Assembly (NCBI GenBank): GCA_017993055.1 | Contig: JAGONM010000020.1 | Span: forward strand, 4,075 to 68,074 | From: Armatimonadota bacterium | GTDB taxonomy: Bacteria; Armatimonadota; UBA5829; DTJY01 | Length of the DNA stretch: 64,000 nt | Direction of reading: 5' to 3' | Part shown: piece after piece, positions 1 to 64,000 of the stretch | How the letters are laid out: each line of letters begins with the position of its first letter | How positions within the stretch are numbered: the first letter of the stretch is position 1 | Made by a program: the position numbers and the translations under genes | Notes under the pieces: model-generated | The model's input: the letters and a program-made list of their open reading frames with translations, nothing else | Told to the model about the DNA's origin: nothing | The model's database searches: none

Positions 1-2279
1 CGGTCTACTGCGCCCCCCTGAGCCAGGAGGATTTCCATAACCTGGACTATGCCCTCTACCTCACGGCATTCCTGGAGGCAGACGGCATGGTGGTGAAGAA
101 GGTGCGCTGCCACGACAAGGCGTACGGGAACTACGGCGCCTACGAGTGGTGGAAGATGGCCTCGCCGTACTGGCTCCAGCACACCGGGTACCCGTGCACG
201 GTCTACGGCAGCTACAGTGGATGCACGCTCGGTGACGGCGCGACCGAGGTGAACGACGACATCCGCGCCAGGCCGCTCGCGTCCGACTACGACGGCACGG
301 ACATCTATATCTCCCTGCACACGAACGGCCTGAACGGCGACTGCTACGGGGGCACCTGCCCGTCCGGCACGATCACCTACTACGACTGCGGCTCCGAGCA
401 CAAGAAGTGGTGTACCGTCAGCACCAACCTCGCCAACGCCGTTCACGACACCTTGATATCAACGATTCACAACGAAGTCGGTGACTCGTCGTGGACGAAC
501 AGGGGCAAGTCGAACTCGAACGGGGCATACGGCGAAATCCGCATCCCTGACCGGGCAGCGATCCTGATCGAACTCGCGTTTCACGACACCTGCGAGAACG
601 ATGCCGTCAAGCTGCGCGACCCGTTCTGGACCTCCGGCGCGATGTGGGGAATCTACAAGGGCGTCTGCACCTACTTCGGAACAACGCCTACCTGGGGATT
701 CTACTCCGACGAGTACGTGAGCGACACCATCCCCGCGCAACTGGCTCCGGGCGAGACCCGACAGGTCAGCATCACGCTGAGGAACAGGGGTGTCAACTGG
801 AACGAAGACAAGTCGTTCAGGCTCGGCGCCGTCGGTGACTCGGATCCGTTCACGGCGGCCACCCGCCACGCCATCTCCGGCAACGTCGCTCCCGGCCAGA
901 CGTACACGTGGACGTTCAGCCTGACCGCGCCGACGGTCGAGGGGAACTACGTGACCGACTGGCAGATGGTTCGAGACGGCGTGCAGTGGTTCGGCGCCGC
1001 GGTCACTCGCAGCATACAGGTAGGAGGGGCCGGCGACACCGAGCCTCCCACCGTCCCGGCGAATCTCTCCGCCGCGGCGGTATCTTCGACGCGCATAGAC
1101 CTGACCTGGACGCCCTCCACCGACAACAGCGGAGTCGTCTCGGGCTACAAGGTCTTCCGCAACGGCGGCTACCTGGACACCACGAGTTCCGCCGGCTACT
1201 CGGACACGAACTGCGCGTCGAACACGACCTATACCTATGCCGTGAGCGCTTTCGACGGAGCCTTGAACGAGAGCGCGCAGAGCGCGCCCGCGCAGGCGAC
1301 CACCCCTGCGGTGACCGATTTCATCATTGACAACCCGCAGGCGGCGTTCACCGGCACATGGCTCACGGGCACGTCGTCCGTGGACAAGTACGGCGACAAC
1401 TACAACTACATCAGCACGTCCACCGGCGAGACCGGCACGGCCGTCTGGCGCCCTACGGTAGAGATCGCCGGAAACTACGATGTCTTCTGCTGGTACCCGC
1501 AGGGAGCTAACCGCACTACGGCCGCTCCCTACATAGTCTACTGGGACGGCGGAAGCCAACAGGTCAACGTCAACCAGCAGGCCGGCGGCGGCCAGTGGGT
1601 CGGCCTCGTCGCGGCCAAGCCGTTCGCCGCGGGCACTGCCGGATACCTGAAGCTCGGGAACGGTACCGGCGAGGCCAGCTTGGTGGTCATGGCCGATGCG
1701 GCCCGGTTCACGAAGGTCGCCGGCGGAGACACCCAGCCGCCCACCGTGCCGACGAACCTGAGCGCGACGGCAGTATCGGGCAGCCAGGTCAACCTGGCGT
1801 GGACGGCCTCGACCGACAACGTCGGCGTGGCGGGGTACAAGATCTTCCGCGGCGGCACGCAGATCGGCACCAGCGCGACCAACAGCTACTCGGACACGAC
1901 CTGTGCGCCGAACACGACCTACACCTACACGGTGAGCGCGTACGACGCGGCGGACAACGAGTCGGCTCAGAGCAGTCCCGCTCAGGCGACCACCCCTGGC
2001 GACACTACGCCGCCGGTGATCTCGGGCGTGTCTGCGAGCGCCGGAGCCGGGAACTTCACCGCGAGTTGGACGACCAATGAGCCCGCTACCAGCCAGGTCG
2101 AGTACGGGCTGACGACATCCTACGGAAACCTGACGACGCTCGACGCGAACCTGGTCACCAGCCACTCCATGCAGGTGACCGGTCTGGCGCGCAGGACGAC
2201 CTATCACTACAGGGTGAGGTCGAAGGACGCATCGGGCAACGAGGCGATATCCGGAGACTACACCATCAAGACGAAGTAA
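1..2279 (+). CDS. 5'-partial secreted multidomain protein: N-acetylmuramoyl-L-alanine amidase-like (Amidase_3-like) domain followed by two fibronectin type III repeats and beta-sandwich/CBM-like domains
   Basis: Frame is open from nt 3 with no upstream stop, so the 5' end lies outside the window. ISLHTNG and ILIELAFHD motifs resemble Amidase_3. There are two FN3-like blocks (PPTVP.NLSA..VS...LTW..STDN.GV.GYK.FR.G). Stop at 2277-2279. Confidence 0.45.
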   Translation, partial: VYCAPLSQEDFHNLDYALYLTAFLEADGMVVKKVRCHDKAYGNYGAYEWWKMASPYWLQHTGYPCTVYGSYSGCTLGDGATEVNDDIRARPLASDYDGTDIYISLHTNGLNGDCYGGTCPSGTITYYDCGSEHKKWCTVSTNLANAVHDTLISTIHNEVGDSSWTNRGKSNSNGAYGEIRIPDRAAILIELAFHDTCENDAVKLRDPFWTSGAMWGIYKGVCTYFGTTPTWGFYSDEYVSDTIPAQLAPGETRQVSITLRNRGVNWNEDKSFRLGAVGDSDPFTAATRHAISGNVAPGQTYTWTFSLTAPTVEGNYVTDWQMVRDGVQWFGAAVTRSIQVGGAGDTEPPTVPANLSAAAVSSTRIDLTWTPSTDNSGVVSGYKVFRNGGYLDTTSSAGYSDTNCASNTTYTYAVSAFDGALNESAQSAPAQATTPAVTDFIIDNPQAAFTGTWLTGTSSVDKYGDNYNYISTSTGETGTAVWRPTVEIAGNYDVFCWYPQGANRTTAAPYIVYWDGGSQQVNVNQQAGGGQWVGLVAAKPFAAGTAGYLKLGNGTGEASLVVMADAARFTKVAGGDTQPPTVPTNLSATAVSGSQVNLAWTASTDNVGVAGYKIFRGGTQIGTSATNSYSDTTCAPNTTYTYTVSAYDAADNESAQSSPAQATTPGDTTPPVISGVSASAGAGNFTASWTTNEPATSQVEYGLTTSYGNLTTLDANLVTSHSMQVTGLARRTTYHYRVRSKDASGNEAISGDYTIKTK

Positions 2280-2290
2280 CCATAGCGGCG

Positions 2291-2330
2291 AAAAGGGGGT
2301 CCGCGTCTACGCGGACCCCCTCAAAACGTT
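2291..2330. terminator. Bidirectional intrinsic terminator hairpin between convergent genes
   Basis: aaaaGGGGGTCCGCG-tcta-CGCGGACCCCCtcaaaacgttt: 11-bp GC stem with a 4-nt loop, A-run upstream and T-containing tail downstream. It lies between the + gene stop (2279) and the - gene stop (2347). Confidence 0.65.
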
Positions 2331-2346
2331 TCCCTTGCCCCGACTG

Positions 2347-3936
2347 CTACAGCTTCTCCAGCCCGAAACCGAACTTCGCGTATCCCGGAATCGAGACGGG
2401 CAGCTTGCCGACAGGTTGTATCCTGCCGAAAAGCATGTCCGCCGCGGCCTGAACTGTCGCGTCCGGGTAACCGTAGGTCGCCACGCTGGCCTTGGCGTCG
2501 GGGTAGTGGCAGAGGTCGTATGGCTCCCGCGCGGCGATGATCACCGCCGGCCTTCCGTTCCCGGTCTCGGACTTCGGGTCCGGCCGCACCAGTTCCCTGG
2601 TCCACGGTTCGGACTGGCAGGTGGTGAGGATGACGACCTTCGACTGCTTGATCAGCTCCCTGACCGCCGCGAGTTCCTTCTCCGTCGGCTCGTTGCTGAT
2701 CCGGGCAAGCCTGGTGTTGGGATGGTACTTCCTGAGCGCGGCGGCGAACTGCTCGGTCGCGGGATGCAGCCCCGCCACCAGGACCTGGTCGGTCTTCATG
2801 AGCTTGAGCGGGAGGACCGCCCCGTCGTTCCTCAGCACGGTGACCGAACTCTCGGCGATCTCGCGCTCGAGGCTTCGGTTGGTCTCCGTCCCGACCGATT
2901 CTCTGACCGTGGAGATGTCCGTTGTCCGCCGCTGATCGAGCCCGTACTCGCTCTTGACGGCCATAATGCGCGCGACCGACTCCTCGATGCGCTCTTCGGA
3001 TATCTCGCCGGACTCGACCGCCTTCAGAAGAGCGGTGCGGATCTGCGCCTGCGCCTCCAATGTGTGGCTCGCGAGCAGAATGTCGGTCCCGGCCTTCACG
3101 GCGAGCACCGACGCTTCCCCGACGCCGTAGTTGGCGGTGACCGCCTTCATCTCCATGCAGTCGGTAACGATCAGGCCGCCGAACCCCATGTGCTTTCGGA
3201 GGAGGCCGGTCAGAACGGCCGGAGAGAGCGTCGCCGGCATGCTGGGGTCGAGCGCGGTGAAGACTATGTGCGTGCTCATGACCATCGCGACTCCGGCCTT
3301 GATGCACGCCCTGAACGGGGCCAGCTCGACCTTGTTCAGCCGTTTGCGCTGATACGGTATGCTCGGCATCGAGAGGTGCGTGTCGGTGGACGTGTCGCCG
3401 TGGCCGGGGAAATGCTTCGCGCAGGCCATGATCCCGTTGGACTGGAAGCCCTCGACCGCCGCCGCCCCGAGTTCGGACACCATCTCGGGCGACTCGCCGT
3501 ACGACCTGATGCCGATGATCGGGTTCAGCGGGTTGTTGTTGACGTCCACGCACGGCGCGAAGTTTGTGTTCACGCCGACGGCGGCCAACTCGCGCGCGAT
3601 CGCCCCGGCGCATTCCCGCGCGAACTCGGCGGAGCGCGTCGCCCCCAGCGCCATGTTGCCCGGGAACGTCGTGAAGGGGTGCTTCATCCGGGTGATGAGG
3701 CCGCCCTCTTGGTCCGCCGCGATGAACATCGGAATGTCCGAGCGCCCCTGAAGCTCGTTCAGGGTGGATGCGATCTGCTCGGGCCCGCGAACGTTTCGGC
3801 CGAGCAGGATTATGCCTCCGACCTTGAAGTCGTCCGTCAGGATCTTGGAATGGGTGCACAGATTCTGGTTGTCGTGCTCGGTCTGTCCCTGCCAGCCGAA
3901 CATGAGCATCTGGCCGATCTTCTCCCTGATGTCCAA
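2347..3936 (-). CDS. Glycoside hydrolase family 3 beta-N-acetylhexosaminidase (NagZ-like) with C-terminal extension
   Basis: KHFPGHGDTSTDTH motif characteristic of the GH3 N-terminal domain. 529 aa. TTG start with GAGAGGTAAGGA RBS. Only 9 nt downstream of the dppA-like stop, so probably an operon. Confidence 0.7.
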   Translation of the reverse strand: MDIREKIGQMLMFGWQGQTEHDNQNLCTHSKILTDDFKVGGIILLGRNVRGPEQIASTLNELQGRSDIPMFIAADQEGGLITRMKHPFTTFPGNMALGATRSAEFARECAGAIARELAAVGVNTNFAPCVDVNNNPLNPIIGIRSYGESPEMVSELGAAAVEGFQSNGIMACAKHFPGHGDTSTDTHLSMPSIPYQRKRLNKVELAPFRACIKAGVAMVMSTHIVFTALDPSMPATLSPAVLTGLLRKHMGFGGLIVTDCMEMKAVTANYGVGEASVLAVKAGTDILLASHTLEAQAQIRTALLKAVESGEISEERIEESVARIMAVKSEYGLDQRRTTDISTVRESVGTETNRSLEREIAESSVTVLRNDGAVLPLKLMKTDQVLVAGLHPATEQFAAALRKYHPNTRLARISNEPTEKELAAVRELIKQSKVVILTTCQSEPWTRELVRPDPKSETGNGRPAVIIAAREPYDLCHYPDAKASVATYGYPDATVQAAADMLFGRIQPVGKLPVSIPGYAKFGFGLEKL

Positions 3937-3945
3937 CTTGCGTCC

Positions 3946-4761
3946 TTACCTCTCTGCGCCGGCGAGTCTCGTCATCGTCAGGAACCCGCGGTACGCTCCC
4001 AGGAAATCGTCCGAAGCGTAGCCGATGGTCGTCGCGTCTTCCCTGACCGCCCCCGGCATGATCCCGGCCGCGTCCGCGAGCCCGGTGTTCGTGAATGCCA
4101 GTTCAAATCTTATAGGCGGTTCCAGGCTGAACGGCTCGAACTCCGGCAGCCTGTCGAACAGTCCAGCCGCCGCCGTCCTGATCCGCTCCCTCGCGGCCTC
4201 CGGGTGAAGGCAGTCGGCCGCGTACCTCGTGATAGGCTCCTTGACCGCGACCGCTTCGACCGGGCCGAGGCTCGACAGCGCCTCCCTGCACGCGGTGGAA
4301 TCGCCGGTCACCATCACCACCGGCACGCCGAAGTATCCCGCCACCGCCGCGTTTATCGTGATCTCGCCCACCAGGCGCGAGTTGAGTTTCGCCGAATAGA
4401 TCGTCCCGTTGTACGTGTGGCTCAGGACCGCCGCCGTCCCGGCTCCCGCGTGATATCCCACGAAGACCGCCGCGTCGAACGTCTCGTCAATTCCCTGCAT
4501 CATCGAGAGCGGAGACCCTCCGCCCGTTATCAGGCGGACCCTCGGGTCGGCCTCCGCGATCTTGATGTTGCGCCCGTTCGCGTGCGAGTCGTTGACGAGA
4601 ATCTCGGTCGCGCCGCCGTCGTAGAGACCTTCCACCGCCGCGCGGAGTTCCCCGGCCATCAGAGCGCGGGCGTCCTCGTATGACGGGTTGCCCGCCGAGG
4701 TCTGTTCCCAGTTCACTACGCCGCTGATGCCTTCCATGTCAACGGAAACGAACACCTTCAC
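3946..4761 (-). CDS. D-aminopeptidase DppA family (peptidase M55)
   Basis: N-terminal KVFVSVDMEGISGV is the typical DppA/M55 start. ORF track gives 3946..4788; trimmed here to a GTG start at about 4761. Confidence 0.6.
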   Translation of the reverse strand: MKVFVSVDMEGISGVVNWEQTSAGNPSYEDARALMAGELRAAVEGLYDGGATEILVNDSHANGRNIKIAEADPRVRLITGGGSPLSMMQGIDETFDAAVFVGYHAGAGTAAVLSHTYNGTIYSAKLNSRLVGEITINAAVAGYFGVPVVMVTGDSTACREALSSLGPVEAVAVKEPITRYAADCLHPEAARERIRTAAAGLFDRLPEFEPFSLEPPIRFELAFTNTGLADAAGIMPGAVREDATTIGYASDDFLGAYRGFLTMTRLAGAER

Positions 4762-4802
4762 GAAACAGACCTCCGCGCGCCCAATCATTCACTGCTTATT
4801 CG

Positions 4803-4831
4803 ATTATATCCCCGCGGGGTTCTTTCGTCAA
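4803..4831 (-). promoter_or_regulatory. Near-consensus sigma70 promoter (-35 TTGACG, 17-bp spacer, -10 TATAAT) reading toward the dppA-nagZ operon
   Basis: Reverse complement of 4803-4831 reads TTGACGaaagaaccccgcggggaTATAAT. It sits in an AT-rich island about 35 nt upstream of the dppA-like start. Confidence 0.5.
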
Positions 4832-4975
4832 GAGTTTTATGTAAACGTTTACTATTTCTTTTCTGCGAGGCAAACGGTGCGTTTGGAGAGAAGCGGGCGA
4901 ATGTATGCTCGCACATCTCCCGCTGACTAAGCCCGTCCCATGCTCTTAACTCGGCATCTGAGATACGATCGGCGC

Positions 4976-6622
4976 CTACTCGTCCGTCGGGTCGTGGATC
5001 CGATAGGTCGCCGCCCCGAGCGTGATTCCCCCGGCAGCTACGGTAAGCGCGACGGCGATCACCGCCGAGGCCGTCATCGCGGGCGGTGCGTGGAGCAACC
5101 ACAAGATGGCGCCGACCGCCAGCGGAGGGCCTATGCTCAACACGCTGAACAGCATGCTCAGCAGGTTCGCTATCCACTGCTGGGACATGTCGCCCCAGTT
5201 GGGGTAGAGCACCGCCACTGTCGTCTGGGAGCAGATCGTTCCGTAGGCGACGAACGGAAGCGCGACACCGGATATGATCATCAGGTCGGAGGTGGGCGCT
5301 CCCAGCAGGAACACCGCCGATCCGAAAAGCAGCCAGATCAACGCCCAGACCATCAGTCCGGCGTTGGCGGTCTCGGCGACCATCAGCCACCACGGTGAGA
5401 TCGGCATCGGCTTGAGGATGTTCACCTGCTTGAGATCGGCCCTGAGCATCTGCCCCATGAACATGGCCAGCATATAGCTCATGTAGAGCGCAATGCCGGT
5501 CATAGCCTGGGGCGCGAGTGCGAGCAGTCCTCTGTCCCTGATGACCGCGCGGCCGAGCAGCGCGGCGACCGGGATGACAATCAGAGCGCCGATCATCGCC
5601 GACCGGCTCATGCGCAGCGAGAGCAGCATGTTCTTCCACAGGATGGCGGTCGCCCCGCGACCGAATGGAGTTACGATCGTGGCCGTCGAATGCTTCCGAC
5701 CGCGCGCCAGCTCAGTGCGAAGCCTGCTGACATCGCCTGACTTCTTTGCCTCTCTGATCAACGCGCTTCTCGTGCTTGCAGCCAGGGACGGCTCGTACGG
5801 GTTCTCCTTCCGTGCGAGCACCATCGCCATGGTCCCGATCGCCATGGTTCCGAGGGCCGCCAACTGCCACGCGTGAGCCGGCTGCCACCCGTTGATGCCG
5901 GCCAAGGCCAGCCCCGACACCCATACCGCGGGCGCCGCTAGCCAGACCAGTATCGGCTGGTGGATCAGCGCAGCGATGGCGGAAGCCGCATCGCCGGTGC
6001 GAGCATATGCCCCGTAGACGGTCGCTCCCGCCAGGACCAGGATGCCGAGTCCCAGCGCCTGCACGGATCTCTTCTGCCACCGCTTCTCCACCGTGCCGTG
6101 TGCCACGATCAGGTTGATGACTGTCGAAAGATTGATGATCGTGATCGCGTAGAGGACGATTGACAGCCAGGCGACCAGGTCCAGGATCGGGATGGACGCA
6201 ACCATTCGAGACGCCTGCATCCCGATGAACACGCCCATCAGGGCTAGCAACAGAGCGAACTTGGCGTATATGGCGCCCAGCTTCAGGCCCATGATGATCC
6301 GACGGTCGATCGGCATGGCGATCAGGACATCCATCTCCGCCTGGCTGTAGATGATCAGGCTGTTCGAGAACGCGTGGGCGATCGCGCCCAGCGAGATCCA
6401 GATCGTGACGAAGAGCAGAATGGACTGCATCATTTCCACGAGCTGTCCCACTATTGGCGGCTGTTGGTTCATTCCCCTGGTGGCAGCGAACGCCTGCATC
6501 AGCACGAAGAAACCTATCCAGACGATGAAGAGCACCGTCGGGATCAGGCGCTTCGGCGTCCGAAGGGTGATCCGGACCAGGTTCGCGAGTTGGCGGCACT
6601 CAAGGTACAGCAGGGGTCTCAA
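4976..6622 (-). CDS. ABC-2 type exporter permease (polytopic membrane protein)
   Basis: 548 aa, highly hydrophobic with many predicted TM segments. Overlaps the upstream ATPase gene by 23 nt. Confidence 0.5.
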   Translation of the reverse strand: MRPLLYLECRQLANLVRITLRTPKRLIPTVLFIVWIGFFVLMQAFAATRGMNQQPPIVGQLVEMMQSILLFVTIWISLGAIAHAFSNSLIIYSQAEMDVLIAMPIDRRIIMGLKLGAIYAKFALLLALMGVFIGMQASRMVASIPILDLVAWLSIVLYAITIINLSTVINLIVAHGTVEKRWQKRSVQALGLGILVLAGATVYGAYARTGDAASAIAALIHQPILVWLAAPAVWVSGLALAGINGWQPAHAWQLAALGTMAIGTMAMVLARKENPYEPSLAASTRSALIREAKKSGDVSRLRTELARGRKHSTATIVTPFGRGATAILWKNMLLSLRMSRSAMIGALIVIPVAALLGRAVIRDRGLLALAPQAMTGIALYMSYMLAMFMGQMLRADLKQVNILKPMPISPWWLMVAETANAGLMVWALIWLLFGSAVFLLGAPTSDLMIISGVALPFVAYGTICSQTTVAVLYPNWGDMSQQWIANLLSMLFSVLSIGPPLAVGAILWLLHAPPAMTASAVIAVALTVAAGGITLGAATYRIHDPTDE

Positions 6623-7391
6623 CTTGTTCGGCCTCTTCGGTGAGCTTGAGGAATACGTCTTCCAGTGTCGCGTCGGAGCGCATCTGAGCGCGCTCGTGCA
6701 GCTCGCCGAGTGTGCCCTCGGTCACGACGTGCCCCCGGTCAATGATAAGTATCCGGTCGCAGAGCCGCTCAGCCGTGTCGAGCATGTGCGTGCTGACCAG
6801 GATCGAGCACCCGGCCGCCTTCGCCTCGAGCATCATGTTCTTCAACTCGCGCGCGCCCTTGGGGTCGACGCCGATCAGCGGCTCGTCGAAAAGGACCACC
6901 TGGGCGTCGTGGATGAATGCGCATGCCACCGCGAGCTTCTGCTTCATGCCCTTCGAGAGCGTCGCCACAAGCTCATTCTTCTTCTCGTCGAGGTCGAACT
7001 TCTCGAGCAGAGAGTTCGCTCTCTCTTCGAACTTGTCGAGGGTGTCGTAGGCCATCGCGATGAATCTGAGGTGCTCGTGGACGGTGAGCATCTCGTAAGG
7101 GTTCGGCGTCTCGGGGACGAACGCGAGGTTCTTCTTCGCGCCGGTCTCGTCCTTCGCCAGGTCGTGCCCGGCGACTTCGATGCGCCCGGAGGTAGGCCGG
7201 ATTATGCCGGCGATGGAGCGCAGGATGGTCGTCTTCCCAGCGCCGTTCGGGCCGAGCAGCCCGAGGATCTCACCGTCGGCGACGGTGAAACTGATGCCGT
7301 CCACGGCGAGCGTGGTCTTGTACTGCTTCCTCAACTGGTCTACGATCAGCACGTGCTTGCTCCCTGTCGAGCGCATCAGTTCGCCGGGCAC
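6600..7391 (-). CDS. ABC transporter ATP-binding protein
   Basis: Walker A GPNGAGKTT, ABC signature LSKGMKQKL and Walker B VVLFDEP. Confidence 0.8.
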   Translation of the reverse strand: MPGELMRSTGSKHVLIVDQLRKQYKTTLAVDGISFTVADGEILGLLGPNGAGKTTILRSIAGIIRPTSGRIEVAGHDLAKDETGAKKNLAFVPETPNPYEMLTVHEHLRFIAMAYDTLDKFEERANSLLEKFDLDEKKNELVATLSKGMKQKLAVACAFIHDAQVVLFDEPLIGVDPKGARELKNMMLEAKAAGCSILVSTHMLDTAERLCDRILIIDRGHVVTEGTLGELHERAQMRSDATLEDVFLKLTEEAEQVETPAVP

Positions 7392-7403
7392 CGGTCACTT
7401 CCC

Positions 7404-8219
7404 CTACCGCATCTCCTGCCCGCCGGTGACGTTGATCGCCTGGCCCGTCATGTAGCTCGACTGCTCGGACGCCAGGAAGACCACCACGTTCGTCACATCA
7501 TCGTAGGCGCATCCTCGTCCGAGCGGCACCTGGCCGAGGTACTTCTCCTTCACCTGCTCGACGGTGATCCCCTGCGTGCGCGCGTACTGCTCGAAGAGGC
7601 TGTCCTGCCAGAGCGTGCCGTCGAGGAGGTTGCCGGGGCAGATCGCGTTCACCCGGACGCCGTGCGGCGCCATCTCAAGCGCGAGGCTCTGCGTCAAACC
7701 GATCCCGCCGAACTTGCTCGCGGCGTAGGCGGAGTTCTTGAAACTGCCCTTCTTGCCGGACTTCGAGTTGATCTGGATGATGTTTCCGCTCTTCTGCGCG
7801 ACCATCACCTTCGCCGCCTCGCGTGCGCAGATGAAGTAGCCGACGAGGTTTACATCTATCACCTTCCGCCAGTCGGCTGTCGAGAACTCGGTGACCTCCT
7901 CCGCCTTGAGGATTCCGGCGTTCGAGACCATGATGTCGAGCTTGCCGAACTCCCGGACGGCAAGTCGAACCATCTCGACGACCTGCTCGTCGTTCGTGAC
8001 GTCCACCTTGAAGCCGACGGCCTTACGACCGGTGGTCTTGACGATGTCCTCCGCGACCTTCTGCGCGTTCTCGAAGACGATGTCGCCCAGGAGGACATCG
8101 CATCCCTCGGCCGCGAGTCGCCGGGCAATCGCCTCGCCAAGCCCCTGCCCGGCGCCCGTCACGATGGCGGCCTGCCCCGCCAATGCCTTGCACTCAATCA
8201 CGCTCTTACTCCTCGTCAT
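7404..8219 (-). CDS. SDR family NAD(P)-dependent oxidoreductase (sorbitol-6-phosphate dehydrogenase-like)
   Basis: AIVTGAGQGLGEAIA glycine-rich motif, NAG, and YAASKFGG catalytic Y-x3-K. The ORF-track N-terminus (MGRMGHMGPM) is an artefact of the ATGGGAC repeat array, so trimmed to the ATG at 8217-8219. Confidence 0.75.
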   Translation of the reverse strand: MTRSKSVIECKALAGQAAIVTGAGQGLGEAIARRLAAEGCDVLLGDIVFENAQKVAEDIVKTTGRKAVGFKVDVTNDEQVVEMVRLAVREFGKLDIMVSNAGILKAEEVTEFSTADWRKVIDVNLVGYFICAREAAKVMVAQKSGNIIQINSKSGKKGSFKNSAYAASKFGGIGLTQSLALEMAPHGVRVNAICPGNLLDGTLWQDSLFEQYARTQGITVEQVKEKYLGQVPLGRGCAYDDVTNVVVFLASEQSSYMTGQAINVTGGQEMR

Positions 8220-8268
8220 AGGCCCCATATGTCCCATCCGTCCCATCCGTCTAATAGGACGAATGGGC
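8220..8268. repeat. Family B array of 9-bp periodic ATGGGAC/GTCCCAT units
   Basis: ggccccatatGTCCCATccGTCCCATccgtctaataggacgaATGGGCCtag. Fills the whole 49-nt spacer between the MDR stop and the SDR start. Confidence 0.55.
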
Positions 8269-9972
8269 CTAGCCGGCCATCACCCTCAGCAGCTCCGCCT
8301 CCGCCTCGCGGTTCCAGAACATGCCGTCGGTGAGTTTCGCGTAGACCGTCGGCAGCTTGTCCTTCAGATCGGGCACCGCCGTCAGCGGGAGGTCCTTGAT
8401 CTGCGGATAGATCACGACCTTGCCGGGATACGTCCCTTCCTTCGCCGCCTTCATGCCCTCCCACGACGCCTCGATCCCGCCGATCGCCGCCACCGACGTG
8501 TTTGTCGAGATCTTGCCCGACTCGGCCGCGTGGAGCGTGTCGAGCATGTCGCTTACCTTCGAGCCGCTGCTGCCCACGAACCGGACGTTGCTCATGAAGA
8601 CGCCGCTCAGGTCCATGCTCACGATCGTGCCGATCGGCACTCCCGCGAAGATGTTCATCAGGCCCTCGTCGGCGAGGTATCCCACCGCCTGCTCGATCAA
8701 TGCAGGCACGGGCGCGAGCATCACGATGTCGTCGAAGCAGTTGCCGTCCGTGAACGCCTCGATCAGCTTGTCGAAATCGTCCGCGCTCATCTCGTTCGGG
8801 TTCACGATAAGGAGCTCGATGCCGCGCCTCCGGGCTATCGGCTCGAACCGCTCGCGCAGGCTGTTCAGGCGCGCGGTGTCAATATCGGTGGCGAGCACCT
8901 TCTTCGGGCCGTCCTCCATTTCGAGCGCGCGCGGGAGGTGCATCTGCCCCATCGGTCCGCCCGTGCCTACGAACCACGCCGTCCCGCCGGCTCTCAACTC
9001 GCTCGGCATGCGGACCGGCTCGTAAGCGGATCCGATGTGCCTGCTCATCGTGCCGATGTAGGAGTGGTTCCAGTAGTGGACCTTGCCGACGTCTATGTTG
9101 ATCGGGCGGGTGAGCGGCTCCTCTGAGACGATGTTCATGATCCCCTGCTTGCCGAGGAGCGTCGCCGCCTTCTCGATCACATCCGGGTTCGCGCCGAGCA
9201 CGATTATGTCGTCGAAGCCGCCGTGCTTCTGCTCGAACGCCTCGAAGTCAATGGACTCGAAGGCGTCGGTCTCCCTCAGCTTGAAACGGCCGGCCTCCGA
9301 CCAGAACTTGAGCTGGTCCATCATCGGCCAGTCGAGTTCCGTCGCGACCACCAGCTCGGGCTCCACCTCGAAGTCGAGCGCGTAGTCGCCGTCGTCCATC
9401 GCCGCGCCGATGATCCAGAGCTTCCCGCCGGGCTTGATTGACTTCCGGCGGGTTATCTTGTAGCTCGCCACGACGCAAGCCCAGGGCTCGGCGAGAGCGG
9501 CCTCGGCGTATCCGGTCGAGTCGGCCATAGGTAGCAGGTAGCATCCCTCGTCGCCGTCGAGCATCTCCTTGCCGATCACCTGGTACTGGGTCTGCGCGCC
9601 GGGGAGGACGTACCCGAAGGCCATGCTCACGCCGTTCACGAAGACGTCGGCCTGGACGGTGAACCGCTGGCCGATCTTGAACCGGTCCGCCACCTTCTCG
9701 CCGACGCCCACGACGGTGACCGCCGCCTCGTGGCCGAGCGTAACGGGGTCATTCACCATATCGCGCCCGGTGATCCGGGGGTGCAGGTTGCCCTGGTTGA
9801 TCACCTTGATGTCGCTGAAGCAGATGCTCACGGCATCCACCCGGACCAGAAGCTCCTCCGGCCCGTACTCCGGCATCGGGTGCTCAACCGGCTTCCCGTC
9901 CTTGCCGAAGTTCTCCAGCCCCGCGCCGTAGAGATACCAGGTCAGTATCTTATCAGGAAGTGTATCGCTCAT
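8269..9972 (-). CDS. Zinc-binding alcohol dehydrogenase (MDR) family protein with C-terminal extension
   Basis: GHEAAVTVVGVG zinc-ADH signature in the N-terminal half. 567 aa. Confidence 0.5.
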   Translation of the reverse strand: MSDTLPDKILTWYLYGAGLENFGKDGKPVEHPMPEYGPEELLVRVDAVSICFSDIKVINQGNLHPRITGRDMVNDPVTLGHEAAVTVVGVGEKVADRFKIGQRFTVQADVFVNGVSMAFGYVLPGAQTQYQVIGKEMLDGDEGCYLLPMADSTGYAEAALAEPWACVVASYKITRRKSIKPGGKLWIIGAAMDDGDYALDFEVEPELVVATELDWPMMDQLKFWSEAGRFKLRETDAFESIDFEAFEQKHGGFDDIIVLGANPDVIEKAATLLGKQGIMNIVSEEPLTRPINIDVGKVHYWNHSYIGTMSRHIGSAYEPVRMPSELRAGGTAWFVGTGGPMGQMHLPRALEMEDGPKKVLATDIDTARLNSLRERFEPIARRRGIELLIVNPNEMSADDFDKLIEAFTDGNCFDDIVMLAPVPALIEQAVGYLADEGLMNIFAGVPIGTIVSMDLSGVFMSNVRFVGSSGSKVSDMLDTLHAAESGKISTNTSVAAIGGIEASWEGMKAAKEGTYPGKVVIYPQIKDLPLTAVPDLKDKLPTVYAKLTDGMFWNREAEAELLRVMAG

Positions 9973-10051
9973 ACTCGTGCTCCTACTCGTGATCGTACTC
10001 GGCGGCCGGTCCGACGGTCATGAATGTGCTCCACTCGCAGCACCGTCCAGT

Positions 10052-10150
10052 CCTGAGTGCGCGCTCTGGCGCGTGTATCGAAGGACGGCCTCCTGCAGCA
10101 AGAGCGCCCTTCGATACATGCCGTCATTCACCGGCATGCTCAGGGCTGTC
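10052..10150. repeat. Family R110 structured intergenic repeat (full copy)
   Basis: CCTGAGTGCGCGCTCTGGCGCGTGTATCGAAGGACGG...CCCTTCGATACATGCCGTCATTCACCGGCATGCTCAGGG, nested inverted repeats. Homologous copies at 62339-62450, 17528-17580 and 53159-53190. Confidence 0.6.
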
Positions 10151-10167
10151 GGTTACAGTTCCCCGCG

Positions 10168-10935
10168 CTAAAGGTTCTCTATCAGCTTCTTCCGCTGGAT
10201 CTCGTCCGGGCGCGTGCGGATGCGCTCCACCGTCTGCTCGCTCATGTAGTTCGGCCCGCCGAACGCAAGCGTCCCCGCCAGCACCTTCGCCGTCTTGTCC
10301 CACATCGCCGTGATGCTCTGGACTTCCTTCGCGGTCGCCCCGAGCGCGATCAGGCCGTGGTTCTGCATCAGGATTGCCTTCGGGCGTTCCCCATGCTCGC
10401 GGATGTAGTCCGTCACGACCGACTTGATCTTCCGCGCCAGCGTCACGCCCGGATCGGTGAACTCCACGTGCGCCGGGGCCGCCCCGCAGCACACGACCTC
10501 GTCCGGGAACAGCCGCCCCTGCGTCATGTCGCGCCACCCCTTCGAGCAGAGGATGCCGTTCACCGAGATCGGGTGCGTGTGCCCCACGAAGCTCACGCCG
10601 GGGATGCTCAGCAGGTAGCCGTGGAAGACGGTCTCGATCGAAGGGAGCAGCTTGCCGTCCGGGTCGACCATCGCCGCCCGGAGGTTCGCCTTGATCTCGT
10701 CGTCGGTCAGCTCCGGGCCGTCGAGCATCCGCAGGACCTTCGGCGCGCTGACCTCGACCAGCCCCTCCTCCTCGATCGTGCCGAGTTGGGTGCCGCTCGC
10801 CTTCACGTAGAACGTGTCGTCGTCTATCTTGGCCGAGGTGTTCCCCTCGCCCAGTATCACCAGCCCCCTGCGCTCCTTGCCGAGCCAGTGGGACATCTCG
10901 ATAAGCTGTTTCAGTGCTTCTTTCTTCGAACCCAT
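10168..10935 (-). CDS. Class II aldolase/adducin family protein (fuculose- or rhamnulose-1-phosphate aldolase-like)
   Basis: GEGNTS, HTHP and NHGL motifs of class II aldolases. 255 aa. Confidence 0.65.
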   Translation of the reverse strand: MGSKKEALKQLIEMSHWLGKERRGLVILGEGNTSAKIDDDTFYVKASGTQLGTIEEEGLVEVSAPKVLRMLDGPELTDDEIKANLRAAMVDPDGKLLPSIETVFHGYLLSIPGVSFVGHTHPISVNGILCSKGWRDMTQGRLFPDEVVCCGAAPAHVEFTDPGVTLARKIKSVVTDYIREHGERPKAILMQNHGLIALGATAKEVQSITAMWDKTAKVLAGTLAFGGPNYMSEQTVERIRTRPDEIQRKKLIENL

Positions 10936-11091
10936 ATCAGGTGCAGACCCCCCTCGCGTTTACAAGACGGGGTATTATATCACGGAAACGCCCCTGCGAC
11001 CAGAAGGCGACGTGACTTCCTGCTCGTAGTCGTACTCGAAGGGCTTCGCCGCCCGGAAGTCGAACGTACACAGTGAAGAAGGGCGGTCAAC

Positions 11092-12831
11092 ATGAAGGCA
11101 TCACTGACGGCAATCCTCCTTGCGCTGGTCCTCTCCGCATCCGCGGCGGGAGCGCGGAACGGACGTGATACGATGATCATCATCCCGGACGAGCCGAGCC
11201 CGGTTGTCACATACGCAGCGAAGGAACTCCAGTACTTTATCGCCAAGTCAACCGGAACCAGGCCGGCGATCGTGGCAGAAAAGCATGCGGTCGGACGGCA
11301 TGGATTCGTGCTCGGCCCGTGCAGGCGCAGCGGCGGCCCCGAGATCGAGAAGAGACTCGGTGAACTGCGCGAGGACGGCGTTCTCATCAAGACCGTCGGC
11401 GATGACGTCATCCTCCTCGGGCAGAACGACCGAGGCCAGCTCTACACGGTCTACGTCCTGCTCGAAAAGTACCTCGGCGTCAGGTTTCTCGCCCGTGACT
11501 GCACCATCATCCCGAAGCACGACAAGCTCGATCTCCCGGAGATAGACTACGCCTACACGCCTCCGTTCATGTACCGCGAGACGCTCTACTGGGACAGCTT
11601 CCCTAAGGAGATCGCGGCCCGTCAGCGCCTGAACGGCCCCTGGTCGAAGTGCGACGAGGAGGTCGGCGGGAATATTCGGATCGAGCCCTACGTCCACAGT
11701 TTCGCCAGGCTCGTGCCGCCGGAGAAGTACTTCGCCGAGCATCCAGAGTACTTCAGCCTCGTCGGGGGCAAGCGCACGAACCTGACCGTCCACGGCCAGC
11801 TATGCCTCACCAATCCCGACGTCCTCGAGATCGCGACCGAGCAGGTGCTCAAGTGGATCGCGGATAACCCGGAGGTCCCGATCTTCGACGTCTCCCAGAA
11901 CGACGGCAACGGCCCCTGCGAGTGCGACAAGTGCATGGCTGTCGTCAACGAGGAGGGCTCCCAGCACGGGCCGATCCTCCGGTTCGTCAACGCGATCGCC
12001 GATGAAGTGGCGAAGAAGTACCCCGACAAGTGGATCGAGACGCTCGCCTACGCCTACTCGACCAAGCCGCCGAGCATCACCAGGCCGCGCAGGAACGTCA
12101 TCATCCGCCTCTGCCACGCGGGCTGCTACTTCCACGGGTTCGAGGAGTGTGGCCTCGGCGCCAACCTTGCGGCGAACCTCGATGCGTGGAGCAAGGTGAC
12201 CGACAACATCTTCATCTGGCACTACGCCGCCAACTTCGCGCATTACATCGCGCCGTGCCAGAACCTCGACGGCCTCGTGAAGGATATCCGATACTACGCC
12301 GCGCACAACGTTCGGGGGCTGATGATCCAGGCCGACTACCAGAGTCCCGGCGGTGAGATGGCCGAGCTTCGGCAGTACCTCGCCGCCCGGTTGATGTGGG
12401 ACCCGAGCCGCAGTCCCGGGGTCATACGGCGGGAGTTCTGCAACGGCTACTACGGGGCCGCGGCGGGCGATGTACTCCGGTACGTCATGCTGCTCGACAG
12501 GGCGGCGCTCGACCCGGGCAGGCACGCGTTCGGCGCCTGGGACCCGAAGACGACCTTTGCGGACGCCTGGCTGGTCGAAGGCCTCAAGATACTCGAGAAG
12601 GCCCGGTCGAGGAAGCTCACGGCCGAGCAGGCTCAGCGCGTCGACCGGCTCTTCCTGCCGCTCTGGTACCTGCAGTTGACCTATCCCGACGCATACGGCT
12701 TCGACACCGCCAAGGCCCCCGCGCTCGTGCAGGAGTTCAAGCGGATCGCGCAGGCGAGCAAGATCACGCACATCAATGAGGGCGCTCTGGTTGATCAGTG
12801 GCTCGCGGGCATGGAGTCGAAGTATCACTAG
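11092..12831 (+). CDS. Secreted DUF4838-like protein (putative glycoside-hydrolase-like)
   Basis: Signal peptide. LCLTNPDV and CECDKCMAV motifs are shared with the paralog at 53656-55569. Confidence 0.4.
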   Translation: MKASLTAILLALVLSASAAGARNGRDTMIIIPDEPSPVVTYAAKELQYFIAKSTGTRPAIVAEKHAVGRHGFVLGPCRRSGGPEIEKRLGELREDGVLIKTVGDDVILLGQNDRGQLYTVYVLLEKYLGVRFLARDCTIIPKHDKLDLPEIDYAYTPPFMYRETLYWDSFPKEIAARQRLNGPWSKCDEEVGGNIRIEPYVHSFARLVPPEKYFAEHPEYFSLVGGKRTNLTVHGQLCLTNPDVLEIATEQVLKWIADNPEVPIFDVSQNDGNGPCECDKCMAVVNEEGSQHGPILRFVNAIADEVAKKYPDKWIETLAYAYSTKPPSITRPRRNVIIRLCHAGCYFHGFEECGLGANLAANLDAWSKVTDNIFIWHYAANFAHYIAPCQNLDGLVKDIRYYAAHNVRGLMIQADYQSPGGEMAELRQYLAARLMWDPSRSPGVIRREFCNGYYGAAAGDVLRYVMLLDRAALDPGRHAFGAWDPKTTFADAWLVEGLKILEKARSRKLTAEQAQRVDRLFLPLWYLQLTYPDAYGFDTAKAPALVQEFKRIAQASKITHINEGALVDQWLAGMESKYH

Positions 12832-12873
12832 TATTCGAGCGTCCCGATTCTTCAACTTGGCGATACTGCCGAT

Positions 12874-12953
12874 CCGGTGCCGTCATTCCGAACTCGATTC
12901 GGAATCCATCCGGTCGCGCGCTGGATGCTGAATCAAGTTCAGCATGACGGTGC
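12874..12953. repeat. Family C structured repeat (two hairpins inside a CCGTCA/TGACGG outer stem)
   Basis: gCCGTCAttccgaaCTCGAttcggaat...atgctgaaTCAAGttcagcaTGACGGtgc. Related copies at 53064-53136 and 56768-56868. Confidence 0.5.
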
Positions 12954-12991
12954 CCGCGAAACTGAACTTGATCGAGTAACAGGTGCAAGAT

Positions 12992-14026
12992 ATGACTTCG
13001 CGTGAACGCATACTCGCGGCAATGAGGTTCGAGAAGGTAGATCGCGTGCCCGTTTCTCCCTGGCATTTCTGCAGAGTTGATCGGGAGAGCCCGCTCGGTC
13101 GGGAGCTCCTGCGGAAGACCGATCTGTTCCAGGACGTCGGCTCCGGCGGCGACCCGATCCTCGGCGGTTCGGTGAACAGAGAGACGGAGCAGCAGGGCGA
13201 CACTACCGTCACGACCATTCATACCCCGAAGGGTGACCTTGTCAGCAGGTATCGGCGCACGGAGATCACCGGCGCGACCGTCGAGTTCTTCTTGAAGGGT
13301 CCGGATGACGTCGAGAAGATGCTCTCCATCCCATACGAGGAACCGGATTTCGACCTCTCCGGCTATTATGCGTGGCAGGACCATATCGGCAACGAGGGGC
13401 TCGTGCTGATCGGACTGATCAACGGTGTCGCGGTTCCTGCATCCTGGTTCTCGCCGGAGGGGTTCTGCCTCGCGTGGGCGGATGAGCCCGATCTGGTCGA
13501 GCGGCTCACGGCGATCATGACGGAGCGCCTGATCAGCTACGTCGAGCGCCTCTGCAAGGCCGGGGTGGATGCCTACCGCATCGTCGGGGGGGAATACGCC
13601 TCCGTCCAGCTCGGCCCGGATGCATTCGAGCGGCTCTGCGTCAAGTACGACCGGGAACTGGTCGCGGTGATGCACAAGTACGGCGCGGTCGCCCACTACC
13701 ACAATCACGGGCCGGTGATGCGCTACCTGGAGGATTTCGCGGCGATCGGGATGGACTGCGTTGACCCGCTCGAGGCGCCTCCTTGGGGGAATGCCGACCT
13801 CGGCGAGGCTCGACGGCGGCTCGGCGATCGGGTCTGCTTCCAGGGCAACCTCGACGACATGGAGGTCGTGGACAAACTGCCGACGGAAGAGGTGCTCGCC
13901 ATCGCCCGCGAGCGGCTCGAATCGGCCGGCGACCGGGGATTCATCCTCGGCGGGACGACCTCCGGTACCTTCGGCGAAAACGGCGCGCGCAACTTCATCG
14001 CCATGGCGGAGATGGTGGCCGGGTGA
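12992..14026 (+). CDS. Uroporphyrinogen decarboxylase (URO-D)/MtaA-like family protein
   Basis: N-terminal MTSRERILAAMRFEKVDRVPV is typical of the URO-D-like TIM-barrel family. AGGTG RBS sits before the second ATG (12992); the ORF track starts at 12983. Confidence 0.55.
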   Translation: MTSRERILAAMRFEKVDRVPVSPWHFCRVDRESPLGRELLRKTDLFQDVGSGGDPILGGSVNRETEQQGDTTVTTIHTPKGDLVSRYRRTEITGATVEFFLKGPDDVEKMLSIPYEEPDFDLSGYYAWQDHIGNEGLVLIGLINGVAVPASWFSPEGFCLAWADEPDLVERLTAIMTERLISYVERLCKAGVDAYRIVGGEYASVQLGPDAFERLCVKYDRELVAVMHKYGAVAHYHNHGPVMRYLEDFAAIGMDCVDPLEAPPWGNADLGEARRRLGDRVCFQGNLDDMEVVDKLPTEEVLAIARERLESAGDRGFILGGTTSGTFGENGARNFIAMAEMVAG

Positions 14027-14029
14027 CGT

Positions 14030-14067
14030 GTCATAGGTCCCATGTGTCTCATATGTCTTATGGTCCG
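14030..14067. repeat. Family B-like 9-bp periodic array
   Basis: CATAGGTCC CATGTGTCT CATATGTCT TATGGTCCG. Lies immediately after the 14026 stop and about 65 nt upstream of the TPP riboswitch. Confidence 0.5.
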
Positions 14068-14134
14068 CTGCCTCCTCGCGAAGTTTGACAGTCCCCGGTA
14101 CGGGTGGTATACTCCGAATAGACGCATGAACACA

Positions 14135-14235
14135 GCCGCTAGGGGTGCGTGGCGGAAACGCCCGCTGAGAGTCCCGCTCGACGGGACAACCCTCTGAACC
14201 TGATCCCGGATAATCCCGGCGTAGGGAAGCGGACG
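14135..14235 (+). promoter_or_regulatory. TPP (thiamine pyrophosphate) riboswitch / THI-box upstream of thiC
   Basis: aGGGGTGCgtggcggaaacgcccgCTGAGAgtcccgctcgacgggacaACCCTCTGAACCTGATCCCGGATAATCCCGGCGTAGGGAAgc matches the conserved THI-element cores (GGGGUGC, CUGAGA, ACCUGAUC.GGAUAAU.CCGGCG.AGGGA). Confidence 0.85.
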
Positions 14236-14446
14236 CGACGATCAGACGCCGTGTGCCCGCGATGAGGCCCACGGCGTTTTGTATGCGGAGAACACGGAAG
14301 CACGGAGGGAAACGGAACACACCGAGTTTCGCGAGGAAGCCATCAAAGCAGGAAAGGGAACTCCCGGTTTCCTGATACGGCACCCTTTTCCGTGACCTCC
14401 GCTTCCATCCGTTCAATCCGCGTTCTCCGAAAGAACGGTGAGGCAT

Positions 14447-15730
14447 ATGACACAACTCGAACACGCGCGGGCGGGGAAGATCACGCCCGAGATGAATATC
14501 ATCGCCGAGCAGGAACGGCTCGATCCCGAGGACATCCGGGCGGGCGTCGCCGCCGGGACGATCGTCGTGCCGGCGAATGTGAATCGCGAACTCGCCAAGC
14601 CCTGCGGGATCGGCGCGGGCCTCCGCACGAAGATCAACGCCAACATCGGCACGTCCGGCGACTTCCCCAGCGTCGCCGACGAGCTCGAGAAGCTCCGGGT
14701 CGCGGTCGAGGCCGGCGCCGACACGATGATGGACCTCAGCACCGGCGGTGATCTCGCCGCAGTCCGCAAGACGATCACAGACAACTGCCCCGTCCCCCTC
14801 GGCACCGTCCCGATATACGAGGTCGCGGTGAAGGCCGCGGACGAAGGCTCGGTCGTCGGCATGTCGGAGGACGACCTCTTTCGCGTGATCGAGCGCAACG
14901 CCGAGGACGGCGTGGACTTCGTCACTGTCCACTGCGGCATCACCCGGGAGTCGCTGTCCCGCCTCAGGGATCAGGGGCGCGTCGCTGATGTGGTCAGTCG
15001 CGGTGGCGCGTTTCTGATCTGCTGGATGCTCGGCAACGACCGCGAGAATCCGCTCTACGCGCGGTTCGACGACCTGCTCGACATCTGCCGCACGCACGAC
15101 GTCTGCCTGAGCCTCGGCGACGGCATGCGTCCCGGCTGCCTCGCCGACGCCACCGACCGCCCGCAGATCCAGGAGCTGATCATCCTTGGGGAACTGGTAG
15201 ACCGCGCTCGGACGGCTGGAGTCCAGGCGATGGTCGAAGGGCCCGGCCACGTGCCGATGCAGCAGATCGTGACCAACATCCAGATTCAGAAGACGCTCTG
15301 CAAGGGTGCGCCGTTCTACGTGCTCGGCCCGCTCGTCACCGATGTCGCGCCGGGGTACGACCATATCACCTCCGCGATCGGAGGCGCGATTGCCGCCGCC
15401 GCGGGTGTTGATTTCCTCTGCTACGTTACGCCGTCCGAGCATCTCGGCCTCCCAGGGCCGGATGAGGTCCGCCAGGGAGTCGCCGCATCCCGGATCGCCG
15501 CGCACGCGGGTGACATCGCCAAGGGGATCAAAGGCGCGATGGACTGGGACCGCGAGATGTCCGTCGCTCGCAAGAAGCTCGACTGGGAACGCCAGGCGGA
15601 GCTCTGCATTGATCCGATCATGTTCCGCAAGTTCCGCTCCGAGCGCGCGACCCACGAGGACGGCGTCTGCTCGATGTGCGGGAAATACTGCGCGATGAAG
15701 GTCGTGGACGAGTATCTGCATAAGGAGTGA
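14447..15730 (+). CDS. thiC: Phosphomethylpyrimidine synthase ThiC
   Basis: [16 protein letters not shown]... with full-length ThiC similarity. GGTGAGG RBS. Confidence 0.9.
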
Positions 15731-15878
15731 GTGTGCGGGCCTGATGTTGAAGCATCAGGCTAGTGGTGTGAGAAGCAGGCTGAAGCAAGCCGGTTCCGTC
15801 TGGGATACTGCGAGCTTGCTTCAGCTTGCTCTGCATGTCGCCAGCCTCGCCATTCGATGGTGAGGAGACGGAGTCAGC

Positions 15879-16886
15879 ATGAAACTCTCAGAACTCGGCG
15901 AGGAATCTCTGATAGACCGCATCGTCGCGGAGCATCTGCTCCCCACATCCGGGCCGGGACTGATCGTCGGCGTGGGCGACGATGCCGCCGTCCTCGACAC
16001 CGGCGGGAACGACTACACCGTCGTCACGACCGACATGCTCGTCGAGGGCCCGCACTTCCGGCTGGACATCAACACACCGTACCAGCTCGGCTGGAAGGCC
16101 GTCGCCGCCAACATCAGCGACGTCGCCGCGATGGGCGGCCTCCCGACTTGGACCTTCGTCTCGATCGCCCTCCGCGCCGATATGGATGCCGAGTTCGTGG
16201 ACGACCTGTACCAGGGTATGACCGAGTGCGCCCGGCGCTTCGGCAGCGAGGTGGTCGGCGGCGATACGAATGCGATCGAGGCCGGGTGCGCTATCAGCGT
16301 CGTCCAGATAGGCAGTGTCGAGCGTGGGATGGTCGTCCGCCGGACGGGCGCCCGCCCCGGTGACCGGGTGCTGGTGACGGGCTGGCTCGGCAAGTCGCTG
16401 GCGGGGCTGCAGCTGCTCCTTACGTACGGATTTCAGGAAGCGGCCGGGCGGAACGCCCGCGCCGTCGAAGCCCACCTCATGCCGATACCCCGCGTCCCGG
16501 AGGCCCGCGCGGCGGCTCAGACCGGCGGCCTGCGCGCGATGATGGACCTCAGCGACGGCCTCGCCGCCGACCTTCCGAAGCTCTGCAGGGCGAGCCGCGT
16601 GGGGGCGGTCGTCCGCGCCGACCTGCTCCCGATCAGCGACAACCTCGTCGAGGCGGCGGCGTACGTCGGCCGGGACCCGATTGACCTTGCGGCGGGCGGT
16701 GGCGAGGACTTCGAGCTTCTCATGGCGGTATCGCCTGATGCGGTCGAACAGGTTGTCTCGGCCGTCGAGGAGGCCGCGGGCGCCCGCGTAACCGATATCG
16801 GCGAGATTACCGACGGCCGCTCCGTCGAGATCGAGCGTGACGGCGCGAGGAAGCCGCTCAAAGGCGGCTGGGAGCATTTTGCGTGA
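15879..16886 (+). CDS. thiL: Thiamine-monophosphate kinase ThiL
   Basis: LIDRI...GVGDDAAVLD...TTDMLVEGPHF with AIR-synthase-related fold motifs. GGAGACGGAG RBS. Confidence 0.85.
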   Translation: MKLSELGEESLIDRIVAEHLLPTSGPGLIVGVGDDAAVLDTGGNDYTVVTTDMLVEGPHFRLDINTPYQLGWKAVAANISDVAAMGGLPTWTFVSIALRADMDAEFVDDLYQGMTECARRFGSEVVGGDTNAIEAGCAISVVQIGSVERGMVVRRTGARPGDRVLVTGWLGKSLAGLQLLLTYGFQEAAGRNARAVEAHLMPIPRVPEARAAAQTGGLRAMMDLSDGLAADLPKLCRASRVGAVVRADLLPISDNLVEAAAYVGRDPIDLAAGGGEDFELLMAVSPDAVEQVVSAVEEAAGARVTDIGEITDGRSVEIERDGARKPLKGGWEHFA

Positions 16887-16887
16887 T

Positions 16888-16926
16888 CGGTCAGACATGT
16901 CCGACGCGTCCGACCGGTCCAGACCG
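16888..16926. repeat. Family A array: four GTCNGAC heptamers at 9-bp spacing
   Basis: GTCAGAC(16890) GTCCGAC(16899) GTCCGAC(16908) GTCCAGAC(16917). Starts 2 nt after the thiL stop and overlaps the ATG of tsaE. Confidence 0.6.
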
Positions 16927-17397
16927 AAATGGGGCGCCAGCTTGAAGACCCTCGCCTTCCATACGACCGGCCCCGAGGAGACCGAGGCGCTCGGCGAGCG
17001 GATCGGGCGCGCGCTCGAGCCGGAGACCGTCGTCGCGCTGTTCGGCGGACTCGGCGCGGGGAAGACCACGCTTACCAAGGGGATCGCGCGCGGCCTCGAC
17101 GTGCCGGACCTCGTCCACAGCCCGACGTTCACGCTGATCCACGAGCACAAGGGCCGGATGTGGGTCTACCACTTCGACCTCTACCGGCTCGACGATCCGG
17201 CGCAGCTTCTCGACCTCGACTACGAGGACTACGTATACGGGCCGGGAGTCACCATCATCGAGTGGGCAGAGCGCGCCGGAAGCCTTCTGCCGTCCGACCG
17301 CCTCGAGGTCCGCATCACAGGCGAGGACGAAGAGCGCACCTTCGAACTGACTGCTACCGGCCCGCATGCCGAGGCGGTCATCGATAGGCTGGGTTAG
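16897..17397 (+). CDS. tsaE: tRNA threonylcarbamoyladenosine biosynthesis protein TsaE
   Basis: ALFGGLGAGKTTLTKGIARGL P-loop and HSPTFTLIHEH motifs. Start is uncertain: ATG 16897 or TTG 16932. Confidence 0.75.
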   Translation: MSDASDRSRPKWGASLKTLAFHTTGPEETEALGERIGRALEPETVVALFGGLGAGKTTLTKGIARGLDVPDLVHSPTFTLIHEHKGRMWVYHFDLYRLDDPAQLLDLDYEDYVYGPGVTIIEWAERAGSLLPSDRLEVRITGEDEERTFELTATGPHAEAVIDRLG

Positions 17398-17465
17398 CCT
17401 CTCGTTATGCCCTGCGGGCTACTCGAGGAGATCGGCGGTTATGCTCACGGGGAAAGAACCGCCTA

Positions 17466-17510
17466 GTCTCGAGTAGGTTTCTCCGGAAACCATATCGAGA
17501 GACGGTCAGG
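17466..17510. repeat. Family D repeat (GTCTCGAGTAGGtTTCTCCGGAAACCaTATCGAGAGACGGTCA)
   Basis: 45 of 47 nt identical to the copy at 55611-55657. Internal inverted repeat around the TCCGGA palindrome. Confidence 0.6.
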
Positions 17511-17527
17511 TATAGCCGATGGTTGTG

Positions 17528-17580
17528 CTGCAAGGCCGCCCTTCGATACGATGCTGTGCATCACTCAGGGCTGACGGGTT
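17528..17580. repeat. Partial Family R110 copy (right half)
   Basis: ctgcaaggccgcccttcgatacgatgctgtgcatcactcagggctg aligns to the right half of 10052-10150. Confidence 0.45.
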
Positions 17581-17599
17581 CCAGTACTTCACCACTACA

Positions 17600-18481
17600 T
17601 CACTCCAGCCCCAAGCCCAGCAGCCGGTTTGCGTTTCTCCAGCCGATCTTCTCGCACGCCTCGCGGGAGATCGTGCCGTCCCTGCGCGCGCCGCGGAGGA
17701 AGTCCGCCAGCGGCGTCTCCGTGTCCGGCGAGGCGATGTCCGTCCCGAAGTACAACCGGTCCTGGAACTCCTCCGTGAATGAGTAGCAGAACTCCGCGTC
17801 GCGGCTGAGGGCGTTGAACCCGCTGTTGGCCGACAGGTCTCCGTGCAGGTTCGGGTACTTCCGCATCAACTCGACGACTCGCCCGGGCGTAACCTTGCCC
17901 TTAGGGTAGCCGTTCCGCGTCTCATTCGTCACGTCGGCGCTGATCTCCGCCCAGAACGGCTGCGAGTGGCCGAGGAAGATCAGCTTCGGGAACTGCTTCA
18001 GCGTCTTCTCGAGCCGGGGGAGGCCGAGGTCGTCAATCAGCCCGTAGCACCCGCCGGCTCGCGGCCCGATGTGGAAGGTCAGCGGCATCCCGGCCTTCTC
18101 GCACTGGCCGAGCATGTTCCAGACCATCGCATCGTCGAACGGCATGTTCGCGGTGATCTCGCCGACGCCTCTGCACCCCGCCTTCTTGTAGTATTCGAGC
18201 AGAGGCATGAAGTCGGCGTCCGGCGAGTTCTTGACCATCCGGGGGTCGAGGTTGCAGAACGGTATGAACCGGTCCGGATGCCGCGCCGCGATCTCGATGA
18301 CGTCTTCCGGCGTCACCCTGCGGTGAGCGTACTCCGGGCTTATCGCGGGAAGCAGGACGGCCTTGTCAATCTTCGACTCGTCGAGCTTCTCGAGGAGCTG
18401 CTCCGGAGTGCAGTATGTCCTCCCGTTCGGCCTGGTGACGGTCGCGGTCGGCGTGACGTGGGTGTGGATGTCTATGAGCAT
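17600..18481 (-). CDS. Amidohydrolase family (TIM-barrel metal-dependent hydrolase) protein
   Basis: Starts MLIDIHTHV; GGAGG RBS 8 nt upstream of the ATG at 18481. The ORF-track N-terminal 52 aa look like a spurious extension. Confidence 0.6.
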   Translation of the reverse strand: MLIDIHTHVTPTATVTRPNGRTYCTPEQLLEKLDESKIDKAVLLPAISPEYAHRRVTPEDVIEIAARHPDRFIPFCNLDPRMVKNSPDADFMPLLEYYKKAGCRGVGEITANMPFDDAMVWNMLGQCEKAGMPLTFHIGPRAGGCYGLIDDLGLPRLEKTLKQFPKLIFLGHSQPFWAEISADVTNETRNGYPKGKVTPGRVVELMRKYPNLHGDLSANSGFNALSRDAEFCYSFTEEFQDRLYFGTDIASPDTETPLADFLRGARRDGTISREACEKIGWRNANRLLGLGLE

Positions 18482-18533
18482 GATGATGCCTCCTCTATCT
18501 ACTTCGACGCATCGGCGGCGAAACCTCGTGCTG

Positions 18534-18566
18534 CGTCTGATCCGACGCGTCCGACCGGTCTGATAC
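18534..18566. repeat. Family A array in a divergent intergenic region
   Basis: gcGTCTGATCCGACgcGTCCGACcgGTCTGAtac, between the amidohydrolase start (18481) and the URO-D-like start (18618). Confidence 0.55.
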
Positions 18567-18617
18567 AATGGAGGGGCAGGGCCCTCCGGCGGCGTACTAA
18601 GTCCTTGGAGAGCCTGC

Positions 18618-19757
18618 ATGAAATCCTGCGAACGCATACTTGCGGCGATCGAGAAGCGGCCCGCGGACCGCGTCCCGATCTACCACGCATCCATATCCTC
18701 CCGCACGGCATCCATGTTGCTGCAGAGGGAAGCCCACGTCGGTGGAGGGATTCAGCAGTACAGGGAGGCGGTCGCCCTCTGGAACGGCGAGGACGCCCAC
18801 CGCGAGTTCCTGGCGCGCACTCGCCGGGACACCATTGACGTCGCGGAAGCCCTCGACTGCGACCTCGTTCGCCCGACCTACTGGCGCATGAATGAGAAGC
18901 CGTCGCGCCGGATAGACGACAACACCTTCTTCTACGGCCGCGAGGATTCGGCGTGGCGCATCATGCGCTTCGATGCCGACAGCGAACTCTACCAGACCGT
19001 AGAGCACTCTCCCAGGGCCGAGTTGACCGAGGAGTCGCTCGAGGCGCAGATCGGCCGGATGTGGGAGCGCCTCGACGGCTATGACCCTGCGGACGAGACG
19101 CACCGCGACATCGTCGAGATCGTCCGGCGCTTCGAGGGACACCGCGCAGTCGCGCTGCAGGGCGGCGGTCTGGGCATCCCGAACCGCACGACAGAGTGGT
19201 TCGAGATGATCGCCTTGCGGCCCGACCTCATGAAGCGCTACATCGAGGTTCAGGCCGAGTACACGCTCAAGCGCATAGACTCCTTCGCCGGCGTCGCTGC
19301 CCGGATCATGCTCGGCGGCGGCGACATGGCGTCGAACGACGGGCCGATCTACTCGCCGAGGTTCTTCGCGGAGGTGATGGCCCCGGGTTTCGAGCGGCTG
19401 GCCGACCGGTGCCGCGAGCTGGGCAAGACGTACTGCTTCGCCAGCGACGGCAACCTCTGGCCGATTGCGGACGACCTCTTCCCGGTCGTAGACGGCTTCT
19501 ACGAGATAGACAGCCGCGCGGGCATGGACCTCCGGCGGCTCAGGGAGGCATACCCGCATCTGACCCTGATCGGCAACATCAGCTCCCACACGCTGCACAT
19601 GGGCTCGAAGGACGACGTAGTTGCCGAGACCCGGTCGTGCCTCGAGGCGGCGAAGGAACTCGGCGGCATCATCGTCGGCGTCTCGAACCTGATCGTCCCC
19701 GCGACGCCCGAGGAGAACTTCTTCGCCATGGTCGAAACGCTGGCGAATGAGAGGTAG
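18618..19757 (+). CDS. URO-D/MtaA-like family protein (paralog 2)
   Basis: MKSCERILAAIEKRPADRVPIYHAS. GGAGAG RBS. Confidence 0.5.
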   Translation: MKSCERILAAIEKRPADRVPIYHASISSRTASMLLQREAHVGGGIQQYREAVALWNGEDAHREFLARTRRDTIDVAEALDCDLVRPTYWRMNEKPSRRIDDNTFFYGREDSAWRIMRFDADSELYQTVEHSPRAELTEESLEAQIGRMWERLDGYDPADETHRDIVEIVRRFEGHRAVALQGGGLGIPNRTTEWFEMIALRPDLMKRYIEVQAEYTLKRIDSFAGVAARIMLGGGDMASNDGPIYSPRFFAEVMAPGFERLADRCRELGKTYCFASDGNLWPIADDLFPVVDGFYEIDSRAGMDLRRLREAYPHLTLIGNISSHTLHMGSKDDVVAETRSCLEAAKELGGIIVGVSNLIVPATPEENFFAMVETLANER

Positions 19758-19760
19758 TAC

Positions 19761-21704
19761 ATGGATTTCGCACGCATTCTCTGCATCGCAATGCTGGCCC
19801 TCGCCGCGGCGGCCTGCGCCGGCACGGTCGAACCCCTGCGGAAAGAGCACCCCTACCTCTTCATCGAGCGGTCGGATGTCCCCGGCATCAAGGACCGGGC
19901 CAGGCGGTTCGACTGGGCCGCCGGCACTCTCGACGCCCTGAAGACCCGCGCCGACGGGTGGCTCCGCCGGAAGATCGAAGTGCCGCCCTCGACTGGCAGG
20001 CACTCCGTCAGCTATGTCTGCAGCGAGTGTATGGAGCCTCTCGAGACGCTCTCTCCGACGGAGCATCGCTGCCCGAAGTGCAGGAAGGTCTACTCCGGCC
20101 TTCCATACGATGCCCATCTCTATAACGGTCGGCACGACGAACTCGCTGCGGCCGCGCGCGATCTCGGTCTGGCGGCCCTGTTCTTCGACAACAAGGCCTA
20201 CGCGAGCAGGTCTCTCCGGATACTGCTGGGGTACGCGGATACATACGACAGCTACCCACTGCTCGACAACCGGGGAGGGCAGGCCGTATCCGCCGCAAGG
20301 GTTTTCGATCAGACGCTGAACGAGGCGATCTGGCTGATTGACATCGCCTGGGCCTACGACCTCGTGCTCGGCGCGGGAGTCGGCAGTCCCGCCGAGCGCG
20401 CCAAGGTAGAAGGCTTGCTTCGGAAATCGGCCGAGACCGTTCAGCGCTACAACCCTCTCAAGAGCAACTGGCAGAGCTGGCACAACGCCGGGCTGATCTG
20501 CGTCGCGCTATGCCTGCGAGACGAAAAGCTGCTCGACAAGGTGCTGAACGGCGACGGCGGGTTCTACTACCAGATGGAGCACAGCGTCCTCTCCGACGGA
20601 GCATGGTACGAGGGGTCCTGGTCCTACCATGCCTACACGATGTCCGCCCTGCTGAGGACCTCCGAGGCCGCCGTGCGCTCCGGCATTGACCTCTACAAGT
20701 CTCCACAGCTCAAGAAGATGCTGGAGGCGCCGCTCAGGTGCCTGATGCCGAACGGCAGGGCCCCCGCGACTAACGACGGGATGGAGCAGGGCGCGAGCGC
20801 CGGCCACTACGAGGTCGCCGCCGCCCGATACGGCGGCCCGATGTTCGAAGACGTCGTCGCCAGGGGGAAACGCGCCGGGTACGATGCGCTCTTTATCGGC
20901 CTGGAGAACCCGAAACGCCGCCCGAGCGCGCTCGGGAGCGACGTCATGGAGGGCATCGGCCTTGCGCTGCTGCGCCGGGGCGATCAGTTCGTCTCTCTCG
21001 ATTTCGGCCCTCACGGCGGAGGTCACGGACATCTGGACAAGCTCGCGGTCAACTACTTTACGCTGGGACGGACCGTCGCGCCCGATCTCGGCCGTGGATG
21101 GCCGTACAACCTACCGATCCATGTGCAGTGGTATAAGAAGACGCTCTCCCACAACACCGTCACCGTTGACGAGATGCCTCAGAAGGAATGTGAGGGCAAG
21201 CTCGAATCACGCGACTTCGAAGGCGACTGCCACACCGCGACGGCCTCCGCCGATGCGGCCTACGACGGCGTCAGCCTGCGCCGGACGGTCGCTCTCGGCG
21301 ACACCTGGCTGCTCGATATCTACGAGGCCTTGAGCGACGCCGAGCACACCTACGACTGGGTGTGGCACGGCCGTGGGGATTTCTCCACCGCGTTGCCGAA
21401 TGCTCCCGCCGAGATGGAGTTCACCCAGCCGAGCTACTCATACCTCAGCAACATTCGGCAGGGCGACGGCTCGAATGACTGGCGCGCGGCGTGGAAGCCG
21501 GAGGGCGGCACGGTCTACGGGCTGTTCAGGGGTGCGTCGGGCCGGGACGTCATCCTCTGCGACGCGCCCGACAACCCGCGGACGAACACGCTCCACAGCG
21601 TGATACTTCGCGACCGGGCGAAGCGGTCGGTCTTCGTCTCGCTGTTCTCCACGAGGCCGATGGACTGGCAGGATCTACCCGCCGAACTGCGGCGGAATCT
21701 CTAG
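19761..21704 (+). CDS. Secreted heparinase II/III-like (alginate-lyase-superfamily) protein with Cys4 cluster
   Basis: Signal peptide. CSECMEPL...CPKCRKVY Cys4 motif. Alpha/alpha-toroid-like region followed by beta-sandwich, 647 aa. Family assignment is tentative. Confidence 0.3.
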   Translation: MDFARILCIAMLALAAAACAGTVEPLRKEHPYLFIERSDVPGIKDRARRFDWAAGTLDALKTRADGWLRRKIEVPPSTGRHSVSYVCSECMEPLETLSPTEHRCPKCRKVYSGLPYDAHLYNGRHDELAAAARDLGLAALFFDNKAYASRSLRILLGYADTYDSYPLLDNRGGQAVSAARVFDQTLNEAIWLIDIAWAYDLVLGAGVGSPAERAKVEGLLRKSAETVQRYNPLKSNWQSWHNAGLICVALCLRDEKLLDKVLNGDGGFYYQMEHSVLSDGAWYEGSWSYHAYTMSALLRTSEAAVRSGIDLYKSPQLKKMLEAPLRCLMPNGRAPATNDGMEQGASAGHYEVAAARYGGPMFEDVVARGKRAGYDALFIGLENPKRRPSALGSDVMEGIGLALLRRGDQFVSLDFGPHGGGHGHLDKLAVNYFTLGRTVAPDLGRGWPYNLPIHVQWYKKTLSHNTVTVDEMPQKECEGKLESRDFEGDCHTATASADAAYDGVSLRRTVALGDTWLLDIYEALSDAEHTYDWVWHGRGDFSTALPNAPAEMEFTQPSYSYLSNIRQGDGSNDWRAAWKPEGGTVYGLFRGASGRDVILCDAPDNPRTNTLHSVILRDRAKRSVFVSLFSTRPMDWQDLPAELRRNL

Positions 21705-21736
21705 GTGACAAAATCGGATCCGGAGGTGATCGCGGC

Positions 21737-22960
21737 ATGGCCGAACTCACGAGTGTTTCCCCGAACGAGAGGATCAGGATCGGATGTATCGGAGTCGGCG
21801 GGATGGGCACCGGCAACATGAAGAGCTTCATGAACCATCCAGAGGTCGAGGTGGTCGCCGTCTGCGATGTGGACTCGGACAATCTCAGAAAAGCCTCGGC
21901 GACGGTCTTGAAGAAGTCCGGCAGGCTCCCGAGGGCGGTCAAGGACTTCCGCGACGTTCTCGATATGAAGGAGGTAGACGCGGTGGTGATCGCCACGCCC
22001 GACCACTGGCATGCGCTGCCCTTCATCATGGCGTGCGAGGCGGGCAAGGACGTCTTCTGCGAGAAGCCGATCTCGCACGACATCTGGGAGGGCCGCCAGA
22101 TGGTCGGGGCGGCGAAGCACCACAAGCGTGTCGTGCAGATCAACACCTGGCAGCGTAGCGTTCCTCACTTCAGGGATGCGATAGACTTCGTACGCGAGGG
22201 CGGAGCCGGCAGGATCAGGGTATGCCGCGCATGGATCACGAGTATCGGCGGGCTGGGCAGGAACCCGATCAAGGACCCGCCGGAGAACCTCGACTGGGAC
22301 TTCTGGTGCGGGCCTGCGCCGAGGGTGCCCTACCACGATACCTACCATCCGCGCTGGTGGCGGCTCTACTACGACTTCGGCACCGGACTCGCCGGCGACT
22401 GGGGCGTGCACATGGTTGATATCGCGCTCCTCGGCATGAACGCTACTAGTCCGCTCGAGGTCTCCTCAGTCGGCGGGAAGATCGTCGCGGGCGAGGACGA
22501 CGATCGCACCACCCCGGACACCCAGATGGCGGTCTACAAGTTCGACGGCTGGGTGATGAACTGGGAGCTTCACGTCGGCGGCGAGGGGCTCGACGGGAGC
22601 AAGAACTCCCACGGTACGGAGTTCGTCGGCGAGAAGGGCAAGCTGATCGTAGACCGCGGCGGCATCAATTGGACCCCGTTCGGCGATCACCCCGGCCCCG
22701 AGGCGAAGAACCCGAAGCGCGACCACATCGGCGAGTTCCTGGCCAACATGAAGACCCGTGAAAAGTGCGTCTCGGACATCGAGTCCATGTACTACACGAC
22801 GACGGCCTGCCACCTCGCTAACCTGTCGTACCAGGCGGGACGGAGCATCAAGTGGGACGGCGCGAAGGGTGAGGTCGTCGGCGACCGGAAGGCGATGGAT
22901 TTCCCGGCCTATCGGCGCGAGTACAGGAAACCTTGGAAACTGCCGGTGTACAAGGCATGA
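21737..22960 (+). CDS. Gfo/Idh/MocA family oxidoreductase (cytoplasmic paralog A)
   Basis: IRIGCIGVGGMGTGNM Rossmann motif and EKPISHDIWEG. GGAGG RBS before the ATG at 21737. The ORF-track start at 21491 overlaps the upstream gene and is rejected. Confidence 0.7.
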   Translation: MAELTSVSPNERIRIGCIGVGGMGTGNMKSFMNHPEVEVVAVCDVDSDNLRKASATVLKKSGRLPRAVKDFRDVLDMKEVDAVVIATPDHWHALPFIMACEAGKDVFCEKPISHDIWEGRQMVGAAKHHKRVVQINTWQRSVPHFRDAIDFVREGGAGRIRVCRAWITSIGGLGRNPIKDPPENLDWDFWCGPAPRVPYHDTYHPRWWRLYYDFGTGLAGDWGVHMVDIALLGMNATSPLEVSSVGGKIVAGEDDDRTTPDTQMAVYKFDGWVMNWELHVGGEGLDGSKNSHGTEFVGEKGKLIVDRGGINWTPFGDHPGPEAKNPKRDHIGEFLANMKTREKCVSDIESMYYTTTACHLANLSYQAGRSIKWDGAKGEVVGDRKAMDFPAYRREYRKPWKLPVYKA

Positions 22961-22966
22961 GGAAAC

Positions 22967-23021
22967 GGTGGAGTAGTGGAGTGATAGAGAACCCGGAAGC
23001 CCGGCGCTCCACCACTCCACC
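22967..23021. terminator. Candidate bidirectional terminator / long inverted repeat between convergent genes
   Basis: GGTGGAGTAGTGGAG ...25 nt... CTCCACCACTCCACC (14 of 15 bp complementary). Confidence 0.4.
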
Positions 23022-23032
23022 ATTCCATTCGC

Positions 23033-23548
23033 TTACGTATTCATCCAGTTCCAGACGTGAATCTCCTCGGAGGCGAACCAGTCTCCGGTGTGCTGAAGGT
23101 AGTTGTAGACGTTCTCCAGCGCCGTCAGGTGCTTGAGTTCCTCCTTGAGCAGGGCCCGGAAGAACACGCGCTCGGCCTCCGATTCGGCCTCTTCCGCGAA
23201 CTTGGTGTAAAGGGCATGGCCCTCGCGCTCGAGGTTCGTCGCGTACTCGTAGGCTTCAGCGTTGTCCAGCGTCCAGGCGTCGCGCTCGGTCCACTCCGAG
23301 CCTTCGAATATCCGGCGGACGGCGTCCTCAAGGGATCCCGCGGGCGCCGAGAGCGATTCGCCCGCTCCGGTCTCCTCGGACAACTCCCGGATGCGGTCCA
23401 TGTGATAGAGCTCTTCCTGCGCGAGTCCGGCGAATACCCCCTTCGTCAATGGGTTCTCCGACTGGTCGGCGATTCGTTTGTAGTAGTCATGCCCTCTCTG
23501 CTCGAACTCCAGGGCCGCTCTCAGCGCTTCCGACTGCACGGTGCTCAT
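23033..23548 (-). CDS. Rubrerythrin-like ferritin-fold diiron protein (no rubredoxin domain)
   Basis: E..H motifs: ELYHMDRI and ELKHLTALE paired helices. 171 aa. Confidence 0.55.
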   Translation of the reverse strand: MSTVQSEALRAALEFEQRGHDYYKRIADQSENPLTKGVFAGLAQEELYHMDRIRELSEETGAGESLSAPAGSLEDAVRRIFEGSEWTERDAWTLDNAEAYEYATNLEREGHALYTKFAEEAESEAERVFFRALLKEELKHLTALENVYNYLQHTGDWFASEEIHVWNWMNT

Positions 23549-23556
23549 ATTTCACC

Positions 23557-24072
23557 TCATTCCGCAGCGGCGGCGGGCGGTGTGAACACCCGCTGCCCAA
23601 GCTCGCGATCGATCATAAACATACCGTTTGGAGCGTCCTTCAGCAGCTTGATCTGCTCGAGAATGCCGCTCGCGTTCTTCTCTTCCTCGACCTGCTCCGT
23701 CACGAACCACTGAAGCACCGAGTTGGTCGCGTGGTCGCGCTCCTCGATCGCCAGGTTCACGAGGTCGTTTATCAGCGCCGTCACCTTCTGCTCGTGCTTG
23801 TACGTGTCTTCGAACGGCGCGATCGGCGACTTCCAGTCGGTCGGCGGCTTCTCGATCGCGGTCAGGATGGCTCTCCCCCCGCGAGCGTTGATGTAGTCGT
23901 ATATCTTCATCGCGTGAAAGGTCTCTTCCTGGTACTGAACGCGCATCCAGTTGGCGAAACCCGGCAGGTTGACTGACTCGTAGTAGGCGGACATTGACAG
24001 GTAGAAGTACGCCGAGTACAACTCCGCGTTCACCTGCTTGTTCAGTGCGTCCTGCATCTTCTTGCTCAGCAT
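23557..24072 (-). CDS. Non-haem ferritin
   Basis: [17 protein letters not shown]...[13 protein letters not shown] is classic Ftn. Confidence 0.75.
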
Positions 24073-24177
24073 GATTGTCTTCTCCTTCGGTGGTGCGTGA
24101 CCACGCTGATTGATGATTGCGCCGGTTTCCCCGGCAAGTTGTTCTTACCCCGCCGGGTCGGTATCTACACATGGGGC

Positions 24178-24243
24178 GGGCGGGAGTACAACTCCCGCCC
24201 TGGCATGCTCTCTACGTTGGGGCAGGAGTTGTACTCCTGCCCC
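24178..24243. repeat. Family H hairpins x2 (GGGnnGGAG-pentaloop-CTCCnnCCC)
   Basis: GGGCGGGAG-TACAA-CTCCCGCCC (24178-24200) and GGGGCAGGAG-TTGTA-CTCCTGCCCC (24219-24243). Confidence 0.6.
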
Positions 24244-24303
24244 GTCGGTCATCTCCCATCTTCGTCCATCCGTGTTCTTCGGCGGCTGACGTTCCGCCCG
24301 GCG

Positions 24304-25668
24304 CTAGCTCCACTCGTACTTCGGGAGCTTCCACGGCCTGCGGTAGTCCCTCTTGTATGCCCTGCAGCTCATAGCCTTGCGGTCGCCGATTACCTCGCCC
24401 TTCGCGCCGTCCCACTTGATGCTCCGGCCGGCCTGGTACGCCAGGTTCGAGAGATGGCAGGCGGTCGTCGTGTAGTACATGGACTCGATGTCCGACCGGC
24501 ACTTGCCGCGCGTCTTCACGTTCTCCAGGAAGTCGCCGATGTGGTTCGCATCCGACCAGCGGTTAGGCGCGTCCCCGCCCTGGTCCTTGCCGGCATCCTG
24601 AGGGCCGGGGTTGTCGCCGTACGGGGTCCAGTCAATGCCCTCTCGGGTGACGATCATCTTGCCCTTCTCGCCGATGAACTCGGCGCCGTGTCCGACCTTG
24701 CTCCCGTCGAGACCCTCGCCGCCGCACTTGATCTCCCAGTTCATGACCCAGTCCGGGAACCTGTAGACGGCCATCATAGTGTCGGGGCTGTCCCGGTCGT
24801 CGTCCGGGTCGCAGAACAGCTTGCCGCCGACCGCCGCCACTTCCAGCGGAGAAGTCGCATTCATGCCGAGAAGGATGATGTCAATCATGTGGACGCCCCA
24901 GTCGCCGCTCATGCCGGTGCCGTAGTCGTAGTAGAGCCGCCACATGCCGGGGTGATAGGTGTCGTGATACGGGTTCTTCGGCGCGGGTCCGCACCAGAAG
25001 TCCCAGTCGAGATTTGCGGGCGGGTCCTTGATCGGGTTCTTGCCGAGTCCTCCGGGGCCGTTGACCCATGCGCGGCAGACGCGGACCTTGCCCATGCCGC
25101 CGGACCGCACGAAGTCGATCGCCTGGCGGAAGAAGCCGACGCTCCGCTGCCAGGTGTTGATCTGGCTGACTCGTCCGAATCGCTTGGCCGCCCCGACCAT
25201 CTGTCGGCCTTCCCATATGTCATGGGATATCGGCTTCTCGCAGAAAACGTCCTTGCCCGCCTCGCAGGCCGTGATGAACGGCAGCGCATGCCAGTGGTCG
25301 GGCGTGCCGATCATGACGGCGTCGATCTCCTTCATGTCGAGCAGCTCGCGGAAGTCCTTGAAAGCCTTCGGTTTCCGGCCGTACTTGCCTTCGACCATGC
25401 CGGCGGCTCTGTTCAGGAAGTTCGAGTCAACGTCGCACACGGCGACCACCTCGACCTCCGGCTGCTCCATGAACGCATTCATGTTGCCGGTGCCCATGCC
25501 GCCCACTCCGATCGCTCCCATCAGGATCTTGTCGTTCGCGCCGACCCTCGGGGCCTGCGCCCGGGCCGGGGTCGCGAGTGCGCCGGCCACGGTCACTCCG
25601 AGTCCCACTCCGAGCGCCGCTTTTCCGCTCGTTTCCAGAAACTCTCTCCTGTTCATCCGATCTTTCAT
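24304..25668 (-). CDS. Gfo/Idh/MocA family oxidoreductase with Tat signal peptide (periplasmic paralog B, GH109-like architecture)
   Basis: MKDRMNRREFLETSG...ARA Tat motif. About 70% identical to paralog A over the catalytic core. ORF-track start at 25749 trimmed to 25668. Confidence 0.65.
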   Translation of the reverse strand: MKDRMNRREFLETSGKAALGVGLGVTVAGALATPARAQAPRVGANDKILMGAIGVGGMGTGNMNAFMEQPEVEVVAVCDVDSNFLNRAAGMVEGKYGRKPKAFKDFRELLDMKEIDAVMIGTPDHWHALPFITACEAGKDVFCEKPISHDIWEGRQMVGAAKRFGRVSQINTWQRSVGFFRQAIDFVRSGGMGKVRVCRAWVNGPGGLGKNPIKDPPANLDWDFWCGPAPKNPYHDTYHPGMWRLYYDYGTGMSGDWGVHMIDIILLGMNATSPLEVAAVGGKLFCDPDDDRDSPDTMMAVYRFPDWVMNWEIKCGGEGLDGSKVGHGAEFIGEKGKMIVTREGIDWTPYGDNPGPQDAGKDQGGDAPNRWSDANHIGDFLENVKTRGKCRSDIESMYYTTTACHLSNLAYQAGRSIKWDGAKGEVIGDRKAMSCRAYKRDYRRPWKLPKYEWS

Positions 25669-25753
25669 AGTCCCGGCTACCTCCGATAAAGGTTCGTGGT
25701 CGTGTTGCAGCGATACTGCTTTCCGCATGTGATCGAGGGATTCCTGCACCTGT

Positions 25754-25789
25754 GAGTCCCATCGGTCGCATGAGTCCTATAGGACCTAT
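25754..25789. repeat. Family B array
   Basis: GAGTCCCAT CGGTCGCAT GAGTCCTAT AGGACCTAT, 9-bp period, between the sulfatase stop and the Gfo-B start. Confidence 0.55.
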
Positions 25790-27171
25790 GCGCCCAGCGA
25801 CTTCTGCCACTTCTGTACCGCAGCTGTCAATTCGGATGTCAGTTCCGGATGCTCGTCGGCGAGATTCGTCCTCTCGCCCGGATCGGCCTCCAGGTCAGAC
25901 AGGTGTACGTCATCCGCCGCGCCTTTCTCGAAGTCAATCCTGCCGTTGAGCACCAGCTTCCACTTCCCCTGGCGGACGGCGAGCTGGCCGTTGTAGTCCC
26001 AGAAGACCCGCTCGTGCGGGCTCGGAGCACCGGATGTCACCATCGGAAGGACGTCGGCCCCGTCAACGTCCTCCGCTTCTCCGCCCGCAATCCCGAGGAA
26101 CGTCGGGAAGATGTCCATCATCGCGCCGACCTTCCCGCAGGTCTGCCCCGCCTCGATGCGCGCGGGCCAGGTCATGATCGCCGGCATGCGGATTCCGCCC
26201 TCGAACAGGCTGCCCTTTTGCCCGCGGAAGATGCCCGTGCTGCCGCCGTAGTACGGGTCCTCCGTGCCGTCGAGCCAGTTGCGGGTCTCCACGGACGGCC
26301 CGTTGTCGCTGGAGAAGAAGATGACGGTGTCCTCGTATTGCCCCGACTTCTTGAGCGCCTTGATTGTCTCGCCGACGCCGTCGTCCACCGCGGAGATCAT
26401 CGCGGCCATGATCCGCTTGTCCCACGGCAGGTCGGGGTAGCGGTCGAGGTACTTCTGAGGCGCGTGCATCGGGTAGTGCGGTGCGCTGTACGGCACGTAC
26501 AGGAAGAACGGCTCTTCGCGCTTCTGCTCGATGAACTTGACCGACTTTTCGGTGATGGCCTCGGTCAGATACCTCCCGTTGTCCCATACCTCCCGCTCGT
26601 TGTGCCAGAGATCATGGGTCGGGTTGTTGCCCTTGCCGACCCCCCAGTAGAAGATGTGCGAGTAGTAGTCTACGCACCCGGCCAGGAAGCCGTAGAACTC
26701 GTCGAACCCGTGGTCGTTCGGGCGGCATCCGCCCGCGAGGCCGAGGTGCCACTTGCCGAACATCGCCGTCCGGTACCCGAGCGGCCTGAGCGCCTTCGCA
26801 ATCGTGGTCTGATCGGGCTTGAGGCCGGGTGTGTCCCTCCGGCCCGCGAGGATGCTCGTCACCCCGGCGTTCTGGGGGTACTTTCCGGTCAGCAGCGACG
26901 CCCTCGACGGCGAGCAGACCGGGCAGTTCGAGTACCAGTTCGTGAACCGCGCGCCGTCCTTCGCCAGCGCATCGAGGTGCGGCGTCTTGATGTACTCCGA
27001 GCCGAAGCAGCCCAGGTCGCCGTACCCGAGGTCGTCGCAGTAGATCACGACGAGGTTCGGCTTCTTCCCGCGCTCACTCGCGCCGATCGCCTCAGACATA
27101 CTCATCCCTCCCAGCGCGGCCGCCGCCGCCGATGTCTTCAGGAACGTTCTTCTGTCCAAAGTCATCCCCAT
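25786..27171 (-). CDS. Cys-type sulfatase with Tat signal
   Basis: MGMTLDRRTFLKTSAAAAALGG Tat signal. CSPSRASLLTGKYP sulfatase signature. The ORF-track N-terminal Arg-rich 200 aa is spurious. Confidence 0.85.
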   Translation of the reverse strand: MGMTLDRRTFLKTSAAAAALGGMSMSEAIGASERGKKPNLVVIYCDDLGYGDLGCFGSEYIKTPHLDALAKDGARFTNWYSNCPVCSPSRASLLTGKYPQNAGVTSILAGRRDTPGLKPDQTTIAKALRPLGYRTAMFGKWHLGLAGGCRPNDHGFDEFYGFLAGCVDYYSHIFYWGVGKGNNPTHDLWHNEREVWDNGRYLTEAITEKSVKFIEQKREEPFFLYVPYSAPHYPMHAPQKYLDRYPDLPWDKRIMAAMISAVDDGVGETIKALKKSGQYEDTVIFFSSDNGPSVETRNWLDGTEDPYYGGSTGIFRGQKGSLFEGGIRMPAIMTWPARIEAGQTCGKVGAMMDIFPTFLGIAGGEAEDVDGADVLPMVTSGAPSPHERVFWDYNGQLAVRQGKWKLVLNGRIDFEKGAADDVHLSDLEADPGERTNLADEHPELTSELTAAVQKWQKSLGA

Positions 27172-27201
27172 CCTGTCCGACCGGTCAGACAAGTCGGACT
27201 C
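27172..27201. repeat. Family A array bridging a stop codon and a start codon
   Basis: GTCCGACcgGTCAGACaaGTCGGAC at 9-bp spacing. Overlaps the stop of the 27185 gene and ends 1 nt before the sulfatase ATG (27171). Confidence 0.6.
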
Positions 27202-29116
27202 CCTGCGAAATCCACACGGGGCTGAGCCAGGCGATCTGGTTGTCCTCCTGGGTGACCCTGATGTAGTAGAACGTGAACGGCGCCGCCGAGTACTCTGCAG
27301 GCGGCAGGTTGATCCCCCCGAGCGGCTCGGAGTCGAGCCATTCGAACTCCGCGTCCGGTCCGTCCGGACGGACCGTGTGGACATCGGCGTTGTTGCGGAC
27401 GATCTCGATCGTCTTGATCTTGGACGTGCCGTGGACAGACACCTTGATCCGCCGCTCGTCCGCGAGTCCCGGGTGCTCCGAGAGGCTGACCTCCGAGCCC
27501 ATCGGGTGGCCGCTGACCGAGAAGTCCGCGATGATCCGCGCTCCTGTCGTCCCATAGCAGCGCCGGTCGTAGAGAGCCTCGAATATCGCCTCGCGAGTGT
27601 TCTCACGCGCGTACACCGCCGCCAGTCCGCCGGTGTACGTGCCCGTCGGTTTGATGCGGACCGTGCCGTCGCTCGGATGGCCTGAGTGGTCGTCGCTCGC
27701 GGCGATGAAACCGACGCGCCACCCCATCGCCAGCGCGCGCTGGACGTAGCCGAGCGGGTTGATCCCCGAGTTCGGGTTGCGCTCATTCACCGGCGACCCC
27801 GGAAGGATGTTCCCGTCCTCGATGCTCCGCTCGGAGCACCCCCAGTAAGAGTATATCTCGACGAGCCGCTCCTTCGAGGGGTTGTGGTCCTTCCAGTCGT
27901 TGTGGTTGCCGATGTGCGCCGGGTGGTGCGGGATGACGAGCGCCTCCTCTTCCTTGAGCGCTCGGAAGAGGTCCGGCGGACTGGGATAGGCGTCGTCGTC
28001 CGACCGGTACATCGGCCGCCGGTCGCGCAGGTAGTAGACGTTCCGGTCGCCGTCGCCCCTCTTTCGCCACTTTGCCCACTCGTAACCGAGGAACGCGGTG
28101 AACCGCCCCGGCTCATTGTATCTTGCGACGGCCTCCTGGCTGAGCGCCCATATCTCGTCGGTGATCTGCTCGCCGTGATCATGGTCGGCGGTCGAGCCGA
28201 AGTCGATCGCGCACTCGTCGCGCATCTGCGAGAAGTACCGGTCGAGCGAGCCGGTGCCGTCGGAGACCTGCGTGTGCCCGTGGATCGAGCCCCAGAGCAC
28301 TTGCGGCGCGCCGTCCGCGGGGACTCGGATCGGGTTCGCGGTTGCCCTGAAGCCGTTCGACGTGTCCGCGACCTCGAGCCGGTAGACGCCCTCTCCCGGC
28401 AGGGCGATCCCTTCGAGTCGGCAGCAGTTCGATCCCTCGACCGCGATGCGCTCTGCGGGGATCTCCAGACCGTCCAGCTGGACGAGCAGCTCTCCGGGAG
28501 CGGCGCAGGCGAGGTTGTAGTTCTTGTCCTCGGGCCTGACCAGCAGGGCAATGCTCTCACCGTGAGAGGCGGTGCTGGGCGCGTGAACGCGGATCGAGAT
28601 CGGATCGCTCCCGGAGACGTCCATCATGCAGAGGCCGATCAGTTCCTCCGGCCGTTCGCCGTAGAGCAGGGGATGCCTCAACTCCGTGCCCGCCGGGACC
28701 TTGTGCAGGAGGAAGAATCTGCTTGAGACCGAGAACTTCGGCGCTGGGATTCCCGCAGGCCCGCCGAGTTCGGCGCGCAGCCTGTCGCCCTGCTTGAGGC
28801 CGACCGGCGGCGTCTCGAAGCAGAACACTCCCCCGTCGTCGGTCGCCCCCCTCGGTGTGAGCGTTCCGGACTCCGAGCGGAGCGACAGATAACCCTCGGC
28901 GGATTCGTCCTGCGCCTGGAAGCCCGGCCAGCGGCTCGCCCCGTTTCGCCCGCCGTGGACGTGCAGCCACAGGTCCTCCCCCGGCGAGACGTCCTGCGCA
29001 AGCACGAACGAGAGCGTCCATGATCCTCGCTCGTCCGCCTTGGCACAGGGTGGATCGGCGGCGCACATCTCGATGTATTCAGGAACTCTCAGGGGGCGAC
29101 TTGGTTTGTTGATCAT
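27185..29116 (-). CDS. DUF3604-like PHP-type metal-dependent phosphoesterase family protein
   Basis: LWGSIHGHTQVSDGTG and ADHDH motifs (PHP-like) in the C-terminal half. 643 aa. Confidence 0.4.
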   Translation of the reverse strand: MINKPSRPLRVPEYIEMCAADPPCAKADERGSWTLSFVLAQDVSPGEDLWLHVHGGRNGASRWPGFQAQDESAEGYLSLRSESGTLTPRGATDDGGVFCFETPPVGLKQGDRLRAELGGPAGIPAPKFSVSSRFFLLHKVPAGTELRHPLLYGERPEELIGLCMMDVSGSDPISIRVHAPSTASHGESIALLVRPEDKNYNLACAAPGELLVQLDGLEIPAERIAVEGSNCCRLEGIALPGEGVYRLEVADTSNGFRATANPIRVPADGAPQVLWGSIHGHTQVSDGTGSLDRYFSQMRDECAIDFGSTADHDHGEQITDEIWALSQEAVARYNEPGRFTAFLGYEWAKWRKRGDGDRNVYYLRDRRPMYRSDDDAYPSPPDLFRALKEEEALVIPHHPAHIGNHNDWKDHNPSKERLVEIYSYWGCSERSIEDGNILPGSPVNERNPNSGINPLGYVQRALAMGWRVGFIAASDDHSGHPSDGTVRIKPTGTYTGGLAAVYARENTREAIFEALYDRRCYGTTGARIIADFSVSGHPMGSEVSLSEHPGLADERRIKVSVHGTSKIKTIEIVRNNADVHTVRPDGPDAEFEWLDSEPLGGINLPPAEYSAAPFTFYYIRVTQEDNQIAWLSPVWISQGVRLV

Positions 29117-29139
29117 TCATCCAACCTCGAGTATCTGTT

Positions 29140-29619
29140 CCGGGCGACTGAAGTCACGGCAACAAAGGCGCGAAGTCCACCTCCGTGGACTGAGGTATCC
29201 AGTGTCCGAAGGGACACTTCGTGCAGTGGTTGCCGCGGTTTCAACCGCCGGGTTTCATCTCACTTACTTTCTTGTACGGCTCCGGCACGGTGACGAACCT
29301 GAATCCCCGCGCCTTCAGCGCCGCCGACGTGGCAGATGCATGTATGTACCGGGCGACTGAAGTCACGGCAACAAGGGCGCGAAGTCCACCTCCGTGGACT
29401 GAGGTATCCAGTGTCCGAAGGGACACTTCGTGCCGTGGTTGCCGCGGTTTCAACCGCCGGGTTTCATTTCACTTACTTCCTTGTACAGGTCCGGCACCGT
29501 GACGAACCTGTCACCCTCAGCTATGTACCGGGCGACTGAAGTCACGGCAACAAGGGCGCGAAGTCCACCTCCGTGGACTGAGGTATCCAGTGTCCGAAGG
29601 GACACTTCGTGCCGTGGTT
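29140..29619. repeat. Tandem triplication (about 209 + 179 + 92 bp) of the 3' coding end of gene 29620-31323 plus a two-hairpin 3'UTR element
   Basis: Unit is ccgggcgactgaagtcacggcaacaagggcgcgaagtccacctccgtggactgaggtatccagtgtccgaagggacacttcgtgc... plus gene-3' remnants encoding LKARGFRFVTVPE(L/P/D)YK(E/K)VSEMKPGG. Hairpins GTCCAC-CTCC-GTGGAC and AGTGTCC-GAAG-GGACACT. Confidence 0.7.
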
Positions 29620-31323
29620 TCAACCGCCGGGTTTCATCTCACTTACTTCCTTGTACAGCTCCGGTACCGTGACGAACCTGAATCCCCGCGCCTTCAGTTC
29701 CGGGATCAGCGTTTTCAGCGCCGCGGGAACCGACGGTCCGCCGACGTGGCAGATGCACGTGCTGTAACCCGTCCGATCGGCGATCTCCGCCATCGCAAGC
29801 ACCCGAGCCCGCACGCCCTCGACCTGCCGGTCGTCGAGGAACAGGTCCTGCTGGAGGCACGGTACGCCCATCGCCCGCGCGACGTTCGCTCCGATCGCGA
29901 CCGGAGACGTGTTCGAGTCGTAGAACATCAGCCCGTGTTTCTTCGCCACTGAGAGAACGCTCTTCATCGTCTCCGGGTCGCTCGTCACCTTCGACCCGCG
30001 GTGGTTGCTGATTCCGACCTCGTGCGTCACCAGCACCATCCAGCTCTCCAGAAGCTCCCTGATCTCAGACTCGGTCTGCCCGACGGTGATCTCCTCGCTG
30101 CGGTAGTTCGCCTGCCCGAGCGCCTCCATCGGCGCGTGCAGGAAGATCGCGCAGCCCGCCGACCTGATCGCCTCGACGCAGGCCGGGGTCGCCCACGGCA
30201 TCACCGCGAACGTCATCGGTATCCCCAGGTCGAGAAGCGGCTTCACCTGCTCGACCTCCCGCCCATCGTCCACCATGATCGCGAGCAGTTTCTCCGGCCC
30301 GGTCCACTTCGAGGCAAACGGCTCCAGTCCCAGCCCACCGCCGCCGACACCCAGGTATGAGGAATAGAGCGGTGCCCCGTCGGACGTGTTCAGCCGCGCG
30401 GTGAAGTAGTCCCTGGAGCCGTTGTGCTCCGTCTTGTAAGCCTTTGCTGTCACGGGGAAGTCGTCGGAGCGCGTGAACCCCGTCACATATACCGCGCTGC
30501 TCCGGTCAACCGATACCGCGTCGGCGGTGTCTTCCGCCTTCCCGCCGAGCAGAGCGATCCAGGCGAGCTTCCCGGGGCTGTCAACCCGCGCTACGAAGCA
30601 ATCCGCGCCGGGGGAGCATACCGTGCCCGACAGGAATGCGTTGTTACTCGAGTCGTACATCACCCGCTTGCCTCTCGCGAGCGGCCACCCGCGTCCGAGC
30701 GCTTCCGAGAGAAGCTTCCCGGCCTCGTCCGGCGTCAGGCTCTTCGCGGCGGATTCGATCTTGACGCGGGTGATGTCAGTTCCCACTGCGGCGCAGGTGA
30801 CCTTGCCGCCGTCCACCGTGAATGTCAGGGTCACACCCGGCCACAGGTCCCGGTATGCGACTCCCTTGAACGTTGGGACGTCGGCAGTCCACTTCGAAGG
30901 ATCGTTCCCGATGATGTACCGGGCCTTCGCGGGCTGCTCCTCGAGACCCTCTATCTTCGCGCCGGAGCCCGTCTCCCGGAAGCTGATGCGGACGGTCTCG
31001 ACCTCAACCGCGGGGATCGGCCTTCGCCTCTCCGCGACCGCGTCGCGCAGGTCGGCGGGGACCTCCGAGTCGTTCTTGGCCGGGGAGGCGGCGCCGGTCT
31101 TGCGGCAGAGGGTGATCGAATCCCTGGTGACGAGCGCAGATCCTTCCGGCCCCGGGATGATGAACAGAACGTCCCTGTCTGATTGGCCCTCGTTCCGGAT
31201 GACCGGAGGCGAGAGCGGCGGGAGCGCGACCTGAGCCGGCCGTTGGCCGTACTCCTGGGCTGCCGACGGGATGGGGACAAAGAGCAATGCGAAGAGCAGC
31301 AGTCGTGCGCGGTGACCCGTCAT
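29620..31323 (-). CDS. Secreted protein: SBBP beta-propeller repeats plus divergent polysaccharide deacetylase (YibQ-like) domain
   Basis: YVTGFTRSDDFPVT SBBP-like repeat. C-terminal LAIMVDDG...MTFAVMPW...ICHVG resembles PF04748. Signal peptide. ATG 31323 with AAAGGTAAG RBS; ORF-track GTG at 31329. Confidence 0.45.
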   Translation of the reverse strand: MTGHRARLLLFALLFVPIPSAAQEYGQRPAQVALPPLSPPVIRNEGQSDRDVLFIIPGPEGSALVTRDSITLCRKTGAASPAKNDSEVPADLRDAVAERRRPIPAVEVETVRISFRETGSGAKIEGLEEQPAKARYIIGNDPSKWTADVPTFKGVAYRDLWPGVTLTFTVDGGKVTCAAVGTDITRVKIESAAKSLTPDEAGKLLSEALGRGWPLARGKRVMYDSSNNAFLSGTVCSPGADCFVARVDSPGKLAWIALLGGKAEDTADAVSVDRSSAVYVTGFTRSDDFPVTAKAYKTEHNGSRDYFTARLNTSDGAPLYSSYLGVGGGGLGLEPFASKWTGPEKLLAIMVDDGREVEQVKPLLDLGIPMTFAVMPWATPACVEAIRSAGCAIFLHAPMEALGQANYRSEEITVGQTESEIRELLESWMVLVTHEVGISNHRGSKVTSDPETMKSVLSVAKKHGLMFYDSNTSPVAIGANVARAMGVPCLQQDLFLDDRQVEGVRARVLAMAEIADRTGYSTCICHVGGPSVPAALKTLIPELKARGFRFVTVPELYKEVSEMKPGG

Positions 31324-31518
31324 TGACACTTACCTTTCCGGAAGGCAAAGAGGAACGCGGGGATGAATCGTCCCGCGCTCCTCCCTATGTTCGCTACCCG
31401 CTCTACGGTTTCCTCATCGCGGAAGAAGCACGATCTGCTCAGTAGGGGCGAAGCATTGGCTATCGGGCTCAGAGAGCCATCCGCGCCAAACGCCAATGCT
31501 TCGCCCCCACAGTGACCT

Positions 31519-32802
31519 CTACTTCAGGAACAACTCCACCACCGGCACCGCGACGCCCGGCTTCTTCTGCGGCAGCTCCAGGGTCAGAGCGCCCGCCTGG
31601 CCCTGCATGGTCGTGTTCTGCGCCTGCGCGTGCGGGTCAATCTCCGTCATCTTCACCTCGGACGCATCGTTCAGAAGCTGCGCGTACTCCACCTTGCCCG
31701 CGAGCCCATCGAGGTGGACATGCTTGTACGGCCATGCGAAGAGATGCAGGTAGAGCCGCTTGCCGTTCTGCGTGAACCGCGCGTCCTGCGGTGCTGTGAA
31801 CTCGCTCTGGGAGCACCCGTAGATCGAGCGGTTGTGCAGGCGCATCCATTCGCCGATCGCCCGCAGCCGCTCTATGGCCCTCGGATCTATCTCGCCCCGC
31901 GCGTTCGGGCCGACGTTGAGCAGGAGGTTGCCGCCCTTCGAGACGGTGTCTATCAGCGTGCGGATCAACTCGTCCGGCTCGCGCCAGCTGTGCTCGTCGC
32001 GGTAGTATCCCCAACTCCCGCTGAAGGTCTGGCACGCCTCCCAGATCACCGGCTTGCCGTCCACCTTCACCCACTCCCGCGGCTGATACTGCTCGGGCGT
32101 CTTGATGTCCCAGGCGTCCGGCAGATCGAGTCGGTCGTCCAGCAGGACGTGCGGCTGAAGCTCGCGGATCATCTTCACGAGCCTCTCGGACTGCCAGTCG
32201 TCGCGTCCCTTGCCCTTTGACCAGCCGTAGTCCGCGTGAGGGTAGGAGAAATCGAACCACATGATGTCCACGCGTCCGAACCTGGTGAGCAGTTCGCGCG
32301 CCTGGCCGTGGAGGTACTCGACGTACTTGCTCATGTCGCGTCCCTTGTTTGCCTCGCGGAACTCCTCGTTGTTGCGCATCGGATGCAGGCCGTCAACTGT
32401 GAACTCGGGGTGATGCCAGTCAATGAGCGAGTGGTAGAACCCGACCTTCAGTCCCTCCTCGCGGAATGCCTCGACCATGGGGCTCAGGAGATCCCGCCCG
32501 GCGGGGGTGTTCGGCGCCTTGTAGTCAGTCAGGTAGGAGTCCCAGAGGCAGAAGCCGTCGTGATGCTTTGAGGTCACGACGAAGTACTTCATGCCGGCGT
32601 TCCTCGCCTCCTGCGCCCAGACTCCGGGGTCGTAGAGGTCGGGATCGAAGTGCTCGAAGTACTTCTGGTAGGCCTCGTCCGGAATCTGCTCGTAGTGCTT
32701 GATCCACTCGTGCCGGGCCGCCGCGGAATAGATCCCCCAGTGGATGAACATGCCGAACCGGTCTCGCACGAACCATTCCGAGTCGCCTTTTGCGTATTCC
32801 AT
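31519..32802 (-). CDS. Alpha-L-fucosidase, glycoside hydrolase family 29
   Basis: FGMFIHWGIYS...KYFVVTSKHHDGFCLWDS is the GH29 catalytic core. Trimmed to ATG 32802 (GGAGAGG RBS). The ORF-track N-terminus MGPMSPTGPM is a repeat-array artefact. Confidence 0.85.
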   Translation of the reverse strand: MEYAKGDSEWFVRDRFGMFIHWGIYSAAARHEWIKHYEQIPDEAYQKYFEHFDPDLYDPGVWAQEARNAGMKYFVVTSKHHDGFCLWDSYLTDYKAPNTPAGRDLLSPMVEAFREEGLKVGFYHSLIDWHHPEFTVDGLHPMRNNEEFREANKGRDMSKYVEYLHGQARELLTRFGRVDIMWFDFSYPHADYGWSKGKGRDDWQSERLVKMIRELQPHVLLDDRLDLPDAWDIKTPEQYQPREWVKVDGKPVIWEACQTFSGSWGYYRDEHSWREPDELIRTLIDTVSKGGNLLLNVGPNARGEIDPRAIERLRAIGEWMRLHNRSIYGCSQSEFTAPQDARFTQNGKRLYLHLFAWPYKHVHLDGLAGKVEYAQLLNDASEVKMTEIDPHAQAQNTTMQGQAGALTLELPQKKPGVAVPVVELFLK

Positions 32803-32820
32803 AGGTTGTTCCTCTCCAGG

Positions 32821-32856
32821 CATAGGTCCCGTGGGACTCATGGGCCCCATGCCGGC
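32821..32856. repeat. Family B array
   Basis: CATAGGTCC CGTGGGACT CATGGGCCC CATGCCGGC, between the esterase stop (32866) and the fucosidase start (32802). Confidence 0.55.
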
Positions 32857-32865
32857 CTCCGCGGT

Positions 32866-34389
32866 CTACTTCTTGTCCGCCGTTACTCCGGGCCAGTCGT
32901 CCGTGCGGAAAGGCGACGCGGGGAGGCCCGCCTTGTTGTACAGGTTGCCGTCCGGGTTGATCGCCCACGAGTACCGGACCGCCGCCGGCTTCTTCACGTC
33001 CGGGCTGCTGACGACGACGTTCCTGCCGACGATCTTCGCCTCGGCCGGGACGAACTTCCTGTCCTCACCCGCGATCGTGAAGCCCTTCAGGTCGCCGTCC
33101 TTCGCCATGAGGCCGCCGTCCACATGGTCGAAGACGAGGATGATAGTGCCGTACTCCGGCTCCATCGCGCGGTACATCGGACCCGAGTAGACGAGCTTCC
33201 GGCCGTAGGTCTTGGCGAGCGCGTTCAGGGCGAGCCTCCGCCCGACCTCCTGCTTATTGGTGGGATGTATGCTGACCGGGTCGCCGATGTCTATCGCCAC
33301 CGCCATGCCCGTGTTCTTCAGCGAGAGCGTCATCGTCTGCGCCTCGCGAAGCTCCGCCCAGGTGTCGTTGTATTCCGGCGGGCTCGGCGCCCAGTTCGCG
33401 AGCTGGACGAACAGGAAGGGGAAGTCGCCCTGCCCCCAGTCTCTGCGCCAGTTCTTGATCATGTCCGGGAAGAGCTTTCGGTACTGGTACGCCTTGCCAG
33501 CGTTCGATTCGCCCTGATACCAGATCGCGCCCCTGATGCCGTATGGTATGACCGGCGTAATCATCGCGTTGTAGAGGCTGGAGGGAATCCACGGGTTGTA
33601 GGCGGCCTCCTTGGGCTTCTCCGGGGCCTCATTGCCCTCCGCCTTCGCCTTCTCTGCGTCCTTTTCCCACTGCGCCAGCGCGGCGGGGTACTCCGCCTTG
33701 ACCTTCTCGTAGCCGGCGATCTGTTCGTCGTACCGCTTCACGATGGCATCGTAGTCCGGGTCGGACTTCAGGGTCGCGAGGCTCGTCCACGACTCCGCCG
33801 GGGTGCCGCCCCAGGATGTGTGGATCAGCCCGATCGGGACGCCCAGCGCCTTGTGTAGCTCTCGTCCGAAGTAGTAAGCCGCCGCGGAGAAACCCGGAAC
33901 CGTCTCGGGGCTGCACTCGACCCACTTGCCGTCGAGATCGCTCATCGGCTCGGCGGCCATCTTCTGCGGCACGGTGAACAGCCGGATGTTCGGGTGATTC
34001 GCGTTTGCGATCTCCTCTTCCGCATTCGCGGAAAGCTTGACCGTCCACCACATGTTCGACTGGCCGGAGCCGACCCAGACCTCGCCGATCATCACGTTCT
34101 CGAACAGGACGTTGTTGCTGCCGACGATGAGCATCTTGAACGGCCCGCCGGCCTTCATCGGCTCGAGCGCGATCCTCCACCTCCCGTCCGCGTCCGCCGA
34201 CGTATTCACGGTCTGGCCGTTGAAATGCAGGCGAATCCTCTCGCCGGGGTCCGCAGCGCCCCATACGGGCACCTTCATGCCCTGCTGCAGCACCATGTTG
34301 TCGCTGAACATGCCGTGAACCTGCACGTTCGCGAGCGTCGGGATACAGCCTAGAAAGATCAACAGAACCATCATGGAAATCGCACGCAT
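32866..34389 (-). CDS. Sialate O-acetylesterase (SASA/SGNH) family protein, secreted
   Basis: Signal peptide. GEVWVGSGQSNM and HTSWGGTPAESW motifs of the SIAE domain. ATG 34389 with GGAGGAG RBS. Confidence 0.7.
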   Translation of the reverse strand: MRAISMMVLLIFLGCIPTLANVQVHGMFSDNMVLQQGMKVPVWGAADPGERIRLHFNGQTVNTSADADGRWRIALEPMKAGGPFKMLIVGSNNVLFENVMIGEVWVGSGQSNMWWTVKLSANAEEEIANANHPNIRLFTVPQKMAAEPMSDLDGKWVECSPETVPGFSAAAYYFGRELHKALGVPIGLIHTSWGGTPAESWTSLATLKSDPDYDAIVKRYDEQIAGYEKVKAEYPAALAQWEKDAEKAKAEGNEAPEKPKEAAYNPWIPSSLYNAMITPVIPYGIRGAIWYQGESNAGKAYQYRKLFPDMIKNWRRDWGQGDFPFLFVQLANWAPSPPEYNDTWAELREAQTMTLSLKNTGMAVAIDIGDPVSIHPTNKQEVGRRLALNALAKTYGRKLVYSGPMYRAMEPEYGTIILVFDHVDGGLMAKDGDLKGFTIAGEDRKFVPAEAKIVGRNVVVSSPDVKKPAAVRYSWAINPDGNLYNKAGLPASPFRTDDWPGVTADKK

Positions 34390-34420
34390 AGTCACTCTCC
34401 TCCGTTATTAGAGCCCGAAA

Positions 34421-35794
34421 TCACTTCACCGGCGCGAATACGATGGTCTCGATCGCGTCCGTTATCTCGCCCTCCGTCTTGACGACGATGCACGCCGAGG
34501 CCGTTCCCTCGGGCGCCGCGAAGACGGTATCCTTTCGATCCTGCGTCACCGGCGCTTCACTCTGCGACCGGGCCAGTCCCGGTGACAGGTTCGTGTGCCA
34601 GCGAACCGCCGCGCTTCCCTTGCCGCCCTTCTTCCATCGAATGGTCAACTGATACTTGTCGCCCGCCGTGACGGGCACGACGTCGCTCTCCCAACCTGCG
34701 GCGGTCTTCAGCCAGCAGTCCGGCGCGCCGGGCGTCTTCCACTCGATCCTGAGGTCGGGGTTTCGCAGGAGGTTTCCGGCGGGTTTCAGCGTCACCATCA
34801 TGATGTTCAGGTTGCGCGTTTCGCCGGGCTCCAGCCTCAGCGTGAAGCGGTTCATCCGGCAGCCGGGCGTGAGTATCCGGCCCATGTAGGTGCCCGGCGT
34901 GAGGTTGTGGAGAGCAAACTTCCCGTCAGCTTCGGCGAGGGTCGAGAGGTTGCTGCCGTCCATCATTATCTTCGCCGTCCGACCGTCCGCGGGGGCGTCT
35001 GCTTTGGTCAGGGTGGTTCCGCGGAAGACCGCGGCGTCCGGGGTCGGCGACAGCGCTATCCGCCCCAGCGTGTAGAGTAGGTCAGCGGCGACTCGGCTGC
35101 ACTCGTTCGCGCACTCCAGGGCGATCGGTTCGACCGCCGGGCGGTTGTCCGCCTTGACGAATGGGGCCATCTTCTCCGCGCGCTCGACGGAGTAGGCTAT
35201 CAGCCCGTCCATACGTTTCAGATAGCCCGCCAGCGCCTCGTCCTCGGTCTTGCCCAGCAGTCTCGGCTCGTAGCCGGCGATGCCGATGCTTTCGCCGTCC
35301 ACCCAGTTCTCCATCTTGCCGTGGTCTGCGACGCCGGGCCGCGCGTGCGGAGGGGCCCCCGAGTCCTCGGTGTAGTGCAGCAGGGAGCCGATCCACCGGG
35401 CGGCGTTGACAGGCGTCTCGTGCCGAAGGGCTTGAACGCTTCGCCGGAAGAACGGCTCCAGCGCGCTCCTCACTCCCGGCATGGCGTGCGCCGCGTGCTT
35501 CTGGATCTCCGGAAAGAGCAGGTAGTCGTCCGCGTAGTACAGGCTGCCGTCCGTGTCCTTTCTGATGCTGCGATCGTAGTCGGGCATCCAGCAGTACGTG
35601 GCGAGCTGGTCGAACGAGTCGACCAGATGCCTCGCCAGCGGGTCGTTCGCGTCCAGCACGTCGAGCGCCGCCTGGGTGATCTGCGTGTGCGGCCCCCATG
35701 CGGACGCCGGGGCTGCCGGAAGGACCATCAGCGCCGCCGTCAGCGCGCAAATCGCATGCGTCATGTACTTCCTGTAGGTCAACTCCATCCTCAT
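34421..35794 (-). CDS. Secreted metallohydrolase-like protein (S1/P1 nuclease or zinc phospholipase C-like N-domain) with beta-sandwich C-domain
   Basis: AWGPHTQITQAALDVL N-terminus. Signal peptide. The ATG overlaps the upstream stop in an ATGA arrangement (35791-35794). Confidence 0.3.
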   Translation of the reverse strand: MRMELTYRKYMTHAICALTAALMVLPAAPASAWGPHTQITQAALDVLDANDPLARHLVDSFDQLATYCWMPDYDRSIRKDTDGSLYYADDYLLFPEIQKHAAHAMPGVRSALEPFFRRSVQALRHETPVNAARWIGSLLHYTEDSGAPPHARPGVADHGKMENWVDGESIGIAGYEPRLLGKTEDEALAGYLKRMDGLIAYSVERAEKMAPFVKADNRPAVEPIALECANECSRVAADLLYTLGRIALSPTPDAAVFRGTTLTKADAPADGRTAKIMMDGSNLSTLAEADGKFALHNLTPGTYMGRILTPGCRMNRFTLRLEPGETRNLNIMMVTLKPAGNLLRNPDLRIEWKTPGAPDCWLKTAAGWESDVVPVTAGDKYQLTIRWKKGGKGSAAVRWHTNLSPGLARSQSEAPVTQDRKDTVFAAPEGTASACIVVKTEGEITDAIETIVFAPVK

Positions 35795-38004
35795 CTTGCC
35801 ACCTCGAATCTGATCTCGAATCTTCCCGTCATGCCCGTGATGTCCGCCGCGCCCGTCGAGTCCACGGGAACGGGCTTCCCGCCTGCGGACGCCGACTTCA
35901 CTCTCCAGCCGTCGGGCACCCTGGCCCGGATGAGCATCTTCTGCGGCGATTCCCTGGGGGCGCTGACCTCCGCCGTCACCTCTCCTTTGTCGAGGCGCGA
36001 GGTCATCGCGGCCGACACCTCGCCGAACGCCGTCGGGGCACGCTCTATCTTAACCGATTTGCCGCGTTCGAGCCAACGCCGCGGAGCAGCGTACATCAGC
36101 CGCAGGGTCTCCGGGCGGCCGTCGCCGTCCATGTCCCAGTCCTGCACCAGCAGGTTTCTCAGCATCGAGAGGAAGAAAGCGTTCGAAGCGCTGTTCGGCG
36201 GGAGGTAGAACTGCCGGCCGAACTCGTCCAGCGGCACGGGGCAGGATCCCTCGCCGCCGATGAACGTGTCTCGCGTGAGCCCCTGGGCCAGCTTGCCGTA
36301 GAAGCTCACCAGCGCGCGGTCCACCTCATCGCGCTGCAGGAGTACCAGTGTGTACCTGAGCGTGTAGAGATCGTCTATGTTCTGGTTGACCGCCCAGAAG
36401 TCGTTCAGAGGGTGCGTCCGCACCATGCCCATCATCAGTCCGCCCATCTTCTCGAGGTAGTCGGTGATCCAGTGGGCTTCCTGCGAGTCATAGGGGAAGA
36501 AGCCGCATGCCAGTACATAGGGCGCGACCAGATCCCAATACCCTCCGAGGTTGGTCGCGGTGAGAGGGTCGTAGGGCTGCTCCTCGCCGAAGAGCGCCAT
36601 GGGGACGAAAGGCGGATTCACGTCCGTGCGGACGCTCTTCCGGACGGCGTCCATCAGGCGGGGATGCCACTCCTTCGCCGAATCCGCAAGCAGCTGGGCC
36701 TGCGCATGGTCGCCCATATCATCCAGGGCCGCCGAGAAGTGATGCAGGCCCGACCAGCCGTTCGCGTTGGAGTTCAGCGAGTACACCTGCGTGTGGATAT
36801 CGCCGCAGTAGCTCTCCCTGGGTGCGAGGCCGGTGTCTTTTTCCCGGCCGTCCACCAGCCGGTTGACCTGCACCGCCACGCGCGCCTTCTGCTCGTCGAA
36901 CCAGGACTTGTCGTGGGTGAGCCAGTAGTAGTCGGAGAGAAGCTGAAGCTTCTTGCCCGCCTGATGGAAGAGCAGGTCGTCGCGCTTGTAGTCCATGAGC
37001 GGAACGAGCAGCCGTCGGGCGACATCCGTCTGTCCCCAGAGCGCGAGCGCCTTGATGGCATCGCCCCCCTCGCCGACGTACATCTTCGCATACTGGTTGC
37101 CCACACTATAGTTGACGTTGTCGCCCTTCATGATCTCGAGCGTCCCTATGATGAGCGACTTCCAGGCATTGTTGACGATCGGCTCGGGGACTTCCACCTG
37201 CATCCCCTTGTCAAGGATCGCCTCCCAGGTCCGGATGCACTTGGCGCGCTGGGCGTCATAGATGGAGGCGTCGAGCTTCGGGAGTTCGCCGGTCGCCGGC
37301 TTGGCTGGAATAGCAAGGTAGACCGGCTTGTCGGGCCGCATGATCGTTGAGAGCCTCTGAGCCCCGGGACCCCATTTCCAGTTCTCGTCGAACCAAAGGA
37401 GCGCGCCTCCCTGCAGATCATGGACGATGCCATCCTTAGTCGGGAGGACCGCGTTTGCCTCGTATGCAATCTGGGCCATGAGCTTGCCCTTGCCAGTGAA
37501 GCGCACGAAGATCATGCCGCTGTCCGCATAGTCAATGGGGGCGAAGGCCTCCTGGGAGGCGACCAAGTCCCCTCGTCGGTAGGTGTTTTGGACGATGGGC
37601 AGGTAGCCTTGCTCGTACTTCGGCCCTTGAAGGTCCTCCAGGTCAGCGCCAAAGACCGAGCCCCATTCGCCGAAGTAGAAGGTCACGGGATTGCCGACTT
37701 CGCCGATCCAGTTGAGCGCACGGGCGCGAGCATTGACCATGCCGCCGTTGCTGACGAACCGGCCTTTGACCTGGGCCGAGGGCGCACTGAGCACGATTGG
37801 ATATTGGAGGAAAGATGTGTCTACATATCGGAGCGGCGGCATCAGCTTGGCGAAGTACTCGTAGCTCGGCCCGTTCGGCTTGCGCATCGAGATTTCGCCC
37901 CAGACGTCGGTCTTCGATGCGATCGCCTGCTCGACCGTCGGCATCTTCTCGGCCATGGATGTCGCTGCGGTGAGCAGTACTATTGCTGCAAGGACGTATC
38001 GCAA
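35791..38004 (-). CDS. Large secreted hypothetical protein (possibly alpha/alpha-toroid glycoside-hydrolase-like)
   Basis: TTG start with GGAGG RBS, giving signal peptide MRYVLAAIVLLTAATSMA. 738 aa, no confidently recognised family. Confidence 0.35.
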   Translation of the reverse strand: MRYVLAAIVLLTAATSMAEKMPTVEQAIASKTDVWGEISMRKPNGPSYEYFAKLMPPLRYVDTSFLQYPIVLSAPSAQVKGRFVSNGGMVNARARALNWIGEVGNPVTFYFGEWGSVFGADLEDLQGPKYEQGYLPIVQNTYRRGDLVASQEAFAPIDYADSGMIFVRFTGKGKLMAQIAYEANAVLPTKDGIVHDLQGGALLWFDENWKWGPGAQRLSTIMRPDKPVYLAIPAKPATGELPKLDASIYDAQRAKCIRTWEAILDKGMQVEVPEPIVNNAWKSLIIGTLEIMKGDNVNYSVGNQYAKMYVGEGGDAIKALALWGQTDVARRLLVPLMDYKRDDLLFHQAGKKLQLLSDYYWLTHDKSWFDEQKARVAVQVNRLVDGREKDTGLAPRESYCGDIHTQVYSLNSNANGWSGLHHFSAALDDMGDHAQAQLLADSAKEWHPRLMDAVRKSVRTDVNPPFVPMALFGEEQPYDPLTATNLGGYWDLVAPYVLACGFFPYDSQEAHWITDYLEKMGGLMMGMVRTHPLNDFWAVNQNIDDLYTLRYTLVLLQRDEVDRALVSFYGKLAQGLTRDTFIGGEGSCPVPLDEFGRQFYLPPNSASNAFFLSMLRNLLVQDWDMDGDGRPETLRLMYAAPRRWLERGKSVKIERAPTAFGEVSAAMTSRLDKGEVTAEVSAPRESPQKMLIRARVPDGWRVKSASAGGKPVPVDSTGAADITGMTGRFEIRFEVAR

Positions 38005-38023
38005 GGTGTGCCTCCAGTCAAAT

Positions 38024-38059
38024 GCCCGACGCGTCCGACGTGTCTGACGTGTCGGAGAC
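38024..38059. repeat. Family A array (four units, 9-bp spacing)
   Basis: CCCGAC gc GTCCGAC gt GTCTGAC gt GTCGGAGAC, 20 nt upstream of the RBS/TTG start at 38004. Confidence 0.6.
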
Positions 38060-38211
38060 TCAAGAGGGGGTATTCGACGCTGCGCGAGAGAACTCATACT
38101 TCAGTACCTGTCTGGAGCTGTGGCATCAAGCCTCATGCCGGCCGCTGGTGGGGCAAGCTAGACGACGAGGCCTGCGGAACGGTTGCCCGCTGAGGCCGAA
38201 CGGCAGTCGGG

Positions 38212-39720
38212 TCACTGATCCTTCTTCCAGCCCTGCTCGACCTGCGACAGTATCTTCTCGGTGTCGAACGGATCGTGGGCCTTCTCGAGCAGCGACTGAA
38301 GCGTCTTTTCCATCTGCTCCTGCAGGTCCTTGTGCTCGGGGTCGTTCACCAGGTTCTTCACCTGCTGCGGGTCTTTCTTGTTGTCGAAGAGCAGCCACGG
38401 CCCGCCCTTCTGCAGCTTCGCATAGGTGTGAGTCTTCGTGCGGACCCCCCGCCACTCGGTCGCCGCGTTCGCGATCCACGGGTTGCCGCCCGGTACCATC
38501 TTCATGAGCAGGAGCGCCTCGTGCTCCTCGCAGTCCTGCCTCATCGCCGCGCTCGCCAGGCTGATCCCCTCGACCTCCTCCGGGCACTCGAGCCCGGCCA
38601 GTTCGAGGATCGTCGGCATGATGTCCATCGGCGAGAGCAGAGCGTCCGTCGCGGACAGCTTCGGTATCACCCTCGGGTAGCGGATGATGAACGGGATCGA
38701 GATCGCCTCCTCGAACGGCTCCTGCTTGCTGCCCATCCGGTGCGAGCCGAGCATGTCCCCGTGGTCCGAGGTGAAGATCAGTATCGTGTCTTCCTCTATC
38801 CCCGCCTTCCTGATCGCCCGGGTGAGCGTGCCCATGCAGTCGTCGAGCGCGGTCGCCGCCGCGTAGTACGATGCCATGTTCCTGCGGACGCCGTCGTCGG
38901 AGTCGAGCCACTTGCGCCACTCGGCCCTCTTCTTCCCGGGCGCGGACTCCGGGTCGAGCGGGTTCTTCTCGATCTGCTCGCCCACCATCGCCGACTCGGA
39001 CACGTTCTCGCGAAGCTCCATCTTCTCGGCGGGGAAGCGCTTTTCATATTCCTCCGGCGCGTTGTACGGATCGTGCGGTGGCCCCCAGGACATGAACAGG
39101 CAGAACGGTTTGTCCTTTTTGCTCTCGATGTACTTCACGGCGAGGTCGGTCTGCGCAACGGGCTCATATCCCGGCAGAGGGACATGCTCCGGCGTGTCGC
39201 CGCAGTAGAAGGATTCGAAGTAGTTATGGTTCAGGTTGCGGACGGCCCAGTAGTCGAATCCCTGGCGGTTCTCCTTCGCGACGAAGGGTTCGGTGTGGCT
39301 CTCGAGGTGCCACTTGCCGATGTAGCCCGTCGCGTAGCCGTTCTCCTTCAGCACGGTGGCGATCGTCTTCTGCCCCGGGAAGGGCGCACGACCGTTGCTG
39401 ATCACCCCGTTCGACATCGGGCAGCGCCCGGTGAGCAGCATCCCGCGGAACGGCGAGCAGACCGGCCACGTGCTTATCGCGTTGAAGAACCTCGCGCCCT
39501 GGAATGCGAGCCTGTCGAGATTCGGGGTCTTTGCCTGCGCGTCGCCGTAGCACGCGAGCGACTGCGACCTGAGCTGGTCCGCGAAGACGACGATCACGTT
39601 CGGCTTCCGCCGCGTCACCGGCGGCGCCTGAGCCCCCGCTTCCGGCAGAGATGCCGCAATGCCTGCGCCGACTATCGCCGCGCTCGCCGCACTCTTGATG
39701 AACTCCCGTCGCGTCTGCAT
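38212..39720 (-). CDS. Cys-type sulfatase with Tat signal
   Basis: MQTRREFIKSAASAAIVGAG Tat signal. CSPFRGMLLTGR signature. Confidence 0.85.
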   Translation of the reverse strand: MQTRREFIKSAASAAIVGAGIAASLPEAGAQAPPVTRRKPNVIVVFADQLRSQSLACYGDAQAKTPNLDRLAFQGARFFNAISTWPVCSPFRGMLLTGRCPMSNGVISNGRAPFPGQKTIATVLKENGYATGYIGKWHLESHTEPFVAKENRQGFDYWAVRNLNHNYFESFYCGDTPEHVPLPGYEPVAQTDLAVKYIESKKDKPFCLFMSWGPPHDPYNAPEEYEKRFPAEKMELRENVSESAMVGEQIEKNPLDPESAPGKKRAEWRKWLDSDDGVRRNMASYYAAATALDDCMGTLTRAIRKAGIEEDTILIFTSDHGDMLGSHRMGSKQEPFEEAISIPFIIRYPRVIPKLSATDALLSPMDIMPTILELAGLECPEEVEGISLASAAMRQDCEEHEALLLMKMVPGGNPWIANAATEWRGVRTKTHTYAKLQKGGPWLLFDNKKDPQQVKNLVNDPEHKDLQEQMEKTLQSLLEKAHDPFDTEKILSQVEQGWKKDQ

Positions 39721-39724
39721 GGCG

Positions 39725-41221
39725 TTACTCTTCCTCCCCGCGGGCCTCTCGCGGCTTCATCCTGAGGTTCGTCCTGCTCCTTCGGGCGATCTGCTGCTTG
39801 ATCTTGCCCGAGTCGAAGGGATCATTCGCCTTCTTGAGGAGCTTCTGCATCGTCGCTTCCATCTCGTCCTGAAGCTTCTTGTGCGCCGGGTCGCCGATCA
39901 GGTTCTTCATCTGATAGGGATCGTTCTTGTTGTCGAAAAGTATCCAAGGCCCGTCGTACTCCAGACGAGCATACGTGTGTGTCTTCGTCCGGACGCCGCG
40001 CCATGGGGTCGCCGCGTTGCAGACCCACGGGCCGCCGCCGGGCTGCATCTTCATGATCAGCACGGCGTCCTGCTGGTCGGAACGCTTGCCGAGCGCCGCC
40101 TGGTCGAGGCTGATCCCCTCGACGCTCTTCGGAACCGGCGCGCCGGCGAGGGAGAGCAGCGTCGGCATGATGTCAATCGGTGAGAGGAGGGCGTCCGTCA
40201 CCGTGCCCTTGGGGATGCGCTTCGGATAGCGGACTATGAACGGGATCGAGATGGACTCCTCGAACGGCTCCTGCTTCAGGCACATCCGGTGCGAGCCGAG
40301 CATGTCGCCGTGATCCGACGAGAAGACCAGGATCGTGTCGTCGGCGATCCCGAGGTCATCGAGCGTCTTCATGATCCTCCCTACGAGCACGTCGAGCCCG
40401 TGGGTCGCCGAGTAGTAGCCCCAGAGGATCTCCCGCACGCCGTCGTCCGAATCGAGGTCCTTTCTCCACTTCGCGCGTTTCGGCGTCGGGCCCGATGCCT
40501 CGTCGGTCGGATGCTTCTCGAGTTGCTCGTCCACCAGCGCGCGCTCGGCCACATTCGTACGGAACTCCATCTTGTCCTTCTCGAAGCTCTTCATGTACCT
40601 GTCGGGCGCGATGTACGGGTTGTGCGGCGGGTTCCATGACATGAAGAGGCAGAACGGCTTGTCCTTGTTGGACTTGATGTACTCGACCGCCTTGTCCGTC
40701 TGAACCTCCGGGCGCCAGGTCTGCTTGCCGTCCGCCGAAGTCGAGATCATCTCGACCTGGGAAGGCTCCCAGTAGTCGAATCCGAGCCGCCGCCCGGGAA
40801 GGCGGTCCGGGATTCCCCCGCTCAGGTGCCACTTGCCGATGTAGCCGGTCGCGTACCCCTGAGCCTTCAGCGCGTCGGCGATGCACGTCTGGCCGTCCCA
40901 GATGGGCAGGTCGTTGTAGACTACGCCGTTGGTCATCGGGTAGCAGCCGGTCATCAGCATCGCGCGGAACGGCGAGCAGACCGGCCACGTGCTGATGGCG
41001 TTCGTGAACCGCGCGCCCTGCGACGCCAGCCTGTCAATGTTCGGCGTGACGGCCTGCTTGTCGCCATAGCATCCGAGCGCCTGTGCCCGGAGCTGGTCCG
41101 CGAAGACGAAGATCACGTTCGGCTTGCGCCCGGAATCGGCTGCCAGGCACTCCAGCCCGCCGAGCGCCATCCCGGCGGCGACGGCGCCTGTCCTCTTCAG
41201 AAACTCACGTCTGGTCTGCAT
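39725..41221 (-). CDS. Cys-type sulfatase with Tat signal
   Basis: MQTRREFLKRTGAVAAGMALGG Tat signal. CSPFRAMLMTGCYP signature. Confidence 0.85.
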   Translation of the reverse strand: MQTRREFLKRTGAVAAGMALGGLECLAADSGRKPNVIFVFADQLRAQALGCYGDKQAVTPNIDRLASQGARFTNAISTWPVCSPFRAMLMTGCYPMTNGVVYNDLPIWDGQTCIADALKAQGYATGYIGKWHLSGGIPDRLPGRRLGFDYWEPSQVEMISTSADGKQTWRPEVQTDKAVEYIKSNKDKPFCLFMSWNPPHNPYIAPDRYMKSFEKDKMEFRTNVAERALVDEQLEKHPTDEASGPTPKRAKWRKDLDSDDGVREILWGYYSATHGLDVLVGRIMKTLDDLGIADDTILVFSSDHGDMLGSHRMCLKQEPFEESISIPFIVRYPKRIPKGTVTDALLSPIDIMPTLLSLAGAPVPKSVEGISLDQAALGKRSDQQDAVLIMKMQPGGGPWVCNAATPWRGVRTKTHTYARLEYDGPWILFDNKNDPYQMKNLIGDPAHKKLQDEMEATMQKLLKKANDPFDSGKIKQQIARRSRTNLRMKPREARGEEE

Positions 41222-41497
41222 GGTGACACTCCAATCACGATCATCTGTTGCAGGAGCGGATTCCGCTCCGCGATTGGTTGTACTGCACGGACGCTTCTCG
41301 ATATGCTGCGCTACTCGAAGCTGTCGGTTCCGGCTGCGAAACAGAGCAACCGATCTCCCCGAGCAGCCGCTCTGGTGGCATAACGAGAGGCTAACCCAGC
41401 CCTTCGCGGACAGGAGTCAGCTCCTGCAGCGTGGTTCGGGAGGCCGTTGCAGGTCATGCCGACAGCATACTGCGCAGCGACATGCGGAAGGCCTCGC

Positions 41498-43036
41498 CTA
41501 CGGTCTCGCCGCCCTCCAGCCGTCCTTGAGCTGCCCGGCGAGCTTCGCGACGAGTCCCTTGCTCTCCGGCAGGCCGGCGATGTTCACGTTTCCCTGCGGA
41601 TCGGTCTTGTAGTCGTACAGCTCGACCCCGACCGGCGGCTCCCCGGAGCCCCTCTTGACCCACTCCGTGTAGCGGTACCTGTCCGTCCGCATTGAGTAAC
41701 CCATCACGCCGTCCGGGCGCGGGTACTGGCTGAAGGCCGCCCTTTTCCATGGGCGGTTGGGATGCTCTATGATCGGCACCAGGCTCGTTCCTTCGAGATC
41801 CCTCGGCACCGGCAGACCGGCGAGGTCGCAGAGGGTCGGGTAGATGTCCACGAACTCCGCGAGGGCCTCGGGTTTCGCTCCCTGGTGTTTCTGGCCGGGA
41901 ACGCTGATGATCAGCGGCGCGCGCGTGGCCTCCTCGAAGTTCGTGTGCTTGCACCAGATGTCGTGCTCGCCGAGTTGCCAGCCGTGATCGCCCCAGAGGA
42001 CGATAATGGTCTTCTCCCGCAGGCCGAGCCTCTCCAACTCGCCAATGACCCGACCGATCTGCGCGTCCGTGTAGCTCACGCACGCATAGTAGGCATGGAT
42101 CAGCTCGCGTGCCTTCGTGCGGTCAATCGGCCCGACGTCCGGGATATCCGTGTAGGCCCGCATCTCCGCCGAGTTGTAGAACGCCACCTCGGGCATGTCC
42201 TTCGGCTTGAACGGGTTCGGCGCGAGCTTGATCTCCGACGGGTCGTAGAGGTCGTGATACTTCTTCGGCGCGACCAACGGGAGGTGCGGCTTGTGGAAAC
42301 CGACCGCCAGGAAGAACGGCTTGTCCTTGATCTCGCGCAGGCACTCGATCGCCTTGTCCGCGGTCATGCCGTCCGCGAGCGCGTTGTCCGGGCAGTCGGG
42401 GCTCTCCCACGCCGGCCCCTTGAGCTTCACGTCGGCTCTGTCAACCTTGAGCGGCATCCCGGTCTCAGGATCGGTCTCGACTACGTGCTCCTTGTAGTCC
42501 TTCCCTTCGGCTATGAGCTGCTCCTCGAGCTTCTTCCTCGCCCTGATGCTTTCGGGTTTGAGATAGGTCGGAGCTTTCGGGTTCCAGTGCGGGACCGACC
42601 ACGAGGCCGCGTCGTCGAGTCCGGAGTGGTATATCTTGCTCAGCCCCTGCGCGAAGTACCCGTGCTTCATGAACTGCTGAGGAAGCGTCACGGCATCTGG
42701 CATGAACTTGCGGAAGTGGTACTGCAGGTTGTATATGCCGGTGGTATCCGGCCGCTTCCCGGTCATGAGCGAGGTGCGCGACGGGCTGCAGAGCGCCTGC
42801 TGGCAGTAGGCGCGCTTGAAGAGCGTCCCGCTCGCGGCCAGCTTGTCCATGTTCGGCGTCTTGATGATCGGCGCGCCGTAGCATCCCAGCGTCGTGCGCA
42901 TGTCGTCTCCGACGATGAACAGCACGTTGTACTTCTGGTCGGCCGCCCCGAAGGCGAACCGCGGCAGAACGCTCGACAACCCCGCGCATGCCCCGGCCAT
43001 CATTCCCGCCTTGATGAACTCCCGTCTTGATAACAT
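41498..43036 (-). CDS. Cys-type sulfatase with Tat signal
   Basis: MLSRREFIKAGMMAGA Tat signal. CSPSRTSLMTGKRPD signature. Confidence 0.85.
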   Translation of the reverse strand: MLSRREFIKAGMMAGACAGLSSVLPRFAFGAADQKYNVLFIVGDDMRTTLGCYGAPIIKTPNMDKLAASGTLFKRAYCQQALCSPSRTSLMTGKRPDTTGIYNLQYHFRKFMPDAVTLPQQFMKHGYFAQGLSKIYHSGLDDAASWSVPHWNPKAPTYLKPESIRARKKLEEQLIAEGKDYKEHVVETDPETGMPLKVDRADVKLKGPAWESPDCPDNALADGMTADKAIECLREIKDKPFFLAVGFHKPHLPLVAPKKYHDLYDPSEIKLAPNPFKPKDMPEVAFYNSAEMRAYTDIPDVGPIDRTKARELIHAYYACVSYTDAQIGRVIGELERLGLREKTIIVLWGDHGWQLGEHDIWCKHTNFEEATRAPLIISVPGQKHQGAKPEALAEFVDIYPTLCDLAGLPVPRDLEGTSLVPIIEHPNRPWKRAAFSQYPRPDGVMGYSMRTDRYRYTEWVKRGSGEPPVGVELYDYKTDPQGNVNIAGLPESKGLVAKLAGQLKDGWRAARP

Positions 43037-43060
43037 TATTTCGCCCCCATTCCTGGATTC

Positions 43061-44596
43061 CTACGGCCTCGCCGGCTTCCAGCCGGCTCTAAGCTGCTTG
43101 CTTAGCTGCGCAACGACCTCCCTGCTCTCCGGCAGGCCGGCGACGTTGATGTTTCCGCCGGGGTCGGTCTTGTAGTCGTAGAGCTCGACGGCCGCAGCCT
43201 CGCCGGTGTCTCTATTCTGCCACTCGGTGTAGCGGTAGCGGTCGGTCCGCATCGAGTAGCCCATGATGTTTCCGGGACGCGGATACTGGCTGAACGCGGC
43301 CTTCTTCCACTCGCGCGTCGGTTTGTCCATGACAGGTCTGAGACTGATCCCCTCGCAGTGCTTGGGGACCGGCACGCCCGCAAGGTCGCAGATCGTCGGG
43401 TAGATGTCCACGAACTCCGCGAGCGCGTCCGTTTTGGCGCCCCTGTTCTTCTGTCCCGGCGCGCTTATGATGAGCGGCGCGCGGGTTGCGATCTCGAAGT
43501 TGGTGTGCTTGCACCAGAGGCTGTGCTCGCCGAGGTGCCATCCATGATCGCCCCAGAGCACGATCACCGTCTTGTCGCGCAGGCCGAGCCTGTCGAGTTC
43601 GTCCACGACCCGGCCGATCTGAGCGTCCGAGTAGCTGGTGGCCGCGTAGTACGCGCGAATCAGCTCGCGCGCCCTGGCGTTGTCCATCGGGCCTACGTCC
43701 GGGATGTCGGTGTATGCTCGAAGCTCCGCCCAGTTGGTGAGCGCCTGAGACGGCGCGTCCTTCGGCGGAAAGCGGTTCGGCGCGAGTTTGATGTCCTTCG
43801 GGTCGTAGAGATCGAAGTACTTCTTCGGCGCGTTGAACGGCAGGTGCGGTTTCAGGAAGCCGCACGCGAGGAAGAACTTCTGATCTTTGACCCCTCGCAG
43901 GGTCTCGATGACCTTGTCCGCGGTGACGCCGTCCGGGTACGCGTTGTCCGGCACGTCGGCGTCCTCCCACGCCGGGCCCTTCAGCTTCGCGGCGTTCGTG
44001 GCGATTCTCAGCGCGAGACCTGTCTCGGGATCCCTCTCGACCACTTCGTCCTTGAGGTTGGCTCCCCTGGCCTTGAGCTGCGCCGCCATCTCCTTGCGGG
44101 CGGCGATGCTCTCAGGCTTGAGGTAGTGAGGCGCGCCGGGATTCCAGTGCGGCTCAGACCATGAAGCCGGGTCGTCGAGGCCCGGGTGGTATATCTTGCT
44201 GAACCCGAGTGACCGGTAACCGCGCTCTTTAAACAGTTGCGACAGGGTGACCGCGTCCGGCAGGAACTTGCGGAAGTGGTCCTCCAGGTTGTAGATCTTG
44301 GTGGTGTCGGGACGGCATCCCGTCATCACGGAAGTTCGCGACGGGCTGCACACCGCCTGCTGGCAGTATGCCCGGTTGAAGAGCGTCCCGCTAGCGGCCA
44401 GCTTGTCTATGTTCGGCGTCTTGATGGTCGGCGCGCCGTAGCATCCGAGCGTCGGCCGCAGATCGTCCACGACGATGAAGAGCACGTTGTACCTGCCCTG
44501 TTCCGCCGCTTCCGCCAGTCCGGATGCGAGCCCGGCCATCCCTGCGTAAGCCCCGGCCATCATCCCCGTCCTCAGGAAATCACGCCTCGTCAGCAT
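43061..44596 (-). CDS. Cys-type sulfatase with Tat signal (close paralog of 41498-43036)
   Basis: MLTRRDFLRTGMMAGA Tat signal. CSPSRTSVMTGCRPD signature. Confidence 0.85.
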   Translation of the reverse strand: MLTRRDFLRTGMMAGAYAGMAGLASGLAEAAEQGRYNVLFIVVDDLRPTLGCYGAPTIKTPNIDKLAASGTLFNRAYCQQAVCSPSRTSVMTGCRPDTTKIYNLEDHFRKFLPDAVTLSQLFKERGYRSLGFSKIYHPGLDDPASWSEPHWNPGAPHYLKPESIAARKEMAAQLKARGANLKDEVVERDPETGLALRIATNAAKLKGPAWEDADVPDNAYPDGVTADKVIETLRGVKDQKFFLACGFLKPHLPFNAPKKYFDLYDPKDIKLAPNRFPPKDAPSQALTNWAELRAYTDIPDVGPMDNARARELIRAYYAATSYSDAQIGRVVDELDRLGLRDKTVIVLWGDHGWHLGEHSLWCKHTNFEIATRAPLIISAPGQKNRGAKTDALAEFVDIYPTICDLAGVPVPKHCEGISLRPVMDKPTREWKKAAFSQYPRPGNIMGYSMRTDRYRYTEWQNRDTGEAAAVELYDYKTDPGGNINVAGLPESREVVAQLSKQLRAGWKPARP

Positions 44597-44606
44597 GGTG
44601 TCGCTC

Positions 44607-45599
44607 CTACTTCGTCCTCTGAACCAGAGGCAGGACGTTCGCCTCGATCGCCGCGTCGCCCTTCGACGGCTTGACGCCCTTGAACAGGTGCCAGCTCTCT
44701 ACCAGAGTGGCGCTCTCGCCCGGATCGAGTTTCGTGAGCGGCCCGAGGTCCTCCACCTCCATGAAGTTGCCGTCGGTGTAGGTCTCGAAGTTGCATCCGA
44801 AGTCCGGGTAAGCCGCGCCTTCGACATACGGGAAACTCTTGACGAACAGCAAATCGCCGAGTTGATACGCCGCCCAGCCCTGCTTGTTCGCCACGCCGAT
44901 CTTCTGCGGGATGCCGGCGCGCTTCTCGTCGGTGCTGAGCGTGACGTACTTCGCCCCGAACCCCCAGCGCGGGTCGCTCAGGTCGGTATAGTGCCAGAGC
45001 GTCATCGGCCTTGCCGGGAGCAGCTCGTCGTCGTGCGATATGAAAGGCTCCTGCGGGATGATCGTAGTGCCGCCGCCCGCGACTATCGTGAGACCCCACG
45101 GCGCGAGTTCTATCGGCCAGTGGCAGGCGTTGGTCAGCTTCTGAGTCAGGGTGACCTTCGTGCCCTCGGGGTCGAGCCGCACCAGCATCTCCCGCTGGAC
45201 GCGCGCCGGGCCGAGCTTGGGAGTGAGTCGGATCGAGTCGCCGCCGACTATCTCGAAGGCGACCGGCTCGTCGTCCGGCTCGTAGGTGCGGGGGAGCGAC
45301 TCGGGCGCGTGCCAGAGCCGGTGCCCTCCCCACGGGTGCCATTCCCCGAACTCGGTCTTGTTGACCGCGTCTTTGGTCATCTCGGCCAGGATGTTCTTTC
45401 CTCCGGCGAACCGGTAGCCGATCACCCTCGGGCCGATGTCCGTCGTCACGATGACGTCCACCGTGCCGTTGGAGAGCTTGTAGCAGTTGGGTTGGTTGAA
45501 ATACGGTATCTTCTCGATGTTCACCTTTGAGGCTCCTGTCGTGGGGATCGCGGCCAGCGCCGCCAACGCTCCCAGTAATACAGACACGCGAAAACGCAT
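44607..45599 (-). CDS. Secreted hypothetical protein
   Basis: ATG 45599 with GGGAGGGACGACA RBS. Signal peptide MRFRVSVLLGALAALAAIP. The ORF-track extension to 45746 is rejected. Confidence 0.4.
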   Translation of the reverse strand: MRFRVSVLLGALAALAAIPTTGASKVNIEKIPYFNQPNCYKLSNGTVDVIVTTDIGPRVIGYRFAGGKNILAEMTKDAVNKTEFGEWHPWGGHRLWHAPESLPRTYEPDDEPVAFEIVGGDSIRLTPKLGPARVQREMLVRLDPEGTKVTLTQKLTNACHWPIELAPWGLTIVAGGGTTIIPQEPFISHDDELLPARPMTLWHYTDLSDPRWGFGAKYVTLSTDEKRAGIPQKIGVANKQGWAAYQLGDLLFVKSFPYVEGAAYPDFGCNFETYTDGNFMEVEDLGPLTKLDPGESATLVESWHLFKGVKPSKGDAAIEANVLPLVQRTK

Positions 45600-45709
45600 T
45601 GTCGTCCCTCCCTCGATCGGTTCAGAGTTCGACGTTTCAAGGCCATTTTCGCCGCGTCGGATCGTCTGTCCTTTCTCGCTGCTCAAGACGCGCCGGCCGC
45701 CGAGATTGT

Positions 45710-46591
45710 TCAGGCGGTCTTCTCGGGGAAGAACGGGTTCGTCCACGCCCGGTTCCCGTTCCCGTCCACGACCTCCACGCGCAGGTAGTCGAGCATCGGG
45801 CTGAACTGCGCCTCGGCGGAGGTGAGCGGCTCGCCGTCAGCGTAGAACACCCGGCCGGTGGAGCGCCTTCCCACGAAGTGAATCTCCTTCGCCGGGGAGC
45901 ACCTTACCTTCAGCCTGCCGTCCTCCAGCCGCGCGTCCTCTATGGTCGGGCCGGTGGATGCGTAGAAGCATCCTTTCCTCAGCGCATCCATTACCGGCCC
46001 GACGGCGAGGCTCTCCGCCTTGATCATGGTCCATCCCATGAAGATGTCGCGTCCCCGATGGCAGTCGTCCACCGCCACCGCCGGGAGGAGCTTGCCCGCG
46101 TCCAGCAGGTCGTCCCACTGCACCGAGCTGAACCCCTTGCCGATCTTGGTGCAGGTGGCGTTGTAGACCTCGACGGCGATCGCGCCCTCTATCGGCATCA
46201 GGTGGCTGATGTTGTGGCCGCACCAGTACGGGTGGGCGATGATGACCTCTCCGCCGGCCTCGCGGACCATGTTGATGCGGGCCTGAGGGTCCGGCTCCTC
46301 CTGGAGTTCCAGCCCGTGCGGGACGTTCAGGCAGACGAAGTGGTACGGGTCGGCGTCCGGGCAGAGGGGGTGCGTCTCCATCCCGCTGATGACCAGCAGG
46401 CCGTCGCATGAGAGGCCGGCCACATCGTTCGTCTTGTTGTGGTCGGTGATCGCGAGGACATCGTATCCTCTCTCGCGGTACCGGCCGATCCGCTCCGCGG
46501 CGCAGGCATCCCCGTCGGAGATGGTGGTGTGCGTGTGAAGATTGGCCTTGTACCAGTTGCCGGGCGCGTCGAACGGGTTCGTGAACTGCAT
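45710..46591 (-). CDS. PHP domain (CehA/McbA-like) metal-dependent phosphoesterase
   Basis: ANLHTHTTISDGD and AITDHN PHP motifs. Confidence 0.6.
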   Translation of the reverse strand: MQFTNPFDAPGNWYKANLHTHTTISDGDACAAERIGRYRERGYDVLAITDHNKTNDVAGLSCDGLLVISGMETHPLCPDADPYHFVCLNVPHGLELQEEPDPQARINMVREAGGEVIIAHPYWCGHNISHLMPIEGAIAVEVYNATCTKIGKGFSSVQWDDLLDAGKLLPAVAVDDCHRGRDIFMGWTMIKAESLAVGPVMDALRKGCFYASTGPTIEDARLEDGRLKVRCSPAKEIHFVGRRSTGRVFYADGEPLTSAEAQFSPMLDYLRVEVVDGNGNRAWTNPFFPEKTA

Positions 46592-47617
46592 CTATCTCCT
46601 CTTTGTCGGCGGCGCCGATGCCAGAAAGACGCAGGCCTCGCGCACGCGGGTAATCTGATCGGGGGTCACCGTCAGGTAGCGGTGCCTGCCCTTCTCGTCG
46701 GCTGTGAATCTCGTGACGTTCTTCTCGTCCATCGTGATCCTGCCGTTCGGCGAGACTCCGAAGTAGCCCCTGTCCGGGCGGACGGCATAGAGGACCGCCG
46801 TCAGGTCCCAGGTCGGGCGGTCGTACGGCATCTTCATGTACGCCCGGTAAGCCTCGGCGACCGGGTGGTTCTTCACCCACCCGTAGTCCTTCTCGATGCT
46901 CTCGGCAGGGTAGAGTATCGCCGCCCCGATCTCGAACCCGCTCGCGGCGATCGGCGTAGGCCAGCGCTCGAAGACCCGGCGCGCGGACTCGGCGTCCTGC
47001 ACCACGTTGTACTCCCCGCCCGGGTCCGGCCCGAAGGCCCCCGCCATCATCACGTACTCCCGAACCTTCGCCTTCACGAGTTCCATGCCGGTGAGCGGCG
47101 ACGCCTTGTCCGGCTTCGAGTCGAGCAGCCGCGCGAGGTTCGTCATGAAACCGACGCTCACGATGACAACCGACCCGTCCGGCTGGGCGGCGAGGGTCTT
47201 GCGGAGAAGGCTCACCGCCTCCGGGGCGTCCGCGCCCGACCCGAGCCTACGGGGGTACGCGAACGCCTTTCCGTCCCTGCGCTCCGCCACGACCCTTGCG
47301 TATCCGTCGTCGGGAGTCTTGCCGTCTCGCACCGTGCCGATCGGCGTCCTCGGCCTGCCGTAGAAACGGTTGACCACGTCCACGTAGACCCCCGCCCACG
47401 GGTTGTCCTTGCTCACCGTCACGGCCAGCAGCTCGACCTCGCCCCGGTCAGCCAGCGTGTGGATCATCGCCAGAGCGAGCGCGTCGTCTATGTCGTTGCC
47501 GATGTCGGTGTCGAATATCATCTTCACGGGCGCGCCCGCCGCTCCCTCACAGCAGTTCATCGTCAGACCTCCCAGGGCGAGGATTCCCAACACGAGGCAC
47601 GTCGCTCTCATCCCCAA
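46592..47617 (-). CDS. Nucleoside hydrolase (IU-NH family)-like protein, secreted
   Basis: IFDTDIGNDIDDALAL aspartate-cluster motif. Signal peptide. Confidence 0.55.
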   Translation of the reverse strand: MGMRATCLVLGILALGGLTMNCCEGAAGAPVKMIFDTDIGNDIDDALALAMIHTLADRGEVELLAVTVSKDNPWAGVYVDVVNRFYGRPRTPIGTVRDGKTPDDGYARVVAERRDGKAFAYPRRLGSGADAPEAVSLLRKTLAAQPDGSVVIVSVGFMTNLARLLDSKPDKASPLTGMELVKAKVREYVMMAGAFGPDPGGEYNVVQDAESARRVFERWPTPIAASGFEIGAAILYPAESIEKDYGWVKNHPVAEAYRAYMKMPYDRPTWDLTAVLYAVRPDRGYFGVSPNGRITMDEKNVTRFTADEKGRHRYLTVTPDQITRVREACVFLASAPPTKRR

Positions 47618-47624
47618 CCGCCTT

Positions 47625-48257
47625 TCAGACCCTTTCCGGCTTCGGCTCGGCCGGGCCGTGCGCGTGCTCCCAGAGGTGGCCCGGACGCTTCGCGCCTTCC
47701 ATCGTCGTCTCGAAGAAGACCGCCGCCCCCGGCTCGATCACCCTCTGCACGTCGTGGTGATGGCCCATCCCGGTCGCCACGCAGTCCCCGGGCCCGACCT
47801 CGAAGGACTTCCCCTCCGACACCGCGACGCACCGCCCGCTGAAGAAGATCCAGTACTCGTCGCAGTCGTGGAAGTGGTTGTCGAAGCTGGTCGTCTTCGG
47901 GTACTCGGTCTTGTCGCCCCGCTCGACCGGGTTTTCGTCGTTCCACACGGGGAAAATGCCCGAGCCGCCGACTTCGTCGCCCCACCGTCCGCACATGCGG
48001 ATGAGGACGGCCTCCTCGGTGACGTCGGTCACCTCGAAATGAGCGCCGGGCGCAAGGTCGAGGTTCGCGTTGGGTTCGGCGTCAACCGCCCGGCCGCCGG
48101 ACGACACCCTGCACTTCCCGCCGCAGACGATGAGCTTTTCCCTCTCGCCGACCCGCTCGAAGACCTTCGTCTCGCCGGGAGCGAGACGAGTGACGTCGAA
48201 ATACTCCATCTCGCACCACGAGGGCGCGAGTCCCTTCCCGGACCTGAATACCGGCAT
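47625..48257 (-). CDS. Cupin domain protein
   Basis: Two cupin-like beta-barrel segments. HHHD metal-ligand-like motif. Confidence 0.4.
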   Translation of the reverse strand: MPVFRSGKGLAPSWCEMEYFDVTRLAPGETKVFERVGEREKLIVCGGKCRVSSGGRAVDAEPNANLDLAPGAHFEVTDVTEEAVLIRMCGRWGDEVGGSGIFPVWNDENPVERGDKTEYPKTTSFDNHFHDCDEYWIFFSGRCVAVSEGKSFEVGPGDCVATGMGHHHDVQRVIEPGAAVFFETTMEGAKRPGHLWEHAHGPAEPKPERV

Positions 48258-48299
48258 GTGCTGCCTCCATCTGGATTCGCGGCGATCATCCGCCGCCGG

Positions 48300-49400
48300 T
48301 CAGTATACGCATTCCCTCAAGGCGTCCGCGAATGCCTGCAGGTTCTCCGGGTCGCCGTGGAAGAAGTGGTCGCTCGGACAGCAGATGTACCCGCCGTTCG
48401 GGCATGCCGCGTGCAGTTCATGGACCATCTCCCTGACGATCTCCGGCGTCCCGTGCTCGAAGCCGCGGTTCTGGTCGAACCCCCCGACGAAGAACAGCCT
48501 GTCGCCCACCAGCTTTTCGGCCAGCGCCAGATCGCAGTCGGCCCCCATGCTCGGCGGAGTCATCGTCTCCAGCCCGTCCGAGCCGTTCGCGGCGACGAGG
48601 TCGAGCATCTTCATCAGCCCGCCGCAGAGGTGGTAGACGACCTTGTACCCCGCCGCGTGGAGCGCGTCAACCTGCTGTCTGTCGTAAGGCAGGCAGAACT
48701 CCTCGTGGAGCTTCGGGCTTATGACCGTATTCGATCCCGCGCCGCCGCCAAGCTCGATCAGGTCGAGAGGGACCTCGCCGGCCATCATTTCGACGACCTT
48801 CAACTGCTTTGCGACTATCGCCTGCTCGACGTGATGCACCCACTCCGGCTCGTCCACCGCGAACATGATCGCCTCCTGGGTGCCGACCATGAAGCAGAAG
48901 CTCTGCCACGCCCCGACCTGCCCGTAGCTCCACAGGCCGCCCCTCACGATCCCCCTGTCGCCGAGCCTCTCCAGGCACGCCTTCACCGGCGAGCCGTCCA
49001 CGCCGCTGGGCACGGGGAAGTACCGGTCGAACAGCTCGAAGTCCCGCTTCGTCTTGATCAGCGGCTCGGTCGTCCACGGCGTGATCTCGCTGGCAGCCCC
49101 CGCGGTGTGCAGTTCGCCGCCGGGCGTCCTGATCGTCTGGGTCCAACTCCGGACGCCGTCCGCGTCCGTGCCGAGGTCGGTGTGCTCGACCTGCCAGTTC
49201 GCAAGGTCGCGCTCGTCGTACGACCATTTCGGCCCGACGTAGATCGCCATGTCGAGCCCGAACCGCTCGTAGGCTTCGAACTGGTCAACGCCGCCGAGGT
49301 AGTGCTGCAGGTAGTGCGCCATCCAGCCGTGAACCTGCCCCGGCAGGCGGTCGGGCTTGCCGTTGTTGATGGCGGTGAGCATTCGTTCCCGCGGACTCAT
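48300..49400 (-). CDS. URO-D/MtaA-like family protein (paralog 3)
   Basis: MSPRERMLTAINNGKPDRLPGQVHGW. Confidence 0.5.
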   Translation of the reverse strand: MSPRERMLTAINNGKPDRLPGQVHGWMAHYLQHYLGGVDQFEAYERFGLDMAIYVGPKWSYDERDLANWQVEHTDLGTDADGVRSWTQTIRTPGGELHTAGAASEITPWTTEPLIKTKRDFELFDRYFPVPSGVDGSPVKACLERLGDRGIVRGGLWSYGQVGAWQSFCFMVGTQEAIMFAVDEPEWVHHVEQAIVAKQLKVVEMMAGEVPLDLIELGGGAGSNTVISPKLHEEFCLPYDRQQVDALHAAGYKVVYHLCGGLMKMLDLVAANGSDGLETMTPPSMGADCDLALAEKLVGDRLFFVGGFDQNRGFEHGTPEIVREMVHELHAACPNGGYICCPSDHFFHGDPENLQAFADALRECVY

Positions 49401-49415
49401 GGTTCGTCGTCCTTC

Positions 49416-50183
49416 CTAGAGTGCGTGGTCGTCCGCCTCAGCGTCAATATGGCCGATGACCTTGTCGCCGTTCAGGAACTCGATGCGGCCGTCCTTGTAG
49501 CGCACGCGGACCTTGCCGTCGTCGTCGAGAGCGATATCGTGCCCGTGCATGTGGATGCCGGTGCCGTACTTGCCTGCCACGTCGAGGCCGGTTTCACCGA
49601 CCCCGTTCAGTCCGATGCCTTTGTCCACATGCCCCTCGCCGTGGACCTGGATGCCGTACTGCATCGGCTCTCCCGGGAGCATCTGGATGTTCAGCCCGAT
49701 CATCTGGGTCGAGTCGGGCCCGGTGTAGCGGTTCGTCATCTCGATGTTCATGCCGAGCGCGACCGCCCGCCCGTGATTGAAGACCTCCGAGTGCAGACCG
49801 CACGACCACCCCGGCCCGTTCTTGGTCAGGCGGGAGCAGAGGACGCACGCGTCGCCGCCCGTGTGGTGGGTGGTCAGGTGCGAATAGATCGTCCAGGGAT
49901 AGGAGGTGCCGTTCCCCTTCTGCTCGTGCATCAGCGAGAGAATCTCCTGGGTGCCGACGGTCCCGGTGGTCTCGTCGGACCGCTCGAAGCGTATCATGGT
50001 GTCGAGCGGCTCCATCGGCGGGCGTCCCTTGTAGACGCTGCTCTTGAGCACCTGGCCCTCGGTCGTGAGCGGGCCTTCCTCGGTCTGCGGTGTGTCGGCG
50101 GCGAGCGCCTTCCGTCCGAGCAGCCCTCCCGCGAGTGCGAGCAGCCCTCTCACGATGAAGTTCCTGCGGCGTGACGTGTCCAT
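49416..50183 (-). CDS. Tat-secreted hypothetical protein, His/Gly-rich
   Basis: MDTSRRRNFIVRGLLALAGG Tat motif. Repeated GxHxxGxG segments. GGAGGTACCA RBS. Confidence 0.4.
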   Translation of the reverse strand: MDTSRRRNFIVRGLLALAGGLLGRKALAADTPQTEEGPLTTEGQVLKSSVYKGRPPMEPLDTMIRFERSDETTGTVGTQEILSLMHEQKGNGTSYPWTIYSHLTTHHTGGDACVLCSRLTKNGPGWSCGLHSEVFNHGRAVALGMNIEMTNRYTGPDSTQMIGLNIQMLPGEPMQYGIQVHGEGHVDKGIGLNGVGETGLDVAGKYGTGIHMHGHDIALDDDGKVRVRYKDGRIEFLNGDKVIGHIDAEADDHAL

Positions 50184-50194
50184 TGGTACCTCCA

Positions 50195-50230
50195 GTCAGA
50201 CGAGTCATAAATATCGGACGGGTCTGACTA
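50195..50230. repeat. Family A array (degenerate)
   Basis: GTCAGAC ga GTCATAA at ATCGGAC gg GTCTGAC with 9-bp spacing. Overlaps the GH2 stop (50228-50230) and lies 12 nt upstream of the 49416 gene start. Confidence 0.45.
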
Positions 50231-52920
50231 CCGAATCGGTGATCCGCACCTCCGCACGGTCGGAAGCGGCGCATCCTCCGGCCAGGGGACCTCGTACGGG
50301 ATGCCCGGCAGGAGGTCGAAGACGTCGTCCGCGGCGGGCGAATCGCAATCCGGGTCGAGGCAGACCGCCCAGACGAAGGTCGGCGACGCGAACACCGCCC
50401 GATCTCCCCGTCGCTCGATCTCGATCTTCGGCTCGGCAAACTTCAGATCCTTGAATCGCGTGACGAAGACCCTGTTCTGGCTGACGGTGATTCCGTCCTT
50501 CAGCAGGATGGCGAACGCGCCGGACGAGTCCTCTCCCAGTGACCTCCAACTCTCCATCGGTATCTCGCCAATGATTGTCGAGGCGTTCGGCGCGAGCGTG
50601 ACCTTCACCTCCCCCAGCCCCTCCTTGTCAAGGAGGGGAGCAGCGCTGTCCCCCTTGATAAGGGGGACCGGCCTCTGGGCCGAGGGGGTCTCCCCACCGT
50701 CGAGCCGGAAGAGCCCGAAGCGGACCTCGCCGGTCCACGGTTCGGGCGTGTCGTTGACCCCGAAAATGAGTACCTTTTCGCCGTCCGTAACCGGTATCAC
50801 GTGCACCGGCGCGAAGGCCCGGCGGACCGGGTGGTATGCGAGCTTCCGGCGCAGGTAGTAGTCCACGATCGTCCACCCGTGGCTCGCGGGCCAGCAGTCG
50901 TTGTACATCCAGAAGATCGCCGACGACGAGCTGAACATCCGCCGGCGGAAGTTGTTCGAGTACTCTTGAAGCCCCTCGGCCTGAAGGATCCCGCTGTAGA
51001 AGCAGTAGTCCTCGAACGAGAGGTCGTCCGGCGTCTTCCCGAGCCACCGCTCCAGGATGTCGTAGCACACCCCCGAATCCTGCCAGTAGTTGCAGGCGTT
51101 GTCGTGGAACTCCCAGGATGGCGAGAAGACGCGCCGCTGGTCCTCGGGGAGGAACTGCCTGAGGGTCGCCATCCCGGACGCGCCCAGCACTCCGCCCTCG
51201 TTCGGGAAGCGGCTCACGTCCTTCCGGTACTCCCAGAAGTCTCCCTTGCCCGCGCCGAGCGAGACGTGCCAGGGATGCTGGTCGCCGGTCGTCGGGTCGG
51301 TCGGGTGGCGGCCCTCGGTGGAGTAGGGCGAGCTCGGCCAGTAAGGGCGCGACGGGTCCTCCTGCTTCACGATGCGCGGGATCTCCAGGTGATAGAGCGC
51401 GTAGTCCGGGTGCGGGTGATTGCGGTCGAACCCCCACGACCACGCCGCCCACTCGAGCTCGTTGTTCCCGCACCAGACGAGCAGGCTCGGGTGGGGGGAG
51501 AGGTCGCGCACCTGATGGGTTATCTCCCGGCGGACGTTCTGCAGGAACCCCGCGTCGTCGCTCGGGTACTTCGCGCAGGCGAAGATGAAATCGTGCCAGA
51601 CGAGCACCCCCATCTCGTCGCAGGCGTCCAGGAAGGCGTGGTCCGCGTAGAGCCCTCCGCCCCAGACGCGCAGGGCGTTGACGTTCGCCTCGACAGCGAG
51701 CCGGACGAGCTTCCGGTAGTGGTCGGCGTCCGGCCGCGCGTAGATCATGTCGGCCGGCACCCAGTTGCCGCCCTTGGCGAAGATCGGCCTGCCGTTCACC
51801 TCGAGTATGAAGTGCTCCCCCACCACCGGATGCTTGTCCTGGTTGATGCGGATGTTCCGGATGCCGGTGCGCCTGGCCGCCGCGTCAACCACCTCTCCGT
51901 CAACGAGCAGCTCGATCTCGACGGTGTAGAGCGGCTGTCCCCCGTGGGGGATCGGCCACCACAGCTCCGGGTCCGCGATCTCGACCGAGACGTCCTGGCG
52001 GGAGATGCCGGCCGGGAGTTCGACCTCAAGCTGTCCCCCTTGCCAAGGGGGACCGGCTTCCGGGCCGAGGGGGTTCTGTGTCGCGCGGCCTTCCGAAACC
52101 TCCCCCAACCCCTCCTTGATAAGGAGGGGAGCGTCCCGGCTGTCCCCCTTGCCAAGGGGGACCGGCCTCCGGGCCGAGGGGGTCTGGGGTCCGGACACCC
52201 GCACCTTCACGACCGCCTTCCGTTCGTCCGGGCTGTCCACGAAGACCCGCGCGTTGACGACCGCGCTCCTGCGGTCGTCCGAAAGCTCCGGGAACACCGC
52301 GACCGCGTCAATCCTCGGGGCGGAGGTCCACTCGAGTCGCACCGGCCGCCAGATGCCGACGTTGATCAGCCTCGGGCTCCAGTCCCAGGAGAACGAGTTC
52401 TGCGGCTTCCGGAGCCAGGGGCGCTTCGTCAGCCGGTTCTCGAGGCCGCCCGCGTACCCTTCCGCCTGCTTCTCCGCCACGGAGTAGAGGCCGCTCTCGA
52501 TCCGCACCGCTAGGACGTTCTCCCCCGCCTTCAGTTTCCCGGTGACGTCGAGCCTGCACGGTACGAAGCAGTTGTCGTGCTTCCCGATCTCCTCGCCGTT
52601 CAGGTAGATAACCGCGTCGAGGTCGAGGCCCTCGAAGACGAGCCATGCGCGCCGGGAGAGCGACTCCTCCGGCGCGTCGAACCGCGTGCGGTAGACCCAC
52701 ACCTGCTCCTCGACCCATCGGGCGGCCTGCGCGTTCAGGCCGAAATTGCAGTCCCCGATCAGCCCCTCGCGCTCGAGGTCCAGGTGGACCTCGCCGGGGA
52801 CGCGGGCTTCGATGAATATGCGCTCGTCGGCGTCCGGGCCGAGGTAGCTCTCCGGGCGGCCGTGCTGGCCGTCGAACCCTCTCAGCTTCCAGGCGCCGTT
52901 CAGACTCAATGTTGACAGCA
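50228..52920 (-). CDS. Glycoside hydrolase family 2 (beta-mannosidase/beta-galactosidase-like) containing in-frame repeat-derived insertions
   Basis: MLSTLSLNGAWKL... GH2 N-terminal sugar-binding and TIM-barrel regions. ATG 52920 with GAGGAG RBS; ORF-track start 52978. Insertions encode PVPL(G/I)KGDS..APLL(I/D)KEGLGEV. Confidence 0.65.
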
Positions 52921-53003
52921 TTGGGACTCCTCTGGTGGTTGCTGGGGAGATTGTACTCCGTGGGGCGAGCGCGCGCAAGGGGGCGGCTCGCCCCTGCTCG
53001 CAA

Positions 53004-53036
53004 TCGTACTCGTACTCCTACTCGTACTCGTACTCG
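53004..53036. repeat. (TACTCG)n hexanucleotide microsatellite, about 5.5 units
   Basis: cgTACTCGTACTCcTACTCGTACTCGTACTCGaa, about 90 nt upstream of the GH2 start. Confidence 0.7.
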
Positions 53037-53063
53037 AACCCGGGCTGGCCTACCGCCGTCACC

Positions 53064-53136
53064 TTGCCGTCATGCCGGACTCGATCCGGCATCCAGGAAG
53101 GCGCTTGATCCTGAACCGAGTTCAGGATGACGTGGT
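53064..53136. repeat. Family C structured repeat
   Basis: gCCGTCAtgccggaCTCGAtccggcat...atcctgaacCGAgttcaggaTGACGtgg. Confidence 0.5.
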
Positions 53137-53339
53137 CGTTGCGCGACGGAGACCGTGAGCCCTGAGTGCGCGCTCCGGCGCGTGCCCTGAACTCGTTTCA
53201 GGGGAAGGGCGGCTGGGGCCGCAATCCCCCGCATTTCGCCAAGACACATGGGCCGTTTACGCAGGCCCGCCCACAAAGCGGGCCTGCAAACGTGGCCTTC
53301 CGTGAAATGCATCTTCGCCCTTATCAGATTCGCGCTCGG

Positions 53340-53640
53340 AACTTGTGCAGTTGCGCAACACTATATACTGCGCAAGTTCTTGCGCAACTCGGTTCACGCT
53401 CAGACCTTCGGAAGTACGGCAACACTATATAGTGCCGAAGGTCTGCCGAACCTGGTCGCGGCCTCTGAGGTTTCGCGTTTTCGCCAGACACTATATGGCG
53501 AAGAGCTTGGCGAAAACCATCTAGCGCCGCCACCTTCTGCAGATGCACCCATATAGTGCAAAGGGTTCTGCAAGAGGTATATCTTCCGCCCGGGCGAACA
53601 TCCGCCATCCGCCGAACCATATATGGCGGACGTCCTGGCG
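53340..53640. repeat. Array of five palindromic modules (about 60-68 bp period), each with a (C)CAcTATATAgTG(G) core flanked by module-specific inverted words
   Basis: Cores are CACTATATACTG (53359), CACTATATAGTG (53423), CACTATATGG (53489), CCATATAGTG (53548) and CCATATATGG (53617). Flanking words are TTGCGCAA, CTTCGG/CCGAAG, TTCGCCA/TGGCGAA, TGCAC/GTGCA and CCGCC/GGCGG. Confidence 0.6.
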
Positions 53641-53655
53641 GACGTTGTCGTTCGG

Positions 53656-55569
53656 TCACTTCCCCCCGTCCGACGCCAGCCGGTCCCGGTGGAACTGGAC
53701 GCGCTTCTGCGCTTCACCCGGCTCCCATGTCTCGCGAAAGACCGTGACCTTCTCCTCCGCCACCGTCCGGGCGAACTGCTCGACGAGTGCCGCGTAGTCC
53801 ACGCCCTCGCGCCTCGTCCCCGGCACGAGCTCGCCCCCGTCGGTGTTGAACCCGAGGCCCCGGCACAGCTCCGTGTAGATGACCGGGAGCTTCGCCAGCC
53901 TCACCCTCCGCGCGGTCTCGGGCGTCCGGGCCAGCTTCTCCGCCGCCTCGAAGAGCGCGAGCGACTTCTCCCGGAACCCCGTCGAGAGGAAGCCGATGTC
54001 CGGCGTGTACCGGATGCTCGCCATCAGCGGGTTGTCGTCAGTGTGCGGCCTGCCGTGGTAGTCCTCCCAGATGTCCCACAGCAGGTCGTTGTACTCCCAT
54101 ATCGGCCCGGCGGCCGCCCCGTAGTAGCCGAATACAAAGTCCCTCATCAGCGCGCGCGTGTCGAGCGAGGGGTCCCAGAGCTGTTTCGCCCAGACCCAGC
54201 TTCGGAGGATGCCGTTGTCCGATCCGGGGCTCTGATAGGAGCCCTGGAGCATGACCCCCTTTGCGTTGTGCTCGATGTACCAGCGGATGTCCGGCGTCAC
54301 GACCTGCATATTCGGCATCGGGAGCGAGTAGTGGCTGAAGTTCGTCGTGTAGTCCCAGATGTGCGTCGTCGCGCCGAGCGCCGCCCAGGCCTTCATCGCC
54401 GCTTGGAACTTCTCGGTCTCGGTGACGAGTAGGAACGGCCTGCTCCAGGCGTGGCTGTCGGTGCACAGCTGGATGGCGACGTTGTCACGCGGCTTGATGG
54501 TCTTCGGCGGCATGAACGTGCCGAGGTAGGCGAGGGTGGATACCTTCACGCCCGAGAACTCGCCGCGGATCGCGTCGGCGACCTCGTTGCAGAACTTGAT
54601 GAGCGTGCCGGACTTCGAGCCCTCGGCGTCGTCTATCGCCCTGCACTGCGCGCACTCGCAGTAGCCCGTGGTGTCGTTCGGGGAGACGCTGATGATCTCG
54701 CTGTGCGGCATCTCCCTGAGCTTCGCCTTGACGCCCTCGACGACGATCCTCAGCACGTCGGGGTTCGTGAGGCAGAGCTGGACGGGCTTGCGCTCGCCGT
54801 TCAGCTCGGAGTAGTACTCGGGATGGTCCTTGAAGTACTTCGCCTGCGGGACGAGCGCCTCGTAGGTGTGGACGAACATGGCGTAGTCAATGTATCCGCC
54901 GAACTCCTCCGGTACGGCCGCCCACGGGGAATTCGTGCGGTTCATAAGCGACCACGCGCCGTCGAATGCGTCCCAGTAGAAGGGGTCGCGTATCTCCAGC
55001 ACGGGCGCGAACCGCCTCGGCACGGGCCGGAACCTCAGGTCGGGGGTCTTCGGGACCGAGGCGTAGTCGGCTGCCGCGGCCGACTGCCGATCATACCAGC
55101 GGCACCCCAGGTCCTCCTCCAGCAGCGCGAGTACGGCGTTGATCGGGCCGCGCGTCTTCCCGCCGAGCAGGAAGAGCGTCCTGCCCCTGACCGCGATCTC
55201 GTACCCCTCGTTCCCGAGGTCGGACGGCGGGATGCCCGACTTCTCGAGGAGCGACGTGCGCCCGATGCTGATCGCCCTGCCGGATGGCTTGTACCCGTCC
55301 ACCTCCACCGCGATCGGGAACTCCGCCCCGGTCATCTCGCCGAGCCACTTCCTCAACTCGGTCGCCGCCTTTTCCTCCTGGGAGGTCGGGCTCGAGGGGA
55401 GGACTATGGTGTAGGCGGTCTTCCCGCCGGATGCGAGGGTCAGCTCCGGGCCGGGCTTCCCCTTGGGCTTGAGGGCGTTCTTCCACTCGGGATGGGGGCT
55501 CGCGCAGGCGCATATTCCGGCGGCCACGAGCGTAAGTACGGTAAGCCGTATCAGGTCCGTGCAGTTCAT
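53656..55569 (-). CDS. Secreted DUF4838-like protein (paralog of 11092-12831)
   Basis: Signal peptide. LCLTNPDVLRIV and CECAQCRAI motifs shared with the other paralog. Confidence 0.4.
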   Translation of the reverse strand: MNCTDLIRLTVLTLVAAGICACASPHPEWKNALKPKGKPGPELTLASGGKTAYTIVLPSSPTSQEEKAATELRKWLGEMTGAEFPIAVEVDGYKPSGRAISIGRTSLLEKSGIPPSDLGNEGYEIAVRGRTLFLLGGKTRGPINAVLALLEEDLGCRWYDRQSAAAADYASVPKTPDLRFRPVPRRFAPVLEIRDPFYWDAFDGAWSLMNRTNSPWAAVPEEFGGYIDYAMFVHTYEALVPQAKYFKDHPEYYSELNGERKPVQLCLTNPDVLRIVVEGVKAKLREMPHSEIISVSPNDTTGYCECAQCRAIDDAEGSKSGTLIKFCNEVADAIRGEFSGVKVSTLAYLGTFMPPKTIKPRDNVAIQLCTDSHAWSRPFLLVTETEKFQAAMKAWAALGATTHIWDYTTNFSHYSLPMPNMQVVTPDIRWYIEHNAKGVMLQGSYQSPGSDNGILRSWVWAKQLWDPSLDTRALMRDFVFGYYGAAAGPIWEYNDLLWDIWEDYHGRPHTDDNPLMASIRYTPDIGFLSTGFREKSLALFEAAEKLARTPETARRVRLAKLPVIYTELCRGLGFNTDGGELVPGTRREGVDYAALVEQFARTVAEEKVTVFRETWEPGEAQKRVQFHRDRLASDGGK

Positions 55570-55610
55570 GTATCACCTCGTCTGTTTGGGTCTCGGGTCC
55601 AGGAGCCGTC

Positions 55611-55657
55611 AGTCTCGAGTAGGCTTCTCCGGAAACCGTATCGAGAGACGGTCATGC
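55611..55657. repeat. Family D repeat (second copy)
   Basis: GTCTCGAGTAGGCTTCTCCGGAAACCGTATCGAGAGACGGTCA. Confidence 0.6.
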
Positions 55658-55759
55658 AGTCACGATGGTATCACGTCCGATCGGGAGGGTCAAACCGCGG
55701 TTGAACCGAGGCCACGGAGTGTGGGACAATGGCCTGGAGACTAAGCACGGAGCCCTGCC

Positions 55760-56785
55760 TTGGACGATTGTCGTACGATACTCAACGACCCCGATCTGAT
55801 CGCCGCGCGCGAGGCCCACTTCGCGCGGCTCCGGTCGCTGTTCGCCGGCGGCGCGCTCCCGACCGCCTTCGTCCTTCACGGCGTTCCGGGCGTCGGGGCG
55901 TCGAACCCCTACACGGAGACCGAAAGGTGGATGCGCGAGGCCGCCGCCGATCTCGCCGCGAAAGCCGGCTGCCTCCGGGACGCCGAGGTGTTCCGCCCGC
56001 CGGTGATCGGGTTCGGGCCGTACGGGGTGCATTTCGTTGACCGGATGTTCGGGGCGCATGTGTACGAGTTGCACGAGAACAACTGGCAGGTGAGGCCGCT
56101 CGATCAGCCGATCGGTATGTTGGCGACACCGGATATGGACGGGGATGACACATGGGCGCTTGCGAGGAGAGCGGCGGAGGCGTTCCTCGGCCTGGGGGTG
56201 TCGGTCCCTCTGTTCGGGCTGCCGACTATCGCCAGCGCGCTGAACGTGGCCCTCAACCTCTACGGGCAGGAGATCCTGCTCGCCCTGCACGAGCGCCCGG
56301 AAGCGGCGAGGCGCGACCTGAAGATCATCAACGATCTCCTGTGCTTCATGCACACGTGGTTCATCGAGCGCCTGCCGTTCGAGCAGCTTCAGCCGGTGGT
56401 GGCGGGATTTCGGACTCAGCCGCCGGGGCACGGGCAGTTGTGCGGGTGCTCCACCCAGCTTCTTCCGCCGGGACTCTACCGGGACTTCGTCGCGGAGTTG
56501 GACGATGCGCTCCTCGGCGCCTACCCGTACGGCGGGATGATCCACCTCTGCGGGACGCACACACAGCACATCCCCGTGTGGAAGGAGATGCGGTCCCTGA
56601 AGTGCCTCCAACTCAACGACCGCGCGGCGGAGGACCTGCAGCCCTATTTCGAGGGCCTGCGCGACGACCAGGTGTTCTACGTCAACCCGTGCCCCGGCAT
56701 GACGGTCGAGCGGATCATGGAGATCACCGGCGGGCGGAGAGTCGTGATCGTGGCGGACATCGAGCCGCCGTCATGCCGAACCTGA
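55760..56785 (+). CDS. Hypothetical protein
   Basis: 341-aa ORF with a TTG start and weak RBS. No recognised family. Coding status is moderately supported by length and codon usage only. Confidence 0.3.
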   Translation: MDDCRTILNDPDLIAAREAHFARLRSLFAGGALPTAFVLHGVPGVGASNPYTETERWMREAAADLAAKAGCLRDAEVFRPPVIGFGPYGVHFVDRMFGAHVYELHENNWQVRPLDQPIGMLATPDMDGDDTWALARRAAEAFLGLGVSVPLFGLPTIASALNVALNLYGQEILLALHERPEAARRDLKIINDLLCFMHTWFIERLPFEQLQPVVAGFRTQPPGHGQLCGCSTQLLPPGLYRDFVAELDDALLGAYPYGGMIHLCGTHTQHIPVWKEMRSLKCLQLNDRAAEDLQPYFEGLRDDQVFYVNPCPGMTVERIMEITGGRRVVIVADIEPPSCRT

Positions 56786-56868
56786 TTCGGCGCGCACCGG
56801 TCCGACCGTCATGCTGGACTCGTTTCAGCATCCGGACCGCGGACCCCGAGCCAAGTTCAGGGTGACGC
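56768..56868. repeat. Family C structured repeats (two tandem units) between convergent genes
   Basis: gCCGTCAtgccgaaCCTGAttcggc... aCCGTCAtgctggaCTCGTTtcagcat... Also carries a single GTCCGAC unit (56801). Confidence 0.5.
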
Positions 56869-56869
56869 C

Positions 56870-58534
56870 TCAGGCCTCTTCCGCCGCCAGGTTCGTCTTC
56901 GACGCAGGGAAGAATAGGCTGACGATGTAGGCCGAGATCAGGCTCGCGGCGAGTGCGGCGGGCAGGATGAACGTGAACGACATATAGACAGGCTGGTAGT
57001 TCGCCTGGTGCAGGACCGCCGCGTGGTACCAGGTCGTGATCTCCGTGTAGTAGGAGATTAGTCCCGCCACCAGGAAGCCGACGACGATCGAGACCCACGC
57101 GCCCTGCCGGTTGCACCGTTTCATGAAGAACGCCATGATGAACAGGGCCGCGAGCGGGGCGACGAAGAACCCGTTGATCTTCTGCGCGACTTCCATGAAG
57201 TTGCCGGGGATCAGCCTCTGCAGGAAGCTCACCCCGATGCTGGCCGCGCCGATCACCACGGCCATGATCTTCGCGCGCCTGAGCTGGGCGTCCGGGTCGA
57301 GGCCCCGGGCGAACACCTTCTCGAAGTCAACCATCAGCACCGTGCTGATCGAGCTGATGCCGGACGAGATGCTCGACATCGCGGCGGCGAAGAGGGCCGC
57401 GAGCAGGAGCCCGGAAACTCCCGGAGGCAGTACGTGCGCGATGAACCAGGGGAACACCTTGTCCGCCGCGTGGGTCAGGGTGTAGTACTGCTTTGCCATC
57501 CCCCCGAGCGACATCCAATGCTGAAGTTCGTCGGGCTTGACGTCGGGCTTCAGGACGTTCAGCGCCGGAACGACGTTAAGGTTCGCCTGGAAGAACCCGA
57601 GCAGGGCAAACCCGCATAGCGCGAGCACCGCTCCGAGCACGAGGTTGGCGAAGGAGTTCGTCAGGAAGCTCTTCCTGGCGACGGCCGCGTTTCGGGTGCT
57701 CAGGTAGCGCTGGATCGCCATCTGGTCGGAGCTGGCGGTGCAGATCCACCAGATCACGTAGTACACGATGATCCCCAGAACGGTGATGCGCTGAGACATG
57801 TCGGTGAGCGGCCTCGTGATCGCGCTGGGATACGCGGGGACCTTCGGCCAGTTCAGCAGCGGCTTGACCTCCGGGCTGCCGAGGTCCGGCCACCATCCGG
57901 TGAAGCTGTGCGCGTGAACCATCGCATAGATGGTGACCAGCGCCGCCCCGACTATCAGTATGACCGCCTGGGTGGAGTCCGTGATCATCACGGCGCGGAT
58001 GCCCCCGGCTGTCGTGTATACGGTCGTCACGACGCCGACCGCGATGAGGATGTACTCGATCGGCCAGCCCGTCATCGCGGCCAGGGCGACGCTGCAAGTG
58101 TAGATCACGAGCCCCGACCACGCGAGCCTGGTCAGCACGAACAGTACGGCGGCGGCCTTCCGGATGCCCGGGCCGAACTGCGCCTCCAGAAGTTGGTAGC
58201 CGGAGACGATTCGGTGGGCCATGATGCGCGGGATGATCACGTAGCCTATCGGGACGAACGCGATCCAGACGGCCAGCGACCCCCACAGCACGCCGTACCC
58301 GTTCTTGATGATCTCGCCGGGGGTCGTCAGGTAAGTGATCGTGCTGACGAGGGTCGCCATCGTCGAGAGTCCGACGATGAACCACGGCATGCTCCGCCCG
58401 CCGAGGTAGTACTCCTCGGTGCTGGTCTGCCTGCGCGAGCAGATCCACCCGATGCCGAGCATCGCTGCCCCGTATGCAAGGACGACCAGGTAGTCCCAGA
58501 TCGTCAGTCCGCCGATTACTGTCTCAGATGACAC
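56870..58534 (-). CDS. Sodium:solute symporter (SSS/SLC5) family transporter
   Basis: Polytopic membrane protein, 550 aa, with an SSS-like TM pattern. GTG 58534 with GGAGG RBS is preferred over the ORF-track TTG at 58549. Confidence 0.6.
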   Translation of the reverse strand: MSSETVIGGLTIWDYLVVLAYGAAMLGIGWICSRRQTSTEEYYLGGRSMPWFIVGLSTMATLVSTITYLTTPGEIIKNGYGVLWGSLAVWIAFVPIGYVIIPRIMAHRIVSGYQLLEAQFGPGIRKAAAVLFVLTRLAWSGLVIYTCSVALAAMTGWPIEYILIAVGVVTTVYTTAGGIRAVMITDSTQAVILIVGAALVTIYAMVHAHSFTGWWPDLGSPEVKPLLNWPKVPAYPSAITRPLTDMSQRITVLGIIVYYVIWWICTASSDQMAIQRYLSTRNAAVARKSFLTNSFANLVLGAVLALCGFALLGFFQANLNVVPALNVLKPDVKPDELQHWMSLGGMAKQYYTLTHAADKVFPWFIAHVLPPGVSGLLLAALFAAAMSSISSGISSISTVLMVDFEKVFARGLDPDAQLRRAKIMAVVIGAASIGVSFLQRLIPGNFMEVAQKINGFFVAPLAALFIMAFFMKRCNRQGAWVSIVVGFLVAGLISYYTEITTWYHAAVLHQANYQPVYMSFTFILPAALAASLISAYIVSLFFPASKTNLAAEEA

Positions 58535-58556
58535 GTATACCTCCGCCAAACCGCAG

Positions 58557-58592
58557 AATGGGACGCATGGGACCCATAGGACCTATGCGCTG
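58557..58592. repeat. Family B array
   Basis: AATGGGACG CATGGGACC CATAGGACC TATGCGCTG. Overlaps the stop of the 58583 gene and lies 20-60 nt upstream of the symporter start. Confidence 0.6.
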
Positions 58593-59488
58593 ACATCCAC
58601 CCACCGGCCGCCCCTCGCCTTCGATTCCTGCGCGGCCACGATGACCGAGACCATCTCGAGCGTCTCCTCGTGCGGGAAGGGCGGGATGCCGCTTTCTGCG
58701 AACCTCACGAAGTCCTCGAGTTGGGCCTTGAACATGCTGAACGTGTCGAAGCTGTCCACTCGGACCCACTTATCGGCCCCGTAGAAGTTGAACGCGATCG
58801 GCCCGGCAAGCCCGGTCACGACCTCCAGTTGTGCCGACCGCCCGTCGAGCCAACTGAGCTGAACCTGCGCCCGGCTGCCCGGGCCTACATCCCTCACGGC
58901 CTTGAAGCCCCCGCCCATCACCGCGCGGACCCCCTCCAGGATGTGGATGCCGTAGGTCCGCCAGTACTTCGGGGAGACCGCGCTCGCGTACGTCCACTCG
59001 TCACCCGCGAGGGACAGAAGTTCCATGCAGTACCGGAAGCACGAGGTGGAGACGATCGGCTGACCGCCGGCATACCGTTCGCGGAAGGCGGCGAGGTCGC
59101 GCGCGTTGTCGGTCAGCGGCTTGTCTATGAAGACCGGGATGCCATTGTCGAGGAACGGCGCGGCCGTCGCGAGGTGTTTCTCGCCGTCGTCGCGGGCGAG
59201 CAGCAGGGCGTCCACCTCGCCGATCATGTCCTTGAGGTTCGGCGCTACCTTCTCGATCCTCGAGGCGCGGGCGACGTCGCGGGAGACCGCCTCGTCCTGG
59301 GTCCAGATATGCGTTACCCGCGCGTCCTCGATGCCGAAGTCTCTCTCCGGGCGCGCGCCGAGATATTGCGGGATGACCGGGAACGGACAGGAGTCCATCG
59401 CCGCGCGGTCGTAGCCGTTGATGATCGCCGCCCAGGAGTACGGGTGGCCGTTTCCTTCGCTCAGTCCGACGATGCCGAGTTTGAGCAT
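58583..59488 (-). CDS. Gfo/Idh/MocA family oxidoreductase
   Basis: MLKLGIVGLSEGNGHPYSW..., NAD-binding N-domain, 301 aa. Confidence 0.6.
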   Translation of the reverse strand: MLKLGIVGLSEGNGHPYSWAAIINGYDRAAMDSCPFPVIPQYLGARPERDFGIEDARVTHIWTQDEAVSRDVARASRIEKVAPNLKDMIGEVDALLLARDDGEKHLATAAPFLDNGIPVFIDKPLTDNARDLAAFRERYAGGQPIVSTSCFRYCMELLSLAGDEWTYASAVSPKYWRTYGIHILEGVRAVMGGGFKAVRDVGPGSRAQVQLSWLDGRSAQLEVVTGLAGPIAFNFYGADKWVRVDSFDTFSMFKAQLEDFVRFAESGIPPFPHEETLEMVSVIVAAQESKARGGRWVDVSA

Positions 59489-59498
59489 CTCACACCTC

Positions 59499-59666
59499 TA
59501 TGGGACATATGCAACGTTCGGGCTGGAGTTGCACTCCAGCCCGCGATACCAGTTGGGGAGTTCAACTCCCCATCCAGCCGCGCGGGAAGGAGTACAACTC
59601 CTTCCCGAACGTGTGTCTATCGGTAGGGCGTACAACATGGGACTCATGGGACGGATGGGACGGCTG
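59499..59666. repeat. Composite intergenic region: one ATGGGAC unit, three Family H hairpins, then an ATGGGAC x3 array
   Basis: TATGGGACATATG; GGGCTGGAG-TTGCA-CTCCAGCCC; GGGGAG-TTCAA-CTCCCC; GGGAAGGAG-TACAA-CTCCTTCCC; ACATGGGAC TCATGGGAC GGATGGGAC GGCTGTCAG. Confidence 0.65.
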
Positions 59667-60449
59667 TCAGAATATCGTCCAGCCGCCGTCCACGATCAGG
59701 TTCTGGCCGGTCACGTACGCCGAGGCATCAGATGCCAGGAACACGAGCGCGCCCTTCACGTCGTCCTCGCTCGCCATCCGTCCCATCGGGCATCGGCCCT
59801 CGTAGAACGCTCGCGTCTTCTCAGGCACGCTCGACTCCATGAGCCCGCCGGGACTGAGCGCATTCACGCGCACGCCGAACCGGGCGAAGCGCATCGCCAT
59901 CGCCCGCGTGAAGTTGATCACCCCGCTGCGGTGGAACATGTAGTCCGGCGGGAAGTCGTCGCCCTCGCGCCCGTAAGCCCGCAGGTCGGGGCTGACGACG
60001 CCGTATATCGAGCTGATGTTGATCATCGAGCCGGACCGCCGCTTCTCCATGGCCTCGCCGAAGATGCGGGTCGGCGCGAAGATGCCGGTCGAGTTGACGT
60101 CCACCGACTCGCGCCAGTGATCGAGGTCGTCGTCGTAGGACTTCATCGGCCGGATTACGGCATTGTTGACGAGCACGTCGAGCCGCCCGTCCTCGGCTAG
60201 GATGCGGTCGCGCACCCGGCGGAGGTCGTCCTCGTCGGTCATGTCCATCGAGTCCGAGTCGGCGGCGTACCCATCGGCGCGGAGTTCTTCGGCGAACCCG
60301 GCGCACTTTACCCCGTCGCGGGAGACGATCCAGACCTTCGCGCCGGCCTCAGCGAGTCCCCGGCAGAACACCCTGCCGTATCTCCCCGCGCCGCCGGTGA
60401 CGAGGGCGGTCTTGCCGTCGAGAGTCAGAAGCGAGCGAACGTCAGTCAT
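59667..60449 (-). CDS. SDR family oxidoreductase
   Basis: TALVTGGAGRYGRVF glycine motif. NNAV. ATG 60449 with GGAGAG RBS. The ORF-track start 60467 overlaps the upstream gene. Confidence 0.7.
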   Translation of the reverse strand: MTDVRSLLTLDGKTALVTGGAGRYGRVFCRGLAEAGAKVWIVSRDGVKCAGFAEELRADGYAADSDSMDMTDEDDLRRVRDRILAEDGRLDVLVNNAVIRPMKSYDDDLDHWRESVDVNSTGIFAPTRIFGEAMEKRRSGSMINISSIYGVVSPDLRAYGREGDDFPPDYMFHRSGVINFTRAMAMRFARFGVRVNALSPGGLMESSVPEKTRAFYEGRCPMGRMASEDDVKGALVFLASDASAYVTGQNLIVDGGWTIF

Positions 60450-61416
60450 GTTGGCTCTCCAGCACATTCAGGCACAGGCGGAGGGTGTGCGCCGCGTCGC
60501 GGATGCTCGTGAGAAGCGCCGGGCCGCCGTCTATCACATCTACGAACGCCTGCGCCTGACGCCTCATTGCCTCCAGGTAGTCGGCCTGTTCGACCTCAAA
60601 GTCCTCCCAATCGGCGGCGCCTTTGCGGAATATCCGGCACGTGAACTCCGGCTCGACGATCCGCAGGAAACCCTCCGTCCCCGCGAACTCGATGATGCCC
60701 TCGTTGTGCGGCTGAAACTGGTTGGTGTTCATCGTGCCGAGCGCGCCGTTCCGAGAGAAATCGAAGGAGAGCGCAACGGCATCCTCGACTTCGACGCCTT
60801 CGAGCGCGAGGTGGCGGATGAACCCGGTCATATCGCGGATAGGCCCCATGTACGACTGCACCAGGTCTATGTGGTGGCTCGCCGCGTCGAGCAGGCACCC
60901 GCCGCCCATGTCCCGGCGGGCGTAATAGATCTCTTTGTAGTCCGGCCGGTAGGTCGTGAACGGCTGGCCGGTGTTGACCCGGCAGACGAGCATCTCGCCC
61001 AAGTCGCCGGATGCAATCAGCTCGGCGGCCTTACGATGGAGTGGATGATACCGGCGGACGTATGCGACGCCCGACGAAGGCGCTCCCGGCTGCTCAGAAA
61101 GAGCGATCAGTTCGTCGACGCCGTCCCACGCGTGGGAGAGCGGTTTCTCGGAGAGCACCGGGATGCCCTCTCGGAGACATCGGGCGGCCATCGGGACGTG
61201 GAACGGAGCGGGGGCGCAGATCACGACCCCGTCGAACCCCGAGAGGTCGAGCGAATCCAATCCGGCGGCCAGCGGCTCGACGCCGAGTTCGGCGGCGCGC
61301 TCGAGCGACTCCCTGCGCGGGTCGGTGGCGAAGAGCTTCGGTCTCGGTTCGACCCCGTTGAACGCGCGGATGTGCTTGAGGCCGATGCCTCCCGCCCCGA
61401 CGATCAGTATCTTCAT
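60442..61416 (-). CDS. Gfo/Idh/MocA family oxidoreductase
   Basis: MKILIVGAGGIGLKHIRAF. Strong RBS GGAGTCAGGAGTCAGA. Trimmed from the ORF-track start at 61470. Confidence 0.7.
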   Translation of the reverse strand: MKILIVGAGGIGLKHIRAFNGVEPRPKLFATDPRRESLERAAELGVEPLAAGLDSLDLSGFDGVVICAPAPFHVPMAARCLREGIPVLSEKPLSHAWDGVDELIALSEQPGAPSSGVAYVRRYHPLHRKAAELIASGDLGEMLVCRVNTGQPFTTYRPDYKEIYYARRDMGGGCLLDAASHHIDLVQSYMGPIRDMTGFIRHLALEGVEVEDAVALSFDFSRNGALGTMNTNQFQPHNEGIIEFAGTEGFLRIVEPEFTCRIFRKGAADWEDFEVEQADYLEAMRRQAQAFVDVIDGGPALLTSIRDAAHTLRLCLNVLESQHD

Positions 61417-61435
61417 TCTGACTCCTGACTCCTGG

Positions 61436-62299
61436 CTACTGCCTTCTCCCCAGGATCGCATCCATCGCACGCGAGGTGTTCTCGATCAGCACCTCCGGAT
61501 GGTGGCGGTACGGCGGGATCATCTCGGCGGTGACAGGGCCGTCGTAGCCGACGTCCTCGAGCGCCCGGACTACCTCCGGCCAGTCCACGTCGCCGCTGAG
61601 CAGGTCCACGAACCCGTTCATGTTGCCGACGCTCCTGCGGAAGTCCTTGATGTGCACGCGCTTGATCCGCTTGCCGAGCACGCGTATCCAGTCCTGCGGG
61701 AAGCCGCTGACGACGCAGTTGCCGACGTCGAAGTACGCCCGTACCCACGGGCTGTCGAGCCGGTCTATGAACGCGGCGATCTCCAGCGGGCTGAGCAGGA
61801 ACTTGTTCCACACGTTCTCGGCGCAGATGACGACGCCCGCCGCCTCGGCATCCGGGATCAGCTCGCCGAAGCACTCGGCCGCGCGGGCGTATGCGTCGTC
61901 GTACCGGACCTTCGGGAAAGCGGGGTCCCAGGGGACGTCCACCGCCCCGGGCACGATCAGGACGGCGTCGGTGCCGAGTTCGCGGGCGGCGGCGAGCGCC
62001 TTGCGGGCGACCCCCATCGCCTTCGAGCGGATACCCGGGTCGTCGGACGTGAACGGCCACTGGAAATGCAGGGCGCATCCGAGGCTGGCGATCTCGATGC
62101 CGATGTCCTTCGACGCCTGGCGGACCTTCGCCAGTCGAGCGTCTGACGATTCGAGCGAGACCTCGCCGGTGACGCCGTACCCCAACTCGATCGCTTCGAA
62201 ACCGGCGGCCTTCGCCTCCTTCATCGCTTCGGCGGCGGGTTTCGCGCCGTCGAGTCCGCCGGGGAAAGACCAGTAGCTGATGCTCTTCTTCATACTCAT
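61436..62299 (-). CDS. Sugar phosphate isomerase/epimerase (xylose-isomerase-like TIM barrel)
   Basis: SYWSFPGG...AGFEAIEL... AP-endonuclease-2/TIM-barrel family pattern. GGAGTACGAGT precedes the ATG (TACTCG-type repeat). Confidence 0.6.
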   Translation of the reverse strand: MSMKKSISYWSFPGGLDGAKPAAEAMKEAKAAGFEAIELGYGVTGEVSLESSDARLAKVRQASKDIGIEIASLGCALHFQWPFTSDDPGIRSKAMGVARKALAAARELGTDAVLIVPGAVDVPWDPAFPKVRYDDAYARAAECFGELIPDAEAAGVVICAENVWNKFLLSPLEIAAFIDRLDSPWVRAYFDVGNCVVSGFPQDWIRVLGKRIKRVHIKDFRRSVGNMNGFVDLLSGDVDWPEVVRALEDVGYDGPVTAEMIPPYRHHPEVLIENTSRAMDAILGRRQ

Positions 62300-62338
62300 A
62301 CTCGTACTCCTGCTCTCAGGCGAAGCCCCACCCCGTCA

Positions 62339-62450
62339 GCCCTGAGTGCGCCTCTGGGCGTGTATCGAAGGGCGGCCTACGGAGTGCCAACCCTCGTGTA
62401 GATGCGACCGTCCTTCGATACACGCCGTCATTCACCGGCGCACTCAGGAC
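62339..62450. repeat. Family R110 structured repeat (full copy, 11-bp outer stem and 15-bp inner stem)
   Basis: agCCCTGAGTGCGCCtctgGGCGTGTATCGAAGGGCGG...CCGTCCTTCGATACAcGCCGTCATTCACCGGCGCACTCAGGac. Confidence 0.6.
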
Positions 62451-62468
62451 TAGCGGATCGCATCTCGG

Positions 62469-63146
62469 TTACCTCTCCAGAGCCCTCACGAACCGCTCGG
62501 TGACGATGTGAGGCCTCGTTATCGCCGTGCCGACTACGACCGCGTGCGCCCCGAGATCGAGCGCCCTGCGCGCCTCCTCGGGCGTCCAGATCTTCCCCTC
62601 GGCGATTACGGGAACGCCGACGCGCGCGGCCAGCCCCTCGATCAGAGCGAAATCAGGACCCTCCTGCCTGGGGCTGTAGGGCGTGTAGCCGCTCATCGTC
62701 GTCGCCACGATATCCGCGCCGGCATCGGCGGCGGCGATTCCCTCCTCGAGCGTCGAGATGTCCGCCATGACGGCGACCCCGAGCGCCTTGACTAGTGCGA
62801 TCAGATCGGCGGGACGGATGCCGGTCTTCCTTGGTCGGAGGGTCGCGTCGAGCGCGATGATGTCCGCCCCGGCGTCGAGTATCTCCTCTGCGGCGTCGAG
62901 AGTGGGGGTGATGTAAGGCTCGGTGTCAGAGCGGCCGATCTTGTTGATTCCGATCACGGGGAGATTGACGGACTGCTTGATTGCGCGGATGTCGCTCGGG
63001 CCGTCGGCTCGGATGCCGACCGCCCCTCCGATCTCGGCGGCGCGCGCCATCGCCGCCATGATGTGGCTGCCGTGGAGCGGTGTGCCCTCTGCCGCCTGGC
63101 ATGACACGATGAGGCCGCCCCTGAGGCTCTCGATGAGGTCGTTCAT
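62469..63146 (-). CDS. nanE: N-acetylmannosamine-6-phosphate 2-epimerase
   Basis: MNDLIESLRGGLIVSCQA...PVIGINK...IAEGKI, about 225 aa, typical NanE. Trimmed from the ORF-track start at 63329. Confidence 0.7.
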   Translation of the reverse strand: MNDLIESLRGGLIVSCQAAEGTPLHGSHIMAAMARAAEIGGAVGIRADGPSDIRAIKQSVNLPVIGINKIGRSDTEPYITPTLDAAEEILDAGADIIALDATLRPRKTGIRPADLIALVKALGVAVMADISTLEEGIAAADAGADIVATTMSGYTPYSPRQEGPDFALIEGLAARVGVPVIAEGKIWTPEEARRALDLGAHAVVVGTAITRPHIVTERFVRALER

Positions 63147-63336
63147 TGGCCCCCCCCCTTGCGGGAAGGTTATACGCCGGCGCGGGTTCTTCCTCTGGGA
63201 GAAAGCACGACGGCCGCCTCCCCTCTGACGAGAGGAAGCGGCCGGTGAAAAGGGAGTCCGTGGCCAACGGGGGTGTGGCTCTAGTGCGCCGCCGGGCGCG
63301 TTTGGCCTGATCGCGGCGACCGCGTTCACGTCGAGA

Positions 63337-63516
63337 TCAGGTGCGGTTGTACGTACTCGTCGCGGCCGCAGTCTGCGTACGGGCGCCCATCAGGCATCCG
63401 AGCGACGGTCGCAGGATGGCCTGCAGGAACGGCGACCACTGCAGAGCGCGGCGGCAGGACGGACATTCGCTGTCCGTTCCGTTGGTCCAGGTGCCACAGT
63501 AAAAACATTTGATCAT
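63337..63516 (-). CDS. Small zinc-ribbon protein
   Basis: MIKCFYCGTW...SECPSCRR has two CxxC pairs. GGGAGGAG RBS before the ATG at 63516. Confidence 0.45.
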   Translation of the reverse strand: MIKCFYCGTWTNGTDSECPSCRRALQWSPFLQAILRPSLGCLMGARTQTAAATSTYNRT

Positions 63517-63769
63517 GTGGCATACTCCTCCCTGGGATGGCGGCTTCCCGCCAACCCCTGCATTACCTTGCATCTCGGCCGATGAACCCAAGGTCTCTAC
63601 TCCTGCGGGCTCGGGCCGATCCCCCGCCGCAAGGGCGAAGGAGAGGCATCTACTGGTAACATCACCTGCAAGATTCGTGCCAGTAATGCTAACAGGGAGG
63701 AATTCAGGTAAATTTACTGGGTAGACATTTGTACAGGGGTGACTGATGCCGTGACGACCGGCTGAGTTC

Positions 63770-63985
63770 TCATGGTGTATCCTCGTTCCTCAGGATCATC
63801 GTTGTGATGAATGCGGCTGTGACGGGGTCATCCAACTCGATGCCGATCCGAGTGGGCTTGATCGGGGAGTCCTCGGTGATCTGCTCGGTCTTGATTGAGA
63901 ACGACGAGCCGCCGCAGTCTATCTCGACCCTCACCTTCTCCTCGGCGTTGGTGATGAGAAGCGTTCGCTCATCAACTCGTCTCAC
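63770..63985 (-). CDS. Hypothetical small protein
   Basis: 71-aa ORF at the window edge with no recognised family. Confidence 0.2.
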   Translation of the reverse strand: MRRVDERTLLITNAEEKVRVEIDCGGSSFSIKTEQITEDSPIKPTRIGIELDDPVTAAFITTMILRNEDTP

Positions 63986-64000
63986 CTCTCCGGTCGTGAT

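What the first reader, a model, noticed from the sequence alone, without database searches (positions are those of the whole stretch)
8220..59666. Family B: 9-bp periodic ATGGGAC / GTCCCAT arrays in intergenic spacers, creating spurious MGxMGxM ORF starts
Six loci carry 3-4 tandem 9-nt units built on ATGGGAC or its near-palindromic relatives ATAGGTCC and GGGCCCAT: 8220-8268, 14030-14067, 25754-25789, 32821-32856, 58557-58592 and 59635-59666, plus a single unit at 59499.

Like Family A, they fill short spacers between co-directional genes, abutting the upstream stop and the downstream RBS. The array at 14030 sits where the promoter for the TPP-riboswitch/thiC transcript must lie.

The embedded ATG triplets produce artefactual N-terminal extensions such as MGRMGHMGPM and MGPMSPTGPM in ORF callers. 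The 9-bp phasing is shared with Family A and both families contain GAC/GTC, so they may be two faces of one system. Candidates are a dedicated DNA-binding protein, an alternative sigma-factor promoter architecture, or a nucleoid or structural element.
Basis: seen in the sequence. Interest (0 to 1): 0.75.

Follow-up and report, generated by a model that had tools for sequence, protein, structure and literature searches.

The report
Solo repeats of a four-helix-bundle gene
The six arrays are real, and they are gene-less copies of a 9-bp phased repeat found in many bacterial phyla that normally flanks, and sometimes sits inside, a small uncharacterised 'four-helix-bundle suffix' gene; this gives the repeat a first candidate protein partner and argues against a promoter role.

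Summary
Allowing up to 2 mismatches to ATGGGAC at 9-bp phase recovers exactly the six reported loci. No other period from 6 to 11 gives any, and shuffles give 0.3. All six lie in the 9% of the window that is non-coding.

The window comes from an Armatimonadota MAG. The same unit, a 7-bp core AT[G/A]GGAC plus 2 free bp, occurs in at least 10 phyla, often as inverted arms next to stop codons. Orthologous spacers in relatives hold other short-period arrays instead, so these are not conserved operators or promoters. One-armed arrays show no strand bias (16:16).

The main new result concerns 80 metagenome loci chosen only for a 'four helix bundle suffix' protein (TIGR04258/TIGR02436, S23p/Avd-like). 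In them, 43 of 45 ATGGGAC arrays lie within 350 bp of that gene. A sister subfamily carries GTC[G/A]GAC nonamers, the window's 'Family A'. Those repeats also occur in frame inside the gene as SDK/SDR tripeptides, which may explain the 9-bp period.

Best reading: the window's arrays are solo copies of a repeat partnered with this gene, probably read by the protein.

Still inferred or untested:
- binding of the repeat by the protein;
- any mobility of the cassette;
- any effect on the neighbouring genes.

No such gene lies in the window.

The parts
8220..8268 (.). Family B array between the ADH-like gene (8269-9972, minus) and the SDR gene (7404-8219, minus). It is two-armed: GTCC-type units followed by ATGGGAC units on the transcribed strand.
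   Evidence: Sequence. Phased scan. The RNA fold of 8215-8275(-) is -29.3 kcal/mol, z = -5.3, with 0 of 200 shuffles as stable. Flanking genes.
14030..14067 (.). Family B array (GTCCCAT, GTCTCAT, GTCTTAT units) directly after the stop of the URO-D-like gene. It lies about 20 bp upstream of the -35 box of the thiC leader promoter.
   Evidence: Promoter 14085-14113. TPP riboswitch 14131-14244 at 68 bits. The fold is not significant (z = -1.8).
25754..25789 (.). Family B array that includes the TAG stop of the sulfatase gene (25786-27786, minus). It is partly palindromic (ATAGGACCTAT).
   Evidence: Fold z = -2.6.
32821..32856 (.). Family B array between the SASA esterase gene and the alpha-L-fucosidase gene (both minus). 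It ends about 15 nt before the RBS.
   Evidence: The fold is not significant.
58557..58592 (.). Family B array that includes the TAG stop of the Gfo/Idh/MocA gene. It lies upstream of the RBS of the SSF transporter gene (minus).
   Evidence: The fold is not significant (z = -0.7). The same array is present in an independent assembly of the same population, L207.
59635..59666 (.). One-armed Family B array (three perfect ATGGGAC units on the plus strand, so GTCCCAT on the transcript) directly after the TGA stop of the SDR gene 59667-60449.
   Evidence: There is no fold (z = +0.6).
59499..59507 (.). Single Family B unit abutting the RBS of the Gfo/Idh/MocA gene.
16888..16926 (.). Family A array (GTC[A/C]GAC core plus 2 bp, 9-bp phase). 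This is the same kind of element in its second dialect.
   Evidence: TRF. Sequence. Phased scan.
18530..18563 (.). Family A array in a divergent spacer, ending directly before a TACAAT -10-like hexamer.
   Evidence: Sequence.
38024..38056 (.). Family A array directly upstream of an RBS.
50196..50228 (.). Short, partly inverted Family A-like array between two minus-strand genes.
   Evidence: Sequence. Coordinates were read off that output and are approximate to a few bases.

Best explanation
The six loci are short, gene-less ('solo') copies of a phased nonamer repeat found in many phyla. The repeat is a 7-bp core AT[G/A]GGAC plus 2 unconstrained bp. Its home context is a small gene for a 'four helix bundle suffix domain' protein (NCBIfam TIGR04258 plus TIGR02436, Pfam PF05635, with the fold of the S23p proteins encoded in 23S rRNA intervening sequences). 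PF05635 has been likened to Avd, the accessory protein of diversity-generating retroelements.

Shown: the repeat flanks that gene on one or both sides. In some members it runs in frame through a surface loop or the C-terminal tail. That may be why the period is 9, which equals 3 codons. A sister subfamily of the protein carries GTC[G/A]GAC nonamers, which is the window's Family A.

Inferred: the heptamer at fixed 9-bp register is the recognition unit of this probably oligomeric protein, or of whatever machinery spreads the gene-plus-repeat cassette. Solo arrays would then relate to the gene as REP sequences relate to their RAYT transposase.

In this Armatimonadota window the arrays sit in transcribed spacers. 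The two-armed ones (8220, weakly 25754) can form hairpins. They are not promoters or canonical terminators.

Untested: binding, mobility and any effect on the neighbouring genes.
For: 1. The same unit is far commoner than chance and spans many phyla. The hits come from Planctomycetota, Verrucomicrobiota, Lentisphaerota, Kiritimatiellia, Hydrogenedentota, Acidobacteriota, Chloroflexota, Armatimonadota, Methylomirabilota, Desulfobacterota and others.

2. Constraint is position-specific. In TRF-detected arrays, adjacent units are 85-98% identical at core positions but only 50-54% at the two spacer positions.

3. Association with the gene. Four of 120 array loci hold the gene, each directly beside arrays. 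In the converse test, 80 metagenome loci were chosen only by homology to the protein. There, 43 of 45 strict arrays lie within 350 bp of the gene ends, which is about 20% of the sequence. Unit density is roughly 20 per kb in the 90 nt upstream (my division of the counts) against 0.53 per kb further than 300 bp away. A motif-free lag-9 autocorrelation gives 0.378 upstream and 0.349 downstream, against about 0.265 at other lags, and controls show no such peak. Twenty of 66 loci have a strongly 9-periodic window beside the gene, against 0 of 108 control windows.

4. Protein subfamily and repeat core change together. The L298-like subfamily is about 50% identical to the first. It carries GTC[G/A]GAC or CGGAC nonamers in 3 of 5 distinct loci and no AT[AG]GGAC arrays. 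The 80 subfamily-1 loci carry no GTCnGAC arrays.

5. The repeat also occurs in frame inside the gene. Examples are SDLSDRSDRSDK in L310, SDRSDKSDKSDK plus a C-terminal DKSDRSDLSDKSDK in L299, and long SDx or THx runs in P0429, P0439 and P0362.

6. Protein and repeat share a taxonomic range, and the protein is unusually conserved. It is 72-77% identical between Chthoniobacterales, Caldilinea, Acidobacteria, Blastocatellia and Schlesneria.

7. Family assignment. TIGR04258 E-values are 1e-20 to 5.5e-25, above the cut-off. The AlphaFold model has pLDDT 85 and its best solved folds are the S23p-family structures 2GSC and 2RLD. One member adds a topoisomerase-type zinc ribbon.

8. Literature precedent. 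The S23p ORF in the Coxiella 23S rRNA intervening sequence is preceded by 2-4 tandem GACAGAT heptamers of variable copy number (PMC4990558). PF05635 has been likened to the DGR accessory protein Avd (PMC10053308).
Against: - No four-helix-bundle-suffix gene lies in the window or in the fetched loci of its relatives. Whether this genome encodes one could not be tested.
- No binding has been shown. Co-variation of protein and repeat could reflect common descent of a cassette rather than recognition.
- Where both flanks of the gene carry strict arrays, their relative orientation is not uniform: three pairs are inverted, five are same-sense, and many units are palindromic and so ambiguous. A clean terminal-inverted-repeat model is therefore not established.
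- Upstream and downstream flanks of the same gene do not pair better than flanks from different loci (p = 0.12). This control is weak because all flanks share the repeat.
- The ascertainment pattern fixed the core and freed the spacer, so the core-versus-spacer contrast is partly biased for one array per locus.
- Adjacent spacers are identical in 39% of cases against 11% expected, so slippage also shapes the arrays.
- Other short-period families (the window's GAGTAC hexamers and heptamers elsewhere) showed no neighbouring PF05635 gene: 0 of 72 adjacent ORFs. The model does not cover all short-period arrays.
Confidence: 0.55

Rival explanations
1. The arrays are RNA-level structural elements, like REP sequences or ORF-less rRNA intervening sequences. 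The inverted arms fold into long hairpins in the operon transcript. These hairpins would protect upstream mRNA from 3' exonucleases or be cut by RNase III, giving differential expression within operons. On this view the sequence of the unit is secondary. This rival is partly compatible with the best explanation.
For: - 57% of arrays in genome loci have an inverted partner within 150 bp.
- Hairpin elements lie a median of 15 bp from a stop codon and are mildly enriched in convergent spacers: 15 of 47, against a baseline of about 22%.
- The 8220 array folds at -29.3 kcal/mol, z = -5.3.
- Five of five relatives have some short-period array, as a hairpin in four of them, in the SDR-to-Gfo spacer, although the unit differs between them.
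- Coxiella IVS stems, which include tandem heptamers, are cut by RNase III (PMC4990558).
Against: - Four of the six window arrays do not fold better than shuffles, and 59635 has no fold at all.
- Spacer dinucleotides in the two arms are complementary in only 37% of cases, against 26% by chance.
- A purely structural role does not explain a 7-bp core that is 85-98% conserved across phyla.
- It also does not explain the association with one gene family.
- No U-tract follows the hairpins.
Confidence: 0.22
2. The arrays are neutral microsatellite-like by-products. Replication slippage and template switching in quasi-palindromes would amplify arbitrary local seeds in spacers, with no reader and no function.
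For: - Adjacent spacers are identical more often than expected, 39% against 11%.
- Copy number varies from 3 to 19 units.
- Orthologous arrays in relatives look like drifting versions of one another: TnTAGAC in L121 and L124 against TGCAGAC in L205.
- Many different heptamer units exist in the same genomes.
Against: - It cannot explain the identical core in at least 10 phyla at roughly 400 times my rough chance estimate.
- It cannot explain core conservation alongside free spacers.
- It cannot explain the roughly 40-fold concentration beside one gene family.
- It cannot explain the pairing of repeat dialect with protein subfamily.
Confidence: 0.08
3. The arrays are promoter architecture or UP-like elements for sigma-70 or an alternative sigma factor. 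This was one of the first reader's candidates.
For: The 14030 array lies just upstream of a near-consensus promoter. A Family A array abuts a TACAAT hexamer at 18563, and a GAGTAC array precedes TTGCGC-17-TACAAT near 53000.
Against: - Orientation is mixed in the window and 16:16 elsewhere.
- Most arrays sit in 40-60 bp intra-operon spacers, with no room for a promoter before the RBS.
- There is no promoter-like match at 58400-59800.
- Arrays are not retained at orthologous positions.
- Elsewhere arrays lie closest to gene 3' ends.
Confidence: 0.03
4. The arrays are read by a different, universal housekeeping protein. One candidate is MraZ; from my memory of the literature, E. coli MraZ boxes are direct TGGGN repeats at 10-bp spacing. 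Another is a single-strand binder such as cold-shock proteins, CsrA or Rho.
For: The core contains TGGGA. A universal, conserved reader would explain the identity across phyla. CSD proteins bind about 7 nt. MacGregor proposed S1, Csp or CsrA for the TAACTGA repeats (PMC4679880).
Against: - The period is 9, not 10.
- Inverted arrangements are common, unlike what I recall of MraZ operators.
- The absence of strand bias (16:16) argues against single-strand RNA binders.
- No mraZ gene is present in any held locus, so its promoter could not be checked.
- None of these candidates explains the link to the four-helix-bundle gene.
Confidence: 0.04

Closest known systems
REP/BIME elements and their RAYT transposases, including REPINs
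   Same: Both are short extragenic repeats present in many solo copies, often as inverted pairs next to gene ends. Both have a single-gene partner that is itself flanked by the repeats. Turnover between related genomes is fast.
   Different: REPs are single imperfect palindromes of 20-40 bp with a GTAG or CGTC tag (PMC3733652). They are not phased tandem nonamers. The partner here is an S23p/Avd-like helical bundle with no known catalytic activity, not a Y1 HUH transposase. Mobility has not been shown.
23S rRNA intervening sequences carrying an S23p ORF (Coxiella, Leptospira)
   Same: The protein fold family is the same (PF05635/TIGR02436). The Coxiella ORF is preceded by tandem short repeats (GACAGAT, 2-4 copies, variable between strains). 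The element is bounded by inverted repeats that form a stem, and ORF-less versions exist (PMC4990558).
   Different: The arrays here are not in rRNA. No rRNA is found in the window or in any held locus. The unit is 9 bp, not 7. The protein has the extra TIGR04258 suffix domain. RNase III cleavage is untested here.
Cyanobacterial STRR heptamers and the Beggiatoaceae, Cyanobacteria and Bacteroidetes TAACTGA direct repeats
   Same: These are also short tandem intergenic repeats, 2-6 copies or more, often next to start codons. An identical unit occurs in distant phyla, and function is unknown after decades (PMC4679880; bioRxiv 10.1101/2022.06.06.494920).
   Different: Those have 7-bp contiguous units rather than a 7+2 structure, and different taxa. 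No associated gene family has been reported for them in the papers I read.
Ring or oligomer proteins that read phased short repeats (TRAP with GAG/UAG repeats, omega repressor heptads, MetJ metboxes). This comparison is from my own knowledge, not from a tool.
   Same: One short subsite per subunit, arrays of 3-11 subsites, and direct or inverted arrangements are tolerated (omega).
   Different: There is no homology to any of these. The oligomeric state and nucleic-acid binding of the suffix-domain protein are only inferred from its relatives, the S23p pentamer and Avd.

Membership tests
Nonamer repeats associated with four-helix-bundle-suffix genes (defined here) | 7-bp core AT[G/A]GGAC (dialect B) or GTC[G/A]GAC (dialect A) repeated at a strict 9-bp phase with free 2-bp spacers | tested here: met
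   for the window. for the family logo.
Nonamer repeats associated with four-helix-bundle-suffix genes (defined here) | A TIGR04258 gene adjacent to the array | tested here: not met
   tblastn and a family HMM against all ORFs of the window found nothing. The window copies are therefore solo. About 97% of array elements in the 120 genome loci are also solo.
Nonamer repeats associated with four-helix-bundle-suffix genes (defined here) | The same genome encodes a TIGR04258 protein somewhere | not testable with these tools
   Only this 64-kb window of the MAG is accessible. Armatimonadota do carry the arrays elsewhere (Chthonomonas, L083).
REP/BIME | A single imperfect palindrome of 20-40 bp with a terminal GTAG or CGTC tag | tested here: not met
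   The units are tandem nonamers. CGTC arises in only about 31% of units, where the first spacer base is G. Four of six arrays do not fold.
23S rRNA intervening sequence | Insertion in helix 25 or 45 of 23S rRNA | tested here: not met
   Rfam finds only a TPP riboswitch in the window. No rRNA signature strings occur in any held locus.
23S rRNA intervening sequence | A stem of terminal inverted repeats cut by RNase III | not testable with these tools
   Inverted arms are common, but cleavage needs an experiment.
Sigma-70-type or alternative-sigma promoter | Two hexamers at fixed spacing, in a fixed orientation upstream of a transcription unit | tested here: not met
   and the orientation data.
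Intrinsic terminator | A GC-rich hairpin followed by a U-tract on the transcribed strand | tested here: not met
   The 3' flank profile shows no T run.
STRR / TAACTGA-type heptamer repeats | Contiguous 7-bp unit | tested here: not met
   The period is strictly 9. Period 7 gives no array for this core.
Any curated Rfam RNA family | A covariance-model match at the gathering score | tested here: not met
   The only matches are sub-threshold hits to generic miRNA-precursor hairpin models.
Coding collagen-like or tripeptide repeat | The array lies inside a long ORF with coding-type composition | tested here: not met
   The window arrays lie in spacers. Many viral-contig hits to the same pattern are coding repeats, so the bare pattern alone does not diagnose this element.

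The most novel reading that the evidence does not exclude
The most novel reading my evidence does not exclude is a previously undescribed partnership that spans many phyla. An oligomeric S23p/Avd-like four-helix-bundle protein would read phased nonamers, one subunit per unit, with protein subfamilies matched to repeat dialects. The gene-plus-repeat cassette would seed hundreds of solo arrays per genome. Those arrays would then act as binding platforms or landing pads in operon spacers. If true, this would give a first function to the large S23p/'four helix bundle' family and a model for STRR-type repeats.
Probability: 0.3. Interest if true: 0.85.

Novelty: new variant of a known kind. Interest (0 to 1): 0.7.

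Why it matters
Short tandem extragenic repeats (STRR, TAACTGA) and the S23p/'four helix bundle' proteins have both lacked a function for decades. This finding links a specific repeat, in two dialects, to a specific and very widespread protein family. That family has 865 clusters at 50% identity with E <= 1e-30 and 3240 with E <= 1e-10.

The link turns both questions into a direct binding experiment.

There is also a practical use. These arrays create false start codons and false N-terminal extensions (MGxMGx, SDKSDK, GTYGTY). They probably also break assemblies: long arrays sit at contig ends in L055, L085, L089 and L110. Recognising them should improve annotation of MAGs from the PVC phyla, Acidobacteriota, Armatimonadota and others.

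Tried and rejected
- **G-quadruplex.** ATGGGACnn repeated four times fits G3N6. I rejected this because ATAGGAC units are interchangeable with ATGGGAC (13% A at position 3) and Family A has no G-runs.
- **Single-strand RNA binders (Csp, CsrA, Rho rut sites).** Rejected as the primary reader because one-armed arrays show no strand bias, 16:16.
- **MraZ boxes.** No mraZ gene is present in any held locus. The period differs and inverted pairs are common. It is kept only as a minor rival.
- **MITE with target-site duplications.** No duplications were seen by eye at hairpin flanks. Loop length (2-148 bp) and loop sequence are not conserved.
- **Terminal inverted repeats enclosing the gene.** The duplex-energy test of same-gene against different-gene flanks was uninformative (p = 0.12), and the orientation of flanking arrays is mixed.
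- **One S23p-like gene for every short-period family.** None of 72 ORFs next to heptamer or octamer arrays hits PF05635, so this is not supported in the sample.
- **Phage vehicle.** Only one relative of the gene was found in 2.9 million viral contigs. Most viral hits to the DNA pattern are coding repeats.
- **Defence system.** No PADLOC match.
- **Sequence search of solved structures.** Only coiled-coil noise.
- **Literature.** Searches for the motif, for nonamer repeats in PVC phyla and for TIGR04258 found no description of these arrays.
- **My crude gene caller.** It gave 50 false 'inside ORF' calls until the arrays were masked. Spacer-class statistics are therefore approximate.

Full report

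Reading the six loci shows the described units. A mechanical scan for at least 3 heptamers within 2 mismatches of ATGGGAC at 9-bp spacing returns exactly the six reported loci. It returns nothing at periods 6, 7, 8, 10 or 11, and one hit at period 12. Shuffled sequence gives 0.3 on average. With up to 1 mismatch the count is 4 observed against 0.

The bare heptamer count alone is unremarkable: 14 observed against 8.6 expected. The phasing carries the signal. A GC3-based gene map puts 9.2% of the window outside genes, and all six arrays lie there, with a chance probability of about 6e-7. The MGRMGHMGPM and MGPMSPTGPM extensions are genuine artefacts of mechanical ORF calling.

**2. Context in the window**

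The window is 64% GC. A protein 100% identical to the window's Gfo/Idh/MocA protein is recorded from an Armatimonadetes MAG.

The flanking genes encode sugar-degradation enzymes and transporters: SDRs, Gfo/Idh/MocA, a sulfatase, a fucosidase, a SASA esterase and an SSF transporter. The arrays fill spacers between co-directional genes, and several contain the upstream stop codon.

Orientation relative to transcription is not constant:
- GTCCCAT is on the sense strand at 14030, 58557 and 59635.
- The orientation is mixed, or ATGGGAC is on the sense strand, at 8220, 25754 and 32821.

Only 8220 folds convincingly as RNA (-29.3 kcal/mol, z = -5.3). 25754 folds weakly and 59635 not at all.

The 14030 array is not the thiC promoter. 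TTGACA-17-TATACT with a TG extension lies at 14085-14113, between the array and the TPP riboswitch at 14131-14244. No promoter-like or terminator-like site lies on the transcribed strand around 58557 or 59635.

**3. The motif is not lineage-specific**

For 21 specified bases in about 1.2e12 positions I estimate roughly 0.3 by chance. The hits cover many phyla (listed in the For line), and in some genomes the density reaches 5-6 arrays per 8 kb.

Of these arrays, 57% have an inverted partner within 150 bp. The usual arrangement is ATGGGAC units, then a loop, then GTCCCAT units (96 arrays against 28 in the opposite arrangement). In viral contigs only 4 of 109 have a partner, and most of those hits are coding collagen-like or QMG-type repeats.

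After masking the arrays, hairpin elements lie a median of 15 bp from a stop codon. They occur in tandem, convergent and divergent spacers at 24:15:8. One-armed arrays show no strand bias relative to flanking genes, 16:16. No curated Rfam family matches.

**4. What is constrained**

In arrays detected by TRF, which does not weight positions, adjacent units are 85-98% identical at the seven core positions and 50-54% at the two spacer positions. The logo is A98 T98 G86/A13 G95 G100 A98 C97 N N.

Spacers in opposite arms are complementary in only 37% of cases, against 26% by chance. Adjacent spacers are identical in 39% of cases, against 11% expected.

Slippage therefore contributes to array growth. 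But something reads the heptamer in a 9-bp register, and stem perfection is not what is conserved. One caveat applies: the ascertainment pattern fixed the core for one array in each locus.

**5. Orthologous positions**

The SDR - Gfo/Idh/MocA - SSF gene order is conserved in relatives at 71-84% protein identity. Their spacers do not keep ATGGGAC arrays. They contain the following:
- L121 and L124: (TnTAGAC)n...(GTCTAnn)n hairpins.
- L205: (TGCAGAC)n hairpins.
- L122: 8-bp CTCCCATA arrays and 7-bp GTCTGCC arrays.
- L206: REP-like hairpins plus GATGGTT units.

Every relative has some short-period array in the SDR-to-Gfo spacer, a hairpin in four of the five, but the unit turns over. That rules out a conserved operator or promoter. 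It points instead to fast-evolving repeat families.

**6. The gene partner**

I looked for genes bracketed by arrays and found one family. In L080 (Chthoniobacterales) and L117 (Victivallales) a gene of about 200 codons lies between inverted ATGGGAC arrays. L102 and L061 (Schlesneria) have the gene, or a fragment of it, beside arrays.

The protein is a 'four helix bundle suffix domain' protein. TIGR04258 matches at E about 1e-22, and TIGR02436/PF05635 also match.

The converse test used 80 metagenome loci chosen only by homology to the protein:
- They contain 45 strict arrays in 280 kb. Of these, 43 lie within 350 bp of the gene ends.
- Unit density peaks in the 90 nt before the start and the 90 nt after the stop. 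It is 0.53 per kb further away.
- A motif-free lag-9 autocorrelation peak appears only in the flanks.
- Twenty of 66 loci have a strongly 9-periodic window beside the gene, against 0 of 108 control windows.

In several loci the start codon is itself the ATG of the next unit.

**7. Two dialects, and repeats inside the gene**

The only viral relative, L298, is about 50% identical to the first subfamily and is preceded by GTCGGAC units. I sampled its subfamily, which includes a Lentisphaeria member:
- L310 has eight GTC[G/A]GACnn units upstream.
- L300 has CGGAC nonamers on both sides.
- L304/L306 and L299 have none in their flanks.
- This subfamily has no AT[AG]GGAC arrays, and the 80 subfamily-1 loci have no GTCnGAC arrays.

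This core is the same as the window's Family A (16888, 18530, 38024 and about 50200).

The nonamers also run in frame through a loop and the C-terminal tail of the protein. Examples are SDLSDRSDRSDK, SDRSDKSDKSDK, DKSDRSDLSDKSDK, and up to about 30 SDx units in P0429. P0362 has a THETHATHLTH run. In-frame residence may explain why the period is a multiple of three.

**8. The protein**

The family is large and is not phage-borne:
- At least 585 relatives among 600 pattern matches in metagenome contigs.
- 8000 of 8000 scored candidates at E <= 1e-5.
- 865 clusters at 50% identity with E <= 1e-30, and 3240 with E <= 1e-10.
- Only one relative in viral contigs.

It is 72-77% identical across phyla. 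The AlphaFold model (pLDDT 85) is all-helical. Its best solved matches are the S23p-family structures 2GSC and 2RLD, with probability 0.95-1.0 but weak E-values. The sequence-only search of solved structures found nothing, and there is no PADLOC hit.

From the literature, S23p of Xanthomonas is a homopentamer. The S23p ORF of the Coxiella 23S rRNA intervening sequence is preceded by variable tandem GACAGAT heptamers, inside a stem cut by RNase III (PMC4990558). PF05635 has been likened to the DGR accessory protein Avd (PMC10053308).

**9. Interpretation**

Shown:
- The arrays are real.
- They belong to a 7+2 nonamer family found in many phyla.
- That family is tightly associated with one gene family.
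- A second dialect, the window's Family A, is associated with a sister subfamily.
- The window copies have no such gene beside them.

Inferred:
- The protein, or a machinery acting with it, recognises the core in a 9-bp register.
- Solo arrays derive from, or are targets of, the cassette.
- Two-armed copies form hairpins in transcripts, as REP or intervening-sequence stems do.

Not shown: binding, mobility, RNase III cleavage, or any effect on the neighbouring sugar-utilisation genes.

**10. Novelty**

I found no description of these arrays or of the gene-repeat link in the searchable library. The nearest analogues are:
- REP/RAYT;
- rRNA intervening sequences with S23p;
- STRR and TAACTGA heptamers, whose function is still unknown.

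I class the finding as a new variant of a known kind, namely extragenic repeat families with a partner gene. I score interest fairly high because the finding offers a testable partner for two long-unexplained features.

Noticed in passing
window 59505-59625, also 24150-24235; L121 10907-11053; L206 1466-1699: A REP-like family of GC-rich hairpins, GGGnnGGAGTTG[T/A/C]ACTCCnnCCC, often flanked by CGAACGTT. The three copies at 59505-59625 nest into one 121-nt structure of -76.6 kcal/mol (z = -9.9). The family sits in different spacers in related genomes.
   Followed up: partly
window 9967-10001, about 11000-11025, 53004-53036, 62290-62309, 61418-61434: A third short-period family built on GAGTAC/GAGTAT hexamers (and AGGAGTC). 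Some copies overlap the RBS and start codon, and one lies upstream of a TTGCGC-17-TACAAT promoter-like site. No partner gene was found.
   Followed up: partly
window 29136-29689: Three tandem copies of a 166-nt segment, with start-to-start spacings of 209 and 179 bp and identities of 95% and 66% to the first copy. They duplicate the 3' end of gene 29620-31329 (C-terminal ...FVTVPELYKEVSEMKPGG). This resembles the triple duplication of a gene 3' end plus repeat hairpin seen in L113 3980-4780.
   Followed up: partly
window 14085-14244: A near-consensus extended -10 promoter (TTGACA-17-TATACT) followed by a TPP riboswitch (Rfam RF00059, 68 bits) ahead of thiC.
   Followed up: yes
L017 6229-6260, L069 786-816, L122 12685-12867; L030 4879-4914 and L122 9037-9061; L094, L108, L109: Other heptamer arrays recur across phyla. 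(CAATCCG)n occurs in Verrucomicrobiae, Blastocatellia and Armatimonadota. (GTGATGA)n occurs in Acidobacteria and Armatimonadota. (CGGTTTT)n hairpins occur in Thermoanaerobaculia. This suggests a shared vocabulary of short-period units beyond the nonamers.
   Followed up: partly
L214 5044-5088(+) and 5160-5204(-): Two Acido-Lenti-1 RNA matches above the gathering score (RF01687, 40.5 and 46.2 bits), about 2 kb downstream of a four-helix-bundle-suffix gene.
   Followed up: no
L304, L306 (gene 1201-1791): One subfamily-2 four-helix-bundle-suffix gene lies directly downstream of cas1-cas2. It is surrounded by repeats of the type ATATAGTCTCCTTTTAAAACTCTACAAGCTCCAGC that look like CRISPR repeats, instead of nonamer arrays.
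   Followed up: no
L117 603-1274; P0418: Some four-helix-bundle-suffix proteins carry a C-terminal topoisomerase-I-type C4 zinc ribbon (PF01396, E = 6e-9). This hints at nucleic-acid binding.
   Followed up: partly
L055, L085, L089, L110 (arrays at locus or contig ends); L056 757-925: Long arrays of 8-19 units sit at contig ends or span more than 150 bp, which suggests that they break short-read assemblies.
   Followed up: no

Follow-up and report, generated by a model that had tools for sequence, protein, structure and literature searches.

Phased arrays of the GTCNGAC palindrome in intergenic spacers of an Armatimonadota genome

A 64-kb stretch of Armatimonadota DNA, referred to here as the window, contains five loci at which the heptamer GTC-N-GAC recurs three to four times with a period of 9 bp, a layout written as (GTCNGACNN)3-4. 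All five had been reported in a first-pass annotation of the window, and all five were confirmed. The arrays are non-random and intergenic, and they are evolutionarily mobile, coming and going among related genomes. They are perhaps best explained, with a probability of roughly one in three (about 0.35), as phased binding sites for a putative dimeric DNA-binding protein that grow and shrink by 9-bp units.

Existence and statistics of the arrays

A scan for three GTCNGAC units at 9-bp spacing, requiring at least 15 of the 18 core bases, returned 9 positions, all within the five loci and none elsewhere in the window. The same scan at periods 7, 8 and 10-15 returned 0-1 positions. In 300 second-order Markov simulations the mean was 0.11 loci and the maximum 2, which together with the period specificity rules out a chance origin. 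A motif-blind tandem scan, which required three units with 6 or more of the 9 columns invariant, detected 10 loci at period 9 against 0.45 expected, three of them GTCNGAC arrays, and 0-2 loci at periods 7, 8, 10, 11 and 12. With at least three head-to-tail copies of a unit of at most 11 nt, at a frequency above chance, the arrays qualify as short tandem repeats; only two of the five are detected by Tandem Repeats Finder. All five are intergenic, although spacers make up about 9% (~8.7%) of the mapped region, a placement with a chance of ~5e-6.

The lone heptamer is not enriched in the window (31 occurrences versus 36 +/- 6 expected), so only phased arrays were counted. The single units noted earlier at 10009 and 56801 do exist, the second at 56800, but lone heptamers occur at background frequency and these two are not members. 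Their spacers hold other short palindromic repeats too.

The five loci

The first array, L1 (16888-16926; GTCAGAC-AT-GTCCGAC-GC-GTCCGAC-CG-GTCCAGAC), begins 3 nt past the thiL stop codon (TGA, 16884-16886) and occupies the whole gap to tsaE; its fourth unit, GTCCAGAC, contains a 1-nt insertion. Candidate tsaE starts are ATG 16897, inside the array, and TTG 16942, which homology indicates; ATG 16929 is out of the tsaE frame. L2 (18534-18566) reads GTCTGA, then a 4-nt deletion relative to its orthologous array, then TCCGAC-GC-GTCCGAC-CG-GTCTGAT. It is partly decayed and lies in a 136-bp divergent spacer between the starts of an Amidohydro_2 gene (18481) and a URO-D-like gene (18618). L3 (27172-27201; GTCCGAC-CG-GTCAGAC-AA-GTCGGAC) encodes, on the minus strand, part of the six-residue C-terminal extension of a DUF3604 protein and its stop codon (GTC TGA), and ends 3 nt ahead of the sulfatase ATG at 27171.

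L4 (38024-38059; GCCCGAC-GC-GTCCGAC-GT-GTCTGAC-GT-GTCGGAG) sits in a 255-bp spacer between a sulfatase gene (stop 38212) and a 721-aa gene, immediately 5' of GGAGG (38011-38015) and the likely TTG start at 38004. L5 (50195-50230; GTCAGAC-GA-GTCATAA-AT-ATCGGAC-GG-GTCTGAC), both middle units of which are degenerate, takes up the spacer of 44 nt that runs from the GH2 stop (TAG, 50230-50228) to the GGAGG and ATG (50183) of a 255-aa gene. In four of the five cases the array ends 3-19 nt ahead of a start codon or touches the Shine-Dalgarno sequence. As GTCNGAC is its own reverse complement, array orientation is unreadable.

Two generalizations of the first-pass annotation hold in part. Strict 9-bp spacing applies to the intact units but breaks at the fourth unit of L1, at the L2 deletion and in the degenerate middle of L5. 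A beginning at the upstream stop codon describes L1, L3 and L5, which lie at or near it, but not L4, which is 152 nt away. Further tandem families in the window have periods of 6, 9 and 12, and REP-like and MITE-like palindromes occur there as well.

The arrays might be coding sequence, live or relic, in which Ser-Asp-X repeats (TCN GAC NNG) form N- or C-terminal extensions of the adjacent proteins and the free positions correspond to the wobble base of the Ser codon and to bases 1 and 2 of the X codon. The SDx frame matches that of tsaE (MSDASDRS...), the sulfatase (ESDLSDRSDRM...) and GH2 past its stop; the gene caller places the tsaE start inside L1; and of 88 arrays in other genomes, 14 fall inside genes and in frame with them, for the most part in the SDx frame. 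Such an origin is nevertheless very improbable. Orthologues do not carry these extensions, L2 and L4 are out of the SDx frame of every neighbor, and at 64% G+C the wobble base of the X codon would not be expected to be always G, which the palindrome explains better. Crude ORF-based gene calls at high-G+C loci misplace arrays into long spurious ORFs; they were replaced by a GC3-phase test, validated on the window, which locates the arrays at frame boundaries.

Core versus free positions

Across the window arrays, 101 of 114 core bases (~89%) match GTC.GAC, whereas neighboring units differ at 32 of 42 center and spacer positions, the level expected of random bases. An intact core beside random free positions points to sequence-specific constraint rather than to a decaying slippage repeat, and the near-identical whole-unit copies that define slippage are not seen in the window arrays. 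Only the six core bases are common to different loci, and the bases flanking the units are unconserved. A mobile element copied from one master is rejected because the arrays share nothing beyond the core. A diversity-generating retroelement acting by adenine mutagenesis of a GTCAGACAA template is excluded by the invariant A of GAC, and footprints of 9-bp target-site duplication by a transposase are excluded because the duplicates would have the same free bases.

The pattern extends beyond the window. In 136 arrays from other genomes, neighboring units differ at 35-49% of free positions, and even in decayed flanking units core positions are better kept than free ones. Three control palindromes put through the same search in viral contigs yielded mostly repeats of identical units, with a center-base mismatch of 0.03-0.06, compared with 0.19 for GTCNGAC in viral contigs and 0.35 in genome contigs; the degenerate center is thus not an artefact of the search method. 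Many viral matches are accounted for by collagen-like Gly-Pro-Thr coding repeats (GGTCCGACN), which do not explain the window arrays. Of 463 pairs of neighboring units in other genomes, 300 have the same center base, against 140 expected, and the arrays there are all-purine or all-pyrimidine. Conservation of L2 is no better than that of its flanks.

RNA, promoter and terminator tests

The first-pass annotation had also offered an RNA-level element. Transcribed GUC/GAC triplets in 5' UTRs, intercistronic regions or 3' UTRs might recruit an RNA-binding protein or fold into weak alternative hairpins, thereby controlling translational coupling, processing or stability, by analogy with the TAACTGA repeats of Beggiatoaceae; short intergenic direct repeats beside start codons provide the precedent (PMC4679880). 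The position of array ends next to starts and Shine-Dalgarno sequences would suit this role, as would a predicted L3 hairpin that pairs the stop codon with GGACAGG just ahead of the AUG. Furthermore, every spacer type is transcribed, convergent ones included, and the self-complementary motif is identical in either orientation.

The structural evidence weakens this proposal, which is judged quite unlikely. Predicted folds of the window arrays range from -16 to -28 kcal/mol, but their z-scores against shuffled sequences are only -0.03 to -1.5. Neighboring center bases are anti-correlated with pairing: Watson-Crick-complementary neighbors occur in 23 of 463 pairs against 136 expected, a rarity that speaks against selection for hairpins. 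A selected RNA or DNA hairpin was not supported, the folds being no better than shuffles and a compensatory pattern absent. Dyad symmetry points to recognition of double-stranded DNA rather than single-stranded RNA, and in other genomes the distance from array to start varies around no consistent value.

The motif had been described as unrecognized, and searches bear this out. Rfam returned no match to an array in the window, where its sole match is a TPP riboswitch elsewhere, nor to arrays at 18 other loci, which rules out a described RNA family. Literature searches with the motif strings retrieved only FadR/LldR consensus sites and primers, and a search for tandem repeats in Verrucomicrobia retrieved nothing relevant. 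Of the promoter or operator suggested earlier, the operator fits a conserved dyad core with free center and spacer bases. An internal promoter was not found: there is no sigma-70-type promoter near the two arrays examined, in a phylum whose promoters are uncharacterized. No site resembling an intrinsic terminator (G+C-rich hairpin plus T run) occurs at the arrays, and the window contains no gene for a transcription factor or other DNA-binding protein, GntR included.

Gain and loss among relatives

Relatives for comparison were found through the DUF3604 and URO-D proteins. Two relatives, with protein identities of 85% and 98%, keep the L2 array: it is intact in L392, with four units, and present in L393, and it is decaying in L393 and in the window. 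It is cleanly missing in L394 (84% protein identity). Neither L391 nor L392 has an array at the junction orthologous to that of L3; in the window L3 contributes six extra DUF3604 codons (QGVRLV) and a new stop codon, overwriting the ancestral stop. At the place of L1, the thiL-tsaE junction of a further relative, L125, has an ATGA overlap. Array density differs as well, with five in the 64-kb window versus one in 22 kb of L392 and none in four other related loci that total 63 kb. Of the two outcomes that the first-pass annotation had named as speaking against its proposal, absence from the orthologous spacers of close relatives was thus found in part, whereas background frequency lacking positional bias was not.

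Searches of metagenomes with thiL gave best matches just 48-58% identical, and 435 kb of sequence contained no arrays. Exact-protein look-ups with tsaE and the 255-aa protein, made for strain polymorphism, returned the source contig only or nothing. A 98%-identical strain differs from the window at a different junction, by a 145-nt insertion that bears repeats.

Such gain and loss fits the micro-repeat that had been suggested at the outset. The units would arise by in-place 9-bp duplication, through slippage or nicking and fill-in, and would be kept where harmless (in spacers and at extreme gene ends), tolerated or selfish and devoid of host function, like the STRR heptamers and long simple sequence repeats of cyanobacteria. 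Abundance restricted to the window's lineage, presence or absence differing at orthologous spacers, the overwritten DUF3604 stop and the replaced ATGA overlap all agree with this origin. The excess of shared center bases and the all-purine or all-pyrimidine arrays would reflect duplication followed by transitions, and the other tandem and palindromic families of the window and the 145-nt insertion that distinguishes the near-identical strain are likewise in keeping with it. Against it, neutral decay of duplicates cannot yield both randomized free positions and a core that is ~89% intact. The near-identical units of the control palindromes make the degenerate center specific to GTCNGAC, and the lack of anything common outside the core argues against copies of one master element. 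On balance a micro-repeat is possible but somewhat unlikely.

Arrays in other phyla and phages

Degenerate GTCNGAC arrays also occur in Bacteroidales, Verrucomicrobiota, Lentisphaerota and other Armatimonadota. Carriers of such arrays that are in culture include Prevotella ihumii and a Prosthecobacter. Some arrays lie between convergent genes, according to gene calls that are crude there. In phage contigs (L261/L283 and the L266 family), 9-bp units (TGTCCGACC, TTGTCCRAC) form sets of two or three in both orientations, direct and inverted; one family adjoins a primase-like gene and another lies upstream of terminase genes. These sets look like protein-binding iterons in their layout.

A proposed phased operator for a dimeric protein

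The preferred reading takes the 7-bp dyad-symmetric GTC-N-GAC, repeated every 9 bp, as a cis-acting recognition motif. A protein with twofold symmetry, presumably a dimer, would bind double-stranded DNA side by side on successive units, in the manner of ribbon-helix-helix repressors on tandem boxes such as MetJ on met boxes. Within catabolic operons the window arrays lie just past a stop codon and ahead of the ribosome-binding site of the following cistron; one array lies in a divergent control region instead. At such sites a bound array would be an intergenic operator or roadblock, adjusting read-through and how strongly the downstream gene is expressed. Gain, loss, lengthening and shortening in 9-bp steps would let individual sites turn over fast. 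We infer protein binding, the dimeric and cooperative geometry, a DNA rather than an RNA target, and the regulatory effect.

The persistence of L2 between lineages at 85% protein identity counts for the operator, as do, by analogy, the iteron-like units of phages. Several observations count against it. The window lacks a transcription factor gene, no sigma-70-type promoter was found close to the two arrays examined, and single arrays are dispensable (L2 in L394; L3 in L391 and L392). In other genomes some arrays occupy convergent spacers, an implausible place for a classical operator, and L2 is conserved no better than its surroundings. The immediate vicinity of stop codons and ribosome-binding sites would be in keeping with action at the RNA level, and the periods of all tandem families in the window are multiples of three (6, 9, 12), as mere tolerance at gene boundaries would predict.

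A broader version of the operator proposal is unlikely. It holds that one conserved candidate DNA-binding factor reads GTC-N-GAC every 9 bp across the glycan-degrading Armatimonadota, Verrucomicrobiota, Lentisphaerota and Bacteroidales, and that the arrays are a fast-evolving intergenic 'punctuation', placed after stops and before the next ribosome-binding site, which would set read-through and the relative expression of cistrons within operons.

If bound by a protein, the arrays would be a new and easily recognized cis-element within operons of glycan degraders that have received little study and are mostly uncultured, organisms in which promoters, terminators and regulators are, to our knowledge, largely unknown; the motif could then lead to the factor and its regulon. 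If they are tolerated micro-repeats, they would still be relevant to annotation through the false starts (tsaE) and the new stops with C-terminal tails (DUF3604) that they create, and would illustrate the way in which genes that overlap or are tightly coupled come apart. Under either reading, conserved core versus free positions offers a clean, testable signature.

Comparison with known systems

TAACTGA heptamers form intergenic direct repeats in Beggiatoaceae, Cyanobacteria and Bacteroidetes, and an RNA-level role has been proposed for those upstream of start codons in Beggiatoaceae (MacGregor 2015, PMC4679880). They resemble the window arrays in being short (2-6 copies), intergenic, often a few nucleotides from a start, and patchy across phyla. 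However, TAACTGA is exact, asymmetric, 7 nt long and orientation-specific, whereas the window units are 9 nt long, with a palindromic six-base core and three free positions. The cyanobacterial STRR heptamers and long simple sequence repeats, as summarized in PMC4679880 (Mrazek 2007), are, in that summary, likewise tandem, short, mostly non-coding and abundant in particular lineages, with several families per genome. Slippage units are near-identical, while the window arrays conserve the core only.

REP and BIME elements, too, are quasi-palindromes outside genes; the genes on either side are co-directional or convergent, and the elements turn over quickly by gain and loss. The window arrays share the extragenic location but have neither a full-length consensus nor a GTAG/CGTC tag; they consist of phased 9-bp units, and their hairpins do not exceed those of shuffled sequence in stability. 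In this clade, REP-like hairpins of the GGAGTTGTACTCC type occur alongside the arrays.

The operator consensus of FadR-type GntR regulators contains GTCNGAC (PMC9329746, PMC10272880) and so has its 7-bp palindromic core in common with the window arrays. Each FadR site is one palindrome of ~17 bp whose flanks (TGGT...ACCA) are conserved, unlike phased arrays whose unit flanks are unconserved, in a window that has no GntR gene. The phage contigs bear the same kind of 9-bp unit and have the features of replication or packaging iterons: their units lie in A+T-rich control regions by primase or terminase genes and are near-identical and partly non-palindromic (GTCCAAC). The window arrays, lying between metabolic genes, do not have these features.

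Operators of the ribbon-helix-helix proteins MetJ, omega, CopG and ParR are contiguous head-to-tail arrays of two to five dyad-symmetric boxes. The met box, AGACGTCT, is 8 bp long; boxes are imperfect, and each binds one dimer that contacts its neighbors. MetJ itself is gammaproteobacterial, and its box is not matched by the window unit, which has 9 bp (GTCNGAC plus 2) and triplets spaced by 1 and 2 nt, against 0 and 2 nt in the met box. Met boxes lie over the promoter, whereas the window arrays lie past stops and ahead of ribosome-binding sites within operons. In both systems, nevertheless, imperfect dyad boxes built from GAC/GTC triplets follow one another in contiguous tandem.

Sequence and phasing of the arrays

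The five arrays of the window, L1 to L5, are built from the unit GTCNGACNN, in which six GTC/GAC bases form the core and the centre base and two spacer bases are free. L1 (16888-16926) reads GTCAGAC-AT-GTCCGAC-GC-GTCCGAC-CG-GTCCAGAC, L2 (18534-18566) GTCTGA/TCCGAC-GC-GTCCGAC-CG-GTCTGAT, L3 (27175-27199) GTCCGAC-CG-GTCAGAC-AA-GTCGGAC, L4 (38024-38059) GCCCGAC-GC-GTCCGAC-GT-GTCTGAC-GT-GTCGGAG, and L5 (50195-50230) GTCAGAC-GA-GTCATAA-AT-ATCGGAC-GG-GTCTGAC. This reading agrees with the first-pass annotation, which had described GTCNGAC arrays at the five loci.

The lone GTCNGAC heptamer is not enriched in the window (31 occurrences vs 36 +/- 6 expected). Enrichment is found for phased triplets, scored as three units at 9 bp that agree with the motif in 15 or more of their 18 core bases. 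Nine positions score, and they are exactly the five loci L1-L5; 300 second-order Markov simulations gave a mean of 0.11 loci and a maximum of 2, and the same scoring at periods 7, 8 and 10-15 returned 0-1. A scan that presupposed no motif and asked for three 9-bp units sharing six or more invariant columns recovered 10 loci at period 9 (0.45 expected) and 0-2 at periods 7, 8, 10, 11 and 12. Three of the 10 belong to the GTCNGAC family and five to a second 9-bp tandem family whose unit reads GTCCCAT-NN, or ATGGGAC-NN on the opposite strand.

Gene context

On the gene map, taken from the gene calls of the assembly (JAHZTK010000910.1, MAG GCA_020047475.1), 8.7% of the mapped DNA (~4.3 of 49.7 kb) is intergenic. 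All five arrays lie in it (chance ~5e-6), which bears out the intergenic placement proposed at first pass. L1 starts 3 nt past the thiL stop. The tsaE start as called (ATG 16897) falls within L1, and homology with a relative's TsaE starts from TTG 16942, so L1 is either a 5' UTR or a 15-residue tsaE extension (MSDASDRSRPKWGAS). L2 occupies a 136-bp divergent spacer, ~52 nt from either start, and L3 overlaps the DUF3604 stop, 3 nt from the sulfatase ATG at 27171. L4, in a 255-bp spacer, adjoins GGAGG and an in-frame TTG (38004) that begins an N-terminus resembling a signal peptide. L5 takes up the 44-nt gap between the GH2 stop and the Shine-Dalgarno sequence of the following gene. No transcription factor genes are found within the window.

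The 721-aa gene beside L4 probably starts at TTG 38004 and not at the called ATG 37956; the TTG is preceded by GGAGG at a distance of 6 nt, and the residues gained (MRYVLAAIVLLTAATS) are signal-peptide-like.

Constraint on the core

The window arrays match GTC.GAC at 101 of 114 core bases. At 32 of 42 centre and spacer positions adjacent units disagree, as often as random bases would. Given a chance expectation of 0.11 loci, cores could not survive such decay of duplicates by chance. Neighbouring units in other genomes mismatch at the three free positions in 35%, 49% and 47% of cases, and half-decayed flanking units there keep the core better than the free positions.

The control palindromes GACNGTC, CTGNCAG and GCTNAGC were searched alike in viral contigs. 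Among the matches listed, they gave identical-unit arrays in 60/67, 24/39 and 52/71 cases and a centre-base mismatch of 0.03-0.06. The corresponding values for GTCNGAC, again among the matches listed, are 79/138 and 0.19 in viral contigs and 28/136 and 0.35 in genome contigs. The contrast between core and free positions is not an artefact of the array search. Viral totals are less striking, with 48 for the target and 38 for the swapped control among the matches listed after removal of collagen-like frames.

RNA, promoter and hairpin readings

An Rfam search of the window matched only a TPP riboswitch upstream of thiC (14131-14244, + strand; RF00059, 68 bits) and nothing on the arrays; arrays in 18 other loci likewise gave no Rfam match. 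The search for sigma-70-type promoters, which covered two of the arrays, found none, and no intrinsic terminator was found near the arrays. The arrays do fold as RNA, because any such array is quasi-palindromic, and their folds are no more stable than those of dinucleotide-shuffled sequences (z-scores -0.03 to -1.5). Among 463 pairs of neighbouring centre bases, from 136 arrays of other genomes, 23 are Watson-Crick complements against 136 expected, and 300 consist of the same base twice against 140 expected. This pattern runs opposite to the prediction of a selected hairpin. An RNA-level element would fit the nearness of the arrays to start codons and has a published precedent in TAACTGA repeats (PMC4679880), but it is at odds with the dyad symmetry and with the missing structure and appears improbable.

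Turnover among relatives

Relatives were located through the DUF3604 and URO-D-like proteins. The L2 orthologue is better kept in L392 (URO-D 85% identical), as GTCTGAC-TT-GTCCGAC-GC-ATCCGAC-CG-GTCGGAC, and the window copy has lost 4 nt. L393 (98%) has the array with a single change in the core, and L394 (84%) cleanly lacks it, though its flanks are still alignable. Between the window and L392, its conservation is about equal to that of the flanks, not higher. The L3 junction carries no array in L392 (17-nt spacer) or in L391 (150-nt spacer with other hairpin repeats). DUF3604 orthologues end in ...SPVWIS or 1-2 residues further; the window protein ends in ...SPVWISQGVRLV, with six extra codons partly encoded by L3, and the GTC TGA of L3 is the source of its stop codon. 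At the L1 position of the relative L125, thiL and tsaE overlap as ATGA. Array density varies strongly: the window has 5 in 64 kb and L392 has 1 in 22 kb, while none occur in the 63 kb of L391, L394, L395 and L396 or in the 435 kb of thiL loci from more distant relatives. Spacers are unstable in general across this clade.

This turnover and the lineage-specific burst could be explained by a tolerated or selfish micro-repeat that enlarges by 9-bp duplication, which would also account for every period being a multiple of three and for the co-occurrence of other repeat families. Such a repeat, the main rival to recognition by a DNA-binding factor, does not account for the intact cores next to randomised free positions and is considered unlikely.

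Several of these other families recur in the clade. GTCCCAT-NN arrays lie at window 8217-8258, 14031-14058, 32825-32851, 58555-58587 and 59634-59667, and at L391 3262-3314, a junction different from the window's. Most copies stand directly 3' of stops, as GUCCCAU in the mRNA sense; those at 8217 and 32825 stand at the beginning of genes and read in frame as repeated ATG-GGx. Several start codons are preceded by a tandem family of hexamers or 12-mers, GAGTAY or, on the opposite strand, TACTCG (window 9965-10003, 11021-11041, 52993-53046 and 62284-62316; L395 17290-17356; L393 2680-2705). REP-like hairpins GGG(A/C)GGGAGTTGTACTCCC(T/G)CCC recur in many spacers (window 24178-24242; L391 9780-10000 and 11897-12046; L392 14781-14894; L124 415-500). 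A palindromic MITE-like element of ~120-150 nt, CCGTCAGCCCTGAGTGCGCC...GGCGTGTATCGAAGGGCGG plus complement, is found at window 62333-62456 and ~10040-10160 and at L391 4627-4817.

In L393, a 145-nt insertion (2683-2830) separates the URO-D stop from the ATG of the alginate-lyase gene, where the window has 3 nt (19758-19760). The insertion consists of a short tandem repeat and a palindrome, GTCATGCTGAAC...GTTCAGCATGAC, with GAGTAY-like GGAGTAA repeats at one end and a related complementary stretch at the other; the two strains are thus polymorphic for insertion of a MITE-like element. A leader composed of the hairpin GGAGGGGCAGGGCCCTCC followed by GGCGGCGTA (window 18572-18600) precedes the URO-D-like gene and is conserved in L392, L393, L394 and L395, despite differing neighbouring arrays or upstream genes. 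The leader may act as a regulatory RNA or be bound by a protein.

Distribution in other genomes and phages

An exact three-unit search of species-representative genomes returned at least 120 stretches. Arrays of non-identical units, among the matches listed, come from Bacteroidales (28), Verrucomicrobiota (18), Lentisphaerota (16), other PVC (6), Armatimonadota (6), and Hydrogenedentota and allied phyla (5). Actinomycetota matches among those listed are mostly identical-unit repeats, which are probably coding. On one Prevotella contig, two arrays exactly span co-directional gene spacers, as in the window. Some arrays occupy convergent-gene spacers, as judged from crude gene calls in those genomes.

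A GC3-phase test, validated on the window, was applied to 88 arrays in loci of at least 55% G+C: 59 adjoin non-coding DNA on at least one side, and 14 run in frame within genes, mostly as Ser-Asp-X. A coding Ser-Asp-X origin of the arrays suits some reading frames but not all, and is very improbable. In-frame SDxSDxSD arrays occur in Verrucomicrobiales (L019 4481-4514, L058 1239-1272, L061 1877-1910, L005 6625-6658); by eye, three fall between the 'LTGLPP' and 'YEKLV' of DUF1549-like proteins and the fourth in a loop of a class I aminoacyl-tRNA synthetase-like protein.

The matches are heterogeneous, and many of the viral ones are collagen-like Gly-Pro-Thr coding repeats. L261 and L283 carry TGTCCGACC in direct sets of 2 + 3 and then inverted sets of 3 + 2, upstream of a primase-like gene in L261, and the L266 family has TTGTCCRAC repeats upstream of terminase genes; both look like iterons.

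In a Lentisphaerae MAG (SIG83; L071 680-1650), a conserved scaffold of ~170-250 bp stands in five tandem copies. One of them has an unrelated short repeat (ACGGTAACTA type) at its centre and the others (GTCTGACYT)4-5, so the array fills a variable slot within a larger repeated element. In Prevotella ihumii (L024 1060-1165, L092 2715-2835), arrays of 8-9 units form the apex of an extended inverted repeat, TTTAACCCAAATC...GATTTGGGTTAAA, with a predicted fold of -69 kcal/mol (z-score -9); it looks like a MITE or structured RNA.

Proposed role and comparison with known systems

The data point to recognition of the arrays by a putative sequence-specific factor, given the constrained dyad core, the free centre and spacer bases, the strict 9-bp phase, the lack of a pairing signal and the restriction to non-coding DNA. 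Because the core is dyad-symmetric, double-stranded DNA is the likelier target and a putative dimer the likelier binder. Half-sites lie 4 bp apart and units 9 bp apart, a geometry that suits ribbon-helix-helix-type proteins lining up on tandem boxes. Bound past stop codons and ahead of ribosome-binding sites, the factor could turn an array into an internal operator or roadblock. This role is given a probability of about 0.35, since the window encodes no transcription factor, individual arrays can be dispensed with, and arrays in convergent spacers do not suit a classical operator.

Operator arrays have been described before, and so have tandem repeats of short units between genes. The first-pass annotation did not recognise the motif from described systems, and no description of it, of its 7+2 palindromic-core architecture or of its cross-phylum spread was found in the literature or Rfam. 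The nearest formal analogue is the MetJ box, an 8-bp AGACGTCT that is likewise composed of GAC and GTC triplets.

Follow-up and report, generated by a model that had tools for sequence, protein, structure and literature searches.

The 3' end of a YibQ-like gene is repeated behind the gene, and each repeat carries the same strongly structured segment. Where does such an array come from, and is the structured segment an RNA element, a recombination site, or a mobile DNA? In the window, the whole 64-kb stretch of DNA that was analysed, three tandem units follow one another (29140-29348, 29349-29527, and 29528-~29765), each composed of the 3' end of a DUF7948/YibQ-like gene and an imperfect palindrome of ~113 nt. 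With a probability of about 85%, we read these as three tandem REPIN-like doublets of a family linked to Y1 transposases, inserted in the last codons of the gene and then locally duplicated together with a piece of it.

Tandem copies of a gene end and a palindrome

A search for direct repeats returned one family with three copies (29136-29301, 29345-29510, and 29524-29689), spaced 209 and 179 nt apart, and a MAFFT alignment showed that the gene 3' end and the structured segment are common to all three units. A 43-nt core with both hairpins is found exactly three times in the window and never in 100 shuffles, and the 112-nt segment folds at -59.9 kcal/mol (z = -6.3 for the gene strand, z = -5.2 for its complement). 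The tandem triplication of a gene 3' end with a two-hairpin element, as proposed in the first-pass annotation, is thereby borne out, and the orphan ORF fragments it had listed are present, with tails ...KARGFRFVTVPEPYKKVSEMKPGG. Two details needed revision: the internal deletion of the distal copy, given as 43 nt, measures 38 nt (39 with a 1-nt indel), and the two hairpins come from two separate inverted 52-nt units. No other copy of the element was found in the window by blastn. The array escapes TRF, owing to the large indels by which the units differ. The features of the locus are the following.

29620..31323, minus strand: DUF7948 and divergent polysaccharide deacetylase (YibQ-like) gene, 567 aa (Pfam PF25778, 6e-21; PF04748, 1e-48)
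29528..29631, no strand: REPIN C (gene-proximal), left unit 29589-29631 (-), 9-nt spacer, right unit 29528-29579 (+)
29462..29527, minus strand: co-duplicated flank of unit B, with head TACATAG, a shortened remnant, and the last 48 nt of the pre-insertion coding sequence (...RFVTVPDLYKEVSEMK)
29349..29461, no strand: REPIN B, units 29410-29461 (-) and 29349-29400 (+), 9-nt spacer
29253..29348, minus strand: co-duplicated flank of unit A, with head TACATAC and ~130 nt of the gene 3' end carrying a 38-nt internal deletion
29140..29252, no strand: REPIN A (distal), units 29201-29252 (-) and 29140-29191 (+), matching covariance model R1 at 69.2 and 71.7 bits
29113..29139, minus strand: what is left of the ancestral C-terminal codons, now displaced (NRYSRLDE and TGA), the TGA overlapping the ATG of the DUF3604 gene (ATGA)
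27185..29116, minus strand: DUF3604 gene (Pfam PF12228, 8e-22), a called gene in L001

In the alignment, the diverged units are distinguished by deletions of 38 nt, ~90 nt, and 9 nt. The 9-nt deletion (GCGGCAACC) removes part of the outer stem of the left unit of REPIN C, whose R1 matches score 45.5 and 71 bits; it is private to the window strain and absent from the related contigs L003, L007, and L008. REPIN B matches R1 at 74.5 and 71 bits, folds with z = -6.3, and aligns end to end with doublets of 11 other loci. The flanks of units B and A lie in ORFs at 29450..29623 and 29241..29453, and repeat D3 pairs 29321-29343 in the flank of unit A with 29738-29760. Both internal junctions coincide with the exact outer REPIN end (…GTCGCCCGG|TACATA…), and the TACATA head is found at both. 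Between copies, the REPIN parts vary at 2 sites per 113 nt plus one indel, and the co-duplicated coding flank at 6 per 48 nt; the differences (A>G, G>C, G>A, and T>C) are without adenine bias.

An insertion before the ancestral stop codon

In NCBI MAG GCA_020047475.1, the called YibQ-like gene has 567 aa; no record of the exact 569-aa ORF form was found, and the form starting at ATG with 567 aa is the one recorded. Its last three codons (PGG) and TGA stop lie within the first repeat unit, the palindrome beginning inside the coding sequence, and the DUF3604 gene is now 503 nt downstream of that stop. When the block is removed in silico, ...GAGATGAAA joined to the remnant reads ELYKEVSEMKNRYSRLDE* in frame and ends at the ATGA overlap. 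The orthologues in L004, L005, and L006 are without the element and end in ...ELYKALAGK* or ...ELYEALNSGVRGQESE*, and L006 has the same ATGA stop/start overlap with DUF3604. Comparison with the orthologues shows that the element inserted 8 codons upstream of the ancestral stop, splitting a translationally coupled pair of genes. Insertion of the doublet changed the tail from NRYSRLDE to PGG, the new stop being the TGA in the TGAA loop that is invariant in the unit, and parted the gene from its formerly ATGA-overlapping DUF3604 neighbor. No target-site duplication is visible. The doublet of the window lies inside an ORF and not in the extragenic location by which REPINs are recognized; intragenic REPs are on record (PMC3733652).

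Might the array instead store alternative C-termini, as a cassette-like reservoir from which recombination varies the protein tail, a suggestion also made in the first-pass annotation? The gene 3' end of other strains (CACCGTGCC, with the 9 nt) is nearer to the distal copies of the window than to the window's own proximal copy, a resemblance that could be due to gene conversion between copies. A reservoir is nevertheless very improbable, because all copies yield a near-identical tail (…VPE/D L/P YKE/K VSEMKPGG) which is created by the insertion itself and is absent from orthologues. Moreover, copy B is down to 16 codons, the same repeat is found at hundreds of unrelated loci, and neither a recombinase nor a reverse transcriptase is present, nor are the substitutions concentrated at adenines. 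A DGR (TR/VR) was rejected on the lack of adenine bias and of an RT among the called genes within ~5 kb.

The array in independent assemblies

An assembly artefact, or a chimera of strain variants put together from short reads in a MAG, would also produce tandem copies. The source MAG is fragmented (contig JAHZTK010000910.1), and the related contigs L003, L008, and L009 end within the repeat. However, the diagnostic junctions recur at 97-99% identity in four further assemblies, which were made from different samples and with different assemblers. The gene-REPIN-copy B junction (REPIN-TACATAG-copy B) is found in L007 and L008, and L008 has the same segment as the flank of unit B with 4 substitutions; the junction of the last (A-type) REPIN with AACAGATAC and DUF3604 is found in L009 and L010, where REPIN A with its diagnostic C>T also lies upstream of DUF3604. 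The exact repeats are shorter than 100 nt and therefore spannable by 150-nt reads. An artefact, a concern of the first-pass annotation, is scarcely credible. Every strain sampled has the array, and across strains that are ~2.8% diverged overall, REPIN C shows 0 substitutions (one 9-nt indel), REPIN B shows 1, and the 66-nt flank of copy B shows 4.

A bipartite unit with two covarying hairpins

The ~113-nt palindrome consists of two convergent copies of a 52-nt two-hairpin unit, 9 nt apart, and the window holds three such convergent pairs with 9-nt spacers, each forming one hairpin, as REPINs do. The layout of the unit is CCGGGCG-nn-TGAA-n'n'-CGC-GGCAACnAnGGCnCGAAG-hairpin: hairpin A has 5 bp and a TGAA loop, hairpin B has 7 bp and a CTTC-like loop, and the conserved linker between them is GGCAACnAnGGCnCGA. 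Eighty-three units align without gaps, and both hairpins covary, with 97.2% of cells paired, where shuffles give 84% and sliding gives ~32%; pair 8-15 is AU in 36 and GC in 34 units, and pair 9-14 is AU in 26, UA in 22, and CG in 19. Eleven doublets from other loci and two window copies align end to end, and all 13 fold alike. In the alignment, the 52-nt consensus has no conserved GTAG/CTAC or CGTC/GACG tag inside it or at its ends.

Covariation of this kind is compatible with a role at the DNA level or at the RNA level alike and cannot separate them. The element could be a functional RNA in a 3'UTR or between cistrons, acting as mRNA stabiliser, partial terminator, or translation damper, with the array tuning the YibQ-like/DUF3604 ratio; by exaptation, such a role can hold in addition to a mobile-DNA origin. 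REP sequences of Escherichia coli affect mRNA stability and termination. Here, the structure on the transcribed strand is strong (z = -6.3), the stop codon lies within hairpin A, the array is retained in all sampled strains, and variation is lower in the REPIN parts than in the co-duplicated coding flank, both between copies and in the strain comparison given above (0 and 1 versus 4 substitutions). Gene conversion could equally account for the last observation, as could the need to be recognized by the transposase. No U-tract terminator is present, the symmetric doublet folds equally on both strands, no Rfam family matches it, and the partner shared across the family is a transposase gene rather than a class of genes. 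We consider an RNA function rather unlikely as the explanation of the element.

Several structural classes were dropped along the way. A scan for intrinsic terminators gave one weak consensus match, no better than shuffles, and no T-run follows the palindromes, which removes the intrinsic terminator. Rfam searches (locus, E <= 10; window, gathering score) returned nothing relevant at the locus, only chance miRNA and CRISPR-DR matches; elsewhere in the window, Rfam recognizes a TPP riboswitch. A tRNA-like element was rejected as no tRNA was found, and CRISPR repeat and ribozyme readings were considered and dropped.

A dispersed family associated with Y1 transposases

The first-pass annotation had left room for the hairpin element being unique, and it is not. 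The palindrome centre is copy-specific, and the exact central 23-mer GGACACTGGATACCTCAGTCCAC has 0 matches in genome contigs and 0 in metagenome contigs; the family was found with a pattern on positions common to both arms. This degenerate pattern matches at least 120 stretches of GTDB species genomes, chiefly from MAGs of Longimicrobium/Longimicrobiaceae and Armatimonadota, a breadth that, like the linker conservation, is biased by a search built from the window's own arms. Covariance model R1 yielded ~460 further unit copies at Armatimonadota and Longimicrobiaceae (Gemmatimonadota) loci, including 175 matches in 100 loci and 34 more in L111-L130. At least 23 loci occur in one Longimicrobium MAG and at least 16 in one Armatimonadota MAG. 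Within the 64-kb window, units are present at one locus only: R1 finds exactly 6, all within the array, and the next best match scores 10 bits. Other tandem arrays of the family are found in L169 (period 140 nt x 4.4) and L091. A concatenated six-frame translation of the element had no match among 5.8 billion proteins.

Convergent pairs of units have spacers of 8 to 513 nt, or 8 to 314 nt apart from L082, whose 513-nt spacer holds a Y1_Tnp gene (Pfam PF01797, 4e-24). In both Longimicrobiaceae and Armatimonadota, a Y1 transposase gene, annotated as IS200-like or RayT, lies between convergent unit pairs. On an Armatimonadota (Chthonomonadaceae) contig, L211, the Y1 gene is flanked by the sole two units in 5.4 kb, and R1 units are present in 69 of the 80 metagenome loci that encode relatives of the transposase (250 matches). 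In those 80 loci the typical layout is unit(+)-gene-unit(-), and tandem arrays often lie beside the gene. Many homologues carry the JGI name "REP element-mobilizing transposase RayT". Among NCBIfam models, the transposase passes the IS200 equivalog NF033573 (72.5 bits, above the cutoff of 55) and does not pass the RAYT model NF047646 (21.9 bits, below the cutoff of 80); a RAYT-like group within IS200 has been described (Bertels et al. 2017). No Y1 gene and no further unit exist elsewhere in the 64-kb window.

The association suggests mobilisation by the Y1 transposase. Y1 genes are flanked by these units in the convergent layout of the doublet itself, and the doublet is therefore most likely a derivative that has no transposase of its own and is moved in trans as single-stranded DNA. 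We class it as REPIN-like and non-autonomous, a member of a dispersed repeat family associated with the transposase.

Relation to known repeat systems

The closest parallels are the REPIN-RAYT systems of Pseudomonas fluorescens SBW25 and the REP/BIME sequences of E. coli (PMC3116915). Shared with them are an inverted doublet of a short palindromic unit that forms one long hairpin, many dispersed copies in genomes other than that of the window, the occurrence as singlets, doublets, and ordered tandem clusters with flanking sequence, and inverted units flanking a small Y1 transposase gene, with clusters beside it (here L082, L211, and the 69 metagenome loci). The array corresponds to the "tandemly repeated REPIN cluster including flanking sequence" of P. 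fluorescens SBW25. The family differs in its 52-nt unit with two hairpins and a conserved 16-nt linker, in place of one 20-40-nt palindrome; in having neither the GTAG tag nor the unpaired CGTC tag of classical REPs; in a partner transposase that scores as IS200 and not RAYT in NCBIfam; and in its hosts, Armatimonadota and Gemmatimonadota.

RAYT genes with long TIRs, described by Di Nocera et al. 2013 (PMC3733652), likewise have ~50-nt inverted repeats unrelated to GTAG REPs that also occur without the gene; the sequence family is another one, and tight doublets and tandem arrays are common here. IS200/IS605 elements and PATEs resemble the family in the Y1 HUH transposase (PF01797, NF033573), in subterminal hairpins at the ends, and in lacking a target-site duplication. 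Classical IS200/IS605 ends carry two different hairpins on one strand and no terminal inverted repeats, whereas in L082 and L211 the ends are the same 52-nt unit inverted. MITEs such as the Correia elements of Neisseria are also short, TIR-bounded, non-autonomous elements at or inside gene ends that can supply a stop codon, and the spacers of 8 to 513 nt resemble a deletion series leading to a gene-bearing parent; no target-site duplication is seen here, and the partner is a Y1 HUH enzyme rather than a DDE transposase.

An attC-like site, another suggestion of the first-pass annotation, fits in outline, with an imperfect palindrome, AAC…GTT inner boxes, a branched centre, and a position at or overlapping a stop codon. 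Yet the boxes CGGCAAC/GTTGCCG misfit RYYYAAC/GTTRRRY, the unit boundary lies 20 nt beyond GTT where attC has it at G|TT, what would be the "cassettes" are pieces of the gene upstream, and the family is dispersed and tied to a Y1 transposase, attC sites being linked to IntI. The attC reading was abandoned.

Local duplication or transposition of the gene end

How was the gene end multiplied? Under the preferred reading, a segment of ~140 nt of the gene 3' end plus the REPIN, perhaps with a few nt beyond, was tandemly duplicated twice after the insertion, presumably by unequal or microhomology-mediated recombination or by replication slippage at the palindrome. The copies later decayed through deletions between short direct repeats. 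The decaying tandem duplication among the first-pass options fits this local history of diverged copies with deletions. Of its options, a structured element promoting its own duplication came closest, the element being tied to a transposase; its action as RNA in a 3'UTR would be conjectural.

The transposase itself could also have made the tandem units. Alternative cleavage in the gene would have released an extended circle of gene 3' end and REPIN, which reinserted beside a resident REPIN end, and CCCGG|TACATA would be the circle junction. The internal junctions coincide with the outer REPIN end and share the TACATA head, and tandem REPIN arrays are enriched beside transposase genes. IS200/IS605-type enzymes form single-stranded circular intermediates (PMC6006769), and Bertels & Rainey inferred "a second mechanism" for ordered clusters (PMC3116915). 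Against this, the microhomology at the junctions (CGG/TAC) suits plain illegitimate recombination equally well, and the detail comes from one locus with putative cleavage sites. We regard a direct role of the transposase in building the array as unlikely. Similarly doubtful is the broader proposal that aberrant transposase action lets REPIN-type elements take along adjacent host sequence, here 60-140 nt of a gene 3' end, and insert it again beside themselves, combined with a spread of REPINs and Y1 transposases across phyla.

Implications for the locus and the family

The oddity of this locus probably has an ordinary cause: a REPIN-like element truncated the tail of a gene, uncoupled two overlapping genes, and seeded a tandem array. 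It is a known kind of bacterial repeat, whose family was itself not found described for Armatimonadota or Longimicrobiaceae. No earlier report of it in Armatimonadota/Gemmatimonadota was found; a term search of two REP/REPIN papers (PMC3733652 and 10.1101/2021.07.10.451892) turned up neither phylum, and in a literature search combining the two phyla with REP, the REP term occurs in none of the 10 best-listed matches.

The family is defined by a bipartite unit of two covarying hairpins with a conserved linker, a partner Y1 clade, and a usable covariance model. These should help the annotation of MAGs from soil phyla that have been little studied and whose contigs often end at such repeats. It also offers a test case for the origin of ordered, flank-bearing REPIN clusters and for the movement of REPINs and RAYTs between phyla; REPIN/RAYT-type systems are thought to be mostly vertically inherited. 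If the tandem units were made by the transposase, there would be a transduction-like route to the duplication of gene ends. In addition, on this doubtful broader proposal, the near-identical 52-nt consensus in Armatimonadota and Gemmatimonadota would document a cross-phylum spread of REPINs with their Y1 transposases.

Tandem array at the end of the YibQ-like gene

This feature is a cluster of REPIN-like elements in tandem, together with a co-duplicated gene flank. Two extra tandem units adjoin the 3' end of the YibQ-like gene, and a repeat search of the window and the alignment of the three units bore out the tandem triplication of a gene 3' end and hairpin element described in the first-pass annotation:

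29620..31323, minus strand: YibQ-like gene, 567 aa, Pfam DUF7948 and Polysacc_deac_2
Starts 29136, 29345 and 29524: direct repeat family in three copies, spaced 209 and 179 nt

Each unit consists of a piece of the 3' end of the gene followed by a common structured segment. A 43-nt core that includes both hairpins is present three times in the window and in none of 100 shuffles, and a 112-nt segment folds with z = -6.3 and -5.2 against shuffles on the two strands. Three deletions have shortened the copies: one of 38 nt, between CTGAA/GCGG short repeats, one of about 90 nt, and one of 9 nt. The first of these, given earlier as a 43-nt deletion in the distal copy, measured 38-39 nt in the unit alignment; the last, 9 nt of the outer stem missing from the proximal copy, is private to the window strain compared to related strains.

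The earlier interpretation is partly supported, and tandem copies with later deletions agree with it. Its cassette reservoir for C-terminal variation does not stand, since the copies encode one tail, itself supplied by the insertion, nor does an attC site, whose boxes and boundaries misfit. We also rejected a DGR (differences between copies show no adenine bias, and the called genes within about 5 kb include no RT), an intrinsic terminator (no U-run in a terminator scan), and a known RNA family (no Rfam match to the array). A separate element of the window is a TPP riboswitch aptamer:

14131-14244, plus strand: TPP riboswitch aptamer, scored at 68.2 bits (gathering score 54.3)

The junctions of the array recur in 97-99% identical contigs from other samples, so the array is not the assembly artefact considered earlier. 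Two related strains (L007 and L008) read gene, palindrome, TACATAG, and copy B, with L008 continuing into the next palindrome; two others (L009 and L010) begin in the last palindrome, marked by a diagnostic C>T, and run through AACAGATACTCGAGG into the DUF3604 gene. The array is therefore older than the strain divergence of about 2.8%. Short-read contigs of related strains break inside repeat units (ends of L003 at 4034 and L008 at 2861, starts of L009 and L010), and contigs in MAGs of Armatimonadota and Longimicrobiaceae probably often break at copies of the 52-nt unit family described below.

Ancestral state and insertion point

Comparison with orthologous loci, as proposed earlier, located the insertion point. 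The palindrome is absent from three orthologues (L004, L005, and L006; 70-79% identity), whose C termini read ...ELYKALAGK*, ...ELYKALTGK*, or ...ELYEALNSGVRGQESE*, and in L006 the YibQ-like stop and the start codon of DUF3604 overlap (ATGA). Similarity between window and orthologues stops past TACAAGG. Excising the block that starts with the first CCCGGCGG and ends with the last CGCCCGG joins GAG ATG AAA to AAC AGA TAC TCG AGG TTG GAT GAA TGA in frame, and the restored TGA overlaps the DUF3604 ATG exactly as in L006. Read from these alignments, an insertion of about 500 nt lies 8 codons ahead of the ancestral stop; it swapped the tail NRYSRLDE for PGG and parted two genes that formerly overlapped by ATGA. 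Since the palindrome begins within the ORF, it includes the stop and the PGG codons. The gene order of L005 (73% orthologue; 1-8466) is fucosidase, DUF3604, YibQ-like, methyltransferase, whereas DUF3604 directly follows the YibQ-like gene in the window (27185-32850) and in L006; this local rearrangement sets the L005 lineage apart and is independent of the repeat insertion.

A family of 52-nt units

The exact central 23-mer of the palindrome is absent from the two public collections searched, one of genomes and one of metagenomes. With positions differing between the palindrome arms set to N, the arm pattern TGAANNCNCGGCAACNANGGCNCGAAG matched at least 120 stretches in GTDB species genomes; among the matches listed, nearly all come from Longimicrobium/Longimicrobiaceae (Gemmatimonadota) or from one of several Armatimonadota lineages, individual MAGs having many loci. 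A gap-free alignment of 83 units gives the 52-nt consensus CCGGGCG-nn-TGAA-n'n'-CGC-GGCAAC-nAn-GGC-n-CGAAG-TCCGCC-TTCG-style hairpin-CT. Both hairpins, each wholly or partly beyond the arm search pattern, covary strongly: paired cells reach 97.2%, compared with 84% for shuffles and about 32% for slid partners. At pair 8-15 the counts are AU 36 / GC 34, at pair 9-14 they are AU 26 / UA 22 / CG 19, and hairpin B has double changes at four pairs.

A covariance model of the unit (R1) detects six units in the window and no others (remaining scores ≤10.4 bits); they form three convergent pairs with 9-nt spacers. The hairpin element is not unique, a possibility the first-pass annotation had allowed for: the covariance search found 175 units in 100 loci fetched by the arm pattern and 34 more in the other 20. 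The unit is common to Armatimonadota and Gemmatimonadota (Longimicrobiaceae).

The only arm-pattern match outside these phyla, among the matches listed, lies in an Ignavibacteria MAG (L087, 7519-7545). Its flanks have no hairpins and R1 recovers no unit there, which makes a chance match within other sequence probable. In ten Longimicrobium loci (L013, L019, L026, L029, L042, L046, L054, L102, L112, and L130), a diverged second unit in the same orientation, GGCGGGTTGAAACCCGCCGCTG…AAGTCCGCCTTCGCGGAC (R1 30-45 bits), often lies about 100 nt downstream, reminiscent of BIME composites but different from the convergent doublet. In the Armatimonadota MAG 21I_069.bin.27 (L037, L039, L051, L052, L086, L111, L114, and L117-L119), the unit forms the 5' portion of a roughly 150-nt repeat, …GGACTGAGAAGGGCCTGGTTCGGGCGTCCGGAGGACGC…GAGGTATTTCAATGCCTCGCGGCC, often with TAGCCACC upstream; in some copies an insertion, TTTTATCCCC…, replaces hairpin B. 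Such a repeat could represent a second non-autonomous element, larger in size and sharing the common end.

Doublets and a Y1 transposase

Convergent pairs with hairpin B inside recur in other genomes, with spacers of 8, 8, 12, 15, 16, 18, 26-29, 35-39, 60 … 314 nt (R1 on arm-pattern loci), and 11 doublets from other loci align end to end with two window copies. At one locus (L082), a 513-nt spacer holds a gene for a 134-aa Y1 transposase (Pfam Y1_Tnp, 4e-24), which scores 72.5 bits with the NCBIfam IS200 equivalog (cutoff 55) and 21.9 bits, below the cutoff of 80, with the NCBIfam RAYT model. Units were found at 69 of 80 metagenome loci encoding its relatives (47-73% identity; 250 hits in 189 kb), typically as unit(+)-gene-unit(-), often with tandem arrays beside the gene (period 140 nt × 4.4 copies at L169). 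The association is thus general. A Chthonomonadaceae (Armatimonadota) contig has only two units in 5.4 kb:

2423-2474, plus strand: unit
2501-2908: Y1 gene
2912-2963, minus strand: unit

Homologues are named "IS200/IS605 family transposase" by NCBI and, in many JGI records, "REP element-mobilizing transposase RayT". The Y1 enzyme would mobilize the doublets in trans, acting on single-stranded DNA.

Origin and divergence of the copies

The internal junctions, …GTCGCCCGG|TACATA(G/C)…, fall exactly at the REPIN end, and their head is similar to the gene (GGGTTACAGCAC) and also to the sequence past the last REPIN (AACAGATAC). The array may have arisen by microhomology-mediated duplication or slippage at the palindrome, and a circle junction made by the transposase would fit equally well. 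Comparing the copies shows 6 variable sites over 48 nt of coding flank, and 2 over 113 nt of REPIN along with one indel; comparing the strains shows, for copy B, 4 changes in the 66-nt flank versus 1 in the REPIN. Fewer changes in the REPIN than in the co-duplicated flank suggest that constraint or homogenization acts on it, which either recognition by the transposase or an exapted role as RNA or DNA could explain. The functional gene end in the window (29665, 29668) reads CACGGTACC, that of L003, L007, and L008 and the distal copy CACCGTGCC, and copy B CACGGTGCC, a mosaic that could be gene conversion between array copies.

Relation to known REP/REPIN systems

REP/REPIN-RAYT systems likewise have short palindromic units, inverted replicative doublets, and units flanking a Y1 transposase. 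The specific higher-order form of the array matches the REPIN clusters of Bertels and Rainey (PMC3116915), where every unit has a REPIN between a 5' flank and a shorter 3' flank; 16 such clusters were found in SBW25 and put down to a "second mechanism." In Di Nocera et al. (PMC3733652), long TIRs unrelated to GTAG REPs flank RAYT genes, and families of such TIRs are moderately abundant. The present family differs in its bipartite 52-nt unit, in having no GTAG or CGTC tag across the 83-unit alignment, and in a transposase that is IS200-like by curated models, although a RAYT-like group exists within IS200 (Bertels et al. 2017). Its hosts also appear new: we found no mention of Armatimonadota or Gemmatimonadota in the REP/REPIN papers term-searched (PMC3733652 and 10.1101/2021.07.10.451892), and the REP term was absent from the 10 top-ranked matches of a full-text search pairing these phyla with it.

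The TGAA loop of hairpin A, invariant in the alignment (columns 10-13), provides the TGA stop of the truncated gene (29620-29622), and an in-frame insertion of the 52-nt unit anywhere would immediately terminate the ORF. The kind of repeat is already known; what seems new, within the literature searched, is a REP/REPIN-type family in Armatimonadota and Longimicrobiaceae.
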